From: Candidatus Sericytochromatia bacterium
GTDB taxonomy: Bacteria > Cyanobacteriota > Sericytochromatia > UBA7694 > JACMQJ01
DNA length: 64,000 nt
NCBI GenBank assembly: GCA_046328075.1
Contig: JAXLXG010000007.1
Coordinates: 26,968-90,967, forward strand
Direction of reading: 5' to 3'
The notes under the pieces were generated by a model. It saw only the letters and a program-made list of their open reading frames with translations. It ran no database searches and was not told the origin of the DNA. How positions within the stretch are numbered: the first letter of the stretch is position 1; each line of letters begins with the position of its first letter. A program made the translations under genes and the position numbers. Of this stretch, positions 1 to 64,000 are shown in pieces.

Positions 1-230
1 TTGAATAAACAAATAATAATATAATCAAAATTATAGGTGGTATTATAAGTATTGTTTTTGTTATTAAAAAAACTATTATTAGAACTAATAAAAAGACTTT
101 GATAAAATATTTAAATAAATCCAATTCTAATTCCTTTTTAAATAGTTATTATTCAATTCATTATAGCTTATTAAATAATAGTGAATTAAAATATATCCAA
201 AGACTAAATTTTAAAATTTTATTTGAATAA

Positions 231-1079
231 ATGAATATAGATTATATAAAATATTTTGTGGTAATTGCAGAAACACTAAATCTAAATAAAGCTTCAGAAA
301 AACTATATATTACTCCTCAAGCTCTAAGTAAGGCTATAAAAATATTAGAAGATTATTATAATGTGAAATTATTTGAAAGAACAACATCTATTAAATGCCT
401 CACTTCAGAAGGTGAATTTTTCTTAGAAAAAGCAAATAAATTATTGAATTATTATGAAAATTTTGATTTAGAAATGAAGGAATTATCATTAAATAATCCT
501 CAAGGTAATTTACTTATAGCTTGTGATAGTATGTGTCAAAAATATATTTTACCTGATCTCATAGATAAACTAATTTCAAAGTATAGTAAAATTATCCCAA
601 AAGTTTATACTATGATACCTAGTGATGTTGAAAAAAATATTTTATCAAACGATATACATATTGGATTTATATCAAAAAAAGTTGACAATTTAGAGTTTAA
701 TTCTATTAAATATAATCAAACTGAATCTGTTATAGTAAGTAATTCTAAATTAAAATCAAATTGGAATGAACTTAATTATATTGTTCCAAAACTCTTTAAC
801 AGAAAGACAAACTCTTTAGATGGTTGGGATGATGAAAAATTTCCTAGAAGAATTGTTCTTGAAGTAGAATCTTTAGAGAGTGCTATTAGTTTTTGTGAAA
901 AGGGAATAGGGGCAGCTTTTTTACCAAAAATATCAATAGAGGATAAATTGAAAAATAAATCATTATATATAATTTCAACTCCTCCTATAAATTATATTGA
1001 GGAAATTTATATTATTTATAAAAAAAATACAAGATTAACATTAACAACTAAAGCTTTTTTAGAAATTATTAATTATTAG
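231..1079 (+). CDS. LysR-family transcriptional regulator
   Basis: N-terminal LysR HTH (YFVVIAETLNLNKASEKLYITPQALSKAIKILE...LFERT) plus substrate-binding domain, 282 aa. Confidence 0.92.
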   Translation: MNIDYIKYFVVIAETLNLNKASEKLYITPQALSKAIKILEDYYNVKLFERTTSIKCLTSEGEFFLEKANKLLNYYENFDLEMKELSLNNPQGNLLIACDSMCQKYILPDLIDKLISKYSKIIPKVYTMIPSDVEKNILSNDIHIGFISKKVDNLEFNSIKYNQTESVIVSNSKLKSNWNELNYIVPKLFNRKTNSLDGWDDEKFPRRIVLEVESLESAISFCEKGIGAAFLPKISIEDKLKNKSLYIISTPPINYIEEIYIIYKKNTRLTLTTKAFLEIINY

Positions 1080-1090
1080 GACATTTTATT

Positions 1091-2080
1091 TTAAAGTAAT
1101 GATATTATATTATTTTCTTTGCTAATAGACATTCCTACTTTACATTCTGGAAAGTTTAGATTTTTATAATAATAAATAGTATTTTCTATAGAAGATTCTA
1201 AACTTTCAAATTCAAAATTAATTTCTTTTAGAATTCTTGAGTTATCAAAATAAAAATCATTAGGAATTGCTAAAATTATATCAGACCAACTAATAATTTT
1301 TTTTTCATCTAGTAATTTATCTTCTATTAGTTCTAATTCTATTTTTTTTGATAATTTATTGGAAATAATTTCTATAATATCCTTCATTTTTATTTCTTTA
1401 TGGGTATTTATATTATATACATCATATTTCATTTGATTAAATCCTGTAAAAACAATTGTTTTAACTAGGTCTTTTATATATGTAAAGTTAATAAGACTGT
1501 TTAAACAATTTTTAGGAAAAATAATTTTTTCTTGTTTGTATATATGATATATCCAATAGTAAAGCCTATCAGTTGGATCAAATTTCCCATAAACAAGTGA
1601 AGGTCTTAAAATTACTTTATTTAATGAAGATTTTAATAAAATTCTTTCAGATTCTGCTTTTCTAATTCCATAAGTTTCAATACTTTTATCTTTTTTCTGA
1701 GAATCTAAACAATTAAAAGTTTGAGTATCTTCGTTTAAATTAGATATTATTTTTGTATCATAAACAGAAACTGTTGAAATATAAACATATTTATCTGTTT
1801 GAATATTTTTTATAATATTTTCTAAACTGTTAGGATAATATGATGAAATATCAAAGATAATATCCCATTTTGTATCAAATGTTTTTTCAATATCTTGTGT
1901 TTCTCTATCGCCTACTATTTTATTTATTTGAGGAAATAAGTTTGGATTAGTTTTTCCTCTATTAAAAAGAGTTATGTTTAATTTTTCTTGATAATTTAAT
2001 AATTTTTCTACAAGTACTCTACCTATAAAGCTTGTACCACCTAGAATTAATATTTTTTTCATTATCACCTTTTTTGTCAA
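1091..2080 (-). CDS. NAD-dependent epimerase/dehydratase family protein
   Basis: LILGGTSFIG Rossmann motif, YISTVSVY, YGIRK (YxxxK), LRPSLVYG. Confidence 0.85.
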   Translation of the reverse strand: MTKKVIMKKILILGGTSFIGRVLVEKLLNYQEKLNITLFNRGKTNPNLFPQINKIVGDRETQDIEKTFDTKWDIIFDISSYYPNSLENIIKNIQTDKYVYISTVSVYDTKIISNLNEDTQTFNCLDSQKKDKSIETYGIRKAESERILLKSSLNKVILRPSLVYGKFDPTDRLYYWIYHIYKQEKIIFPKNCLNSLINFTYIKDLVKTIVFTGFNQMKYDVYNINTHKEIKMKDIIEIISNKLSKKIELELIEDKLLDEKKIISWSDIILAIPNDFYFDNSRILKEINFEFESLESSIENTIYYYKNLNFPECKVGMSISKENNIISLL

Positions 2081-2107
2081 AAATTTATATATGTTTTTAA
2101 TTTTTTG

Positions 2108-2167
2108 GTTAACTGTAACGAATTAATCATGAATTTATTATAAAAAAAACATCTCGTTACAGTTAAC
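2108..2167. repeat. Paired-box element E1 (GTTAACTGTAAC-36 nt-GTTACAGTTAAC)
   Basis: Perfect 14-bp inverted repeat GTTAACTGTAACGA (2108-2121) / TCGTTACAGTTAAC (2154-2167); intergenic. Confidence 0.9.
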
Positions 2168-2318
2168 AATATATTTATATTCAAATTTATGTTTATTTAG
2201 ATTTTTTTATAATTTTCATTTTATAGTATCATAATAAGTTTATAAAAAAACTTAACTACTAAAATTGTTTAATTCTAGTAGCTTCTTAAACTAATTTATT
2301 TTATTGTAACTTAATTTA

Positions 2319-3524
2319 TTAGTTTTCTTTAATTTTTTCTCTTAATATAACTAACGCTTTTTTTAATTGTGTATCATTTTTATCTAAATTAAAAGGTTTA
2401 GAGATATTGGTTTGAATATTTTTAGGTATTTCTACTACAATATTTGGTTCTATTCCTTTCTTATTTATGTCTGTTCCATTTGGTGTCAAATATTTATTTG
2501 TAGTTATAACTATTCCTGAACCATCATCAAGATTAAATGTACTTTGAACTAAACCTTTTCCAAAAGTTTTTGTACCAATAAGTATTGCTCTATTATTATC
2601 TTTTAATGCACCTGATACTATTTCTGAAGCACTTGCACTACCTTCATCTACTAATAAAGCAATTGGCGTTTCTAATGGTAATTCTATTTTTCCACTAGCG
2701 TTTATATATTCTTTTTCACCTTTTTTATCAACTATCTGTACTATTGAACCGCTTTTAATAAACATATTACTAATATTAATTGCATTAGTTAATAATCCAC
2801 CAGGGTTACCTCTTAGATCAAAAATTAAAGCTTTTATATTATTTTTTTTTAGATTATTTATAGCGTTTTTTACTTCGTTTGATGCTTCATGATTCATAAA
2901 TGTACTAAGACTAATATATCCTATTTTATTTTCAAGGATTTTTGATTTAACTATTATAGGAGTTATATTATCTCTAATAATAGTTTTTTCTAAAACTTTT
3001 TTAATTGATTCTCTATAGATTTTTAAGTTAACTGCTGTTCCCTTTATTCCTTTTATAAGATCAACAGCTTGATCAACTGATAAATCTTTAACAAGATTAT
3101 TATTTATCTCAAGTATAATATCACCAGATTGTAAATCTGATTTTGAGGCAGGACTATTTTCAATTGAAGAAATTATAGTAAGTTCGTTTTTATTATTTTT
3201 ATTTCTAATACCTATCTGAATTCCAATTCCAGTAAAACTTCCTTGTATCTCTTCTGTCATTTTTTTGTAATCTTCAGGACTCAAATATCTAGTATAGGGA
3301 TCTCCTGTTGCTTTTATCATTCCTTTTATTGCACCTTGTACAAGTTTTTCATTATTAATTCCATTAAGATACTCTAAACTTAAAATATCATATGCTCTTA
3401 AAAATAATCCAAAACCTGAATCACTTGCATTTGCTATAAATGGATGAATGTTTAAACCGGCAGTAAATGACGTTAATATTAAAGCTATTACTAAACTTGT
3501 ATTCTTTATTCTTTTTTTTAACAT
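2319..3524 (-). CDS. ctpA: S41 family C-terminal processing peptidase (PDZ + S41)
   Basis: Signal/TM N-terminus, GIGIQI PDZ, DLRGNPGG, GSASASEI (catalytic Ser), KTFGKG (catalytic Lys). Confidence 0.9.
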   Translation of the reverse strand: MLKKRIKNTSLVIALILTSFTAGLNIHPFIANASDSGFGLFLRAYDILSLEYLNGINNEKLVQGAIKGMIKATGDPYTRYLSPEDYKKMTEEIQGSFTGIGIQIGIRNKNNKNELTIISSIENSPASKSDLQSGDIILEINNNLVKDLSVDQAVDLIKGIKGTAVNLKIYRESIKKVLEKTIIRDNITPIIVKSKILENKIGYISLSTFMNHEASNEVKNAINNLKKNNIKALIFDLRGNPGGLLTNAINISNMFIKSGSIVQIVDKKGEKEYINASGKIELPLETPIALLVDEGSASASEIVSGALKDNNRAILIGTKTFGKGLVQSTFNLDDGSGIVITTNKYLTPNGTDINKKGIEPNIVVEIPKNIQTNISKPFNLDKNDTQLKKALVILREKIKEN

Positions 3525-3553
3525 GAAAAACCTTTCTGTCTTTTATTTTTCTA

Positions 3554-4336
3554 TTAATTATTAAAAAAGTTCTGCTTTTTTAAACACTCTAATACTGTAT
3601 TTGAATACTCTATATGAGACTCTTTAGTGTATTTTATAGTAGTATAAATTTGTGCTAAATTTTGAACTCCATTTTTTTCAATCATTTCTTTTAATTCAGA
3701 ATTAGACATATATCTTTCCCAGCCCTTAGTTTCTCTTTCTTGATAAATTTTTGAAATATCATTACTTTCATAATTTTTATAAGTTTCATAATGTATTAAT
3801 CCTTCAAGTGGTAATCTATCTTTAGTTCTAGGATTTTCATCTGGATAACCTAAAGAATAACCAACTACAGGAACAACATTTTTTGGTAATTTTAATACTT
3901 CAGATATTTTTAAACAATTTGCTAATGTAGTTCCCATGTAACAAATTCCTAATCCTTCTGATTCTGCTGCTAAAGCAACTGTTTGAGAATATAAAATTGC
4001 ATCTATTGAACCTATCATAAAACTCATAAAATTATCAAAATTTTCTTTTGCATCTCTATCTTTTAACCATAATATCATTCTATTAAAATCACAACAAAAA
4101 GTCATCATTACAGGAGCTTCTAAAACCATTTCTTGTTCAAAATGTAATGGATACAATTCTTCTTTAATTTTTTGATCTGTTGTTATTATTACTGAATATG
4201 TTTGCATATTTCCAGATGAAGAAGTTCCTTGAATTGAAGCTGTTAAAATTTTTTCTAAAAGTTCTTTTGAAACTGGATCTTTTTTATATTTTCTAATAGA
4301 ACTATGATTGTTTAATAAATTATAGATATTGTTCAT
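3554..4336 (-). CDS. NADPH-dependent flavin oxidoreductase / nitroreductase (NfsA/FRP family)
   Basis: LLNNHSSIRKY, SSGNMQTYSVI, AESEGLGICYMG, LGYPDENP..K.RLP motifs. Confidence 0.88.
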   Translation of the reverse strand: MNNIYNLLNNHSSIRKYKKDPVSKELLEKILTASIQGTSSSGNMQTYSVIITTDQKIKEELYPLHFEQEMVLEAPVMMTFCCDFNRMILWLKDRDAKENFDNFMSFMIGSIDAILYSQTVALAAESEGLGICYMGTTLANCLKISEVLKLPKNVVPVVGYSLGYPDENPRTKDRLPLEGLIHYETYKNYESNDISKIYQERETKGWERYMSNSELKEMIEKNGVQNLAQIYTTIKYTKESHIEYSNTVLECLKKQNFFNN

Positions 4337-4337
4337 T

Positions 4338-4820
4338 TTATTTAGTTACCTTTTCTTTAGTTGCTACAAAGCCACCTATTAATTCATTTGAATCAAATAA
4401 AGTTGCAAAACCAACAAATGTTTCTCCTGAGTTATGAATAACACATTCATACTTTACTTTATATGGTTTTTGACCTTCATTAACCATTATTTCAAAATAT
4501 AGTTTATTCTCAGAAATATTTATTTTTTCTAATTTAGATGTAAAAACTTGGGGTACACTTAATGTACCAGATAAAATATTATTAGCTTTTTTCAATGATA
4601 ATTTATCTTTAAAAATTTTGTTACCAATATAAGTGTTTAATGTCCAATCTCCAATATAAAAATTTTCAAGATTATTTTGAATTTTAATATTATTATCAAT
4701 TATTTGTTTAGAGTTTTGTAAATTATTATTTTTAGCATCACAACTATAAGTTATTGAGTTTGCAATCATAAATCCTGTAATTACTGCTGTGTGTTTTAAT
4801 CTTCTCATTTTTTTGTCCAT
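4338..4820 (-). CDS. Hypothetical exported protein
   Basis: 160-aa ORF with signal-like N-terminus, 1 bp from the next gene, no recognised domain. Confidence 0.6.
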   Translation of the reverse strand: MDKKMRRLKHTAVITGFMIANSITYSCDAKNNNLQNSKQIIDNNIKIQNNLENFYIGDWTLNTYIGNKIFKDKLSLKKANNILSGTLSVPQVFTSKLEKINISENKLYFEIMVNEGQKPYKVKYECVIHNSGETFVGFATLFDSNELIGGFVATKEKVTK

Positions 4821-4954
4821 GTGATTTTATATATAATTTAATTATTTCATAAATCTAATATATTGAAAATTAAAACTTATTTGATTCTATATCAACTAAT
4901 AGTTTATAATTTTAAAGAAATTTGATTTTTTATTAAAGTAATATATAAAATTTA

Positions 4955-5015
4955 AGTTAACTGTAACGAATAATTTTTACCCCCAGAAAATAATGTATTT
5001 ACGTTACAGTTAACT
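4955..5015. repeat. Paired-box element E2
   Basis: Perfect 14-bp inverted repeat AGTTAACTGTAACG (4955-4968) / CGTTACAGTTAACT (5002-5015); 35-nt unique spacer between the boxes. Confidence 0.9.
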
Positions 5016-5082
5016 CATTGTGTGAAATTATAAATTAAACTATAATGAAATTTGAAAAAGATTTTATAAATATTGGTGAATA

Positions 5083-5630
5083 ATGTATAAAAAAATTCTT
5101 ATCTCCATTACTTCATTTATATTAGTTTTTGACTTTAACTGTTTATCATATATTCCCTAAGCTTTGAAAATGGTTCATTAAATGTTAATTCTGTTAAGAA
5201 TAAAAATACAGAAATTATAAAAGTTGAATCAAATAATTACCATAATTTTTTATTAAATAATTCTATTGAGTATTCTTTAATTATTAATGATAATGAAAAG
5301 GAATTAAAAGAAGTAAATACAAATCTTTGGATTTTTAGTTTTTTTATTTCTGGATTAGGTCAATTATTTATGGGAAGAATCATTGAAGGTATTTTATTTT
5401 TGTTCTTACATACTTAGTCCCAATATTAATTTTTAACAATATGTTGGATTATTTTAAATCTTTAGATAGTATTGGTGGTAGAGCAGGAAGTATTTCAAGA
5501 CCTTTTGTTTTTTTTCTAACAATGTTTATTATCAATAAATATAATTCATGCTTATATCATTAACTATAATGATGTAAGAGATTATAAGAAGAAACTCTTA
5601 AACAAAAAAGTTTCTTTGGAGATAACTAGT
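5083..5630 (+). pseudogene. Frameshifted exported/membrane protein (TM2-like motif)
   Basis: ATG at 5083 (MYKKILISITSFILVF) stops at 5160; a shifted frame continues with FSFFISGLGQLFMGRIIEGILFLF; further shifts downstream, end coordinate approximate. Confidence 0.55.
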
Positions 5631-5631
5631 A

Positions 5632-5931
5632 TTGAGTAATTGGCATTTTAAAGATTTAGAAAAAAAATTAATAAATAATAGTTGGGTAATATTAGAAGAA
5701 ATATATAACACAGAGCATAAAAATATTATTTCATCTTGGAAAATACAAAATCTTAAAAGTAAAGAAATTAGGTTTATTGATTTTATCGGTTTTGATGATT
5801 TAGAAAAATTTCCTATTGAAAAAGCTTATTGTTGTTGTTTAAGAAATACAAATATTGATTTATATTTTAGGAAGTTCAGAGTAAAAAATATTTGGCATAA
5901 AGAATTATTATCTTTTATCGAAAAATTATAA
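5632..5931 (+). CDS. Hypothetical protein
   Basis: 99-aa ORF with TTG start; no recognised domain. Confidence 0.55.
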   Translation: MSNWHFKDLEKKLINNSWVILEEIYNTEHKNIISSWKIQNLKSKEIRFIDFIGFDDLEKFPIEKAYCCCLRNTNIDLYFRKFRVKNIWHKELLSFIEKL

Positions 5932-6058
5932 GATAATTTTAAGTGTCTATAAATTTAATATTCAGTACATTTATACATTATGATATAAATTTTTCGATTC
6001 TCAGAGAGTTAAAAATTTATCAAAAAATCTAATGTATAGATAAGATTGTTTCTTAGAA

Positions 6059-6121
6059 AGTTAACTGTAACGATTTATTGTGAGGGTTATTTTTATACAT
6101 ATTTATTTGTTTCCTGTAACG
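6059..6121. repeat. Paired-box element E3 (boxes in direct orientation)
   Basis: GTTAACTGTAAC (6060-6071), 37-nt spacer, GTTTCCTGTAAC (6109-6120). Confidence 0.75.
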
Positions 6122-6316
6122 TGTTTATTTTATTAACTTTATTTTTTCAAAAAAATATTGATAAAAATCTTATGTATTAAAATAATATAATCATATAATC
6201 ATAAATTTCATAACACATCTTTTATAAAATAGAGTCTAAAAAGTATAAAAAAATAAATAAAACTTTTTTATAAAGTAAAGAGTAAAATATATAGTTATAA
6301 TCTAGGTTATATAAAA

Positions 6317-6350
6317 TCCATTATTGATAATTCATATTATCAATAATGGA
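6317..6350. repeat. Perfect 15-bp hairpin, possible terminator or operator
   Basis: TCCATTATTGATAAT-TCAT-ATTATCAATAATGGA between convergent genes. Confidence 0.7.
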
Positions 6351-6571
6351 AATAAAGTCTTTTTAAACCTATAAAATTTTGCACCAGCAAGACACATAAA
6401 AAATTAACTATAATTAGATAAAATATGTATGAATATAATTTATGATAAGAACAATTTATTTCATAATTTTTATAATATTGATGATAATTATAATAATAAA
6501 ATACTGGTAAAGTTTATTATTATATTTCTTTAAATTAACTTAGTACTTTTGAATAATTGAATTTGTCCACT

Positions 6572-7537
6572 TTATTTACAATTTTCAGGTTTATAATACT
6601 TTAGAGCTTCTTTATATTGTTTCTTTGAATAATAATAATTAGCTATATTCTTATAATCACATTTTTCATAATTATTTTTAGTAATTAATTGTTGATAATA
6701 TTTCAAAATATTTTTTTCATCGTCTAATATTATATATATATCAATTAATAATTTTATAACTTCTGTATTTCTAATATTATCTTTATCAATTTCATTAATT
6801 TTATTTAAGTAATCTACAGCATTTGAATAATCTCCTTTTAAGTAATATAATTTACTTAAATCTTTATAAAACCATTCTAATATAGATTCATCTGATACCT
6901 TATATTTTTCTAAAAGCTCATTGTATAATTTAATCATTGCTTCTTCATTATTTTCATAAAACCAACTATAAAATTTGATAGTTTCTGATAAGTAATTATA
7001 AAGAGAGTCTTTTTTAGAAGTGTTGATCTCAATCAAGTTAATCATATTATCAAAAGATTTCTTTGCTTTATTTAAATCATATTCTTTTATATAAAAATCT
7101 TTCTGAAGATTATAAGCATACTTTAACAACTCATTATTATTAATATTTTTCTTGATAAACTCTATAAAATTAGTGTAGTTTTCTTCACTATTTTCATTTA
7201 TTGAATATACTTGAGAATAAGATCTCAAAAAATCTCTAAAATAATAATCTGGATATTTTCGGAAATTTAATTTTAATCCCTTTAATAAATATTCAAAAGA
7301 TCTATTATAATCATAGGTTTTAATAGATTCATACGATTTTTTTAAAAAATAATTACTTATTCTTTCTTCTGAAATACTATCTTCTTTATTAGATAAATAA
7401 TCAGCAAAAACATCTTTCTCATTAGATATATATAGAGGCTCAATATTAACTTTAGGATTGACATTTTGGGGTGTAACACAAGAGTTTAAAAGAAATAGAA
7501 AAATTATAAGATAATTTTTTTTCATATTATTTACCAA
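6572..7537 (-). CDS. TPR-repeat lipoprotein
   Basis: MKKNYLIIFLFLLNSC lipobox-like N-terminus; TPR-like helices (LSKLYYLKGDYSNAVDYLNK, IANYYYSKKQYKEALKYY). Confidence 0.7.
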   Translation of the reverse strand: MVNNMKKNYLIIFLFLLNSCVTPQNVNPKVNIEPLYISNEKDVFADYLSNKEDSISEERISNYFLKKSYESIKTYDYNRSFEYLLKGLKLNFRKYPDYYFRDFLRSYSQVYSINENSEENYTNFIEFIKKNINNNELLKYAYNLQKDFYIKEYDLNKAKKSFDNMINLIEINTSKKDSLYNYLSETIKFYSWFYENNEEAMIKLYNELLEKYKVSDESILEWFYKDLSKLYYLKGDYSNAVDYLNKINEIDKDNIRNTEVIKLLIDIYIILDDEKNILKYYQQLITKNNYEKCDYKNIANYYYSKKQYKEALKYYKPENCK

Positions 7538-8722
7538 AAATTTTATTATAATAATATGATGATTTTTCAGGATTTTTATCTGAATAATATTCTGCTAATA
7601 CTTTATAATAATCCTTATATTTAAAATTTTTATCTTGTTCTAATAGTTTTTCAATATAAAATATATAGTTTTTAGTATCATTTTTTAGTTCATAGATTTT
7701 TATTAATGATATATAAAAATCTTCTTTAGATATTCCTTCAAAGTTATAAAGTTTGTTATACATATCTATTGCTTTATCATATTCTTTATAAAATACATAT
7801 TTTTCAGCAATTATCTTTATTAGTTCATTTTCATTTATTTTATTATTAGAGTAATTTATAGGAATTAAAATATTGTTTTTATTATTAAATGAGCTATCTT
7901 TTAATCCTAATGATATATTTTCTATTCTAGATAAATTATTATTTTTCATTATTTTTAAAGCTTCTAGATAATAATTACTAAAACTTAAATCCTGAATATT
8001 AGCTAATAAAAGATAAGTTTCAATGTTAGGAAATAATTTTATTGAAAGATCAAGATAATCTGTAATTTTAATCAAAGATTTTTTTAAATCATTTATAAAA
8101 TCTATATTATTAAAAAGTGAGTAATAATCTTTGCTTTTTATTATTATAGATGATATATCACTTATTACAGCAAATGATAATTTATAATATATATAGCTTT
8201 TTAAAATTTGGTAGTTTTTATTAGATTCATAAGGTTTTATATAGTTTAAAAGTTTTAGTAAAATATCTTCATTTTTTGTATTATTACTACCAAAGTTATT
8301 AAAAAATGTTGTTAAATCTATAATATTCTTTCCATTCATTTCAAAATAAGAATAAATAATATTATCCAAAATGATTGTGTTTTTAAAATAATCTTTATCT
8401 GATAAATCATTAGAATTTAAAAAATTAATCAAACTATTGAATTTTAGTTCTTCTTTTTTATCAGATAGGTTTAATAAAGAATATTTATATTCTAAGTTAT
8501 CATCTTTAAGAGATATAATCTTTTTATTAACATACTCAGATTCTCTATAGATCGATAAATAATATTTATAACTTTCAATTAATTCTTCATTTAGCTTAAT
8601 TTTTTCTTGAGTACTAGCTTTAGTAGTATCTAAACTTAAAAAGCTAGATTTATTATTTTGAAATAAGATTAGGTAAGAAATAATGTTTTTACAAAATTCT
8701 TTATCTTCCTTAAATAAATTAA

Positions 8723-9942
8723 CTCAAGTTGTCATAATAATATTAAAAGGCTCTCAAGTATTTAAGTATAGGGTTGTTTAAAGCTCCTGTTGAAACGTCG
8801 ATTTTTCGTTAAAAATATTTTTAATAGACTTAAATATAGGATATAACTTTCGTTCAAGAATACTTTTTGATAAAGTTTGAATATACATAAGAGTTTGAAA
8901 AATGTCATCTTAATTTTTAGAAAATAATTCTACAAAAATGTAAGAGATACAACATAAACTTATATGATTATCTATTTTATCCTGATTATGAGTATTAAAT
9001 GAAGTTAATTAATATAACTTTCATATTTCTAAAAATGACTCAATATGAAATCTTGTTTTATATATTCTAAATATTTCAGTATAAGTCTTAGATTCTGTAC
9101 TTATTAAACAATAAAAATCTCTGTCTATTAGCTTATTTCTGTTATTCGCAACTACTACAAGAGTTGATTTAACATCAAAATATTTTTACAAATTTTTTGC
9201 TCATATATCCAACTTTCTTATAAAAGTAAAAAGAAGCATTTTTTTACATTTTTAAATAGCTCTTTTGGTGTATATTTTTTCTTCCTATAGATAAATTTCT
9301 TAGTTTTTGCAATTCTACAAGTAAAAGGAATCTTTTGCTCATTTATAAAATTAATAAGTACTTCTGAAGTGAATCCTGCATCAAATAATATTCTATCTAT
9401 CTTTAAAGCATTGTCTAATAAACATTTACATATTTAGCAATTTCGTTTTTAGTTAAATAATCATCAGTTCAATCATATCTTTGCATAATTCAAAAATCAA
9501 AATTAATAGATATTTGATACCATTTACAAGAACTATAGCAAATAAAATAACTAAACAAGGCTCATATCTTCTTGTACAATGATTAAATATCAATTATATG
9601 GTCTATCTATTATTTTCATATCCTTATTTATTAACACATAATCCATTATTAATGATTTATCACCTACTGTATTATTGATTATATTTATTATTTCAGGTAC
9701 GTTTATGTTAAATAAATCCTTTAATTTCTTATATTTTCTTCTATCCTTTCTGTTAAGACTACTTACTTGATTATCTGATATATCTCTTTGTTACTGATAA
9801 AAAATCCATTATTGATTCAAATTGTGCTAATATTTTCATTTAGACCTCTTTTACTGAAATTACTTTTATATCTACGTTTCAGTTTATATGAGGTCTACTA
9901 TCTTTAATACATAATAATTTTATTTACTTTGTTCAACTTAAG
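8723..9942 (-). mobile_element. IS4/IS701-like insertion sequence, degenerate
   Basis: Terminal IRs CTCAAGTTG (8723) / CAACTTAAG (9934-9942); 6-bp TSD AATTAA at 8717-8722 and 9943-9948; DDE transposase remnants inside. Confidence 0.8.
8778..9839 (-). pseudogene. DDE transposase, multiple frameshifts
   Basis: Fragments MKILAQFESIMDFLSV, ILFDAGFTSEVLINFINEQKIPFTCRI and YKTRFHIE (YREK-like motif). Confidence 0.75.
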
Positions 9943-10335
9943 AATTAATAGCATTTTGAAATAAATTTATAAAATCATTAATAACATCAATTTTTCTATA
10001 TAAAAGCTTCTAATTTAATTTCTTCATTGTAAGATTCTATAAATTTAATATATAAGTCTTTATTATATGGAGATTCATCTATTTGATTTTTTATCTTATA
10101 TAGTTCATTTATTTTACCTGACAAGTCATTATCTATATAAGTATTTAATTTAGAATTTATAATATTAGTTTCTTTAATATTATTCAAATCGTTACTACAA
10201 GAACTTATTACTAAATTAGATATTATTAAACAGATTATTTTTTTATTCATTAATACTGTAATCAACTTTCAAAAATATTATTATCTATTATAAAATATAA
10301 TAATTAAGATTTAAACATTATAAACTAAAAGGGCT

Positions 10336-10662
10336 ATGAAAAAAATACTTATAATTTTATTTATTATATCCATACCTTTAAATTCTTATTCAAATGAAGA
10401 AGAATTTAAATATAATGAACAGTGGAAAACAGTTCAACAACTTCAAAGAATAATTGATAATAATATTTTAAAAGAAGCACCTAGTTTATTTTCAAAAAGA
10501 TTTAAAGACAAAATAAAATTTATAATTGAAAAAGATCCAAATTTTTTTAAAACTGTTTGGGGGTTAAATGAATTTAGATTGAGAATTTATAAAGAACAAG
10601 TTTTTAAAGGTAGAGGTATATTCATATTTGAAGATAATCAATGGAAGATTGATGAATTATAA
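10336..10662 (+). CDS. Hypothetical exported protein
   Basis: MKKILIILFIISIPLNSYS signal peptide; ends IFIFEDNQWKIDEL. Confidence 0.7.
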   Translation: MKKILIILFIISIPLNSYSNEEEFKYNEQWKTVQQLQRIIDNNILKEAPSLFSKRFKDKIKFIIEKDPNFFKTVWGLNEFRLRIYKEQVFKGRGIFIFEDNQWKIDEL

Positions 10663-10667
10663 AAAAA

Positions 10668-10728
10668 AGTTACCTGTAACGAAATTTCATTTTGTGTAAA
10701 AAATATTTTCATTTCGTTACAGGTAACT
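10668..10728. repeat. Paired-box element E4
   Basis: Perfect 18-bp IR AGTTACCTGTAACGAAAT / ATTTCGTTACAGGTAACT, 5 bp from the stop codons of both convergent genes; 35-nt spacer. Confidence 0.92.
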
Positions 10729-10733
10729 AGAGG

Positions 10734-11948
10734 TTAATTATTTAAACCTTTTTTTATAACATTAAACAGCTCATTATCTTTTCTAAAAAATTTTATTTTA
10801 TTAGTGTTTATAATTTTATATGGAATTTTTTGTGTTCCCAATTCATAATCATAACCATCCCATTCGTCTTCTCTGAATGAATAAAAAGCCCAATGAAATT
10901 TTTTACTTTCTAAAATATCTATCATATCATTCAAATATTCTTTACAACCTTTATTTTTTCTCATACAACCAAATTCAGAAACAACAACTCTATTTGAATT
11001 TATAGAATTATTGTTTATCCATTTATAAAAAGGATTGAAATAATCATCTATAGTTTTTTTATTCCAAAAAATTTTACTTTCACCAAAAAATATATTTCCA
11101 GGGTAAATATAATTATTAGAATTTTTAAAATTTTCAAATGATGTAAATGAATAAGGTTCATACATATGAAAAGAATATAATATTTTATTATCTTGAAATT
11201 TTTTAGGAAATTCATAGTAAGAAGATGGTTGAGAATAAAAACCTGATTCAATCATAATTGGCGTATTAATATCAACTTCCCTTATTGAATTAATAATTTT
11301 ATTGTAAAACAAAAATAGATCTTTAGTTGTATTATTATATTTATAATACCAATTTTGAAAGCGTTCATAATTACCAATAGTTGTTTGTTCTTCAATGTTT
11401 GTTTTAAATTCTGGGAAAGGTTCATTAATAATATCATAAGCAACAATACAAGAATATTTTCTTAATTCCCTTGCTAAATCTTGCCAATATTTAATTGATT
11501 TTTCATGATATAAAAAGTTATTCCATAATCTTGAATCTATTAAATTATTATTATTTTGCTTCCATCTAGAACCAGGTAAAGATAAAGGAACAATTACTAT
11601 TTTTAATTTATATTTTTCAGCCCAAGATAATACTTTTTTCAGGATTTTTAAATCTTTTTTTACTAAACCTTGATAATTTGATACATTTCCTATAAGAAAA
11701 TCCTTTCCTTCAGATTTCCATTTATCATAAGCTAAACGAACCCACTTTATATTATTTAAAGATGCTTCTTTAAACCATTCTTCTTTTGGTTCTTGATTAA
11801 AATAATTACAACCTCTATTTGTTTTATCCCAAAACAATATTTTATTATTATCAATAATTTGTGTTTTTGAATAGGAAATTGAATTTAAAGAAAAAACAAA
11901 TAAAAATACGTTAATATATAACTTAAATAAATTTATATTTAACTTCAT
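10734..11948 (-). CDS. Glycoside hydrolase family 5 (cellulase-like)
   Basis: Signal peptide; WVRLAY, AYDIINEP (acid/base Glu), YSFHMY, VSEFG (nucleophile), WAFYSF. Confidence 0.88.
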   Translation of the reverse strand: MKLNINLFKLYINVFLFVFSLNSISYSKTQIIDNNKILFWDKTNRGCNYFNQEPKEEWFKEASLNNIKWVRLAYDKWKSEGKDFLIGNVSNYQGLVKKDLKILKKVLSWAEKYKLKIVIVPLSLPGSRWKQNNNNLIDSRLWNNFLYHEKSIKYWQDLARELRKYSCIVAYDIINEPFPEFKTNIEEQTTIGNYERFQNWYYKYNNTTKDLFLFYNKIINSIREVDINTPIMIESGFYSQPSSYYEFPKKFQDNKILYSFHMYEPYSFTSFENFKNSNNYIYPGNIFFGESKIFWNKKTIDDYFNPFYKWINNNSINSNRVVVSEFGCMRKNKGCKEYLNDMIDILESKKFHWAFYSFREDEWDGYDYELGTQKIPYKIINTNKIKFFRKDNELFNVIKKGLNN

Positions 11949-11952
11949 AAAA

Positions 11953-13050
11953 TCATTCGTTACCTAATAACGTTGAAAAATAATCTTTTCTAATTAGATT
12001 CTGAAAATGATATAAACCTAATTCTCTCTTTACAGATAATCTACCTTTATTATAAACATTAGACTCTAAACCTAGTTGTACATTTTCACATATTTCAATA
12101 TCTTGTTTTTGTATAATATCACTGTATTCTAAATCATCATTAATAATTTTCTTCGATAAATCAGATTCTATATCATCATAGTAATAATCAAATATAACTT
12201 TTGTCTTATCAACAGATTCAGGAATAACTAAATTAGTTTGTAATCGATTAGGAAGTATATTTAGCATAAGATTAGGATATATAAAATAATAAAAAGCTTC
12301 TCCATTATCATTAGATGTATAAATATTTTCACCAGATTTAAAAGGGCTGTATTGCAATGAATAATATTTATAAGCTTCTGTAATATAATTTTTATAATCT
12401 AATAAATCATTTAATTCTGGATGAACTTGTATTAAATGATAACCTTCCAAATAATTATCAACATAAACTTTCCAATTACAATTTATATTATAAACAATCC
12501 TTTTATAAAATTTTTTTGTACTTAAATTTATAGGAGATATTCTTTCTTTTATTCCTTTTATATATTCAGATAAAGGTTCAGATTCATTAGATAAATTAAT
12601 AAAAATAAGGTTTTCCCAAATATCAATATTTATAAGTTTTAATCCAAAATTATTTTTATCAAAATTTTCAACACCTTCAAATTCTGGTAATCCTATCAGT
12701 TTTCCTTGATGATTATAAGTCCAACCATGATATTTACACTTTAAAACATTACAATTTCCATTCTTTAATGCTATAGGCCCAGCTCTATGAGAACATACGT
12801 TATAAAAAGCTCTTATTTTTTCATCTTCTCCTCTAGAAATTATTATAGGGTTATTTGAAACTTGACTTATATAATAATCACCTTTATTTTTTATTTCATT
12901 AACCGAACAAACATATTGCCATGTCTTAGAAATGATATTCTTTTGTTCAAAATTATAAAAATCTATATCTCTATAAATAATTGATGGTAATGTTTCTGAA
13001 ACATTGAAGTCTTTTATTTTAAAATCTTGTATATTTAGCTTTTTTATCAT
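11953..13050 (-). CDS. Rieske aromatic ring-hydroxylating oxygenase alpha subunit (choline monooxygenase-like)
   Basis: Rieske motif CSHRA...CKYHGW; NWKVYVDNYLEGYHLIQVH; QDIEICENVQLG. Confidence 0.9.
   Translation of the reverse strand: MIKKLNIQDFKIKDFNVSETLPSIIYRDIDFYNFEQKNIISKTWQYVCSVNEIKNKGDYYISQVSNNPIIISRGEDEKIRAFYNVCSHRAGPIALKNGNCNVLKCKYHGWTYNHQGKLIGLPEFEGVENFDKNNFGLKLINIDIWENLIFINLSNESEPLSEYIKGIKERISPINLSTKKFYKRIVYNINCNWKVYVDNYLEGYHLIQVHPELNDLLDYKNYITEAYKYYSLQYSPFKSGENIYTSNDNGEAFYYFIYPNLMLNILPNRLQTNLVIPESVDKTKVIFDYYYDDIESDLSKKIINDDLEYSDIIQKQDIEICENVQLGLESNVYNKGRLSVKRELGLYHFQNLIRKDYFSTLLGNE
11957..11972. repeat. Solo box E10 (GTTACCTAATAAC)
   Basis: TCGTTACCTAATAACG overlaps the last codons (TLLGNE*) of the Rieske ORF, just upstream of the GH5 start. 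Confidence 0.65.
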
Positions 13051-13066
13051 AATTCAAATAACTAAA

Positions 13067-13128
13067 CGTAACAGGAAACGAATGTTATTAGTATCGAAGA
13101 ATATATTCCATAATAGTTAACTGTAACG
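13067..13128. repeat. Paired-box element E5
   Basis: GTAACAGGAAAC (13068-13079), 36-nt spacer, GTTAACTGTAAC (13116-13127). Confidence 0.78.
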
Positions 13129-13259
13129 TTTTAAATAAATGTTTCCGCGCGGAAACTAGCTTTTTCTTCTTAAAAACTTATATTATTACTATTAATAAAC
13201 AAGTTATAAATTAATTATACATTTAATTAATATAAAACAAAAGAAATTTTTTTATTAAA

Positions 13260-16200
13260 TTATTGAATAAAATTTTCCATAACACTTTTAAATAAATTTT
13301 CTTTTTTCTTTAACTCTCTTATTTTTGATAACGAAATTATTTTATTTTCATCTCTAAACATAATATTATCATCACTTTTAAATGTAGAATCATAATAATG
13401 ATCTGGAGTATATATAAACATTTCATTATTTTCCCCTAAAATAAAACTCAGTAACTTTTTATTTGTTTTTAAATCATAAAAAACTATTATATTATTAGAC
13501 TCCAAATTAATTTTTAAATTTTTATCATTAATAAATATACTACTATTAGATAAAGAATCTAGTTTATGAGAAGATATATCTTTATACATATAATTTGATA
13601 TTATAGAATTAACCATTTCATTATTTTCTATTTCTATCTTGTATATTTTATTGTCTATATAGATAGAATTATTACTAACAAAATAAATGTTTTTTTCATT
13701 ATCATCTAAATAAAATTCTTTAAAAATCTTATTTTTTTTAAGATCATATACAAATACCTTTTTTGAAAATGTATCACCCATTTTCCATCCATCAACCCAT
13801 TTAGTTGTAAAAACTAATTTAGTTTCATCAAAATTTATATCAATAGAATAAAATGATGAATCATATAAATAATCATAATTTAAACTTTCTGTCACCATTT
13901 TAGTTTCTATATGATTTTTTAATTTAAAGTTTGAAAAATCATATAATTCTATAAAACCTATTTCTGAGCCATGATCAATATCAGTAAAAGGTGTTCCAGA
14001 AAAAATGATGGTATTTTTTTTAACACCCCATTGATTTACTTTATAATTTAAACGTAAAACTTCTTTAGGATTTAACAAATTATCTAAGGAATAGATATAT
14101 GATTTATTATTTTTTTCTTGAATATAAATAAAATTATCATTAAATTTACAAATATTAGAAAAATTTCCTTTTATTGAATTTAAAATTTTCCCAGTCTTTA
14201 AATCTATTAAAAATATACCTTTTGAATTATGAAGATATATAGAATTTTTGTCATGAGAAAGAGTAATACTATATGGTAACCCAAATTCTGAATTAATAGT
14301 ATTCTTATGTTTTAAATCTGTTGCATTTAATACATTAAAAGATTCTTTATTTTTAACTTCTATAACTTCTTTACCTGATTTTGAAAAATTATAATCAAAC
14401 ATATTTGTAGAAGTATCTCTTTGACTAACAATCTTTCTATTTTTTATATCTATCAATGCTGTTATATTATTTTCTCCACCCCCCCAATCATTTACGATTA
14501 CTTTATCTTCAGTAGGATGTGAAGATATTTCTGAAACAAGTGATGGTATTTTCATATTTTTATATGACCAATTTTTTAAATCCCATATATGTAATACTCT
14601 ATTATTATCAGCACATATAAGAAAATTTCCATTTTCTGTTTGCCCTAAAGAATGAGGCCAATCAACATTATCAAATACCTTAACTAAATTAAGTGTTTTG
14701 GAATCAAAAATTTTTAACTTTCCTTGGTTAAACTTTTCAATTCCAACTATATATTTACCATCTTTTGTCCATAACATCTGACCTCTTGAATCAAAATTTT
14801 GTTTAAAATTCGTTTGTATTTTCTTTTTTTTAGAAAGGTTATATTTGCAAAGATTACCATTTACAAGTTTAAAAACAATTTCTGAACTATCAGGACTCCA
14901 AGCAATATTTTTAACATCTTCATCAAAAAATATAAGATTTTCAAGATTATCTTTTTCTAAATCAATTAAAGCTACAGTTTTTAAACTTGAAAAAGATCCA
15001 AGATTTGTTATTATAAATTTTCCATTAGGAGATATTTCACGTAATGAATCATAATAAAGCCCATCAGGTAAATTATAATTTTTTAATTGAAATAAATCTT
15101 TCATTTCAGTAAATTGCATAGGCTGATAACCACTAACAAAAAAGTTTTTATCTGGTGAAATATTAATAAACTCATTATTTAAATTTCTTTTGAAGACAAA
15201 AGGTTCTTTTGAGATTAAATTTTTAAAATTGTTTTTATATTTTAATAATAAATTAATTCTATTATTCTCATACTCAAAATAATCCTCACTTAAATATATT
15301 TTATTAGAATAATCTTGTTTTTCTAAATTCTTTAAGTAAAATATTGATTTTTCAAAATTTCCAGAATCTAAACTATATTTGTACAAATATTGGTATATTT
15401 CTGATTTATTAAATAAATTATCATTTAAAAGTTCTAATAAAAACTTTTCAGCTTTATTATAATCACTAAAATATTATTTGTATAATCATTAATATTTTTC
15501 CATCTATCTTTATTTGTTAAGGAATTTTTTATTGACAAAAGATAATACTTTTCTGAGTCTAAATTTTTATTATTTGAAATTTTAGCAATATAAGACAAAA
15601 AGTCTTGCCTATCAAAAAATATTTTTAAAGAAATTTCTAATAATTTAGAAGCATCTTCTTTTTTATTTAATAAATTAAGTAATTCATACATTTTTAAAGC
15701 AACATCAGTTGTAGGTAAAATATCAAAAGCTTTTTTATAATAATTATATGAACTTTCAAATTTATCAAATTCTTTAAATTTATCAGCTATTAATTGATAA
15801 GAGTTAAGCATAAATATTTTACTATCTAACGTTTTATTTTTATTTACAGATTTATATTTAAGATATTCAATCAAGAGATTTAAATTTTTTAATTTTTTAT
15901 TAGAAAATTTTTCATTAAAATCTTTATTTGTTGTTAAATTAATAAATTCACGCCAAAGTTCAAAATTTTCTCTTCCTTCTTTCTTATTAAGAGCATTAAT
16001 AAAATATTGTTCTGCTAAATCTATTTGACCTGTATTTTTTAATTCCAAACCATTTATATAATCAAAAATATATAAATTAGCTCCTAATTTTTTGCTACAT
16101 TTTTCTAAAAATTCATTAGCATAATCTTGATTATTAAGATTATATTTATAAAAATAATATCCCATACCAATTAAAGAATAATTATTATGTGAAGGATTTA

Positions 16201-16638
16201 AGTTTAAAGCTTTATCAAGTTTTTTTATTATTTCTTTTGAATTTTCTTTAGGATTATATGTTTTTAAATAGTTATATAAAGAAGGGATAAAAAAAGGGTA
16301 TTTTTTCATACAATCTTCATAGTATTCATCTCTAAGAATTGGTTTATTATCATAATCTGCTAACCAACCTTTAGAAAAAATACCCTCTGGAGAATTTGGG
16401 TATTTTTTTGAAAGATAATAACGAATATAAATTTTTTCATAAATACTTTCAATATTAAGGCTTAATTTAAGTAAATCTTCTTTTTTATACTTTTCATAAC
16501 TATTAAATGATAATTGTTTTATATTAGAAATATCATTTTTTTATTATATAAAACATTCAATTCTTTAGAATAACTATATTGAACATATAAAACACTTAAT
16601 AATATAAACCGATATTATAATAAGAAATTTTTCTTCAT
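13260..16638 (-). pseudogene. Large exported TPR + WD40/beta-propeller protein, frameshifted
   Basis: ORFs 15434..16309 (TPR-like) and 13260..15386 (WD40-like, IAWSPDSSEI, LHIWDLKNW) join across a shift near 15470; frame extends upstream to ATG 16638 with further shifts. Confidence 0.7.
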
Positions 16639-16784
16639 ATAGAACCTTTATTTAAATTATAATTAGTTTGATAATTGGATAGAAAATAGTTAATAGTAAT
16701 ACTTTTTTTGTTTGCATATGATTAAAATATAAAATATGATTTTGGAAATTTTATTATTTTATAAGTTTAATGTCAAATAATTTA

Positions 16785-16847
16785 AGTTACAGTTAACGAA
16801 AAAAAAATAATCAAATATATATTTATAATTTATCGTTACCAATAACG
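16785..16847. repeat. Paired-box element E6
   Basis: GTTACAGTTAAC (16786-16797), 37-nt spacer, GTTACCAATAAC (16835-16846), 16 bp past the AraC stop. Confidence 0.82.
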
Positions 16848-16863
16848 TTTAAATAATTATAAT

Positions 16864-17775
16864 TTAATTATTATGCCTAAATTCATTAGGAGTCATACCA
16901 GTTTTTAACTTAAAAAGTTTTGAAAAATATTGAGGATACTCAAAACCTAATGAAAAAGATAAATCATTAATAGAATTATTCGTACTTAATAATAAATTTT
17001 TAGCTTCTTCAATCAGATAATAATGAATTAAATCTTGAGCATTTTTTCCTGTCTCTTTTTTTAATAAATCACTTAAATAATTAGGAGATAAAAATACTTT
17101 TTCTGCAAGAAATTTAACTGTAGGTAAACCATTTGATATTAAATTATCAGATTTAAAATATTCAAGTAAAATATTCTCAATCTTTTCTAAAATATCACTA
17201 TTTATATTTTTTCTAGTAATAAACTGTCTATCATAATATCTAGAACAATAATTAAGTAATAATTCTAAATTTGATACAATTAATGTTTGGCTATGTTTAT
17301 CAATATTTTCTTGTAATTCAATTTGAATTTTTTTTACAATATCATTTAAAATCTGTTTTTCTTTTTCTGATAAATGTAATGACTCATTAACTTCATAAGA
17401 AAAAAAGGTATAATTTTTTATATTCTTACCTAAAGAAGTACCTCTAATTAAATCAGGATGAAAAAATATTCCCCAACCAATTGAATTATCTTTTTTTTCT
17501 ATTGGTTCATCTAAAGTAATGACTTGTTTCGGGGCTATACAAAATAAACTTCCTTCTTGAAAATCATAGTTTTGTCTTCCATACTTCATTTTATTTAAAC
17601 AATAATTTTTAAACATAATAGAATAAAATCCAACATTTATTTTTATATCATTCTCAAAACTATGCTCAAATTTAGTAAAATCAATTATAGTTATAAGAGG
17701 ATGTTTAACATGATTTTGATTAGGAAGAGCTTTATGTAAATCACTTATTGTATCTAAATTTATAATTTCATTCAT
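16864..17775 (-). CDS. AraC-family transcriptional regulator
   Basis: C-terminal double HTH (PTVKFLAEKVFLSPNYLSDLLKKETG...LGFEYPQYFSKLFKLKTGMTPNEFR). Confidence 0.93.
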   Translation of the reverse strand: MNEIINLDTISDLHKALPNQNHVKHPLITIIDFTKFEHSFENDIKINVGFYSIMFKNYCLNKMKYGRQNYDFQEGSLFCIAPKQVITLDEPIEKKDNSIGWGIFFHPDLIRGTSLGKNIKNYTFFSYEVNESLHLSEKEKQILNDIVKKIQIELQENIDKHSQTLIVSNLELLLNYCSRYYDRQFITRKNINSDILEKIENILLEYFKSDNLISNGLPTVKFLAEKVFLSPNYLSDLLKKETGKNAQDLIHYYLIEEAKNLLLSTNNSINDLSFSLGFEYPQYFSKLFKLKTGMTPNEFRHNN

Positions 17776-17784
17776 AAAATTTAC

Positions 17785-18597
17785 CTATACTTGACTCATA
17801 ACAACTTTATCAAAAATTTTATCACCAAAAAAGACTCTCATAAATACCATTGGTTTAGCCCATTTTCCAACTAAATATCTAGTTTTTGGACTATTAGAGT
17901 TTATAATATTTAAAACTGTATCAGCTATTAATGAAGGTTTAGAACCTCCACCTTCATCCATTTTTTTTGTAGCTATAGTTAATTTTCTTACTATTTCAGA
18001 ATATGGCCCATTACCTGAAAATTTAGAAATATTATCTAATAATACAGAACCAAATTCAGTTGCTATAATACCAGGTTCTAAAACAACTACATTAATATTA
18101 AATTGTTTAAGTTCGAGCCTTAAACAATCACTCCAACCTTCTAATGCGTGTTTTGTTGCATGATACCAAGCTCCCATAGGAGTATACATTTTTCCACCCA
18201 TTGATGATGTATTTATGATAGTTCCACTTTTTGCTTTTCTCATAAATGGTATTACTTTTTGAGTTAATAGGGCTAAACCAAAAATATTTACTTCAAATTG
18301 TTTTCTTGCTTCACTTATTGGTATTTCCTCAACAGAACCATATAAACCATAACCTGCATTATTCCAAAGAACATCAATTTTTCCTTCTTTTTTAATTATA
18401 GTATCTAAAACATTTTGAACATCTTCCTCATTTGTAATATCCATTTTTATAGGATATGCTCCTAAATTTTTTAGTTCATCCATTAACTCAATTCTTCTTG
18501 CTACTGTATAAACTATATTCCCTTCTTTTATAAGTTTTTTAGCAGTTTCTTTACCAATTCCAGAACTAGCACCAGTTATTAATATTACTTTTTTCAT
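17785..18597 (-). CDS. Short-chain dehydrogenase/reductase
   Basis: TGASSGIG, NNAG, YHATK (YxxxK). Confidence 0.93.
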   Translation of the reverse strand: MKKVILITGASSGIGKETAKKLIKEGNIVYTVARRIELMDELKNLGAYPIKMDITNEEDVQNVLDTIIKKEGKIDVLWNNAGYGLYGSVEEIPISEARKQFEVNIFGLALLTQKVIPFMRKAKSGTIINTSSMGGKMYTPMGAWYHATKHALEGWSDCLRLELKQFNINVVVLEPGIIATEFGSVLLDNISKFSGNGPYSEIVRKLTIATKKMDEGGGSKPSLIADTVLNIINSNSPKTRYLVGKWAKPMVFMRVFFGDKIFDKVVMSQV

Positions 18598-18777
18598 TAA
18601 TTTATTTATCCTTTTATATCATTTATATTAATTACAAGTTTAAAACAATTTTAATTTATGTATATAAAACAAATTAACTATTTTTTTATACTTTTTACGT
18701 TTTATAAAAAATAAATCCATAACAAACTTTGTTATTTAAAACTCAATCCCAAAAACTTGTGGAAAACCAAGGATATT

Positions 18778-18820
18778 TTTTGATTCTAAAATTTTTTTAT
18801 GAAAAATTTTAGAATCAAAA
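18778..18820. repeat. Perfect 19-bp AT-rich inverted repeat
   Basis: TTTTGATTCTAAAATTTTT-TTATG-AAAAATTTTAGAATCAAAA upstream of the SDR gene. Confidence 0.7.
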
Positions 18821-18949
18821 TACTATTGATAATTAAAAAAATTAGATATACTTTTAGAATCATTTATAGGAGTATTATTTATAACTTAATTCTGAGATAA
18901 AAATATTAAAATTTTTTAATATTTTATTAATTTAATATAAAATATATGA

Positions 18950-19011
18950 ATTACAGGTAACGATAAATAAAAAAAACTATAACAAAAAAGATAATTCGTT
19001 ATTGTATAACG
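18950..19011. repeat. Paired-box element E7
   Basis: ATTACAGGTAAC (18950-18961), 36-nt spacer, GTTATTGTATAAC (18998-19010). Confidence 0.78.
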
Positions 19012-19045
19012 GTAAAGTTCATAAAAGAAAGTAATAAAAATATAA

Positions 19046-19735
19046 ATGGATAAAATAAAGAATAATTTTAAAGAAGTTATTAATAATCTTGAATCTATAA
19101 AATTATTAGATATTTGCACTGGTTCTGGAGAATTTTTAAAACTATTTATTAATGAAATCAAAGATATAAAAAGTATAGACGCTATTGATATTATTTCAAA
19201 AAATATTGATATACCTGATTTAAATATAAACTTTCAAATAATGAATAGTGATAATCTTAAATTTAAAGATAATAGTTTTGATATAGTTACCTTATCAAAC
19301 TCTTTACATCATATAGAAAAATTAGACAAATCATTATTAGAAATAAAAAGAGTTTTAAAAAATGATGGATTTTTTATTATAAATGAGATGTATTCTAATA
19401 ATTTAAACCCAGCACAAACAACACATAAATTACTACATCATTTCTCTGCTGATATAGATAAATATAATAATATATTCCATAGATATACTTATCAAAAAGA
19501 GGAACTAATAGAATTAATAAGTAAATATTTTAAAATATCTAGTATTGATGAATATATTACTGAATCTAAGTTAGAATTAAATGAATTAAAAAATATTATT
19601 AAACTATTAATAAGTAAAGTAGATAATGATAAATTAGACTATTTTAATAATAAATCAAATGAAATAATAAATAATTTTTTAAGCTATGGGTTTTGTAATG
19701 CAACTCAATTATTTATTATTTGTAAAAAGCATTAA
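19046..19735 (+). CDS. Class I SAM-dependent methyltransferase
   Basis: LLDICTGSG motif I; LKFKDNSFDIVTLSNSLHHI; EIKRVLKNDG. Confidence 0.9.
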   Translation: MDKIKNNFKEVINNLESIKLLDICTGSGEFLKLFINEIKDIKSIDAIDIISKNIDIPDLNINFQIMNSDNLKFKDNSFDIVTLSNSLHHIEKLDKSLLEIKRVLKNDGFFIINEMYSNNLNPAQTTHKLLHHFSADIDKYNNIFHRYTYQKEELIELISKYFKISSIDEYITESKLELNELKNIIKLLISKVDNDKLDYFNNKSNEIINNFLSYGFCNATQLFIICKKH

Positions 19736-19781
19736 TCGTTATACTTTAACGCTAAAAGCGAAAACAAGTTAACTATAACGA
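19736..19781. repeat. Paired-box element E8 (short form)
   Basis: TCGTTATACTTTAAC, 17-nt spacer, GTTAACTATAACGA; begins immediately after the methyltransferase stop codon. Confidence 0.8.
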
Positions 19782-20914
19782 TTAAAGTTTTTTATTAGTA
19801 ATAATCGAGGTATTACCATATTTAAGAGCAAAGCAGAGCTTAGGGGAATTAAACCTAAAAATAGCTCTACTTTCTAATCTTTGGATAAGCCAAAGAATTT
19901 AGGTTATATTTACACCAGAGTTAATATGATTCCATTATATAGACTTTATTTTTATTCAATCATTTATTTAAAATATTACATGAATTAATAGAGCCTAACT
20001 TACAAGCTAATTTCAACTCCAAGTTATAATTTTTAATATTATTAGATTCCTTATAGAAATAAGCTAATTGTAAATGATAGTTAGACTCATAAGGATTAAT
20101 TCTTATAGACTCCTCAAGACCAGCAATAGAATCATTAATCTTCCCTTGATTTTTTAAGTGCATTGCTAAATCATAAAATTCTTTATGATTATAAGGACTA
20201 TATTGAAGAATCTTTTTATACTCTTTTAGTTTATTAATTCTAATTAATTCTTTAAGTTGTAAATTAGACTTTATTTTATAAATTCTAGATAAATTATTAT
20301 AAATTTTAGGATTATCATTTATTTTTAAGTAATTAGTATATATTTTTTCAGCATTATCAAAATCTAAAATTTTCATATAGGCATTAGCCAAATTACTAAT
20401 TGTATTAATATCTCTAGTATTTTTTAAATAAGCAACTTTAAAAGGATAAATATAAATATTATTTTTTTGTTGTTTTATCTTTTCATTATATAAATCTTCT
20501 AAACTAAAGATTGCTTGATTATAACTTGAATCAACTTTTAAAGCATTGTTTAATTGCAAAATAGCATCATCAAATTTACCTTCCAATCTATAAGCATTAG
20601 AAAGATTATAGTAAGAATCAGCAGAACTAGGCAAATAATAAGTTTGATATTTTAAATCATATATTTTTTCATAAAATAAGAATTCTCTTTCTTTATCAAA
20701 ATCACCTAATTTTTGATATATGTTAGCAACTTTTTTATAAGTTTCTTTGGAAAAATTTTTAGTATTTATAAGGACATTATAATGAAATAAAGATTTTTTA
20801 AAGTCTTTATCATAATAATAATCTGCAAGTTTAGAATTTATAAGAGTATTATTAATATCAATAGCAATAATTTTATTCAAATATTTTAACTTTTCTAACT
20901 CATTTTTATTTATT

Positions 20915-21815
20915 GAGGTTGTTTAACCTTTCATAATATTTTTAAAAAAGATAATAGAAAAAGCCAAATAATTAAGTTGTAGCCAATTTATAGATTTAAC
21001 TTCATATCGAACTAATAAAGCTTTATAACTATCTAACCAAGCAAAAAATCTTTCTACTACAAATCTTTCCTTATATATCTGTTTATATTTTATTTTAACA
21101 ATATCTTTATTTTTATTGTTTCTAACATTTTTATAAACATTTAAGATAATACCTTTTTCAATACAAAACTCCTTTAATATATCATTATCAAAACCACTAT
21201 CTGCATTTAAAGCTGGAAATCTTGATATTTTAGAAATAAATGGAGTCCAAAGTAAATTTAGACTATAAGCTAAATTATAGCTATCATGATGATTTCCACT
21301 TTCTGGCTCACTACAACTTAAAGGTAAGCCGTTTCTATCTGTTAAATAAAGCATATTTGTTGTTTGGGCTTTCTTTCTAGTTTGAAAGTCTACTTTCTCC
21401 CCACCTCTTTTTGCAATTGTATGGCTACCATCTAAATTTATTACATCTAAATCTAATATAGAATTAAACTTTATTAATACCTTTTCCCATAATGCTTTAA
21501 AATCTCCATTATTTGACCATCTATTAAAATGGTAATAAATAGTTTGCCAACTAGGACAATCTCCTTCAAAAAATTGTCTTATTGGTAATTCTCTCCATTG
21601 ACATCCTGTTTTTAACCTATAACAAATGCAATTAAATATCCCTAATAATGGATATGTTATTGCAAATCCTCTTTTATTTTTTGATAAATTGGGTTTTATA
21701 AAGCTATCAAATATTTTTTCTGCTATCATATCTATCTGTTTCACTTGGTTGTAATAATATTTTTATACATTTTATTACAACCTTTTTTAAACTAAAAAAA
21801 AGGTTAAACAACCTC
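20915..21815 (-). mobile_element. IS5-family insertion sequence, apparently intact
   Basis: 17-bp perfect terminal IR GAGGTTGTTTAACCTTT; 3-bp TSD ATT (20912-20914 and 21816-21818); 901 bp. Confidence 0.92.
20923..21744 (-). CDS. IS5-family transposase
   Basis: YRLKTGCQWRELP, WQTIYYHFNRWS, NLDGS, ADSGFD, YKERFVVERFFAWL. Confidence 0.93.
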   Translation of the reverse strand: MKQIDMIAEKIFDSFIKPNLSKNKRGFAITYPLLGIFNCICYRLKTGCQWRELPIRQFFEGDCPSWQTIYYHFNRWSNNGDFKALWEKVLIKFNSILDLDVINLDGSHTIAKRGGEKVDFQTRKKAQTTNMLYLTDRNGLPLSCSEPESGNHHDSYNLAYSLNLLWTPFISKISRFPALNADSGFDNDILKEFCIEKGIILNVYKNVRNNKNKDIVKIKYKQIYKERFVVERFFAWLDSYKALLVRYEVKSINWLQLNYLAFSIIFFKNIMKG

Positions 21816-23523
21816 ATTGAATAAATTTCTGATAATTCATATAAAGCATGTATATTATTTGGTTCAATTTCAAGTATTTTTTTATACATATTACTAGCTT
21901 TAGTATATTCTTTATAATTTCGATATTTATCAGCCAATAATAAAATATATTTTACATTTTTGGGGTCAGACATATATGCCTTTTTAAAATAATCTAGTGG
22001 ATTCTCTGTAAAAATTTTATTTAAATCAGTTTCTTGAACATATAGATAATAAGAATCGAGAATATTACCCAATTTTTCATAAACTTCTGGATCTTTATCG
22101 TTAAAATTTAAAGATCTTTTATAAGCTAATATTGAAAAATTTAGATTAGGAAGATTATTTTTAGTAAAAAAATCTCCAATTTTAATATGTATTAGAGGTT
22201 TTTTAAAAACATTCTGAATATTTTGAATATCATCAATAAGATTAGTTTCAATTTGAATTTCTTTTAATGTATTTATAAAACTAATATAATCCTGAAAATA
22301 GTAATAAATGAAAGCTAAATTATTAAGTATTTCATCATTTGTTTTATCAAATTCCTTAGCTTTTTTATAATAAATCAAAGCTTTTTTAAAATTTCTCTTT
22401 TTTAGATATATATCAGCAATAATTTTATAAATTTTAGTATTTTTATTTTTTTCTAAAATTTCTTTATAAAAAGCTACAGTATATTCTATATCTTCTGAGT
22501 ATAAAATCTCATCTAATTTTGCCATAATTGTTGAACTATTTGGATTATTAATAACTCCATTTTTTAAAACATTCAAAATATATTTTTTCTCATTAATTAT
22601 TAATTTCTTATTTTTTTGAATACTATAAATATGATAAAGATTATCTATAATATCTACATCTGAAGTTAAAGTTTCAAAGGCTTTTTTATAATAAGTTAAA
22701 GCTTTTTCATATTCTTTTTTTTCACCATAAGCAGATGCAATATTATTATACGCATAAATATAATAAGGATTAATTTTTAAAGCTTTTTGGTATTCTAAAA
22801 GAGCTTCATCATATTTTTGATATATAAGATAAGCATTACCTAACTCACTATGAGCAAATAACATTCTTGGATTTAATAAGATGGTTTTTTTTATATTGGG
22901 ATCTTCAGGATTTTGAACATTTGAAGAGTACCATATCCAAAAGTAAGCCTCTGGATTATTTGGAGATAAAGATAAAGAAATTTTTGCGTATTCTAAAGCT
23001 TTAAAAAAATTAAAATTAAATTTATAATATGCAGATAAAGAAATATAAGCATCAGATAAATTATTATTTAGACTTATTGCTTTTTCAGCGTTATTCTTTG
23101 CTTCATTAAATAATTCTGAAGAATTTAATTTATCATCCCTTATTCTATAAGCTAAAAAAGATTGTGATAAAGATTTTGCAGATAATATTTCTGGAGAATT
23201 TGGATTTATTTCTAATGCTTTATTAAATAAATCAATTGAATCTTTATAATCTTTTATTGTATGTAATAAATAAAATTCTAATCCTTTTTTATAAAGATTG
23301 TAAGCATTTACATTTACAATCTTGTTGTCTATATCATTTGCATATACAGATTTAGAATAAGTACATATATTAAAAGATAATAAAACTGTTAAACAAAATC
23401 TAACTATTTTCATTTTGGAACCTTAATTTAAAAATTTAAATAAATTGATTTAAAAAAAATATTAATACAAATAATAGAAAAATAAAATATATATACTCAA
23501 AATAAATTGCTTTAACAATATAA

Positions 23524-23569
23524 TCGTTACCTTATTACGTAAAAAATATAATAACATTAACTATAACGA
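23524..23569. repeat. Paired-box element E9 (short form)
   Basis: TCGTTACCTTATTAC, 17-nt spacer, ATTAACTATAACGA; same 46-bp length and same right arm as E8. Confidence 0.72.
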
Positions 23570-23714
23570 CATCAATATAAAAAACTCATTAGTTAAATAT
23601 TTATTATGACTGAGCTAACTTTAATTTAATTTTATTTATAGGAATGATTTATTTTTCTTTTCATATACTATAATAAATATAGAGTCAAATTAATTATTAA
23701 ATAGGGAGTCCAAA

Positions 23715-24296
23715 ATGAGTGCAATTTCATCAATTAACTCTGTAAATCATATACACTCAAAAAACGAAGTTAGTACAAAAAATCAACAAGTTGAAAAATC
23801 TGAAAATACTGAAAAAAATGTAGCGTTACAATCAAAAGATTCAACTTCATCAACAACTAAAACAGGTTCAGTTCCTAAAGTAAATGTATTTGAAGGAGCT
23901 AAAGCTGGTGCTGCAACAGGAGCAAAAATGGGAGCAGTAGGTGGAGCAATAGGAGGAGTTGTTTTAGGTGGAGTAACAGGATTTGGAGCTTGGTTAGTTA
24001 CAGGTGGTTCAACAAGTGCAGCTTTAAAAGTAGGGATTGGAACAGCTGTTGTAACTACAGGTTTAGCAGCAGCAAGTGGTGCTGTTAAAGGTGGTCTTCT
24101 TGGTGGTATTGTTTCAGGAGTATCAAAAGGAGATTCTGAAAAAGCTAAAAAGGTTGGAGCTGCGATAGGAGTTATAGAAGGAGCTGGAAACTTTAAAGAT
24201 GGTATAATTCCTGGTGTAATAGGTGTTGGAACATCAGCAGCACAAAATGCACACATAAGTAAAAAAGCGGCTGAAGCTTCTGTAAAAAATAAGTAA
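23715..24296 (+). CDS. Glycine-zipper membrane protein with low-complexity N-terminus
   Basis: RBS GGGAG; Ser/Asn/Thr-rich N-terminus then GAxxGAxxG repeats (GAKAGAATGAKMGAVGGAIGG). Confidence 0.75.
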   Translation: MSAISSINSVNHIHSKNEVSTKNQQVEKSENTEKNVALQSKDSTSSTTKTGSVPKVNVFEGAKAGAATGAKMGAVGGAIGGVVLGGVTGFGAWLVTGGSTSAALKVGIGTAVVTTGLAAASGAVKGGLLGGIVSGVSKGDSEKAKKVGAAIGVIEGAGNFKDGIIPGVIGVGTSAAQNAHISKKAAEASVKNK

Positions 24297-24306
24297 CAAA
24301 CAATAA

Positions 24307-24346
24307 AAAGATTAAAAAGTAACTTGAATATTACTTTTTAATCTTT
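24307..24346. terminator. Bidirectional terminator-like hairpin
   Basis: AAAGATTAAAAAGTAA / TTACTTTTTAATCTTT between convergent genes. Confidence 0.65.
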
Positions 24347-24369
24347 ACTTATATAATTTACATTAACTT

Positions 24370-25473
24370 TTATTGTTTATAAATATAGTCCGCAAGACTC
24401 TCAATATTAGGATACTCTCTAACTATTTGATTATCAAGTTCAATTCCAAATTTTTCTGAAAGTTTATTTAACATATCTATAGCCATTAGAGAATCTAAAC
24501 CATAATTTCTAAAATGTTCTTGTTCATTTATATTATTAGGATTAATATTTAAAATTATACTAACTTCTTTTTTTATAATATCTTTTATCTCATCATATTT
24601 AAAATCTATATTTTTTTGTTTAGCTTGATTTTCCTTCTTTTTTATAATAATTTCCTTTTTAGGATTTGATTTATCTTTTTTTACTACTTTATCAATATTA
24701 AAATTTTTAGGAATTAAACTCTCATACATTTTTATATTTTTAGCTTCAGGGTAATAATTTAAAAATTTATACATATTCATATTCATTGCTATTACCTGAA
24801 CAGGATTAATCTTAAAAATTTCATCAAATATTTTTAGTCCCATTTCAGGACTTATATTTGTAATACCTATATTATCTAAATCTTTACTTTCTTGATAATA
24901 TGCAGCTTGTCCAATTTCTGACCAAGGCCCCCAGTTTATACTAATTGAAGGTAATCCTAATTTTCTTCTATAATAAGAAAAAGAATCTAAAAAAGCATTA
25001 GAAGATGCATAGTTAGTAAAGTACTTAAGACCTAATATTGATGTAAGAGAGGAAAACATAATAAAAAAGTTTAAATCTAAGTTTTTGCTAATATTATGTA
25101 AATTTATAATCCCTTGAACTTTTGCTTTCATAACATTTTCAAAATATTCTTTTTTATGAGTTTTTATACTACTGTCATTTAGAACTAATGCAGAGTGTAT
25201 TATTCCTTTTAGTGGAGGTAATTCTTTTATATTATCAAATAAATTTTTTACATCATTTTCATTTGAAATATCTGTTTTAAAAATTTGTATATTAGCTCTT
25301 TCTTTTAATTTATTTAATTCTTTTTCAGTTTCGTTATTAGAACCTTTACGACTACATAAAATAATATTCTTGGCATTATTATCAATTAAATATTTTGTAA
25401 ATAATAATCCTAGACCACCAGTGCCTCCAACTATTAAATAACTTGAATTAGAATCTATTTCTGGTTTAGGCAT
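24370..25473 (-). CDS. Type I PKS C-terminal part: catalytic KR + ACP
   Basis: YLIVGGTGGLG, HSALVLND, FSSLTSILG...NYASSN, WGPW; ACP motif GLDSLMA; no TE or ST domain follows. Confidence 0.88.
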   Translation of the reverse strand: MPKPEIDSNSSYLIVGGTGGLGLLFTKYLIDNNAKNIILCSRKGSNNETEKELNKLKERANIQIFKTDISNENDVKNLFDNIKELPPLKGIIHSALVLNDSSIKTHKKEYFENVMKAKVQGIINLHNISKNLDLNFFIMFSSLTSILGLKYFTNYASSNAFLDSFSYYRRKLGLPSISINWGPWSEIGQAAYYQESKDLDNIGITNISPEMGLKIFDEIFKINPVQVIAMNMNMYKFLNYYPEAKNIKMYESLIPKNFNIDKVVKKDKSNPKKEIIIKKKENQAKQKNIDFKYDEIKDIIKKEVSIILNINPNNINEQEHFRNYGLDSLMAIDMLNKLSEKFGIELDNQIVREYPNIESLADYIYKQ

Positions 25474-25547
25474 TTCTTTTAGTTCAATATGTTTGGTTGT
25501 CTTTTTAGAAAGAAATTTATTAAAAAATCCTTTTTTCCTCTACTATT

Positions 25548-28500
25548 TCAGTTTCTTGAGTAATAGAATTTACCTTCATACTTTTCTATTCTTGGTATAA
25601 ATCGTTCTGTATCTCTTATAACTATTAATGTTTCATTAGAATTAGATTTAATTTCATCATAAATCATAGAAGATTCAATATCTATATAATCATAACTTAT
25701 ATCTATCACTGAAAATCTTATTTCTGGTATTTCATAATTAGCAACTCTAGATAGAGCTAAAATAGGAGATTGATTATAGTTTATATTTTTATCAGAATTA
25801 TCATAGGTATTATATAAATTACCTGTTGTAATAGCATAAATTCTATGATTATCATAATTTTCAATGGACTTAATTATATTAATACAACTAAATACACCTC
25901 TATTTGTATAATCTATAAATTTATTATAATCAGGAGTATTATTAGTATTTTTTTCTATACTCCAAAAGTGAACAATTTTTGAAAATTTATCAATATCAAT
26001 TTCATCAAATAGCTTTTTATAATCATCAATTTTTTCAGGATTAATATAATATTTGTCATCACTTAATTTCTTATACTCATTTCCTATATAAATAAATATA
26101 TTCTTCTGTTTATTAGAATCTAATAATATTTTAAAATTATCAGATACTCCTATATTATCCGCAAATACTAAGAAAGACTCACTAAAATTATTATTTATAA
26201 TATCCAAGTTCAAATTTTTATATTGAATCTCATATAACCAATCTTTTACTAATTCTGGAACTATAAATTCCTCTTGAAAATGTCCAACACCTTGTTCTTT
26301 ATTAGTAAAATCATTTGAAGGTATATTTTTCCAATAACTTGACCTATTCCATTGATAATTTGGTAAATTAACTAATTTTCCATCAGGATATATTTTTCTC
26401 CAATCTAAATTAACTCCTAAAGTATGTATTTCTGAGAATAATCTATTTAATTCAAATATATCATCTTTATTTTTAATCAAACTAGATGTAGCAAAGGCAT
26501 TTATTTTTTTATCTTTTATAGTATTTTTCATGACTATACTTAAAACACTATGAGGACTTATCTCAATAAATGTATTAAATCCATCTTTAATTGCATTATC
26601 AAATGATTTATTAAAATAAACAGTGTTTCTTAAGTTATTTATCCAATACTCTGAGTTAAGTGTATTTGAATCTATTTTGTCACCAATAACTGAAGAATAA
26701 AAAACTAAATCTGAGTTATTGTGTTTTATTTCACCTAGTTTCTTTAATAAAGGTTCTTTTAAAGAATCCATCTGATAACTATGAGCAGCACCATTAAAAC
26801 GAACCCAAGAATTAAATATTTTTTCTTTATCAAATTTCTTTTGTAATTCTTCAAGATAATTTTTATTTCCAGATAAAACAACAGAGTTATCATTATTACA
26901 TATAGCAATAGAAACTTTATCTAAATCATTTTCTATTAATTTTAAAGATTGATTATAAGAAATTTCAGTAAAAAGCATAACTCCATTATTTGAATTTTCT
27001 TGCATTAAGCAACTACGTTCACAAATAATCTTTATAGCTGAATTTAGATCTAAAATACCTGCTATAAAACAAGCTGAAACTTCACCCATACTATGACCAA
27101 TTAAAGCTTGAGGTTTTATTCCATAGCTAATTAATAATTTAGACAAAGCAACTTGAATTGTAAATATACAAGGCTGAATGATATCTATTTTATCTAAATT
27201 ATTTTCTTCTTTATTATTTATTAAAAATTCAAGAATAGACCAATTAATATATTTTTTTGATATTTTATCTATTTCTATAATCCAATACTTAAACTCTTTT
27301 TCTTCTTGAATTAATTTTTTTGCCATATCAAGCCACTGAGAACCATGACCAGAATAGACAAAACACACTTTAGGTATAAGACTTTCTTTTAGATTATTTT
27401 TTATTAAACCTGCATAGTTTTGATTATTTATGAATGATTGAAGTTGATTTATAAGCTCTGATTTATTATTAAAAATACAAGCTATTCTTTTTTCAAAATG
27501 TGTTCTTAAATTATTGGCTGTATATAAAATATTGTATATAGATTCATTTGTATTTAAAATAAAATCTAAATATTTTTCCGAATTTTTTATTAATGATTCA
27601 TCTGTTTGTGCTGATATTGTTAATATATTTACTTCTTTTTCTTTAATTTTAGATATTTCATTATTATCTTTAATATACTCTTCTAATACTATATTAGAAT
27701 TTGTTCCACTTATTCCAAATGAATTTACAAAAGCTCTCCTCTTTTTATCACTATTCCAATCTAAAGTTTCTGTTGGGAAAATAAATTTTGATTCGTTTAT
27801 ATAAGATTTTGTATTTAACTTATTAAAGTGTAGATTAGCAGGTATTTTTTTACTATTTAAAGCCAAAACTGTTTTTATAACACCTGCAATTCCTGCTGCT
27901 GATTCCAAGTGACCTATATTAGACTTTACTGCTCCTAAAATAATTTTTTTAGAACTATCAAAAACTTCATCTATAGCTCTTAATTCAATCGGATCACCTA
28001 AATTTGTTCCTGTTCCATGAGTTTCAATAAGACTTATATCTTTAGGATTTAATTTTGATTTTTTTAAAGCTGATTTTAATAACTTAATCTGTGATTGTCC
28101 ATTTGGTGCTGTTAAACCTTGACTTGCTCCATCATGATTAACAGTACTACTTTTAATTACAGCTAAGATATTATTTTTTTCTTCTATAGCTTTTGATAAT
28201 TTTTTTAATACAACAAATCCAATTCCTTCAGATCTAACATAACCATTTGCAGAATCATCAAAAGTTTTGCATCTACTATCAGGAGATAAAGAGCTTATTT
28301 GACATGAATAAATATTCAAATCAGGAGAAAGAATTAAATTAACACCACCAGCTAAACATAAGTCAGAATCACCACTTATAAGATTTTGACAAGCTAAATG
28401 AATTGCAACTAGAGATGATGAACAAGCTGTATCAACTGTTATATTTGTTCCTTGTAAACCATAGGTATAAGATATTCTTCCTGAAGCAACACTTAAAGCA

Positions 28501-31067
28501 TTTCCTATTCCAGAATATTGATCTATTAAATCAAAATCACCAGAATTTATATCAGCTTTTGAATAATCATTTGAGAAAATACCTGTAAAAACTCCTGTGT
28601 TAGAGTCTTTTAATGTATTTGGTACTATACCAGCACTTTCTAATGCTTCCCAGCTTAGCTCTAATAATAATCTTTGTTGTGGATCTGTTCCTATTGCTTC
28701 TTTTTTTGACATAGAAAAGAACTCAGGTTCAAACATATCTATATCATTTAAAAATCCACCTTGTTTTACATAGGTTTTTCCAAGATTTACTAAATAGTCA
28801 TTATTCCATCTCTCTTTTGGAATATCTGTTATACAATCTATTTTTTTATCAAGTTTATCCCAAAATTCTTGTGGGCTATTTATATTATTAGGAAAACGAC
28901 AACTCATACCAATTATAGCAATATCATTTTCATTTATAATATTGTCATCTTCATTATCAAATTCTTTTTCAAGTGGAGTTATATTTTGAATATTTTCTTG
29001 ATTTTCATAACTATTTTTTAACTCTTTCAAACTTTTAATGATAATATATTCTGATAATGTTTTTATATCTTTATAATCCCAAAGTATTGTTTCATAAAGT
29101 TTAAAACCAAGATATTTCTCTAAATCAGTTATTAAACTGACTGCTAGTATTGAATCAAAGCCATAAAAGAAAAAATTTTTATTAATATCAATATCATTAA
29201 TACCTGTTTCTTTAGTAATCCAATCTTTTATCCAGTTTTGAATTTCTAGTAATTTTTTATTATCATTATTTATATTTTCTTTTTCTATTAAATTTTTATC
29301 TTCTTGTTTAACTAATTTTCTACTATTTAACTCAAATAATACTTTAAATGTTTTATCTGTGTAATTATTAATATAAGCTCTTTTACAAGCTTGACGCATT
29401 ATTTTCCCACTTGAAGTTTTAGCAATAGTTCCAGATTTTAGAAGAACTACATTCTCTACAGGTATTTCAAAATTTGTATTTACTAAGTCAACAATATCTC
29501 TACTTAATATATCAAAATTAGTTTCATTATCATCTATTTCTTGAAATATAACTACTTTATCTTGATTATCATTATTTATAGCAAAAACAGAATTACAACC
29601 TAATCTTATAGATTTATGTTTAACTCTAAGCTTTTCAATCTCTTTTTCTATATCTTGAGGATAAATATTTCTTCCATTAATTATAATTAAATCCTTTATT
29701 CTACCTGTTATATATAAGTTATCCTTATATAAAAAGCCTAAATCACCTGTTCTTAAAAATTTCCCTTCATCTTCTTTATTTTTAATATAGTTTTTAAAAG
29801 TTCTTTCTGTTTCTTCTTCTAAGTTCCAGTAACCTTGTGCAATATGCTGACCTGAAACCCATATTTCACCAATTTCATCATCTTTACATAATTCGTTTGT
29901 TTCAGGGTTTACTATATAAATTTTTTCATCAAGCCTACCTTTACCACAACTTACAAAAACTAAGGAATCTTTACTTTCTTCTACTATTGATATTTTATTT
30001 TTTTCTAAATCTTCTTTATTTAAATATAAATATATTGGTTCAACTTGATCTGATATTGAAACAAAAACTGTTGCTTCAGCTAAACCATACATTCCTCTAT
30101 GTGTATTGTGTTTAAATCCAGATTCTTTAAAATGTTCTGAAAAACGTTCTATTGTTTCTTTTCTTATAGGTTCTGCTGCATTTGAACAAATCTTGAAATT
30201 GCTTAAATCTAATGTTTTAACTTGTTCTTTTGTAATTCTTTTAACACATAAATCAAAAGCAAAGTTAGGAGCACCAGAAGAATAAACATTGTATTTAGAA
30301 ATAATTTCTAACCAACTATAAGGATTTTTTAAAAATGATATAGGTGACATTATTATAGTTTTAGAACCTATATATAAAGTTTGTAGAATATGACCTATTA
30401 ACCCCATATCATGATAAAAAGGCACCCAACAAGCCATAATATTTTTTCTTTCTTCATGACCTAAAGCTAGTTTTAGCATTTCTTCATTATGTAATAGATT
30501 TTTATGTGTAATAATTACTCCTTTAGGTGTTGAAGTAGAACCAGATGTATATTGTAAAAATGCTATAGTATTTTCATCAACTAATGGATTTTTCCAGCTT
30601 TCTGATAAATTATTATCTAGTTTATTTGACTGTACCCACAATAAATCTTTTAAATTTGTATTATCTAGTTTTTCAAGTATTTTTTCTGTTTGCTTATATA
30701 AAAAAGAAGTAGTCAAAATAACACTAGTATCAGAATCTTTTATTATACTTTCTATTCTTTTAAGAGTATGTTCTATTCTATTTATTTCTGGTGGATAAGC
30801 AGGAACAGCTATAACGCCAGAATATAAACAAGCTAAAAAAGAAATTATAAAATCTAAGCTTGGTGTATATAAAAGTAAAGCTCTTTTTCCATAAAAGTCG
30901 TTTTTTTGTAAATAAGAAGCAACAGCCTTAACTTTTATTGAAAGCTCTTGATAAGTTATAGATGTTTCGTTTATATAATCATCATGGATATATGTATAAG
31001 CAATATCATTTGGCTGTAATTTTGCTCTATACTCTAATAAATCGATATAAGTATTAAATTTATTCAT
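25548..31067 (-). CDS. Type I PKS: FAAL-ACP-KS-AT-KR structural subdomain
   Basis: FAAL: LQYTSGSTSTPKGV, YGLAEAT, RTGDLG; ACP: GFDSILAV; KS: TACSSSL, HGTGT, NIGHLE; AT: GHGSQW, GHSMG; ends with KR structural region. Confidence 0.93.
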   Translation of the reverse strand: MNKFNTYIDLLEYRAKLQPNDIAYTYIHDDYINETSITYQELSIKVKAVASYLQKNDFYGKRALLLYTPSLDFIISFLACLYSGVIAVPAYPPEINRIEHTLKRIESIIKDSDTSVILTTSFLYKQTEKILEKLDNTNLKDLLWVQSNKLDNNLSESWKNPLVDENTIAFLQYTSGSTSTPKGVIITHKNLLHNEEMLKLALGHEERKNIMACWVPFYHDMGLIGHILQTLYIGSKTIIMSPISFLKNPYSWLEIISKYNVYSSGAPNFAFDLCVKRITKEQVKTLDLSNFKICSNAAEPIRKETIERFSEHFKESGFKHNTHRGMYGLAEATVFVSISDQVEPIYLYLNKEDLEKNKISIVEESKDSLVFVSCGKGRLDEKIYIVNPETNELCKDDEIGEIWVSGQHIAQGYWNLEEETERTFKNYIKNKEDEGKFLRTGDLGFLYKDNLYITGRIKDLIIINGRNIYPQDIEKEIEKLRVKHKSIRLGCNSVFAINNDNQDKVVIFQEIDDNETNFDILSRDIVDLVNTNFEIPVENVVLLKSGTIAKTSSGKIMRQACKRAYINNYTDKTFKVLFELNSRKLVKQEDKNLIEKENINNDNKKLLEIQNWIKDWITKETGINDIDINKNFFFYGFDSILAVSLITDLEKYLGFKLYETILWDYKDIKTLSEYIIIKSLKELKNSYENQENIQNITPLEKEFDNEDDNIINENDIAIIGMSCRFPNNINSPQEFWDKLDKKIDCITDIPKERWNNDYLVNLGKTYVKQGGFLNDIDMFEPEFFSMSKKEAIGTDPQQRLLLELSWEALESAGIVPNTLKDSNTGVFTGIFSNDYSKADINSGDFDLIDQYSGIGNALSVASGRISYTYGLQGTNITVDTACSSSLVAIHLACQNLISGDSDLCLAGGVNLILSPDLNIYSCQISSLSPDSRCKTFDDSANGYVRSEGIGFVVLKKLSKAIEEKNNILAVIKSSTVNHDGASQGLTAPNGQSQIKLLKSALKKSKLNPKDISLIETHGTGTNLGDPIELRAIDEVFDSSKKIILGAVKSNIGHLESAAGIAGVIKTVLALNSKKIPANLHFNKLNTKSYINESKFIFPTETLDWNSDKKRRAFVNSFGISGTNSNIVLEEYIKDNNEISKIKEKEVNILTISAQTDESLIKNSEKYLDFILNTNESIYNILYTANNLRTHFEKRIACIFNNKSELINQLQSFINNQNYAGLIKNNLKESLIPKVCFVYSGHGSQWLDMAKKLIQEEKEFKYWIIEIDKISKKYINWSILEFLINNKEENNLDKIDIIQPCIFTIQVALSKLLISYGIKPQALIGHSMGEVSACFIAGILDLNSAIKIICERSCLMQENSNNGVMLFTEISYNQSLKLIENDLDKVSIAICNNDNSVVLSGNKNYLEELQKKFDKEKIFNSWVRFNGAAHSYQMDSLKEPLLKKLGEIKHNNSDLVFYSSVIGDKIDSNTLNSEYWINNLRNTVYFNKSFDNAIKDGFNTFIEISPHSVLSIVMKNTIKDKKINAFATSSLIKNKDDIFELNRLFSEIHTLGVNLDWRKIYPDGKLVNLPNYQWNRSSYWKNIPSNDFTNKEQGVGHFQEEFIVPELVKDWLYEIQYKNLNLDIINNNFSESFLVFADNIGVSDNFKILLDSNKQKNIFIYIGNEYKKLSDDKYYINPEKIDDYKKLFDEIDIDKFSKIVHFWSIEKNTNNTPDYNKFIDYTNRGVFSCINIIKSIENYDNHRIYAITTGNLYNTYDNSDKNINYNQSPILALSRVANYEIPEIRFSVIDISYDYIDIESSMIYDEIKSNSNETLIVIRDTERFIPRIEKYEGKFYYSRN

Positions 31068-31764
31068 TTGTTTTAACCTTAGATTCTAATATATTACAAA
31101 ATACATCTAAACTTTTATTTTTCAAAGAAAATTTCTTTAAATTCTTATATTTTCTAAATTCTTTAGATTTTTCAAAATAAGATTCAAAACTATTTAAATT
31201 ATTTATTATATTTAATTTTGATTTTGATAACTTAACTTTAAGTATTTCATCAAGATTTTTTTTAGGATCTATAATTAAACCTGTGTCTTTATTATCATTT
31301 GTATAAATACTTAAAATCCAAGCATCTGTTTCTTCAACGCATATTGCATAAATTAAATTATTAATATCTTCTGAAATCCATTCATCAATTTTTTTTGAAA
31401 TTCTATCTCTTAATTCAAAAACATAATTTTCTTTTTGCTCTTTAGTTGGTCTTTCAACATCATAATTTTTTAAGTCACATTCAGCAGAATCTATTTGTAT
31501 TATTATAATTTTTTTATCATCTATAGAATTATTTAAGAAGTCAAATATTTTTAATTTACTTTGACACTCATATTTTACTAATTCCCAATTACTAAAACTT
31601 TTTATATTCTTAAGATATTTTGGGGAGTTTAAATCTGTTTCATCTAAATAGTTTTCTGGTTGAATATATAAAATGTTACTTTTGTCTATATCTAATAACC
31701 CTTTTAGTATATTGGTTAAAACAGCTTGATCTGATTTTCCTTCTGATATAATTCCAAATCTCAT
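31060..31764 (-). CDS. TOPRIM-like / DUF4276-RloB-like protein partnered with ATPase
   Basis: N-terminal IISEGKSD (EGxxD), IQIDS (DxD-like), CVEETDAWIL; overlaps the ATPase stop. Confidence 0.6.
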   Translation of the reverse strand: MRFGIISEGKSDQAVLTNILKGLLDIDKSNILYIQPENYLDETDLNSPKYLKNIKSFSNWELVKYECQSKLKIFDFLNNSIDDKKIIIIQIDSAECDLKNYDVERPTKEQKENYVFELRDRISKKIDEWISEDINNLIYAICVEETDAWILSIYTNDNKDTGLIIDPKKNLDEILKVKLSKSKLNIINNLNSFESYFEKSKEFRKYKNLKKFSLKNKSLDVFCNILESKVKTNE

Positions 31765-32963
31765 TAGAAATTATTTGGTACTCCACCTAAATAGCCTCTC
31801 ATCCACATTTCAGATAATTTTAAATTATCTTTATTTTCAGGTTTTATCTTTATTCTTTCAACTTTTGTATATCCTTCATCTGTTCTTGAAACTATAAATA
31901 ATCTTTGCTCATCATCATACAAGTTTAAGCCATCAAGAATTGCAGGGTTATGAGTTGTTATTAAAGCTTGTTTATTATTTTGTTTTGAAATAGAAACTAA
32001 TTCTTTTATTAAAGTTCTGCAAAGTTTAGGGTTGAGAGATTTTTCTATATTATCTATAGCAAAAAATTTAGGTGTTCTCTTGCTAATAAATAAAGCTAGA
32101 TAAAATAAAATATGTAAAACTCCTTCATTAGCATTTTCAGCAGAGAAAATATTATTTCTTTTATTCATAAACTTATCTCTAAAATAAATTAAAGATGTAC
32201 TTTTACCTAACTTGTGACCATCAAACTTTAATATATCTTTTTCATCTATCACAAAATTTTCTAACCAAGAAATAAAGTAAGAATATTTTAAAAGCTTTTG
32301 TATTTCTTCTTTATCAAAAGTTGAAATTAGTATGTCTAAGCCTTCTCCATTTATCCCTAATGGTTGTTTATTACTTTCTTTAAGGATACCTCTTAGGATT
32401 TTTGTTTCAAGGTTATATATAATGAAGTCTTTTAAATCTTCAAAATTCATTACTTGAGGAAAATTTTCAAATTGCAATTTATCAGATAAATTTTTTAAAA
32501 AAGAGTCTATTTCATTATATTTAACTCTTTCTTTTATATTATTTAATATAATATCAGCTTTATATTTATTATTAACAGTGAGATCATAAATTTCTTGTTT
32601 ATAAAAATTGTTAAAATCATCAATCCAATAAGAATATATGTTATCTGGGTTATTATTAATAATTCTAGAAGAAATTAATAAATTATCTTCTTTTGTAACA
32701 AAATCTATTAATATTTTATTATCTTGTTTTTTACCTTTAAAAGAGCTAAATGTTAACTTTGGATTTGCAACTCTTACACCTTTATTATAAAGATCTTCTG
32801 TTGTAATCTCATTATTAAACTTTGCAACACTAAGCATTGCTATAGCTTCCAAGATATTACTTTTACCAGAACCATTTTCACCAATAAATACATTAAATTG
32901 TCCTAAATCTATAGAACATTCATTTATTGACTTATAGTTTTTTATTTGAATCTTACTAAGCAT
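31764..32963 (-). CDS. ABC-type ATPase (AAA_15/AAA_21-like)
   Basis: IQIKNYKSI, Walker A GENGSGKSN, ANEG signature, Walker B AIDNIE, H-loop ITTHNP. Confidence 0.88.
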   Translation of the reverse strand: MLSKIQIKNYKSINECSIDLGQFNVFIGENGSGKSNILEAIAMLSVAKFNNEITTEDLYNKGVRVANPKLTFSSFKGKKQDNKILIDFVTKEDNLLISSRIINNNPDNIYSYWIDDFNNFYKQEIYDLTVNNKYKADIILNNIKERVKYNEIDSFLKNLSDKLQFENFPQVMNFEDLKDFIIYNLETKILRGILKESNKQPLGINGEGLDILISTFDKEEIQKLLKYSYFISWLENFVIDEKDILKFDGHKLGKSTSLIYFRDKFMNKRNNIFSAENANEGVLHILFYLALFISKRTPKFFAIDNIEKSLNPKLCRTLIKELVSISKQNNKQALITTHNPAILDGLNLYDDEQRLFIVSRTDEGYTKVERIKIKPENKDNLKLSEMWMRGYLGGVPNNF

Positions 32964-33024
32964 AGGTTTTATTATATCATTACAATAATTTATTGACTTA
33001 AGTTTTATTTTAATATATTATTTT

Positions 33025-33045
33025 TGTATACACATTGTTATTACA
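33025..33045. promoter_or_regulatory. Probable TA autoregulatory operator
   Basis: Imperfect palindrome TGTATACACATTGTTATTACA directly before RBS TAAGGA and ATG 33056. Confidence 0.5.
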
Positions 33046-33055
33046 TAAGGATAAT

Positions 33056-33301
33056 ATGTTAACTAAATTAATAAAAGTTGGAAATTCTAAAGGTATTAGA
33101 ATACCTTCTAGTATTTTAAAAGAATGTCAAATAACTGACCAACTTGAAATGGAAGTTAAAAATAATACTATTATTATTAAACCACTAAATAAAGCTAGAC
33201 AGGGTTGGGAAGAAGCCTTTAGATTAATGAGTGAGAGAAAAGAAGATAAACTATTAATTGACAATATAGATGAAGAAATGGATAACTGGGAATGGATATA
33301 A
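33056..33301 (+). CDS. mazE: AbrB/MazE-family antitoxin
   Basis: LIKVGNSKGIRIPSSIL motif; start at ATG 33056 after RBS (ORF track starts at 33035). Confidence 0.88.
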   Translation: MLTKLIKVGNSKGIRIPSSILKECQITDQLEMEVKNNTIIIKPLNKARQGWEEAFRLMSERKEDKLLIDNIDEEMDNWEWI

Positions 33302-33615
33302 ATCAATATGAGGTTTATCTTATAAACTTAGATCCAACTATTGGTCATGAAATAAAAAAATCTAGACCTTGTACTGTAATTTCACCAAATGAAATGAATA
33401 AAAATATTCAAACAGTTATTATTGCTCCAATGACTACTAAATCACATAATTACCCAACTCGTATAAAATGTGAGCTTGATAAAAAACAAGGATGGATAGT
33501 GCTTGACCAAATAAGAACAGTAGATAAAATACGTATAATAAAATTGTTAGGAAAACTTGATAAAACAACAATAAGTAATATAAAAAATACAATAAAAGAA
33601 ATGCTTGTTGATTAA
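33292..33615 (+). CDS. mazF: PemK/MazF-family endoribonuclease toxin
   Basis: LDPTIGHEIKKSRPCTVIS, DQIRTVDK; overlaps the antitoxin. Confidence 0.92.
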   Translation: MDINQYEVYLINLDPTIGHEIKKSRPCTVISPNEMNKNIQTVIIAPMTTKSHNYPTRIKCELDKKQGWIVLDQIRTVDKIRIIKLLGKLDKTTISNIKNTIKEMLVD

Positions 33616-33619
33616 ATAA

Positions 33620-34240
33620 TCAAATTTCTACAACAATAGGCTCATTTTTAGGCTTATATTGTTCATCTAAACTACAAGCATTTATATATGTAATACCATC
33701 TTTTTTTATCATTCCATAACTTTGATGTATATGTCCAAAAATACAAATCTTTGGTTTTATTTCTTTTATTTTTTTAGCTAAATCAATACAACCAACATAT
33801 TCTCCAGAATAAGTCATATCAAGAATATCATAAGGAGGGCTATGTGTAATAAGTATATCTGTATTTTTTGGAATTAAATTCCAATGTTTTTTTATAGATT
33901 CTCCCCTATCTCTATTAAAAGCCCAGTCATGAAACCTTGGAGAAACAGGAGTACCCCAAATATTTAATCCTTCAATTTTTATTCCTGAATCTTCAAGATA
34001 AATCGCATTTGTTATAATACTTTTAGCTAAATTTGGGCTTTCCTCGAATAAAAGATCATGATTACCAGCTATTATAACCTTATACTTATGTGGTAATTTA
34101 CCAAGCCAATTGTTAAATGAAGCAATCTCATTAAATCTTCCTAAACTTGTAAAATCTCCTGCATGAATTAATAAATCACCTTCAGGAATATTAATTCCAT
34201 TATGTTGATTATGAGTATCTGAAATACAAATGATTTTCAT
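33620..34240 (-). CDS. Calcineurin-like metallophosphoesterase
   Basis: SDTH, HAGD, AGNHD, THSPP, FGHIH. Confidence 0.92.
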   Translation of the reverse strand: MKIICISDTHNQHNGINIPEGDLLIHAGDFTSLGRFNEIASFNNWLGKLPHKYKVIIAGNHDLLFEESPNLAKSIITNAIYLEDSGIKIEGLNIWGTPVSPRFHDWAFNRDRGESIKKHWNLIPKNTDILITHSPPYDILDMTYSGEYVGCIDLAKKIKEIKPKICIFGHIHQSYGMIKKDGITYINACSLDEQYKPKNEPIVVEI

Positions 34241-34247
34241 ATAGATT

Positions 34248-35510
34248 CTACTTAAAACTATTAATCATTATTTCCATAGAATCTAAACCTGTTTTTAACT
34301 TATTTAATTCTGGTCCAAAACTGATACGACAATAATTTTGATAATGTGCATTAATTCCACCACGCCTTTTTCCAGGGTTTACATCAAAAAATATTCCAGG
34401 AACAGTTATAAACTTATACTTTAATCCTTCTTGGAAAAAACTCATTCCATTATTTAAAGGTTCAGGCAATTTTGATAAATTTGCCCAAAAGTAGAATGTA
34501 CCTTCAGGAACAGCTTCTATTACTATTCCCATTTTTGTTAATCTTTCAAGCATATAATCTCTTTTCATCTTAAAATGCTTTTGAATTGCAATTGTTTCTT
34601 GTATTGCAAATTCAGGTTCTAATAATGAAATTGCTTGTTTTTGAAATGGATTATTAGCTCCACCATCTAAAAAAGAACCTGCACTTGAAACAGCATCAAT
34701 TATTGTTTTTGGACCTAAAATCCAACTAATTCTCCAACCTGGATAACGCCAATTTTTTGTAAGCCCATCAACTATTATCACAGGATCAATATTTACATCA
34801 TCTACAAACTCAGAAGCTGAAACCATTTTAAATTTTTCATTCTCAGGTCTATTATAAATATAATGAGAATAGAATTCATCAAAAATTAGTGTACATGAGT
34901 ATTTATTAGAAGTATTTACCCATTCTTTTAAATTTTCACCTCTAATAACCTGACCTGTTGGATTACAAGGATTACTAATTAGAACAGCACTTAAACCAAG
35001 ACCAGCAATTTGATTTTTTAAATCTTCAGGACTTAATTGATATTTTTTTTGTGAGTTTAAAAGGATTGGTATTGTATTAAAACCCTTGAAAACCGATAAG
35101 AGTTCTTCATAAGCTGTATAATCTGGTATAAAATGACCAACATTTATATCATCAAGAGCGGATGCGATCCTTGTTAAAGCTTGTCTACCACCACCAGCTA
35201 TACAAACATTTTGATAGGTATATTTTGAAGATTTATCTTTTCTATATATTTTATTATAAAACTCTGCAACCTTTTCTCTTAATTCTTTCATACCAGCAAC
35301 AGGTGAATATTCCTGATGATTTGCATCAATGCTTAAGTTATATATTCTATCTGGAGCTAAATTAATTTCTGAAGTTTCTGGTGAACCTTGCCCTAAATTA
35401 GACCATTCATTGTTATCATAAGTGAATCCTAGTTCACTTGCCTTTTGCATAACATAAATAACACCTGTTTTTGGAACTTCTCTAAACCCTGGAATATCTT
35501 TATTTATCAT
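34248..35510 (-). CDS. PLP-dependent aminotransferase class I/II
   Basis: NLGQGSPE, NPCNPTG, FDEFY, GLTKNWRYPGWRISW (PLP Lys). Confidence 0.9.
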   Translation of the reverse strand: MINKDIPGFREVPKTGVIYVMQKASELGFTYDNNEWSNLGQGSPETSEINLAPDRIYNLSIDANHQEYSPVAGMKELREKVAEFYNKIYRKDKSSKYTYQNVCIAGGGRQALTRIASALDDINVGHFIPDYTAYEELLSVFKGFNTIPILLNSQKKYQLSPEDLKNQIAGLGLSAVLISNPCNPTGQVIRGENLKEWVNTSNKYSCTLIFDEFYSHYIYNRPENEKFKMVSASEFVDDVNIDPVIIVDGLTKNWRYPGWRISWILGPKTIIDAVSSAGSFLDGGANNPFQKQAISLLEPEFAIQETIAIQKHFKMKRDYMLERLTKMGIVIEAVPEGTFYFWANLSKLPEPLNNGMSFFQEGLKYKFITVPGIFFDVNPGKRRGGINAHYQNYCRISFGPELNKLKTGLDSMEIMINSFK

Positions 35511-35625
35511 ACTTACAACCTTTTAGATAACCTTATTTTTACCAATATTTAAATTTTTCATTAACATATACAGTCTTAATATTAGCAAGTTTATTAAATA
35601 TTTAGGGATAAATATAATACAAGTT

Positions 35626-37350
35626 ATGATTAAATTAACAAATGATTTAAAATTGGAGCAAAAAACAATGAGTGGTGATGTAAGAGTTTCAAACCCTAGC
35701 GGAACATCAATTTATGATATGTTAGCTATCAAAACAGAAAAACCTGTTCAACAAGAGAAGCCTGTTAAGGAAAATACAAATATTTCACCAGAAGATACAA
35801 ATATATTTGAAGAGTTAATGGGTAATACAGAAGCTCCAAATGTTAGTTTAGTCGATAATGAAAAAACACAAAGTAGTAAATTAAATAAGTTACCATTAAC
35901 AAATGCAGATACTGGTGAAGTTCTTAAATTTAAAGTTGATAAAAATGGCTTACCAATAATTAAAAATGGTGAACCAATAGAAGATCCAAATGGTAAACCT
36001 GTTTTTGTAAAAGTTGATTCAGAAGGTTCTCCAGTTCTTAATGAAAATAATCAATTGATTTTTGTTCCATCTACAGGAAAAATACCAGCTTCAAATGTTA
36101 GTTTAACTGATAATGAACCGAAAAAAGAGGAAACACAGTCCACAGAAGAAACAGGAAATGAAGAAGTTCCAGATCAAGAAGATTCTGGAAAAATAGCTCC
36201 TTTTGTTGATAAAGAAACAGGAGAACCTTTAAAACTTAAAGTTGATGAAAAAGGTGTTCCAATTCTTGATGCAAATGGTCAATTGCAAAGAGACCCAAAT
36301 GGTAAACATGTTTATTTTAAAGTAGACAAAACAGGTAATCCACTTATAAAAGATGGAGATCTAGTTTACGTTACACGTGATGGAAATTCTATGCCTCCTC
36401 TTCCACCTCAAGTTCAAAAAGCAATGGAAACAGCAGGTACAGTTATGAATACACATTCTGCCAAAAGAATTGTTTCATATAGACCTTTAGCAAAATTAGC
36501 TACAGGAAGTGTTTCTAAATTTTCAGGACTTTTAGTAAAAGGCGTAGCATATAATATACCGTTCACAAGTAAAGTGGTAGGATTTGGCGTTAAATATGGA
36601 GTTGCAAAAGCTGTAGCAAATGCAGGTACAAAACTTACAACTGAAGTTGTTTCAAAAGGGGCAGTAACAACCTTTGGAACAGCATTAAAAACATTAGCTC
36701 CTGAGGCTACTAAATTAACAGTAAAAGGTTTAAAAGCTACAGGTGCTTTAGGAAAAGGGATGTATATTGGAACAAAATCAATGCCTACTTTAACAAAAGC
36801 AATTACAAGTCCTGTCGTAACTACACAACTTTTAACTAAGAGTGCAAAATCAGTAGCCACAGTTATTGAAAGAGAAGGAGTTAAGCAGGTTGCTAAAAAG
36901 GTTATTATAGGTGGTGGTGAAAAAGTTCTAAGAAAAGGTGTAACAGAAGGTATTGAAGAAGGTGTTAAAGTTGGTTTAAAATCTCTTGGGAAAGCTGGAG
37001 CTGAAAAAGTTATCACAGAAGGTGGAAAACAAGTTTTAACAAAAGAAGTAGTAACAGTAGCTACTAAAGCGGGTTCATCTGCTGGTAAGAAAGTTGCTTC
37101 AGCAATTCCAATAATAGGTGCTGTTGCTGGGGCTGCACTTGTAGCTTTAGATGTTAAAGATGCTATAGAAAAAACAAAAGATAAAAAAGCAACAACAACA
37201 AGTAAAGTTCTTGCTTGGACAACAGTAGCTTTAGGAACTATTTCTACAGTATGTACAGCAACAGGCGTTGGAGCTCCAATTGGTTGGATTGCAACAGGAT
37301 TAAGTATAGGTACAAGTATTGCTTCTGATTACTTTAGGTATAAGAAATAA
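35626..37350 (+). CDS. Hypothetical protein with internal KVDxxGxP repeats and hydrophobic Gly/Ala-rich C-terminus
   Basis: Two ~59-aa repeats (35890-36066, 36196-36372); C-terminal TM-like segments; followed by a terminator; true start may be the second Met. Confidence 0.8.
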   Translation: MIKLTNDLKLEQKTMSGDVRVSNPSGTSIYDMLAIKTEKPVQQEKPVKENTNISPEDTNIFEELMGNTEAPNVSLVDNEKTQSSKLNKLPLTNADTGEVLKFKVDKNGLPIIKNGEPIEDPNGKPVFVKVDSEGSPVLNENNQLIFVPSTGKIPASNVSLTDNEPKKEETQSTEETGNEEVPDQEDSGKIAPFVDKETGEPLKLKVDEKGVPILDANGQLQRDPNGKHVYFKVDKTGNPLIKDGDLVYVTRDGNSMPPLPPQVQKAMETAGTVMNTHSAKRIVSYRPLAKLATGSVSKFSGLLVKGVAYNIPFTSKVVGFGVKYGVAKAVANAGTKLTTEVVSKGAVTTFGTALKTLAPEATKLTVKGLKATGALGKGMYIGTKSMPTLTKAITSPVVTTQLLTKSAKSVATVIEREGVKQVAKKVIIGGGEKVLRKGVTEGIEEGVKVGLKSLGKAGAEKVITEGGKQVLTKEVVTVATKAGSSAGKKVASAIPIIGAVAGAALVALDVKDAIEKTKDKKATTTSKVLAWTTVALGTISTVCTATGVGAPIGWIATGLSIGTSIASDYFRYKK

Positions 37351-37361
37351 GATATAGGTAG

Positions 37362-37393
37362 AAAAAGAGGGTTTGTTATCAAACCCTCTTTTT
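37362..37393 (+). terminator. Rho-independent terminator
   Basis: AAAAAGAGGGTTTG-TTAT-CAAACCCTCTTTTT just after the 37350 stop. Confidence 0.85.
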
Positions 37394-37512
37394 ATCATTT
37401 CAAAACCTAAAAATCAAGATTTAAGCTCTCAATTATTAAAGTTAGATAATATAGAAATAATATTTTCTGTCTGATATAATAGTTTTAAATATTACAATTT
37501 GATTTTTATAAT

Positions 37513-38742
37513 ATGAATCATATCAAAATTATTTTCGTAGATAATAATATTATTTTTTGCTTTAGCAATGATAATAAAATATATAAAGAAATATTTGATG
37601 AAAGTCAAATAGAATCTACTTTATTAAAGTATTTTAATCTTTTATATAAAGAAAAAGATGACAAAGTTAGTAAATCCTTTATTAAATCATTAATAAAAAT
37701 GAGATTTCTTGAAAATGCTGTTTTATTTGTAAATCAAAATAAAAGTTGGTATAGACAAAAAAATATTACTGAATATAATAAAATAAAATCTCTTTATCTA
37801 GAAACTTATGATAACTCTATACTTTTAAAAGATATTCTAAATAAAAGAATACAAGATAATAATTTTTTACTAAAAGAGTTAGAAATAAATGTAAATAAAA
37901 ACCCAAATGATGATTATGCTTTATTCAAATATGGTTTAGCCTTAGCTAATTTTAATAATTATGATGATGCTATAGATAATATTAGAGAAGCAATATCTAT
38001 AAATAGTAATAATCCAGAGTATTTCTATCAATTAGCTTTAATTTATCAAAAATGTAAAAAGTATGAGTTAGCAATTTCAGAAATTGTTTCAGCTTTAGTA
38101 ATTGATTTAGAAAACTACAAATATATAAAAACTTTAGCAGAATTATACTTTGAAATAAATAAATATAAAGAAAGTTTAGATATGTATAATGAATTATTAA
38201 CAGATCCTAAAATACCTTTAGACGATATATTTGAACTGCAAATAAGAGTAGGATTAATTTACAATAAATTAGGTTTTTTCGATGATTCTATTCTTTTATT
38301 TAGTGAAATCTTAGAATTAGAACCTAATAATATAGAAGCTAAAATTGCTTATGAAGAAGCAATAGAATTAAAAAAAAGACTTACATCAGCAGATTTAAAT
38401 AATCTTGGTATAGCATATGCAGAAAAAAATAAATATGATAAAGCTATAGAAAAATTTAAAAAAGCTATAGAAATTAATCCTTCTGATCCTGAATTTTATT
38501 TTAATCTTGGTATGGCATATAAAAAAAACGATATGTTAATACAAGCATCTTTAGAATTTAAAAATGCTTTAAAAATAAATGAGAGTTTATATGATATTTA
38601 TCTAGAACTTGCTGAAATTTATGAAAAACAAAATAATAATAATTTGGCTATTGAAGAATATAAAAAATATATAGAAAAAAGTAACGATTTAAACAAAATA
38701 AAAGATATAAAAAAATTACTTGAATCACTAATAACTAAATAA
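37513..38742 (+). CDS. TPR-repeat protein
   Basis: Canonical TPRs (NNLGIAYAEKNKYDKAIEKFKKAIEINPSDPEFYFNLG). Confidence 0.88.
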   Translation: MNHIKIIFVDNNIIFCFSNDNKIYKEIFDESQIESTLLKYFNLLYKEKDDKVSKSFIKSLIKMRFLENAVLFVNQNKSWYRQKNITEYNKIKSLYLETYDNSILLKDILNKRIQDNNFLLKELEINVNKNPNDDYALFKYGLALANFNNYDDAIDNIREAISINSNNPEYFYQLALIYQKCKKYELAISEIVSALVIDLENYKYIKTLAELYFEINKYKESLDMYNELLTDPKIPLDDIFELQIRVGLIYNKLGFFDDSILLFSEILELEPNNIEAKIAYEEAIELKKRLTSADLNNLGIAYAEKNKYDKAIEKFKKAIEINPSDPEFYFNLGMAYKKNDMLIQASLEFKNALKINESLYDIYLELAEIYEKQNNNNLAIEEYKKYIEKSNDLNKIKDIKKLLESLITK

Positions 38743-38850
38743 AAAAGTAAAAAATAACTTAACTTATTAAAACTAATATTATTAAGGTTTTAACTAAAAA
38801 TATGATAAGTTATTTTTTTAATAAGTCTAATAACCAGATGTTTGATTATA

Positions 38851-39846
38851 TTAAATATTAATTATATTTACCCAATCTCTTAATCTATTCATTCCTTCTT
38901 CTACAGATATATCTGCATAAAATCCTAAATCTCTTACAGAAGCACTATTATTAAACCAGTGAGGAGTTGCAAGTTGTTTTACTAAAAATCTTGTAAGTGG
39001 AGGTTCTGATTTAATATTTAAAAATTTATAAAAAGTTTCTAATAAAGTTCCTGCAAAATATGCAACAGGCATTGAAACTCTTTTTTCAACGACTGGTGCA
39101 TTTGCAGCTTTTAAAATACCATTAATTAATTCATCTATATATATTGGTTTTCCTTGTGTAATAAAATAAGCTTTACCAGAAATATTAGAGCCTATATCTA
39201 GTTTTTCAGAAGCTAAAATATGAGCTTTAGCTGCATTATCTATATACACACAATCAACAAGATAACGATTATTACCAATTAATCTTAATTTATTTTCTTT
39301 TGCTTTTTTTACCAGTCTAGGTAAAAAATGGTGATCTTCTGGCCCCCATATCAAATGAGGTCTTAAAGCAACTGTACTTAAATATTTTCCATTAGCTTCT
39401 AAAATCTTTTTTTCAGCAATTGCTTTTGTTTTTGGATAATTCGCTTCAAATTCATCTGGATAAGGTAAAGACTCATTATCACCTTCTATTCCTTTTCCAT
39501 TATATATAACACTAGGGGTACTTGTATAAACAAGTTTTTTTATACCCGCTTCTTTACAAGCTTTTATTATATTTTCAGTTCCAATAACATTTGCATTATA
39601 AAAATCAGAATAATCTCCCCAAATACCTGCTTTAGCAGCAACATGAAAAACAATATCATGATCTTTAAGAGCATCTAATAATTTATTATACTCATTTAAG
39701 TCACCTTGAATATGAGTTACACCAAGTTTATCTAAATCTGGATAATTTGAACGTGAATAACTTGTAATTTTATGATTTTTTTCTAGTAGCTGTTTAATAA
39801 TGGCTTTTCCTAAAAAACCACCACCACCTGTTATAAATACATTCAT
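38851..39846 (-). CDS. oleD: 2-alkyl-3-oxoalkanoate reductase (3-beta-HSD family)
   Basis: TGGGGFLG, HVAAKAGIWG, YTSTPSV, YPKTK, LRPHLIWGPED; last gene of the ole operon. Confidence 0.88.
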   Translation of the reverse strand: MNVFITGGGGFLGKAIIKQLLEKNHKITSYSRSNYPDLDKLGVTHIQGDLNEYNKLLDALKDHDIVFHVAAKAGIWGDYSDFYNANVIGTENIIKACKEAGIKKLVYTSTPSVIYNGKGIEGDNESLPYPDEFEANYPKTKAIAEKKILEANGKYLSTVALRPHLIWGPEDHHFLPRLVKKAKENKLRLIGNNRYLVDCVYIDNAAKAHILASEKLDIGSNISGKAYFITQGKPIYIDELINGILKAANAPVVEKRVSMPVAYFAGTLLETFYKFLNIKSEPPLTRFLVKQLATPHWFNNSASVRDLGFYADISVEEGMNRLRDWVNIINI

Positions 39847-41507
39847 TTTAATTGATTTTCAGCCCAAACAGCTAATTTTTCTCTAAATATTTTCGCATTA
39901 TGTCTTATATCTACAGGAAAAGACTCATGAAATAAAATATATTTTATATTTTTTGTATGTTCAAATTTTTGAGCTAATTCTAATAAATCAGTTTGTATAA
40001 ATTGTCTATCATAATTAACTGAATCATGTTCCAATTCTACACATATTACAGGTTCAACTTTTCCATTTATTTTAGCACTAACTAAAGCTGTTCTAAAAAC
40101 CTCTTTATGAGTATTAAAAATAGATTCACATTGTATTGTATAAAGTGTTTCTTTTTCTGTTATAACTCTATGTGCTTTTCTACCACAAAACCACAATCTT
40201 CCCCGTTCATCAAAATAGCCTAAATCTCCCATTCTATGTCTTAAAGACTTTTTATCTTGTGAATCATATATTTTAGCTAATTTATTTGAATTTTCTCTAT
40301 TGTAATAAGATAATGTGACATTATCTCCTTTTACAACTATTTCACCGATTTCACCTTGTTTTAACTTTAAACCATCATTCCAAAATTCAATTTGTTCATC
40401 TGTTATTTTTATTATATCAACTTGAATAGTCGAAACAGGTTTTCCAATGCAAACACCTTTACCTAGATCTGTTAATTGTCTTGTATCATTTAAAATTTCT
40501 TTATTATTAATAGAACTTATTGGTAAACACTCTGTTGCACCATAAGGAGTAAAAATTCTTGCTTCATCTGGAAGCATCTTTGTAAATCTTTCAAGAATTG
40601 TTGCAGAAACAGGAGCACCAGCTGAAATAGTTCTTTTTATTGTTTTTAATTTGATATTATTTTTTTCACCATATCGGCTAAGAGTATTTATCAATGCAGG
40701 TGAACCAAACATATTTGTAACTCCAAAACGCTCTATAGCATAAATTAATTTTTGAGGATCTGCTTTTGCTGGTGCTGTAAAATCCATTTCAGGAATTACA
40801 GTTGTCATACCCAAAGCAGGATCGAATAAAGCAAACATAGGGAAAGTAGGTAAATCAATTTCACCATCTTCTATTGTATATAAAGCCTTTAATTTTTCTA
40901 CTTGATCAGCAAAATTACCATGATTATAAACAACACCTTTAGGAACTCCTGTACTACCACTTGTAAATAAAATTGCTGCCATATCTTCTTTTTTTGTTTC
41001 TGCATTTTTATAATTTGAAGAACCCAATTTTTTTATTTCTTTAAGTGTTGTTCCACCCCAAAATAATTTATTACCAACAGTAACATTTTTCTTTATTGTA
41101 TTTTTACCCCAACCAAGTATTAATCTTGCAATATGAGCTTTGGGAATACCAATAAATGCTTCTGGTTCAGCTTCACTTATACAAGTTTTTAAATTTTTAG
41201 TTCCCATTCCAGGATCAATCATAACAGGTACAATACCTGCCTTAAATAAGGCAAAAGTTAAAGCAAAAAATTCTAAACTTGGTTTAACCATTAAAACAGT
41301 TCTACAACCTTTTTTAATTCCAAATTTTTCTAATCCATCAGCAATAATATTACTTTGCTCTAAAAGTTGTCTAAATGTATAACTTGAATATTCAACTTCT
41401 CCTTTAGAGTTTCTAGTTTCTGGATATAAAATTGCAAGTTTATCAGGCTGTTTTTCTGCTGTAGTATCAAGAGCAGAAGCAATATTTACATAATCGGTTG
41501 TATTCAT
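39843..41507 (-). CDS. oleC: Olefin beta-lactone synthetase (AMP-binding)
   Basis: FTSGSTGVPKGV, DLPTFPMFALF, YGATECLP, HRMGDLG, PVDIRHNAKIFREKL. Confidence 0.9.
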   Translation of the reverse strand: MNTTDYVNIASALDTTAEKQPDKLAILYPETRNSKGEVEYSSYTFRQLLEQSNIIADGLEKFGIKKGCRTVLMVKPSLEFFALTFALFKAGIVPVMIDPGMGTKNLKTCISEAEPEAFIGIPKAHIARLILGWGKNTIKKNVTVGNKLFWGGTTLKEIKKLGSSNYKNAETKKEDMAAILFTSGSTGVPKGVVYNHGNFADQVEKLKALYTIEDGEIDLPTFPMFALFDPALGMTTVIPEMDFTAPAKADPQKLIYAIERFGVTNMFGSPALINTLSRYGEKNNIKLKTIKRTISAGAPVSATILERFTKMLPDEARIFTPYGATECLPISSINNKEILNDTRQLTDLGKGVCIGKPVSTIQVDIIKITDEQIEFWNDGLKLKQGEIGEIVVKGDNVTLSYYNRENSNKLAKIYDSQDKKSLRHRMGDLGYFDERGRLWFCGRKAHRVITEKETLYTIQCESIFNTHKEVFRTALVSAKINGKVEPVICVELEHDSVNYDRQFIQTDLLELAQKFEHTKNIKYILFHESFPVDIRHNAKIFREKLAVWAENQLK

Positions 41508-42430
41508 TTTTTAATTGGATTATCTCTTAAAAAATTTTGTATATGTTTTATAACTTCCTCAGAAGCATCTTCTAAAATATAATGCCCACAATCATCAAAT
41601 TTATGAACTTTTGCATTAGGAAAATATTTTATAAATTCATTAAGGAAATGTTCATCAAAAACAAAATCTTTCATTCCCCAACACATTAAAATAGGTAATT
41701 TATTAAATTGTTCTAAATTCTCTTGAACATTACTTACTATATCATAGCTTTTATCCCCTTCTTCAAGAGGTATATCTTGAACAAAACGAATTGTTGCAAT
41801 TCTATTTTCTGGTGAATTATATGGAGCACAATAAGCCTCACGAATTTCTTTTGGCATAAGATTTCTTGTGCAACCTACAACAGAAGCTCCAGCACTAAAA
41901 GCGTTAAAATGTCTAACTAAATTTTCACCTATTTGAGTATTTCTAAATAATTTTAGTGTAAATGGCATTTTTTTTGTAGATGGAAGATGAAATCCAGAAG
42001 TGTTTAATAAGACTATTCTTTTAATAGATTCAGGGTGGCGTGTTGCATAAGCTAGACCTATCATTCCACCCCAGTCATGAACAACGAGAGTTATATTTTT
42101 ATCAATTTTAAGGTATTGCAATAACATCTCTAAATCATCAACTCTTTGTTCAAGTGTGTAATCATAATTTTCATCACTTGGTTTATCAGAAAAACCACAT
42201 CCAATATGATCAGGAACAATACATCTATATTCTAATCTTAAAGACTTAACAAGATTTCTATAATATATTGACCATGAAGGGTTACCATGAAGCATAACAA
42301 CTGGATCGCCCTGACCTTCATCTAAATAATGATATTTAATATCAGTCAAATCAAGATATTTACCCTCAAATGGATAAATATCCTTACTTATAGAAAATGT
42401 ATCTACCATATAACTTCCATCATAGTACAA
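41504..42430 (-). CDS. oleB: cis-3-alkyl-4-alkyloxetan-2-one decarboxylase (haloalkane dehalogenase-like)
   Basis: HGNPSWS, PDHIGCGFSDKP, HDWGG, CGHYILED; lies between oleA and oleC. Confidence 0.88.
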   Translation of the reverse strand: MYYDGSYMVDTFSISKDIYPFEGKYLDLTDIKYHYLDEGQGDPVVMLHGNPSWSIYYRNLVKSLRLEYRCIVPDHIGCGFSDKPSDENYDYTLEQRVDDLEMLLQYLKIDKNITLVVHDWGGMIGLAYATRHPESIKRIVLLNTSGFHLPSTKKMPFTLKLFRNTQIGENLVRHFNAFSAGASVVGCTRNLMPKEIREAYCAPYNSPENRIATIRFVQDIPLEEGDKSYDIVSNVQENLEQFNKLPILMCWGMKDFVFDEHFLNEFIKYFPNAKVHKFDDCGHYILEDASEEVIKHIQNFLRDNPIKK

Positions 42431-43452
42431 TTTAAACCACTACCAATACCCATTAAAGCAATTCTATCCCCTTCTTTTAATATTTCAGCTTCATTAGCCT
42501 TAGAAAGAGTAATAGGAACAGCAGCAGGCCCTATATTACCAAACTCTGGGTAGGTTGCAAATATTTTACTTGTATCAAGTTGTAATGCTTCAGATAATTT
42601 TGCAGTATGATTAGTACTAACCTGATGCAATACTAAATGATCAATTTGTTTATCTGACCAACCTAATTCATTTTTTGCTTTTTGATATGTCTCTGAAGCT
42701 AGTTTAATTCCAGACACAAGTAATTTACTGGCATCTGTTAACATCCCTTCTCTTTGCCCAAGACATAACTTATTATGTTCTGTTGCAGCTAAGCTAACAC
42801 AACCTACAAGTTTATGACCTTTAGGAGACAAATCACTTCTACATAATACCATTGCAGCTGCACCAGATCCAAGAGTTAAAGTAGCAAAATTAGCTCTAAA
42901 AGTTTGCTCATCAATATTATTATTTAAAAGATTATCAATAGTATGATTTACAACATATCTACTTCCTTCACCATCAACAATTAAAGCATAATCTATTTTT
43001 CCTGAGTCAATCATATTTCCAGCAACTTCCATTGCATTTATAAAAGCTATACAAGCATTACCCAAATCAAAGTTTAAACAATTAGGGTCTAGTTTTAAAT
43101 TTCCATGTACTAAACAAGCTACAGAAGGTTCTATATAATCTTTACAAACAGATGTACTAATTAATAAGCCGATTTTTGATTTATCAAGATTTGCAGATTC
43201 TAATGCTTTAACTCCTGCTTGAGTTGCTACATCACTAGGCTGAACACCATCTTCCCAAAATCTTCTCTCTTTAATTCCTGTAAGTGCTTGAATAATATTT
43301 GGTCTTAAATTGAATTTTTCCATAACTGGTTTAAGACGTTCTTCTAACTCTTGTGATGTAACAACAATAGGTGCATCAACATGAGCAATTCCAGCTATAG
43401 AAACATTTTTAAAAAGCATTAACGTTCCTTTCAAATCTATTATGAAAAACAA
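42403..43452 (-). CDS. oleA: Acyl-CoA:acyl-CoA alkyltransferase (thiolase/FabH-like)
   Basis: YIEPSVA (Glu), NACIAF (Cys), HQVS, GNIGPA, MGIGSGLNC. Confidence 0.9.
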   Translation of the reverse strand: MFFIIDLKGTLMLFKNVSIAGIAHVDAPIVVTSQELEERLKPVMEKFNLRPNIIQALTGIKERRFWEDGVQPSDVATQAGVKALESANLDKSKIGLLISTSVCKDYIEPSVACLVHGNLKLDPNCLNFDLGNACIAFINAMEVAGNMIDSGKIDYALIVDGEGSRYVVNHTIDNLLNNNIDEQTFRANFATLTLGSGAAAMVLCRSDLSPKGHKLVGCVSLAATEHNKLCLGQREGMLTDASKLLVSGIKLASETYQKAKNELGWSDKQIDHLVLHQVSTNHTAKLSEALQLDTSKIFATYPEFGNIGPAAVPITLSKANEAEILKEGDRIALMGIGSGLNCTMMEVIW

Positions 43453-43673
43453 AATAGCTATAATACTAAAGAATTTTACAGTGTTAGAGTACTGATAACC
43501 AATCTAAAATTAACATCAATTAAAATTATTTAATATTATTCTTAGAAAAATTGTAGAACACAGATTTTAAAGATTTTAAAGATTTAAATAGATTATTTTT
43601 TATTTATAAAATTATCCTTTAAATCCATTAGATCTGTGTCATTCGTGTTTTATATACTTTTGCATTCTATTTT

Positions 43674-44846
43674 TTAAGCTTTTAAAGCATCAATAATTCT
43701 TTGACTTGCTTTTCCATCTCCATAAGGGTTATGTGCCATACTCATTGAATTATAAGCATCTTTATCATTTAAGAGTTTATTAGTTTCTTTTATTAATAAA
43801 TCCTTATCAGTACCAACAAGCTTAACTGTTCCTGCTATTACAGCTTCAGGTCTTTCTGTTGTATCACGCATAACTAAAACAGGTTTCCCAAGAGAAGGTG
43901 CTTCTTCTTGAACACCTCCAGAATCTGTAAGAATAATATATGATTTACTCATTAAATAAACAAAAGGCTCATAATCTAATGGTTCTATTAAATGAACATT
44001 AGGAATATCTCCAATAATTCTCATTACAGGTTCTCTTACATTAGGATTAAGATGAACTGGATATATTATCTCTACATCTTTATTATTTGCAATTTCTTTT
44101 ATACCATGACAGATATTTTCAAAACCTTGACCAAAATTTTCTCTTCTATGTCCTGTAAGTAAAATAACTTTTTTATTATTTTCTGGATTAATTTTATTAA
44201 TTAAATCACTTATATTTTTAACTTTTTCAGAAAAACTATTATTTTCTTCATCTTTTTTTAATTTATCAATAGTTAAGAATAAAGCATCTATCACAGTATT
44301 TCCTGTAATAAAAATATCTTTTTCTTCGATATTTTCTTTTAATAAATTATCTTTTGAAGTTTGAGTTGGTGCAAAATGTAAATCTGCCATACAAGTTGTA
44401 ATTTTTCTATTAATTTCCTCAGGAAAAGGACTGTATTTATTAAAGGTTCTTAAACCTGCCTCTACATGACCTATTTTTATTTTAAGATAAAAAGCAGCAA
44501 GTGAAGCAACAAAAACAGTTGTTGTATCACCTTGAACTAAAATAATATCAGGTTTTTCCTTTTCTAGTATTGGTTGAATATTTAACAATACATTTGATGT
44601 AAGTTCAAATAAACTTTGATTTGGTTTCATTATATTTAAGTCATAGTGAGGTTTTATATTAAATAATTCCAAAACTTGATCAAGCATTTGTCTATGTTGT
44701 GCTGTAACACAAATAATTGATTCAAAATCATCTTTATATTCTTCAAGTTTTTTTATAACTGGTGCAAGTTTTACCGCTTCGGGTCTTGTACCAAAGATAG
44801 TCATTACTTTTAACAAGTTATTTAGATTCCATTTCTTTTTTTTCAA
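43674..44846 (-). CDS. wecB: UDP-N-acetylglucosamine 2-epimerase (non-hydrolysing)
   Basis: [47 protein letters not shown]; true start probably slightly downstream of the ORF start. Confidence 0.96.
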
Positions 44847-45198
44847 TACGAATAAATATTATATCAATATATGGTAATGGACTTTTAATTATATCTAAAA
44901 TATTATCTTTAACTTTTACAACATTATTGACTTTATTATCTTGTGGTTGTTCATGTAAACCTTGATAATTTGAGGCAATACTAATTAAGTTATACATCTC
45001 ATATTTTGTCATAGGAATAAAATCATCAGGATTTATTTTATTAATCTTATCCCTTATTTTTTTTAGATAAGTTAAATCTTTTTCAATATCATCTACATAC
45101 TTATCATATTTATTTCTAGCTGATCCTAATTGAGCTATAGATGAATCCATTGCTATAATTAAACTATCTACTTGCTGTTTTGTTAATTCTACTTTCAT
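44818..45198 (-). CDS. Hypothetical protein
   Basis: 126-aa ORF overlapping both neighbours. Confidence 0.6.
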
Positions 45199-46790
45199 TA
45201 TATTGTTAGTCTAGGTTTAAATTCTCCAAAAATATTTCTAAAAACGTCACATATTTCACCAATTGTTGCATAAACTTTTACTGCTTCAAGAATATATGGT
45301 AAAAGGTTTTCGTTTGTTTTAGCCTTTTCATCTAATAATTTCAAAGCTAATTTCACTTTTTCATTATCTCTTTTTTCTTTAAGTAATTTTAAGGCAGATA
45401 CTTGTTTTATTTCTAAATCTCTACTTACTTTTTCAATAACTTTATCATCATTTTCTTCAATAACAAATTTATTTACACCAACAATTATTCTTTCTTTATT
45501 TTCAACTTCTAATTGATACTTATAAGCACTATCTTGAATTTCTCTTTGAATATAACCCTCATTTATAGCTTCAAGAACACCACCATTTTCATCAATTTTT
45601 GAAAAATATTCTAAAACACCTTTTTCAATTTTATTTGTCATCTCTTCTATAAAGTATGAACCACCTAAAGGATCAGAAGTTAAAGGAACATCTGTTTCAT
45701 AAGCAATAACTTGTTGAACTCTTAGAGCTGTTCTTGCAGATTCTTCTGTTGGTAAAGCCAAAGCTTCATCATGAGAATTTGTATGAAGAGATTGTGCTCC
45801 TCCTAAAGTTGCAGCAAGAGCTTCTATTGTTGTTCTAATAATATTATTTTCAATTTGTTGTGCTGTAAGTGAAGAACCAGCAGTTTGAACATGAAATCTT
45901 AAAAGCCAAGATTTAGGATTTTTTGCTCCTAGTTCTTCTTTCATTATTCTTGCCCAAAGTCTTCTTGCAGCTCGATATTTTGCAACTTCTTCAAGTAATT
46001 CTTTACTTGCACTAAAGAAAAATGATAATCTTGGTGCAACTGAGTCAATATCTATGCCTCTATCTTTTACTGCTTTAAGATATGTTTTAGCATTTGCTAA
46101 TGTAAATGCAACTTCTTGTATTGATGTTGCACCTGCTTCTCTTATATGATAACCACTTATACTAATAGTGTTCCAACTAGGAACATTTTTTGAACAATAT
46201 TCAAATGTATCTGTAATTAATCTAAGAGAAAAATTAGGTGGATAAATATATGTATTACGTGCAATATATTCTTTTAAAATATCATTTTGTATAGTTCCAT
46301 TTATCTTATCTGCTGAAACACCTTGTTTTTCGGCCACAGCAATATACATTGCTAAAAGAACTGATGCAGGAGCATTAATTGTCATTGAAGTACTAACTTT
46401 ATCAAGCGGTATTCCATCTAAAAGAACTTCCATATCAGCTAAGCTTGATATAGCCACACCTGTTTTACCAACTTCTCCAAGTGAAAGAGCATGATCTGAA
46501 TCTCTTCCCATTTGTGTTGGTAAATCAAAAGCAACACTTAAACCTGTTTGCCCTTGTTCAAGAAGATATTTAAATCTTTTATTTGTTTCTTGTGCTGTTC
46601 CAAAACCTGAATATTGCCTCATAGTCCATAATCTTGAAGTATACATTGATTTATGAATACCTCTTGTAAATGGATATTCTCCAGAATCAGATAAATCTTT
46701 TTGATAATCTATACTTACATTTTGATTATTATAAACAGAAGATATTTCTTCTCCAAAACTAAAATTTGTATATAATCCCTGTTTATTCAT
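45198..46790 (-). CDS. Methylmalonyl-CoA mutase family, N-terminal substrate-binding subunit
   Basis: [45 protein letters not shown]; no B12-binding domain. Confidence 0.93.
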
Positions 46791-46894
46791 TCTATTTCCT
46801 CAATAATTCTACTTAATTAATATAGTGTTATATGATGTGTAAATTATATCATGTACATCTTCTAGTATTATAAAATAGGTATTTAGTATTAAAT

Positions 46895-49396
46895 TTATAT
46901 TTTTTTATAAAATATTTTCTTTGCAAACTCTGCTGTTATTATATAGGATAAAACAATCAAAATTACTGTAAATATAAAGTTTATAGGTATCTTTGTAAAA
47001 CCTAAAAGATGAGCAATAGGTGTAAAAGGTAAAATAAATGTTATAAGAACTATACTTAAAGTTGAGATTAGTAAATATTTACTTGGTTTACTATTAAATA
47101 TTGATTTTTGAGTTCTTATAACTAAAACAATTACTGAAGCTGAAACAACAGATTCTATAAACCAACCTGTTCTAAATTCTTCTGTACCTGCTTTTAAAAT
47201 AAAAATTAGTATAAAAAAAGTTGTATAGTCAAATAAAGAACTAATCAATCCAAAAACTACCATAAATTTTTTTATAAAATTAATATCCCATTTCTTTGGT
47301 TTTTCTATTGTTTCATAGTCTACATTATCAGTTGCTATTGTTATTTCTGGTAAATCTGTTAATAAATTTGTTAATAATATTTGCTTAGGAAGTAAAGGTA
47401 AAAAAGGTAAAAATAAAGATGCTCCAGCCATACTAAACATATTTCCAAAATTTGCACTTGTAGCCATAAAAATATATTTAAGTGTATTATTAAAAGTTTT
47501 TCTACCTTCAATAACACCCTTAATTAATATTCTAAGATCATGTTCAAGCATTACAATGTCTGCATTCTGTTTTGCAACATCAACAGCACTATCAACAGAA
47601 ATACCTACATCAGAGGCGTGTAATGCTGATACATCATTTATACCATCTCCAATATAGCCTGTAACATTTTTATTTTTTCTAAATGCTAAAACAATTCTTT
47701 CTTTTTGATTAGGTTCAATTTCTGCGAATATATCAATATTATTTATTTTTCTAGCGAGAGCTTCATCACTCATTCTATTTAGGTCTTGACCTGTTATAAT
47801 CTCGTTAACATTTAATTTAAGATTTTTCCCTAAGTTTGATGCAACAAATTTATTATCACCAGTAATCATTTTTAATGAAACACCTATTTTACTAAGCTCT
47901 TGAATTGTTTCCTCTATATTTTCCTTTAAAGGATCTTCTAAGATAAGAAAACCAATAAATATCATGTTATTTTCTTCTTTTATTAATTTTTCATATGATT
48001 CATTTATTTCTTTATAAGCAATTCCTAAAACTCTAAAACCTTGACTGCTTTTATCTGAGTAAATATTCTGTATTTTTTGCTTATATTCTGATATATCTTT
48101 TACTTCATCAGATACATTAATCTTATTACATATTTCTAATATATTTTTTAAAGCTCCTTTTGTTATCATTATTCTTTTTTCATTATGATCTGTAAGTATG
48201 CTTAGCATTTTCCTATTAAAGTCATAAGGTAATTCATCAACTTTTTTATAGTCATTAATATCAAGATTATATTCTTTTAATGCTGAGTCTATTGGGTTTA
48301 TGTAGCCTGTTTGAAAAACAGAGTTTATATATGTGTATAATAAAGCTTTTTTATTTTCAGAAGCACTAATATCAATTACCTCTTTAACTTTTACTGTACC
48401 TTGTGTTAAAGTCCCTGTTTTATCAGAACATAATATATTCATACTTCCTAAGTTTTCTATTGCAGGAAGTTTTTTTACTATAACTTTCTCCTTAGCCATA
48501 GTTTTTGCACCATGTGAGAGATTAACACTAATAATTACAGGTAAAAGTTGAGGTGTAAGACCTACAGATAGTGCTAAAGAAAAAAGAAAAGAATCAATAA
48601 TAGGTTTATGAAAGAAAACATTCCCTGCGAATATAAGTACTACAAGAATGAGAGTAATTTCCATTAAAAGATACCCAAAATGCCTTATACCTCTTTCAAA
48701 TTCTGTTTCTGAGTTTTTAATTTTTATATGCTCAGATATATTACCTATTTCTGTTTCTTTACCTGTATTGACAATAATTGCTGTTGCATTACCACTAATT
48801 ATATGAGTTCCCATAAATAATGAGTTTTTTCTTTTAGATAGGATTGTATTTACTTCTAAATTTATATTTTCTTTTTCAACAGGATATGTTTCCCCTGTTA
48901 AAGTTGCTTCATTTACAAAAAGATCTTTAGAATCAATTAATTTACAATCTCCAGGAATCATATCACCTGCACTTAGTTTAACAATATCTCCTTGCACAGT
49001 ATTTTCAAGAAGTATATCTTTTTCTTTATTATCTCTTATTACTGTTGTTTTTACTTCAACTAAAGATATTAAGTCCTTAACTGCTTCTGTTGCTCCTTTT
49101 TCTTGCCAAAAACCTAAAAAACCACTTAATAAAACTATTGACATTATTATATATGTATCAGTTGAATCATCTAAAAAGTAGGATATTATTGATGCGATAA
49201 TTAAAATCATTATTATCGGACTTTTAAACTGATTAAAAAACAGTAAGATTTTACTTTCTTCTTCTTTTTTAGAAAGGGAGTTTTTACCAAATTTATGAAT
49301 ATTATAATCTGCTTGTTTTTCTGATAGTCCCTTTATATCACTATTTAACGTTTTTATGATATTTTCATTACTTATAGCCCAAAAATTCTCTATCAT
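46895..49396 (-). CDS. mgtA: Magnesium-translocating P-type ATPase
   Basis: TGET, VGLTPQLLP, CSDKTGTLT, MITGDN, GDGINDV, SANFGNMFS. Confidence 0.92.
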   Translation of the reverse strand: MIENFWAISNENIIKTLNSDIKGLSEKQADYNIHKFGKNSLSKKEEESKILLFFNQFKSPIIMILIIASIISYFLDDSTDTYIIMSIVLLSGFLGFWQEKGATEAVKDLISLVEVKTTVIRDNKEKDILLENTVQGDIVKLSAGDMIPGDCKLIDSKDLFVNEATLTGETYPVEKENINLEVNTILSKRKNSLFMGTHIISGNATAIIVNTGKETEIGNISEHIKIKNSETEFERGIRHFGYLLMEITLILVVLIFAGNVFFHKPIIDSFLFSLALSVGLTPQLLPVIISVNLSHGAKTMAKEKVIVKKLPAIENLGSMNILCSDKTGTLTQGTVKVKEVIDISASENKKALLYTYINSVFQTGYINPIDSALKEYNLDINDYKKVDELPYDFNRKMLSILTDHNEKRIMITKGALKNILEICNKINVSDEVKDISEYKQKIQNIYSDKSSQGFRVLGIAYKEINESYEKLIKEENNMIFIGFLILEDPLKENIEETIQELSKIGVSLKMITGDNKFVASNLGKNLKLNVNEIITGQDLNRMSDEALARKINNIDIFAEIEPNQKERIVLAFRKNKNVTGYIGDGINDVSALHASDVGISVDSAVDVAKQNADIVMLEHDLRILIKGVIEGRKTFNNTLKYIFMATSANFGNMFSMAGASLFLPFLPLLPKQILLTNLLTDLPEITIATDNVDYETIEKPKKWDINFIKKFMVVFGLISSLFDYTTFFILIFILKAGTEEFRTGWFIESVVSASVIVLVIRTQKSIFNSKPSKYLLISTLSIVLITFILPFTPIAHLLGFTKIPINFIFTVILIVLSYIITAEFAKKIFYKKI

Positions 49397-49733
49397 TATT
49401 TTTTACCAACATATTATATTACTATCTATAAATCTAATAAATAATTTTTATTTTACTATTAGATTTCACTTAGAAAAGAATTAAATTTTTAAGATAATAT
49501 TCAAAAAATAATTATAGTTCAACAAAATTCGTTTTCTCAAACTAATGAAGTAAAAGTATTAAAACTCCTAACTCTTATCTTCTTCTCTTATCACTCATTA
49601 CTTCTTCTCTTCTTACTAATATACATGAGTTCAATATAGTTTTATGGAATATTAATTTACTTGAACACTTATTCATAATATAATTACTCACTGAAAATTA
49701 TGCAAATTATATTAGCAGGAAATATTTATAGCT

Positions 49734-52397
49734 ATGAGTAATGAAGAAACAAAATTAGATCAGATAGAAAATAGTGAATGGCTTGAATCTTTAGAATATG
49801 TTATTAAAAACAGAGGTGAAAAAAGAACAAGTCAATTATTAAAAGAGTTAGAAACTTATGCTTATTCTGTTGGGGTTGAAATTCCTTTTTCTGCAAATAC
49901 TCCTTATGTAAATACAATTCCTGTTGAAAAACAACCACTTTTTCCTGGAAGCATTGAAACAGAAAAACGTATTAGAAGCTTAATCCGATGGAATGCAATG
50001 GCAATGGTTGTTAGAGCCAATAAAGAAGAAAATGGAGTAGGTGGTCATATTTCTACTTATGCTTCAGCTGCAACTCTTTATGAAGTTGGTTTTAATCATT
50101 TTTTTAGAGCAAGAACAGAAGAGCACGAAGGAGATACAATATATATTCAAGGTCATACTGCTCCAGGAATTTATTCAAGAGCTTTTTTAGAAGGAAGAAT
50201 AACAGAAGAAAAGCTAGTTAATTTTAGACGTGAGCTTAAAAAAGGTGGAGGACTGTCATCATATCCACATCCTTGGTTAATGCCAGATTTTTGGGAATTT
50301 CCAACAGTTTCTATGGGATTAGGCCCTATAATGGCTATTTATCAAGCTAGATTTAATCGTTATCTTGAGGATAGAGGTCTAAAAAAACCAAGTGATGCAA
50401 AAGTTTGGGCTTTTTTAGGAGATGGAGAAACAGATGAGCCTGAAACACTTGGCTCAATTTCACTTGCTGCAAGAGAAAAACTTGATAACCTTATCTTTGT
50501 TATCAATTGTAATTTACAAAGGCTTGATGGCCCTGTTAGAGGAAATGGAAATATAGTTCAAGAATTAGAAGCAAGTTTTAGAGGTGTTGGTTGGAATGTA
50601 ATTAAAGTCCTTTGGGGTGGTGGTTGGGATCAACTACTAGAGCAAGATAAAAGTGGACTTTTGGTAAAAAGGATGAATGAGTTAGTTGATGGGGAATGGC
50701 AGAAACTTCTTATTGAAAAAGGAGCATATATTCGAAGTCAGTTTTTTGGAAAATATCCAGAATTACTTGAATTAGTTAAGCACTATAGTGATGAACAATT
50801 AGAGAAATTAAGAGTTGGTGGTCATGATGCTGAAAAAGTATATGCGGCATATAAAAATGCTGTTGAAAATAAAGGTTCTCCTACTGTAATTCTTGTAAGA
50901 ACTATTAAAGGATATGGTTTAGGAGAAGCTGGGGAAGGTAGAAATATAACTCACCAACAAAAGAAATTAAATGAAGATGAATTAAAAAGATTTAGAACTA
51001 GATTTGGAATACCTCTTTCTGATGATCAAGTTGCAGATGCTCCATTTTATAAACCAAAAGAAGATAGTATAGAAATTAAATATTTAAAAGAAAAAAGAGA
51101 AAAATTAAAAGGTTTTGTCCCTTCAAGAAAGCCAAGAAGTAAACCAATTCAAGCTCCAAATGATGATGTTTTTAAAGAGTTCTTAACAGGTTCTGGAGGT
51201 CGTCAAGTATCAACTACAATGGCTTTTGTAAGTATATTAACTAAGCTTTTAAAAGATAAAGAAATTGGAAAATTAATTGTTCCTATTGTCCCAGATGAAG
51301 CAAGAACTTTTGGTATGGAAGCTCTTTTTAGACAAATTGGGATCTATTCTCATGTAGGGCAACTATATGAGCCGGTTGATGCTTCAACATTACTTTATTA
51401 TAAAGAGACCAAAGATGGACAATTACTTGAAGAAGGTATCACAGAAGCTGGCTCTATGTCGTCATTTATTGCAGCAGGTACAGCTTATTCTACAAATGCA
51501 GTAAATACAATACCATTCTTTATTTATTACTCAATGTTTGGTTTTCAGAGAATTGGGGATTTAATATGGGCTGCTGGTGACATGATGTGTAAAGGATTCT
51601 TAATTGGAGCAACAGCAGGAAGAACAACTCTTGCAGGTGAAGGCTTACAGCATCAAGATGGACATAGTCTTTTACTTGCTTATCCATTACCAAATTTACT
51701 TTGTTATGACCCAACTTATGCTTATGAAATGGCTGTAATTATTCAAGATGGTATTAAGAGAATGTACCAAGATCAAGAAAAGATTTTTTATTACATAACA
51801 GCAATGAATGAGAATTATGAAATGCCTAAAATGCCAGAAAACTCAAAAGAAGGTATTTTAAAAGGTATTTATAAGTTGATAAAATCTGAAAATAATAGTG
51901 AATTAAAAGCTCATTTATTTGGTAGTGGTTCTATTTTAAATGAAGCTCTAAAAGCCAGAGAAGTATTAGAAAAAGAATATAATATATCAACAGACGTTTG
52001 GAGTGTTACAAGTTATAAGCAATTACATCTTGATATAATGAATACTGAAAGATTTAATATGTTTAACCCAAGTGAAGAAGCTAAAAAATCTTACTTACAA
52101 ACAGTTCTTGAAAATGAAACAGGAGCTTTCGTTTCAGCTTCTGACTATGTTCAGATTCTTGCTGATTCTATAAGTAAGCATGTTCCAAATGGTATTGCTT
52201 CACTTGGAACTTATGGTTTTGGTAGAAGTGAGGGTAGAAGTAGTTTACGTGACTTTTTTGAAGTTGACTCTAAACATATTGTATTTGCTACTATTTATCA
52301 ATTATTTAGACAAAATAAAGTTAATCTTGATTTTGTAAAAAAAGCAATGTCTGAATTAGGAATTAATCCTGATAAGCCAAATCCTATGTATTCATAA
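49734..52397 (+). CDS. aceE: Pyruvate dehydrogenase E1, homodimeric type
   Basis: RWNAMAMV, GGHISTY, FPTVSMGLGP, GDGETDEPE, NCNLQRLDGPV, GEGLQHQDG. Confidence 0.97.
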   Translation: MSNEETKLDQIENSEWLESLEYVIKNRGEKRTSQLLKELETYAYSVGVEIPFSANTPYVNTIPVEKQPLFPGSIETEKRIRSLIRWNAMAMVVRANKEENGVGGHISTYASAATLYEVGFNHFFRARTEEHEGDTIYIQGHTAPGIYSRAFLEGRITEEKLVNFRRELKKGGGLSSYPHPWLMPDFWEFPTVSMGLGPIMAIYQARFNRYLEDRGLKKPSDAKVWAFLGDGETDEPETLGSISLAAREKLDNLIFVINCNLQRLDGPVRGNGNIVQELEASFRGVGWNVIKVLWGGGWDQLLEQDKSGLLVKRMNELVDGEWQKLLIEKGAYIRSQFFGKYPELLELVKHYSDEQLEKLRVGGHDAEKVYAAYKNAVENKGSPTVILVRTIKGYGLGEAGEGRNITHQQKKLNEDELKRFRTRFGIPLSDDQVADAPFYKPKEDSIEIKYLKEKREKLKGFVPSRKPRSKPIQAPNDDVFKEFLTGSGGRQVSTTMAFVSILTKLLKDKEIGKLIVPIVPDEARTFGMEALFRQIGIYSHVGQLYEPVDASTLLYYKETKDGQLLEEGITEAGSMSSFIAAGTAYSTNAVNTIPFFIYYSMFGFQRIGDLIWAAGDMMCKGFLIGATAGRTTLAGEGLQHQDGHSLLLAYPLPNLLCYDPTYAYEMAVIIQDGIKRMYQDQEKIFYYITAMNENYEMPKMPENSKEGILKGIYKLIKSENNSELKAHLFGSGSILNEALKAREVLEKEYNISTDVWSVTSYKQLHLDIMNTERFNMFNPSEEAKKSYLQTVLENETGAFVSASDYVQILADSISKHVPNGIASLGTYGFGRSEGRSSLRDFFEVDSKHIVFATIYQLFRQNKVNLDFVKKAMSELGINPDKPNPMYS

Positions 52398-52406
52398 TTT
52401 TAAAGA

Positions 52407-54125
52407 TTGGAAAATAATATGACAAAAGAATTAAAAGTACCTAATCTTGGAGAAAATATTTCCTCAGCAGAAGTCTTAAAAATACTTGTAAATGTTGGAG
52501 ATAAAATACAAAAAGAGCAGTCTATTTTGGAAATAAGTTCAGACAAAGCAACCTTAGAAATACCTTCTGATATGGAAGGTGTTATTACAGAAATTAAGAT
52601 TAAAGAAGGTGATTCTATTTCAGAAGGTCAAATAATGTTTGTTTTAGATGATGGTGGATCTATAACTAGTGTTGAAACTGAAAAAGAATCTCAAATAGAA
52701 GTAACAAGAGAAAATAATAAAGATACTGAAAAATTAGTTTCTCAACAATTAGAAGATAAGCAAGAATTGGTAAATCAAGCTCAGAATAATATAGATAATC
52801 TTAAAACACAATTTTTGTTACCAAATTTAGGTGATAATATACCTTCAGCAGAAGTTTTGCGAGTTCTTATAAAAGTAGGAGATAAGATTGAAAAAGAACA
52901 ATCAATTTTAGAAATAAGCTCAGACAAAGCAACTTTAGAAGTTCCTTCTGACATTAGTGGGATAATAAAAGATATTAAAGTAAAAGATGGAGATTCTATA
53001 AAAGAAGGAGATTTAATTCTTGAAGTTGAAGCTAGTTTTACACAATCTAAAAAAACTGAAGTAAAAAAACAAGAAATAGTCCAAAGTCAAATTCAAAATA
53101 TTTCAAATGAATCTAAACAAGATATTAAATCTGAACCTATTCAAAAAGAACAGAAACTAGAAACTAAAAGTACTCAATCTTTATCAAATCCTAGAATGAA
53201 AGATGTTGCTCCTGCTGCCCCTTCAGTTAGAAGATTTGCAAGAGAATTAGGAATTGATATTTATAAAGTTAAGGGTACTGGAATAAATGGAAGAATTTCA
53301 ATAGAAGATGTAAAAAATTATTCTAAAGAAATCAATAAAATTGTAAGTTCTGGAGCTGTAAATAGTACAGGGACAACTATTACTTCTGGTTATACAGAAA
53401 ATTTACCTGATTTTTCAAAATGGGGTGAAATTAAAACAGAGGCAATGAATAATGTTAGGTTTAAAACCGCACAACATTTAAGCTATGCTTGGAATACAAT
53501 TCCTCATGTAACACATTTTGAAAAGGTTGATATAACAGATTTAGAAAAATTACGTAAAGATTTTGGTAAAAAAGTTGAAGCAGCAGGTGGAAAACTTACA
53601 ATGACTTCTATTCTACTAAAAATAGTATCTTCAGCACTAAAAGTTTTTCCTAAATTTGGTGCGAGTATTGACTTAAACAAAAAAGAAATTATTTATAAAA
53701 ATTATATTCATCTTGGTTTAGCTGTTGATACTGATAGAGGTTTACTTGTTCCTGTTATAAGAGATACAGATAAAAAGAATATAACTCAAATATCTATTGA
53801 AGTAGGACAAGTCGCTCAAAAAGCAAGAGATAAAAAATTAACACTAGATGATATGCAAGGAGCTGTTTTTACAATCTCAAATCTTGGTGGTATTGGTGGT
53901 GTAGGTTTTACTCCTGTTGTAAACTCTCCTGAAGTTGCAATATTAGGTGTTTCACAAAGTAGTTATGAACCAGTTTATAAAGATGGAAATTTTGTTCCAA
54001 GACTAATAATGCCTCTTTCATTATCTTATGATCATAGGTTAATTGATGGTGCTGATGCTGCAAGATTTATGAAATGGTTAAAGGAAGCTATTGAAAATCC
54101 TTTCATTATTCTTCTTGAAGGTTAA
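52407..54125 (+). CDS. aceF: Dihydrolipoamide acetyltransferase E2 with two lipoyl domains
   Basis: Two SSDKATLE lipoyl motifs, AAPSVRRFARELG, SYDHRLIDG. Confidence 0.96.
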   Translation: MENNMTKELKVPNLGENISSAEVLKILVNVGDKIQKEQSILEISSDKATLEIPSDMEGVITEIKIKEGDSISEGQIMFVLDDGGSITSVETEKESQIEVTRENNKDTEKLVSQQLEDKQELVNQAQNNIDNLKTQFLLPNLGDNIPSAEVLRVLIKVGDKIEKEQSILEISSDKATLEVPSDISGIIKDIKVKDGDSIKEGDLILEVEASFTQSKKTEVKKQEIVQSQIQNISNESKQDIKSEPIQKEQKLETKSTQSLSNPRMKDVAPAAPSVRRFARELGIDIYKVKGTGINGRISIEDVKNYSKEINKIVSSGAVNSTGTTITSGYTENLPDFSKWGEIKTEAMNNVRFKTAQHLSYAWNTIPHVTHFEKVDITDLEKLRKDFGKKVEAAGGKLTMTSILLKIVSSALKVFPKFGASIDLNKKEIIYKNYIHLGLAVDTDRGLLVPVIRDTDKKNITQISIEVGQVAQKARDKKLTLDDMQGAVFTISNLGGIGGVGFTPVVNSPEVAILGVSQSSYEPVYKDGNFVPRLIMPLSLSYDHRLIDGADAARFMKWLKEAIENPFIILLEG

Positions 54126-54242
54126 TAATTTTTGTTCTTCTATACATAACTGTAGAAAAAAATAATATTATGGTGTTACAAAAAAAACAATTGTCTTGTA
54201 AAATATAATCTGTTTATATTTAATCCACTCAGGAGGAAATTC

Positions 54243-55727
54243 ATGACCGCTGAAGTATTAAGTCAACCTATGCAACAAGGTATTTTCATAAATGGTAATT
54301 TTGAAAATTCTGCATCTGGTAAAAAATTTGATGTAATAAATCCTGCTACAGGAGAAGTTTTAGCTCAAGTTCAAGAAGGTGATGCTGCTGATATTGATAA
54401 AGCTGTTAAAGCTGCAAGAACTGCTTTTGCAGGTTGGTCAGAGTCTCCTGCACAAATGAGAGCAGCTATTTTATCAAAAGCAGCTGATATTTTAGAAGCA
54501 AGAAAAGAAGAACTTGCTGCACTTGAAACAAAAAATACAGGAAAGCCTCTTATAGAAAGTATGTTTGTTGACTTTGGTTTAGCTGTTGATTGTCTAAAAT
54601 TCTATAGTGCTGCTGCTAGAATGATTAGAGGTGAAACAATACCTGTTGCTAGTGGACAAATGGTTTATACACTTAAAGAACCTGTTGGTGTTGTTGGTCA
54701 AATAATACCTTGGAATTTCCCTGTATTAATGGCTTGTTGGAAACTAGGCCCAGCTTTAGCTGCTGGAAATACAGTTGTTTTAAAACCAGCTGAGCAAACA
54801 CCAATTACAGCATTAAAATTAGCTGAAATATTTAAAGAAGCTGGTTTACCTGATGGTGTTTTAAATGTTGTTCCTGGTTTTGGTGAAACAGCAGGAGCAG
54901 CTTTAGTTAATCATCCTGATGTAGATAAAATAGCTTTTACAGGTGAAACTAAGACTGGTAGATTAATTATGGAAACAGCTTCAAAAACAGCTAAGAGAGT
55001 TTCTTTAGAGCTTGGTGGAAAAGCTCCTAATATAGTTTTTGAAGATGCTGATCTTGATAATGCCGTTCATGCTTCACTTTTTGCAGTTTATTTAAATCAA
55101 GGTCAAGCTTGTGTTTCAGGCTCAAGACTTTATGTTCAAGAAAGTATTTATGATAAATTTATTGAAAAATTAGTAGCTGGTGCAAAGAAAATAAGTGTTG
55201 GCGACCCTATGGATATGAATACTAGATTAGGTTCTGTTTCATCAAAAGAACAATATGACAAAATTAAAAGTTATATTGAAATTGGTAAATCAGAAGGTGC
55301 TAAGCTTCTTGTTGGTGGAGATAGTCCAGAAGGTGAATTTAGTAAAGGTTATTTTATTAACCCAACAATATTTGAAGCTGAACAAAATATGAGAATTACA
55401 CAAGAAGAAGTTTTTGGACCTTTCTTATCTGTAATTAAATTCAAAGATATTGATGATGTTGTTGCTAAAGCTAATGATACTCAGTATGGATTAGCAGCAG
55501 CTCTTTGGACAAAAAATGTTCAAACTGCTCATACAGTAGCTAAGAAGATTAGATCTGGAACAGTTTGGGTAAATACATATAATTTCTTATTTAATGAAGC
55601 TCCATTTGGTGGATTTAAACAAAGTGGCTTTGGAAGAGAACTTGGATTACAAGCTTTAGATATGTATACAGAAACAAAAACTGTTTGTGTTGACTTAGGA
55701 CAACATCCAAACTGGTATAACATATAA
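54243..55727 (+). CDS. Aldehyde dehydrogenase
   Basis: IIPWNFP, FTGET, LELGGKAP, GQACVSG, EEVFGP; RBS AGGAGG. Confidence 0.95.
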   Translation: MTAEVLSQPMQQGIFINGNFENSASGKKFDVINPATGEVLAQVQEGDAADIDKAVKAARTAFAGWSESPAQMRAAILSKAADILEARKEELAALETKNTGKPLIESMFVDFGLAVDCLKFYSAAARMIRGETIPVASGQMVYTLKEPVGVVGQIIPWNFPVLMACWKLGPALAAGNTVVLKPAEQTPITALKLAEIFKEAGLPDGVLNVVPGFGETAGAALVNHPDVDKIAFTGETKTGRLIMETASKTAKRVSLELGGKAPNIVFEDADLDNAVHASLFAVYLNQGQACVSGSRLYVQESIYDKFIEKLVAGAKKISVGDPMDMNTRLGSVSSKEQYDKIKSYIEIGKSEGAKLLVGGDSPEGEFSKGYFINPTIFEAEQNMRITQEEVFGPFLSVIKFKDIDDVVAKANDTQYGLAAALWTKNVQTAHTVAKKIRSGTVWVNTYNFLFNEAPFGGFKQSGFGRELGLQALDMYTETKTVCVDLGQHPNWYNI

Positions 55728-55745
55728 TAAAAATTAATAATTAAA

Positions 55746-55792
55746 TTAAGGATAACTCATATATCTATATCTATTTATTGAGTTATCCTTAA
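55746..55792. terminator. Terminator-like hairpin after ALDH
   Basis: TTAAGGATAACTCA / TGAGTTATCCTTAA 14-bp IR. Confidence 0.55.
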
Positions 55793-55824
55793 ATATATAA
55801 TTATATATTTCTGAAACGGGAAAA

Positions 55825-56187
55825 ATGATTACATTAACTCAAGTCTTAATTCAACAAGGATATCTGTCTATGGAACAGTATCAGTATGCTTACAATGTTC
55901 AACAAAGTCAACCTGTTGAGCTAAGACAGCCTTTAGCTCAGATATATTTAGAACAAGGATTTTTTGGACTTGAACATCTAGATTATTGTTTAAAATTAAG
56001 GCAACAATATATTGCTGAAGGATATGAGCCTGAATTTGATCAATCACAATATCAACAAGTTCAAGAACAACAATATGCTTATCAAGAACCTCAAACTGTT
56101 CAAGTATCTGCAGTTACTTGTAAAGTATGTTTATCTGAATGCCAGTCGGATTGGACAATGTGTCCATTCTGTGGAAATAATTTATAA
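55825..56187 (+). CDS. Small protein: MshEN-like N-terminus + zinc ribbon
   Basis: LTQVLIQQGYLS / PLAQIYLEQGFFG tandem motifs; C-terminal CKVC...CPFCG. Confidence 0.6.
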   Translation: MITLTQVLIQQGYLSMEQYQYAYNVQQSQPVELRQPLAQIYLEQGFFGLEHLDYCLKLRQQYIAEGYEPEFDQSQYQQVQEQQYAYQEPQTVQVSAVTCKVCLSECQSDWTMCPFCGNNL

Positions 56188-56190
56188 ATT

Positions 56191-56631
56191 ATGAGTGGAA
56201 AAAATAATTATCTTAAAATATTATTTGAGATAACTAATAAAGCGTCACAAACTTATGTAAAATACCAAGAGTATAAAATAAATCCTGATTTGTTTCATGA
56301 TAAAGAACCACATTTATATTTAACATTTCAAATAATAGATAAATTAGTTACAGGTGCAAAAGAAAAAATTGAAGGTTCTAGTAATAAAGATTATTCAATA
56401 AATCAAAAAACATATATATCATTAAGAGAAGAATATTATTCTATACTTGAATGTAAAGTAACAGATTCAAATGATATAATAAAGGGTAATTATAGAAAAC
56501 TTGTTAAAGACTTTCATCCTGATACAATATCAGGAAAAGATTTGCCCAAACCTTTTATCGAATTTGCGAATAATAAGTTTAAGGAAATACAAACAGCTTA
56601 TGAATATATTAAAAAAGAAAGAAATTTTTAG
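56191..56631 (+). CDS. DnaJ-domain protein (DjlA-like C-terminal J domain)
   Basis: YRKLVKDFHPD...KFKEIQTAYEYIKKERNF. Confidence 0.85.
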   Translation: MSGKNNYLKILFEITNKASQTYVKYQEYKINPDLFHDKEPHLYLTFQIIDKLVTGAKEKIEGSSNKDYSINQKTYISLREEYYSILECKVTDSNDIIKGNYRKLVKDFHPDTISGKDLPKPFIEFANNKFKEIQTAYEYIKKERNF

Positions 56632-56706
56632 TTAAGTCTATTTCAAACTAATCATTTTATATGTAAAATTTTCAAAAGGATATTTAATTTAAAGGTTTAA
56701 TTTTTT

Positions 56707-57225
56707 ATGAGTAATAATTCAGAAATTCTTTCAGAGAAGTTGAGTGACTTTGTTGAAAAGTATTTTATCAAAATGGAATTTAAAGATATGTTCTCTATAA
56801 GAGATAATGAGGTAACTGATATATTATCAGAAATTGAAAAAACCTTAGTTAAATTATTAGAAAATAATTATGATGAAAATGATTCAGCTTTATGGTTAAA
56901 TCGTGAAATATGTATGCGTTCTTTAGTTATATTAACTCATATGGATTATTTTGCAGAAATAATGGAAAGAAATGGATACCTTGAAAGAGGTTTAATGTTA
57001 TATTCTAGAATATTAGACAATTTTAGTCAGAAAATATTAGAGGATCCTGAAATAGTACAAGCTATAAAAGAAGATAGGCTTGAAGAAGAAATTGAAAGAA
57101 GATTTGCACAAGAAAGAGAAACAAATAAAAATCCAAGAACATCAAATTTCTTATCTACTCCTGTAGAAGAAAAAGATTTAGAAGGTGTTCCAGAAGATTT
57201 TCAAGAGATACCAGAGAAGTTTTAG
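56707..57225 (+). CDS. Hypothetical acidic protein
   Basis: 172-aa ORF; no recognised domain. Confidence 0.7.
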   Translation: MSNNSEILSEKLSDFVEKYFIKMEFKDMFSIRDNEVTDILSEIEKTLVKLLENNYDENDSALWLNREICMRSLVILTHMDYFAEIMERNGYLERGLMLYSRILDNFSQKILEDPEIVQAIKEDRLEEEIERRFAQERETNKNPRTSNFLSTPVEEKDLEGVPEDFQEIPEKF

Positions 57226-57241
57226 ATAGGAGAATTTAAAA

Positions 57242-57481
57242 TTGGCACAAGAAGGTAAAGTTATTAAAGATATATTATTTAATTGTCCAAAACAAGGAGT
57301 AGAAGTTCATTTAAAAGTAAAAGGTGAATTAAAAAAAGGACTTTTAGGAACAAAATTTACTAATCAGGAATTAAAAAAATGTGATCTTCATGCTCAAGGT
57401 GGATGTACTATAAAGCTTGAACCTGCTGTGAGTTCAACTTGTCCTGCTGTAATAAAAGCTCAAAAATCTGCACTTAAATAA
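57242..57481 (+). CDS. Small Cys-containing hypothetical protein
   Basis: RBS AGGAG before TTG; four Cys. Confidence 0.65.
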   Translation: MAQEGKVIKDILFNCPKQGVEVHLKVKGELKKGLLGTKFTNQELKKCDLHAQGGCTIKLEPAVSSTCPAVIKAQKSALK

Positions 57482-57625
57482 ATTAATAATTTACAGTATT
57501 ATCATTAGTTTTTATTTGTAATTTAAAGTAAAAGTCTTTACAAATAAATTAAACGATATATTGTATTTATCTATATTTCTTGCTAAGATGTCAACTTATA
57601 TAATTTAAGATAAATAGAATTTTTT

Positions 57626-58645
57626 ATGAAAGATAATTTAAATAGCTTAAAAACTCAAGCTTTAGAAAAGATTGAAAATACAAACACTAAAGAAGATTTA
57701 AATCAGATAAGAATACAGTATCTAGGAAAAAAAGGTGAATTAACATCTATTTTAAAAACCCTTGGTTCATGTACTCCTGAAGAAAGAGCTGAAATAGGAA
57801 AACTTGCAAATCAAAGTAAGCAAGAAATCGAAACTGCTATTGAAAATAAAAGTAAATCTATTGATAAAGCTGTTTTTGATAGTATTAAAGATACAGAATG
57901 GATTGATATTACACAGCCTTCAAAAAAGTCAAAATTAGGTACAACTCACCCAATTACACAAATACAATATGAGTTAGAAGATATCTTTAAATCTATGGGA
58001 TTCTCAATATTTGAAGGCCCTGAGTTAGAAGATGATTATCATAATTTTATTGCTTTAAATATTCCAAAAGATCATCCTGCTAGAGATATGCAAGATACTT
58101 TTTGGCTTGAAGATGGAAGATTATTAAGAACACATACATCTTCTGTACAAGTAAGAACAATGGAAAAAATAACACCTCCACTTCAAGGTATTTCAGCAGG
58201 TAGAGTTTTCAGATATGAAGCAACTGATGCTTCACATGAAAATACATTTTATCAAGTAGAAGGATTAATGGTTGGTAAAGATATTTCTGTTGCTAATTTA
58301 ATCTATGTAATGAAAGTTTTACTAAAAGAAATATTTAAAAGAGAAGTAAAAGTTAGATTACGCCCTGGTTACTTTCCATTTGTTGAACCTGGTTTTGAAT
58401 TAGATATTAATTGTTTAATTTGTAATGGAAAAGGTTGTAGTGTTTGTAAACATAGTGGATGGGTAGAATTATTACCTTGTGGTCTTGTTCATCCAAATGT
58501 GTTAAGTATGCAAGGTATTGATACAAATGAGTACTCAGGTTTTGCTTTTGGATTAGGATTAAATAGACTTGTAATGATGAGATATGGAATAGATGATATA
58601 AGACATTTCCAAGGTGGAGATCTAAGATTTTTAGAACAGTTTTAG
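57626..58645 (+). CDS. pheS: Phenylalanine-tRNA ligase alpha subunit
   Basis: HPARDMQDTF, LLRTHTS, FYQVEG, FPFVEPG, GFAFGLG. Confidence 0.97.
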   Translation: MKDNLNSLKTQALEKIENTNTKEDLNQIRIQYLGKKGELTSILKTLGSCTPEERAEIGKLANQSKQEIETAIENKSKSIDKAVFDSIKDTEWIDITQPSKKSKLGTTHPITQIQYELEDIFKSMGFSIFEGPELEDDYHNFIALNIPKDHPARDMQDTFWLEDGRLLRTHTSSVQVRTMEKITPPLQGISAGRVFRYEATDASHENTFYQVEGLMVGKDISVANLIYVMKVLLKEIFKREVKVRLRPGYFPFVEPGFELDINCLICNGKGCSVCKHSGWVELLPCGLVHPNVLSMQGIDTNEYSGFAFGLGLNRLVMMRYGIDDIRHFQGGDLRFLEQF

Positions 58646-58696
58646 AAAAAATAAATAACTCTTTTTATTTTTTAACTTATAAGTTAAGTTAAATAT

Positions 58697-60432
58697 ATGG
58701 ATCTTAAAAGTTTTTTCAGAAAATTTAATAGTAAAACTTATTTAGTTGTTGCTTTTACAGGTATTTCTATTATTCCTGTAGTTATGCTTACATTAATTCA
58801 ATATAGTTTTTTTAGTGGAGATATTATTTCATTAATAGAAAAAAATAATATATCTCTAGTAAAAAATCTTGCAGATAAGTTTGAGCAGTATATTAAAATA
58901 AATATACAAACAATTAATCATTTAGCTAGTACCATTAAAGAAAAAAAAGAAAAAGATATAAAAATAACTTTAGATAACTTTAGTCAGAACTATCCAGATT
59001 ATAAAGCATTTTTTTATTTTTATAATGATAAATTAATTGTTTATCATAATCATAATATAAATAATAGCCTTTATAATTTATTAAAAAGATACTATATAAA
59101 GGAAAATGCAAAAATTTAAATAAAAGTTTTATTATAAATAATATTGAATTAGATAATAAGTCTAAATGTATAGGATTAGTTTCTCCAATATATAATAATA
59201 ATGAATATAAAGGTTTTTTATTAGCTTGTTTAGATAAAGAACAAATAAAATTATATATAAATAGTTCTTTAGAAAATGAACAAAAAGTTATTATTTTAGA
59301 TAAAAGCAATAATAATATAATTTATCCAGATAATAACGATTTATCTTTTATAAATAAAGATTCTTTAAAGAAAATTAAAGAAGAGCAAAGTGGAGTTATA
59401 GAAAGTTATTCAATTATCAATAAAAAACAAGAAGCTATAAGTTACACATCTATTAATAGCTTAAATTGGCTTGTTATGTATGAATATCCATTAACTGAAT
59501 ATAGAGATGATGTAATAAATTTATCAATAAAAATAATAATTGCATCTATTATTAGCTTATTTTGTGCTTTAGCTATGGGTTTATGGATTGCATCTTATCA
59601 ATATACTTTTTCAAAAAATATTTTAGCTTCTATTAGAGAAATTGCAAATGGTAACTATAAAAAAAAGGTTGAGTCAAATTTATTTTTTATTCCTTATGAA
59701 TTTGATCAGATGGTTAATGAGTTTAATGTAATGAGAGAAAAAATAGAACAGCTAGATCACTTTAAATCTAATTTAATCGATACTGTTAGCCATGAGTTTA
59801 GAACACCTTTAACAAGTATAAAAGGTTTTTCTTCAACTCTTTTGAGAAAAGATGTAAAATTTGATGATGAAACTCAAAATAGACTTTTAAAAATTATATC
59901 TACTCAGTCAGATAGATTATCAAGAATGGTTGAAGATTTATTAGTTGTGCCAAAACTTGAAGGTCATGTTTTAAAATTAAACTTACAAGAGGTTGAATTA
60001 GAACCATTATTTGAGGATCTTTCTCAGTTTTTCCCCAATAAAGAATTTTCTATTAAAATAAAAGAAAGTATATATGTCTTAGTAGATTCAGATAGATTTG
60101 AACAAATAATATTAAATTTATTTGAAAACGCGAATAAATATAGTAATCCTAAAACTTCAAGTATAAGAGTAAGAGCTTTTAAAGAAGATTCATTTGCACA
60201 TATAATCGTTTCTAATTGTTCAAATAAAATAGAGCAAAATAAACTTGATTCTTTATTTGATAAATTTTTTAGACTTGATGATGCATTAACTAGAACTACA
60301 GGTGGAACTGGTTTAGGTCTATATATTACAAAAAGTCTTGTAGAGCTTATGAATGGTAAAATATGGCTTGAGTCTACAAATGAACAATTTAAAGTGCATA
60401 TTCTTTTACCTTTAGATGATTTAGAAATATGA
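58697..60432 (+). pseudogene. Cache/HAMP sensor histidine kinase with a single frameshift
   Basis: ORF 58697..59119 joins the frame of 59476..60432 if one A is added at GCAAAAATTT (~59110); VSHEFRTPLTSI, NANKYS, GTGLGL. Confidence 0.8.
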
Positions 60433-60485
60433 TAAAGTTATAAGACAATAAGAAAAAAATTTAAAATGTCAATGATAATTATAAA

Positions 60486-61400
60486 CTAAATTCCAAAAAA
60501 AGTTTTAGGTACTGAACTATGACCAACTCTCGACTGATATAAAGTAACTCCTTGTTGACCTTTTAACCTTAAAGCATCTGCTTGAGTTGGACTATTTGGG
60601 ATATATATAACATTAAATTTTGCATTAGGATTTACTTTTTTATAGTTATTATACGCCTGTGTTGCCCATGTACCATAACTAGAATCAAATAAATTTATTT
60701 TATCAGCTCTTAATTTACCATCATTAGCTGCATTCATAATAGGTCTCCCCCCTGCACTATGACCTTGAACAGAAATTGAGGATATATAGGCATTAACTCC
60801 AAGTTTATTTTTTACAATATTAATTGTATCATCTTGAAATTTTGTCATATCTTCGCCATATTTACCATTCATCCATGTAAAGTCTTGAGATTTTGGTGGT
60901 CCTTGTGGTATTACTATTATTACATTTTTATTTTTAGGCATATCTTTAATATTTTTTTCTAGACCATTATTAGGCTCAGAAAGAATATTATTTAATTTCC
61001 CATTATGGCCATGAAAGTAATACATTATTTCAAAAGGTTTACTATAATCAACACCTTTAGGTATTATTATTGCAACATCTCTATTGCTATTAGATGATAA
61101 TTTTCCTAACCAAGTCTTACCTTCATATCTTTTAATAGCATTAATATTCTCTATAGATACACCTTTTTCAATAATTGATAAATTATTTTGATTAGTTAAA
61201 GGAGTTTGAGTTGTTGAGAATAATTGTAAAGGATTTAATAAAACAGGCTTTTTTGTAAAATTTGAAGAAATAACATCTTTGGTATTAATAGAAATATTAT
61301 TATTATTTTGGTTTGAATTATTAAAATTTAAGGGTTTTAGATTAGGTTTATTACCTAATAAATTATTAAAATTTAGTCCCCTTAAGATTTTGTTTTCCAT
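60486..61400 (-). CDS. Alpha/beta hydrolase with Asn-rich N-terminal extension
   Basis: YFHGH, GHSAGG nucleophile elbow, LFDSSY, C-terminal GHS. Confidence 0.7.
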   Translation of the reverse strand: MENKILRGLNFNNLLGNKPNLKPLNFNNSNQNNNNISINTKDVISSNFTKKPVLLNPLQLFSTTQTPLTNQNNLSIIEKGVSIENINAIKRYEGKTWLGKLSSNSNRDVAIIIPKGVDYSKPFEIMYYFHGHNGKLNNILSEPNNGLEKNIKDMPKNKNVIIVIPQGPPKSQDFTWMNGKYGEDMTKFQDDTINIVKNKLGVNAYISSISVQGHSAGGRPIMNAANDGKLRADKINLFDSSYGTWATQAYNNYKKVNPNAKFNVIYIPNSPTQADALRLKGQQGVTLYQSRVGHSSVPKTFFGI

Positions 61401-61707
61401 ATAGTTGTTATGGTAATTTTAATAAAAAAAATGCTTATTCTCTATTAAAATTTAGTTTAAATTTAAATTAAGTAAAATAAAATTTGTTTGCTGTTTTACA
61501 ATGAGATAAAGCTATACTAGATAAGAAGTAAAAAGTGAGAAGACAATAGTATTGAAGTTACAATATTGTGGATAAATATTTTTTGCAAACCAACTACTTT
61601 TAAGTAGATATTGTTAAAAGTTTCTTTGTTTCATAAATTAATTTCATTTGATTATATTTTCTTCTCACTTTTTAATTTTTACTTCTTCTCTTTATATTAT
61701 TAGAAAT

Positions 61708-63168
61708 CTAAAATTTTATACAAATATTTTTAACTTCTGTATAAAAATCAATAGAATATTTTCCACCTTCTCTACCTATTCCAGAGTTTTTTACTCCACC
61801 AAAAGGTACTCTTAAGTCTCTTGTCATCCAATTATTAACCCAAACCGTACCACAATCTAAACTATTAGAAACTCTATGAGCTTTAGATAAATTTTCAGTC
61901 CAAATTGTTGCAGACAAGCCATAATCTATATCATTTGCCATATCTATAACCTCAGATTCTTCTTTAAACTTTGTTATTGTAACAACTGGTCCAAAAATTT
62001 CTTCTTGCATAATTTGGCATTTATTATTATATGTTTCAATAATAGTTGGATTAATAAAATAACCTTTTGAAAACTTATTTTCTAAAATTGGTCTACTAGC
62101 ACCATATAAGATTTTATTATTTTCTTTTTCAACTAGAGCTATATAAGATTTTATTTTACTTAAGTGTTGTTCACTGACAATAGCTCCTATATTAGTTTTT
62201 GAATCTAAAGGATCTCCAATAATTAGTTTTTTTGTTGATTCTAAAAATTTATCTAAAAATTCATCATAAATTTTATCTTGAACAAAAACTCTAGAACCAC
62301 ATAAGCAAATTTCACCTTGATTCAAAAAACTTGAGCGTATTGTGGTATTTACACATTCATCAAGATTCACATCATCAAAAATTATATTTGGGTTTTTTCC
62401 TCCAAGTTCTAAACTTAGTTTTTTAAAATAAGGAGCAGTAATTGAAGAAATTATTTTTCCTGTTGCTGTTCCACCTGTAAAGGAAATTGCAGGTATTTTA
62501 GAATGTGAAACAATTTCTTTTCCTATATTTGCTCCCGTACCCATTAATATATTACAAACACCTTTAGGTAAACCTGCTTTATTTAAAACATCACCAAGCA
62601 TATAAGCTGTCATAGATGTAAATTCAGAAGGTTTACAAATAACTGTGTTTCCACAAGCAATAGCAGGTGCGATTTTCCAAGTAAGTAAATAAAGTGGTAA
62701 GTTCCAAGGAGAGATTAAACCTACAACACCTAAAGGCTTTCTTGATGTGTAATTTAAAAAATTATTATTAAATTGATTTGATGTTTCTTCATTATGTAAA
62801 ATAGCACCTGCAAAAAATCTAAAATTATGAATAGAACGTGTTATATCCATTGATTTTGCTAAAGATACTGGTTTACCTTGGTCTATTGATTCTGCTAGAG
62901 CAAATTCATCTATTTTACTTTCCAAAATATCAGCTATTTTATATAAATACTCTGCTCTTACTTGATTTGTTGTATTAGACCAAATTTTAAAAGCTTCTTT
63001 AGCTGACTTAAAAGCCAGTTCTAAATCTTTTGAATTTGAATCAGCTACTTTAGAATAAATCTCTCCAAATGCAGGATTATAATTATCAATGTATTTATTT
63101 TCTAATGGCTCTATATATTCACCATTAATAAAATTGACAATATTATTCAATTTTGGCTCCTTGATCAA
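61708..63168 (-). CDS. Aldehyde dehydrogenase (aminomuconate/hydroxymuconate semialdehyde dehydrogenase-like)
   Basis: ISPWNLPLYLLTWKIAPA, FTGGT, LELGGKNP, GEICLCG, EEIFGP, RDLRVPFGG. Confidence 0.9.
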   Translation of the reverse strand: MIKEPKLNNIVNFINGEYIEPLENKYIDNYNPAFGEIYSKVADSNSKDLELAFKSAKEAFKIWSNTTNQVRAEYLYKIADILESKIDEFALAESIDQGKPVSLAKSMDITRSIHNFRFFAGAILHNEETSNQFNNNFLNYTSRKPLGVVGLISPWNLPLYLLTWKIAPAIACGNTVICKPSEFTSMTAYMLGDVLNKAGLPKGVCNILMGTGANIGKEIVSHSKIPAISFTGGTATGKIISSITAPYFKKLSLELGGKNPNIIFDDVNLDECVNTTIRSSFLNQGEICLCGSRVFVQDKIYDEFLDKFLESTKKLIIGDPLDSKTNIGAIVSEQHLSKIKSYIALVEKENNKILYGASRPILENKFSKGYFINPTIIETYNNKCQIMQEEIFGPVVTITKFKEESEVIDMANDIDYGLSATIWTENLSKAHRVSNSLDCGTVWVNNWMTRDLRVPFGGVKNSGIGREGGKYSIDFYTEVKNICIKF

Positions 63169-64000
63169 TCCATTTTGCTAATATCAATCTTTCCTCATCA
63201 GTTATATGTGTTTTATTACCTAAAGGCATTGTTTTTGTAGTTACAGCTCTTATTTTTATTCTTTCAGCTTTTGATTGTATTTGTTGTGGTGTATCAAACA
63301 TAACACCAACAGGAGCAACCTTAAACATATCATCTGTAGGTTTTGCAGAATGACAAACCATACATCTTTTTTGTATAACTTCTCTTGCTTGATTAAAAGT
63401 TACTTTTTCTGTAGAGACATTTGTATTATTAGAGTTTGAGTTAATTTGATTATCATGATTCTCAACTTGAGCAACTACATTTTTAGGATCAGGAATTGAA
63501 CTTACAAAAAACAATGCAACTAAAGCTACTGTCCCAACTGCTAAAGCTCTAGGAAACCAATATTTAAAATGTTCACTGATATTTAAAAAGTGCTTTATTA
63601 TTACACTTGCAACTATTAAAATTGCTAATAAAAGCCAATTAAGATGATGAGCATAAGCATTAGGAAAATGATTACTAATCATAATAAATATAACTGGATA
63701 TGTCATATAGTTATTATGTTTAGAACGCATTTTTGCTTTTAAACCAGGAGTTGGATCTAATGGTTGTCCACTTGTAACAGCTTTCATCATTACATTTTGT
63801 GCTGGTAAAATTCTCATCCATACATTTGCTGCCATTATTGTTCCAAGCATAGCTCCAATGTGCATATAAGCAGCTCTTGCACTTAATACTTGAGATAGTC
63901 CATAAGCTATTGCTATTACAGCTAAAAAACAAATTGTTGCTAATGGTGCAGGATTCTTAGCTAATTTAGAATTCCATACTGTATCATATATACCCCAAGC
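63143..64000 (-). CDS. puuD: Urate hydroxylase PuuD-like membrane protein with C-terminal cytochrome c (5' end outside window)
   Basis: HIGAMLGTIMAANV, RSKHNNYMTYPVIFIMISNH, heme motif CMVCH; frame open to the window edge. Confidence 0.82.
   Translation of the reverse strand, partial: AWGIYDTVWNSKLAKNPAPLATICFLAVIAIAYGLSQVLSARAAYMHIGAMLGTIMAANVWMRILPAQNVMMKAVTSGQPLDPTPGLKAKMRSKHNNYMTYPVIFIMISNHFPNAYAHHLNWLLLAILIVASVIIKHFLNISEHFKYWFPRALAVGTVALVALFFVSSIPDPKNVVAQVENHDNQINSNSNNTNVSTEKVTFNQAREVIQKRCMVCHSAKPTDDMFKVAPVGVMFDTPQQIQSKAERIKIRAVTTKTMPLGNKTHITDEERLILAKWIDQGAKIE

What the first reader, a model, noticed from the sequence alone, without database searches (positions are those of the whole stretch)
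2108..23569. Family of paired GTTA-N4/5-TAAC boxes marking almost every module boundary in the accessory region: candidate non-canonical gene-cassette recombination system
Seen: nine paired elements (E1 2108, E2 4955, E3 6059, E4 10668, E5 13067, E6 16785, E7 18950, E8 19736, E9 23524) and one solo box (11957). Each is two quasi-palindromic 12-13 nt boxes (consensus GTTA[AC]CT[GA]TAAC, often extended to TCGTTA..TAACGA) around a unique AT-rich spacer. I saw none in 24-64 kb. They occur between convergent (E3, E4, E8), divergent (E2, E7, E9) and tandem (E1, E5, E6) genes, several abutting stop codons, so they are not simple promoter operators. Established: integron attC sites run from ...AAC to GTT..., are variable in the middle, and sit right after cassette stop codons. 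Acinetobacter pdif sites bound gene modules in alternating orientation. Inference: these are recombination sites delimiting a cassette array (CALIN-like). Unlike classical integrons, the modules face both ways, some are multi-gene and carry their own promoters, and each box is itself palindromic. No recombinase is in the window.
Basis: partly seen in the sequence, partly recalled or inferred. Interest (0 to 1): 0.88.

Follow-up and report, generated by a model that had tools for sequence, protein, structure and literature searches.

The report
Paired palindromic boxes at gene-swap seams
One 33-kb gene array in an uncultured, very AT-rich relative of cyanobacteria carries 14 copies of a two-box DNA element found nowhere else in its genome, and related organisms hold different genes between the same elements, so the elements mark seams where gene blocks are exchanged, by an enzyme not yet identified.

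Summary
There are 14 paired elements, not nine plus a solo box. Four lie just upstream of the window, and the "solo" box has a partner. All 14 sit in one 33-kb, 19-22% GC stretch of one contig of a 4.67-Mb genome, and none occurs elsewhere.

Each element has two asymmetric 14-nt boxes (RTTAMCTGTAACGA). The boxes are usually inverted with CGA facing inward. The gap between them is 16-17 or 34-38 nt of unconserved AT-rich spacer.

The same family turned up in a related organism (a 14-kb metagenome contig with nine elements) and in a third (one element).
- Four anchor genes keep their order, but the genes between them are replaced or inserted, mostly at elements.
- In a 99%-identical strain, divergence jumps from 0.8% to about 15% exactly at element E4.

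These are not integron attC sites. There is no IntI, no bulged attC architecture, about half cannot fold as hairpins, and box orientation varies.

No recombinase lies in either array. A ParB-family gene abuts the array in the relative.

Best reading (about 0.45): protein-bound dyad sites that act as recombination seams of a cassette-like array. The enzyme is unknown. The sequencing-run search (look-up of sequencing runs) was closed, so I could not test reads for circles or alternative junctions.

The parts
2108..2167 (.). E1: GTTAACTGTAACGA - 32 nt - TCGTTACAGTTAAC. Canonical inverted (F-R) long element between the S41 peptidase stop and the epimerase start (tandem, minus-strand genes).
   Evidence: folds as a 14-bp stem, z = -3.9
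4956..5014 (.). E2: canonical F-R long element in a divergent gap (lipoprotein operon / hyp99).
6060..6120 (.). E3: F-F (direct) long element in a convergent gap. Orthologous position to element k4 of the relative (L008 3764-3823).
   Evidence: (no hairpin)
10669..10727 (.). E4: canonical F-R long element (GTTACC variant in both arms) that fills the whole gap between two convergent stop codons. Divergence breakpoint between sister strains. Orthologous to L008 k6.
   Evidence: (18-bp stem)
11910..11971 (.). The right box encodes the last codons of the Rieske oxygenase; the left box lies in the GH5 signal-peptide codons. Orthologous to L008 k7.
13067..13127 (.). E5: R-F ('inside-out') long element 17 nt upstream of the Rieske start. 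An element is kept at this junction in three organisms, with different spacers and box orientations.
13141..13156 (.). GTTTCCGCGCGGAAAC: GC-rich bidirectional terminator-like palindrome next to E5. It is unique in the genome and identical in the two other organisms.
16786..16846 (.). E6: long element between the WD40-TPR block and the AraC-SDR block. This block junction is absent from the relative.
18950..19010 (.). E7: long element 35 nt upstream of the methyltransferase start, at the right edge of the 5.9-kb segment that the relatives lack.
19738..19779 (.). E8: short element (17-nt gap) starting 2 nt after the methyltransferase stop. It shares the private ACTA centre with E9.
23526..23567 (.). 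E9: short element (16-nt gap). With E8 it brackets the TPR-IS5-TPR block, which the relative lacks between the methyltransferase and the Gly/Ala-rich gene.
10734..11948 (-). GH5 glycoside hydrolase: the gene in the slot between E4 and S. The relative holds an Asp-Al_Ex transporter in the same slot, between its own two elements.
13260..18597 (-). WD40, TPR291, AraC and SDR genes: two blocks present here but absent between Rieske and the methyltransferase in two related organisms.

Best explanation
The elements are a genus-specific family of cis-acting dyad sites. Each has two asymmetric 14-nt boxes (RTTAMCTGTAACGA), normally inverted with the CGA ends facing each other. The box centres lie about 29 or about 48 bp apart, around an unconserved AT-rich spacer.

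I read them as double-stranded binding sites for a sequence-specific protein that binds each box and pairs the two boxes of an element. The spacings would be roughly 3 or 5 helical turns; this is inference.

The sites are kept by selection at the junctions of gene blocks in one plastic array. Gene blocks are gained, lost and replaced at them. They therefore work as the recombination seams of a cassette-like array that is not an integron.

Shown:
- confinement to one array;
- conservation of box sequence and position across three organisms while the spacers are not conserved;
- gene replacement or insertion between conserved anchor genes, mostly at elements;
- a strain-level divergence breakpoint at E4.

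Inferred:
- that a protein binds the boxes;
- that exchange is targeted to the boxes by an enzyme encoded elsewhere, rather than happening passively through the short repeats.
For: 1. Specificity. All 12 exact 12-mers and all 5 extended palindromes in 4.67 Mb lie in C67:17196-50534. None was found in 40 relatives, in same-family genomes or in viral contigs. The only hit in metagenome contigs is an unrelated 64% GC site.

2. Anatomy. The consensus is strongly conserved. Gaps are bimodal: 16-17 or 34-38 nt. Ten of 15 classifiable elements are F-R, against 25% expected for random orientation (p = 8e-4). The two boxes of one element share variants (p = 0.07-0.08 and 0.06).

3. A related organism (L008/L013) carries nine elements of the same consensus in 8.3 kb. 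A third organism (L016) carries one at the Rieske-methyltransferase junction.

4. The four anchors hyp108, Rieske, methyltransferase and the Gly/Ala-rich gene keep their order. Between them:
- GH5 here is replaced by a transporter there, with elements on both sides in both genomes.
- Two extra blocks (WD40-TPR, AraC-SDR) come with E6 and E7.
- One extra block is bracketed by E8 and E9.
- A 3.9-kb block here sits where the relative has only element k5.

5. Against the sister strain L011, there are 23 differences in 2853 nt (0.8%) to the right of E4. To the left there are 23 in 154 nt (15%). The E4 spacer does not align directly and aligns better inverted (p about 0.02).

6. Elements occur in convergent (6), divergent (4) and tandem (4) gaps. 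Several abut or overlap stop codons. Spacers lack any consistent -10 element; 6 of 19 have none. A simple promoter-operator role therefore does not fit.

7. The array is the lowest-GC part of the contig and carries an IS5 insertion, a decayed transposase and a truncated endonuclease I gene.
Against: - No recombinase or transposase gene that could act on the boxes lies in either array. All tyrosine and serine recombinases of the genome are on other contigs and have no box nearby.
- Element number does not track block number. One inserted segment has no element at its left edge, and one block has none at either edge.
- Single-copy core genes are involved: ppc is flanked by two elements and ahcY by one.
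- Seams would fall in intergenic gaps anyway, and nearly half the gaps in the array hold an element. The coincidence is therefore only moderately significant (my rough estimate, p about 0.02).
- The comparison rests on three partial relatives.
Confidence: 0.45

Rival explanations
1. The boxes are binding sites of an architectural or partition-type protein with no part in recombination. The candidate is the family-specific ParB/Noc-like protein, which would load at a cluster of palindromic sites as ParB does at clustered parS or KorB at dispersed OB sites. This would form a centromere-like, silencing or insulating domain over the array. Gene turnover at the sites would be incidental to their intergenic position.
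For: - In the relative, a 324-aa ParB-family gene abuts the last element: its stop codon is followed directly by a box embedded in a 14-bp-arm palindrome.
- Our ortholog (C26:38475-39452) is 92% identical, while other orthologs are 62-80% identical. That matches the identical box consensus in both organisms.
- It is a real ParB-family member: TIGR00180 E = 1e-11, Noc E = 4e-10, and PDB ParB chains over residues 33-202.
- No canonical parS is present in the genome, although a parA-parB operon is.
- The 14-16-bp near-palindromes cluster in 8-33 kb and are unique in the genome.
- Box positions are conserved while spacers are free, as expected for a binding-site footprint.
Against: - In our genome the ParB-like gene is on a different contig, with no box within the whole 62-kb contig.
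- Same-family relatives keep the protein (56-69% identity) but show no box pairs, and no palindrome family within 40 kb either side of the gene.
- Known ParB sites are single symmetric palindromes. They are not asymmetric boxes in fixed-distance inverted pairs, and they are not excluded from coding DNA (established knowledge, recalled).
- A centromere in a low-GC, IS-ridden, variable island would be unusual.
Confidence: 0.2
2. The elements are REPIN/BIME-like selfish or structural repeats: doublets of a short palindromic repeat that spread locally. They coincide with rearrangement points only because short repeats and hairpins are fragile.
For: - Two short repeats in inverted orientation at a fixed distance, around a less conserved spacer, strictly extragenic or at gene ends. 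This is the REPIN definition (PMC3116915, PMC3337134).
- The arms of one element share private variants.
- Three boxes sit at the tip of longer perfect palindromes.
- A possible loop inversion at E4 between strains would suggest hairpin or cruciform formation in vivo.
Against: - There are only 14 copies, all in one array, whereas REPINs are dispersed through extragenic space.
- No RAYT gene is present. The only Y1 transposase is an IS200-type TnpA (133 bits). Its score for the REP-associated tyrosine transposase model is 28.5 against a cut-off of 80, and no boxes flank it.
- Half the elements cannot form the doublet hairpin.
- Spacers share no homology, unlike copies of a transposing unit.
- No target-site duplications are visible (sequence inspection).
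Confidence: 0.15
3. The elements are transcription punctuation: operator pairs, insulators or terminator-like hairpins reused at gene boundaries, like the promoter/stem-loop cassettes (PeSLs) of T4-type phages. Any shuffling would be a passive by-product of repeated regulatory DNA.
For: - Some elements are well placed for this. E1 holds a TTAACT-18-TATAAT match that points at the epimerase gene.
- E4 and element A are strong hairpins between convergent genes, and E4 is followed by a T-run on the minus strand.
- LysR and AraC regulators lie in the array.
- Earlier scan notes describe similar boundary cassettes in phages (leads only, not tested here).
Against: - Six of 14 elements sit between convergent stop codons, where no promoter is expected.
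- Six of 19 long spacers have no -10-like hexamer, and there is no fixed position for one.
- Promoter-like matches are not enriched: 218 found against 200 expected.
- Loops of 25-33 nt and the F-F/R-F elements do not make terminators. Genes nearby have their own GC-rich terminators.
- The relative's array lacks the AraC and LysR genes.
Confidence: 0.1
4. The array is a classical integron cassette array without its integrase (CALIN), and the elements are attC sites.
For: - The long elements are about 60 bp.
- They start with ...AAC and end with GTT....
- The middle is variable.
- Several abut or contain stop codons.
Against: See the membership test. In short:
- no IntI;
- no unpaired central spacer or extrahelical bases;
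- half the elements are not hairpins;
- blocks are multi-gene and face both ways;
- the two arms are perfectly symmetric, so the strand bias that attC needs is missing.
Confidence: 0.02

Closest known systems
Integron attC sites / CALIN arrays
   Same: Arrays of about 60-bp imperfect inverted repeats with conserved ends and variable middles. They sit at gene ends, sometimes containing the stop codon, in a region whose gene content differs between relatives.
   Different: - No integron integrase.
- The arms pair continuously, without an unpaired central spacer or extrahelical bases.
- Half the elements cannot fold.
- Box orientation varies.
- Blocks are multi-gene, face both ways and carry their own terminators.
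- Element count does not equal cassette count.
- There are two discrete length classes.
dif modules (pdif sites) of Acinetobacter plasmids (PMC6449649, PMC13141974)
   Same: Short recombinase-type sites bound gene modules that face either way. Modules are shuffled between relatives. The recombinase (XerC/D) is encoded elsewhere in the genome.
   Different: - A pdif site is a single 28-bp site (11-6-11) shared by neighbouring modules, in alternating orientation.
- Here each boundary has two 14-nt boxes 16-38 nt apart.
- There is no 6-bp central region between inverted arms.
- There is no match to dif consensus sequences.
- The location is chromosomal, in one array only.
REPINs / BIMEs (PMC3116915, PMC3337134)
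   Same: Doublets of a short palindromic repeat in inverted orientation at a fixed distance, with a less conserved spacer. They are extragenic, and the arms co-vary.
   Different: - No RAYT gene.
- Only 14 copies, all in one 33-kb array rather than dispersed.
- Spacers share no homology.
- Orthologous positions are conserved across species, with gene turnover between them.
PeSL mobile regulatory cassettes of T4-type phages (PMC2839356; cited from earlier scan notes, not read here)
   Same: Repeated boundary elements flank swappable genes in a hyperplastic region, and the shuffling needs no dedicated recombinase.
   Different: PeSLs are a promoter plus a terminator stem-loop and act in phage genomes. 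Here there is no consistent promoter, many elements are not hairpins, and the host is a bacterial chromosome.
Clustered ParB/KorB binding sites (parS, OB)
   Same: 14-16-bp near-palindromes, unique in the genome and clustered over 10-35 kb. A ParB-family gene lies next to the array in one organism.
   Different: The sites here are asymmetric, come in fixed-distance pairs, are excluded from coding DNA and lie in a variable island. In our genome the ParB-like gene is not linked to the array.

Membership tests
Integron attC / CALIN | An integron integrase (IntI, with the extra domain of about 35 residues near patch III) in the genome, usually next to the array | tested here: not met
   There are six PF00589 hits, none on C67. 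The best (C2, 414 aa) scores 207.8 bits against the 265-bit cut-off of TIGR02249. It matches in two stretches, the first stopping at model position 177 of 315. It reaches threshold only for the general XerA/'integron integrase' model NF040815 (221 against 220). The assembly is 82.6% complete, so absence is not proven.
Integron attC / CALIN | Folded single strand with an R box, an unpaired central spacer, an L box with extrahelical bases, and a variable terminal structure (PMC4889954) | tested here: not met
   Where the arms pair, they pair continuously for 13-18 bp with no bulge. Only 6-7 of 14 elements form the hairpin. The rest have z-scores from -2.3 to +0.9 or fold box-internally. Feature list taken.
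Integron attC / CALIN | R'' = RYYYAAC and R' = GTTRRRY at the two ends | tested here: inconclusive
   The ends read xGTTAAC ... GTTAACx, which is 5-6 of 7 matches by eye. IntegronFinder's covariance model was not available. Rfam has no matching family.
Integron attC / CALIN | One attC per cassette; cassettes mostly single, promoterless ORFs in one orientation | tested here: not met
   Blocks hold 1-4 or more genes on both strands, with their own terminators. In the comparison with the relative, block gains add 0, 1 or 2 elements.
dif modules / Xer sites | A 28-bp site with two 11-bp arms around a 6-bp centre, matching dif/pdif consensus | tested here: not met
   The conserved unit is 14 nt with a 2-4-nt pseudo-dyad centre. 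Nothing is conserved beyond it. Similarity to pdif arms was judged only from memory.
dif modules / Xer sites | Modules differ between relatives at the sites | tested here: met
   Gene replacement and insertions occur between conserved anchors, mostly at elements. There is a divergence breakpoint at E4.
REPIN / BIME | Inverted doublet of a short repeat at a fixed distance, located extragenically | tested here: met
   Ten of 15 classifiable elements are F-R (p = 8e-4). Gaps are 16-17 or 34-38 nt. All elements are intergenic or at gene ends.
REPIN / BIME | A RAYT (REP-associated tyrosine transposase) gene in the genome | tested here: not met
   The only full Y1_Tnp gene is IS200-type. It scores 133 bits on NF033573 but only 28.5 on the REP_Tyr_transpos model, whose cut-off is 80.
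REPIN / BIME | Many copies dispersed through the genome's extragenic space | tested here: not met
   There are 14 copies, all within 33 kb of one contig.
ParB-parS-type site cluster | A ParB-family protein that binds the sites | not testable with these tools
   A ParB-family gene abuts the array in L013. Its 92%-identical ortholog in our genome is on contig C26. Binding was not tested.
ParB-parS-type site cluster | Sites close to the parB gene | tested here: inconclusive
   Met in L013, where the box starts 5 nt after the stop codon. Not met in our genome, where no box occurs anywhere on C26.

The most novel reading that the evidence does not exclude
This is a gene-cassette system that is not an integron. 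A recombinase encoded away from the array recognises paired asymmetric 14-nt boxes set 3 or 5 helical turns apart. The candidates are the Xer/IntI-like tyrosine recombinase on C2 or a small serine recombinase on C64 or C66. The recombinase would insert, excise and swap single- and multi-gene blocks in either orientation, in a non-photosynthetic cyanobacterial sister lineage (Sericytochromatia-like).
Probability: 0.25. Interest if true: 0.85.

Novelty: new variant of a known kind. Interest (0 to 1): 0.62.

Why it matters
Integrons and dif modules are the main well-described systems in which short sites bound exchangeable chromosomal or plasmid gene blocks. A third architecture would show that cassette-like gene capture has evolved more than once. 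This one has paired asymmetric boxes, two fixed spacings, blocks in both orientations and an enzyme encoded elsewhere. It would also give a handle on genome plasticity in an uncultured, barely studied lineage. Even if the boxes prove to be binding sites for a ParB-like or other architectural protein, a genus-specific array of 9-14 such sites that coincides with gene-swap seams is not described, and it can be tested directly with simple binding and recombination assays.

Tried and rejected
- **Other genetic code.** Table 4 adds nothing coherent.
- **Rfam.** No family matches any element.
- **IS ends.** The IS5-family element at 20917-21817 has unrelated inverted ends (GAGGTTGTTTAACC...).
- **Boxes near recombinases.** None lies within 3 kb of any tyrosine recombinase or the Y1 transposase. 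None lies at contig ends or on C47.
- **Replication terminus or origin.** There is no GC-skew switch at the array.
- **Promoter in the spacer.** No consistent -10 element. Promoter-like sites are not enriched.
- **Module-end covariation** (claimed in sister notes). Not significant.
- **Split-spacer model.** The idea was that short elements are halves of a long element split by an inserted block. The gap lengths fit (17+17, 17+16), and the short elements do come in two pairs, each flanking one block. But box orientations are inconsistent between the two pairs, and the relative has no element at the empty site. I kept this only as an idea.
- **Exact left junction of the 5.9-kb insertion.** Homology after the conserved terminator is not significant (p = 0.09-0.18).
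- **Synteny with the 94%-AhcY relative.** It breaks exactly after ahcY, where element A begins. However, synteny is scrambled every 2-3 genes in general, so this is uninformative.
- **Analogous families in same-family genomes.** None was found at the ParB-like locus or the Rieske locus.
- **Single metagenome hit.** It is an operator-like palindrome in 64% GC DNA, judged unrelated.

Full report
**Source and setting.** The window is positions 26968-90967 of contig C67 (156 kb) of a 4.67-Mb, 71-contig genome. The genome is about 83% complete and has 26% GC. The nearest named relatives of its AhcY and Ppc proteins are metagenome-assembled 'Candidatus Sericytochromatia' / Cyanobacteriota genomes. 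The standard bacterial genetic code fits.

**1.
- GTTA-N4-TAAC occurs 13 times in the window against 1.5 expected. All four N5 variants are also at those sites.
- In the whole genome the specific 12-mer GTTAMCTGTAAC, in either orientation, occurs 12 times, all on C67. Base composition predicts about 1.3.
- All five CGTTA-N4/5-TAACG palindromes in the genome lie in the cluster.
- Allowing mismatches brought out four more elements upstream of the window, at C67 17196, 18850, 22215 and 26284.
- Relaxed pairs elsewhere in the genome are at chance density and lack the CTG core.
In a sister strain that partner reads GTTAACATATAACG, closer to consensus.
- The array therefore has 14 paired elements in C67:17196-50534. 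This is the lowest-GC part of the contig, at 19-22% against 25-30% elsewhere.

**2. Anatomy.**
- I oriented 38 twelve-nt boxes from three organisms by their centre. The motif is an asymmetric 14-mer, RTTAMCTGTAACGA. Positions 2-13 are each held in 32-38 of 38 boxes, apart from the A/C position. It contains a pseudo-dyad (GTTAC-CT-GTAAC in its most symmetric form).
- Gaps between the two 12-nt cores are 16-17 nt in four elements: A, B, E8 and E9. They are 34-38 nt in the other twenty. No intermediate lengths occur.
- Box centres are thus about 29 or about 48 bp apart. That would be roughly 3 or 5 helical turns; this is my inference.
- Ten of 15 classifiable elements have the canonical arrangement: the left box reads forward, the right box is its reverse complement, and the CGA ends face the spacer. 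This is far more than random orientation would give (p = 8e-4). F-F, R-F and R-R elements also exist.
- Only 6-7 of our 14 elements can form the long hairpin as single strands.
- Spacers are AT-rich and share no homology.
- Three boxes sit at the tip of longer perfect palindromes.
- The two boxes of one element tend to share private variants (p = 0.07-0.08 here, 0.06 in the relative). Boxes at the two ends of a gene block do not (p = 0.5, 0.19 and 0.6). The element, not the block with its flanking boxes, is therefore the evolving unit.

**3. Surroundings.**
- Elements lie in six convergent, four divergent and four tandem gaps. Several abut stop codons within 0-10 nt. E4 fills the whole gap between two convergent stops. 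The right box of S encodes the last codons of the Rieske oxygenase.
- The blocks between elements are heterogeneous. They include an alpha/beta hydrolase, Ppc, TPR proteins, LysR, an epimerase, an S41 peptidase-nitroreductase-lipoprotein operon, GH5, a Rieske oxygenase, a WD40 protein, AraC-SDR and a methyltransferase.
- AhcY and Ppc are single-copy housekeeping genes.
- The region also holds an IS5 insertion that splits a TPR gene, a decayed transposase and a truncated endonuclease I gene.
- No tyrosine, serine or Y1 recombinase gene is on C67.
- The best tyrosine recombinase (on C2) is Xer-like and falls below the integron-integrase cut-off. The Y1 enzyme is an IS200 transposase, not a RAYT.
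- No box lies near any tyrosine recombinase or the Y1 transposase gene.

**4. Relatives: the key evidence.**

The motif is absent from the 40 nearest reference genomes, from same-family genomes even in degenerate form and from viral contigs. The one metagenome hit is an unrelated 64% GC operator-like palindrome.

Homologues of array genes led to related contigs.

*(a) L008/L013.* This is a 14.2-kb JGI metagenome contig at 23.6% GC. It was recovered identically from two further runs.
- Its proteins are 62-92% identical to ours.
- It carries nine elements of the same consensus within 8.3 kb and none outside that stretch.
- Four anchors are shared in the same order: hyp108, Rieske, the methyltransferase and a Gly/Ala-rich protein. 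Two non-coding stretches around E3 are shared as well.
- An element sits at the same junction in both genomes in four places: E3/k4, E4/k6, S/k7 and E5/k8.
- Between the anchors the content differs:
  - GH5 here against an Asp-Al_Ex transporter there, each between two elements.
  - WD40-TPR, E6, AraC-SDR and E7 here, against nothing between Rieske and the methyltransferase there.
  - E8, a TPR-IS-TPR block and E9 here, against nothing between the methyltransferase and the Gly/Ala gene there.
  - A 3.9-kb block here, where the relative has only element k5.
- By my manual count, seven of eight edges of the larger variants have an element within 150 nt. About 45% would be expected if elements and seams were independent among intergenic gaps, giving a rough p of about 0.02.

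*(b) L016.* This 1-kb activated-sludge contig comes from a third organism. It has the Rieske-side start, one element, the same GTTTCCGCGCGGAAAC palindrome and then the methyltransferase, as in L008. Across the three organisms this orthologous element keeps its place and its boxes. Its spacer and box orientations differ, while the adjacent palindrome is identical.

*(c) L011.* This 3.1-kb contig from a sister strain is colinear with window 10507-13590.
- To the right of E4 there are 23 differences in 2853 nt (0.8%).
- To the left of E4 there are 23 differences in 154 nt (15%).
- E4 itself keeps its boxes, but its spacer does not align directly. It aligns better in reverse complement (p about 0.02).
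- E4 is therefore a recombination breakpoint between two lineages.

**5. What it is not.**
- *attC.* There is no IntI, no unpaired central spacer, no extrahelical bases and no consistent hairpin. Blocks are multi-gene and face both ways. Element and block numbers are not tied.
- *dif/pdif.* There is no 11-6-11 site.
- *REPIN/BIME.* There is no RAYT and no dispersal.
- *Promoter or terminator.* Six of 19 long spacers lack any -10-like hexamer. Promoter-like matches are not enriched. Loops are 25-33 nt. Genes nearby have their own GC-rich terminators.

**6. A candidate binding protein.**
- In L013 the last element starts 5 nt after the stop codon of a 324-aa gene. That gene's product is 92% identical to the product of our C26:38475-39452.
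- It belongs to the ParB/Noc family.
- In our genome it lies 3 kb from a parA-parB operon. The genome has no canonical parS.
- The protein occurs only in this taxonomic family.
- Against this link, our copy sits on a contig with no box at all. Same-family relatives have the protein but no comparable sites. The link rests on one adjacency.

**7. Reading.**
- The conserved asymmetric boxes, the fixed two-state spacing and the mostly inverted arrangement point to protein-bound double-stranded dyad sites. So does their retention at orthologous junctions while the spacers change.
- Their confinement to one plastic array points to a role as recombination seams of a cassette-like array. So do the block replacement and insertions that occur mostly at them, and the strain breakpoint at E4.
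- Whether a dedicated recombinase encoded elsewhere does the cutting and joining is not settled. The alternative is that short repeats or cruciforms simply attract recombination.
- I put about 0.45 on the seam reading as a whole, with about 0.25 on a dedicated system. I put 0.2 on a purely architectural or partition role, 0.15 on REPIN-like repeats, 0.1 on transcription punctuation and 0.02 on a classical CALIN.

**8. Limits.**
- The comparison rests on three partial relatives.
- The MAG is incomplete.
- AT-rich intergenic DNA aligns poorly, so exact junctions could not be fixed.

Noticed in passing
window 13141-13156 (also L008 about 7841-7856 and L016 about 183-198): The GC-rich palindrome GTTTCCGCGCGGAAAC is unique in the genome and 100% conserved next to the Rieske-side element in three organisms. 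In two of them it lies between divergent genes, where a terminator has no obvious job. Its arms (GTTTCC/GGAAAC) recur in the odd boxes E3-right and E5-left.
   Followed up: partly
G000 contig C26:38475-44158: A ParB/Noc-like gene (325 aa, restricted to this taxonomic family) lies 3 kb from a parA-parB operon. The genome has no canonical parS within one mismatch, so the centromere sequence of this lineage is unknown.
   Followed up: partly
window 20917-21817: An IS5-family element (DUF4096 plus DDE domains) with inverted ends GAGGTTGTTTAACC... splits a TPR gene. An identical transposase copy is on C6 and a 94%-identical one is on C2.
   Followed up: partly
window about 9021-9790, minus strand: Stop-riddled frames resemble a decayed DDE transposase, in a 1.5-kb stretch with no intact ORF.
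   Followed up: no
L002 8340-8921 (C67:22340-22921): A truncated endonuclease I gene covers only positions 3-130 of the 235-position Pfam model. It sits just right of element C. Three fuller paralogues lie on other contigs.
   Followed up: no
whole genome (contigs not located): Two high-copy repeats stand out: about 85 copies of ...GTCTCAATCCCAATCAGGGTCAGAGTGCTATCGCGAGA... and about 40 copies of ...CCAAATCTGTAGGTGAAGGTCTACCCAAATC.... They look like CRISPR repeats or another repeat family.
   Followed up: no
G000 contig C2:about 96000-97300: A 414-aa tyrosine recombinase has a 130-residue N-terminal extension. It reaches the NCBIfam 'XerA / integron integrase' threshold by one bit but fails the true integron-integrase model.
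   Followed up: partly
window 24370-31067 and beyond: A large polyketide synthase cluster starts 74 nt after the array's last anchor gene. In the relative, the same anchor gene is followed by an element and then the ParB-like gene.
   Followed up: no
window 2545-2657: A sub-threshold Rfam match to Rickettsia sRNA47 (31.5 bits against a gathering score of 60) lies inside the S41 peptidase gene. It is probably a chance hit in AT-rich DNA.
   Followed up: no
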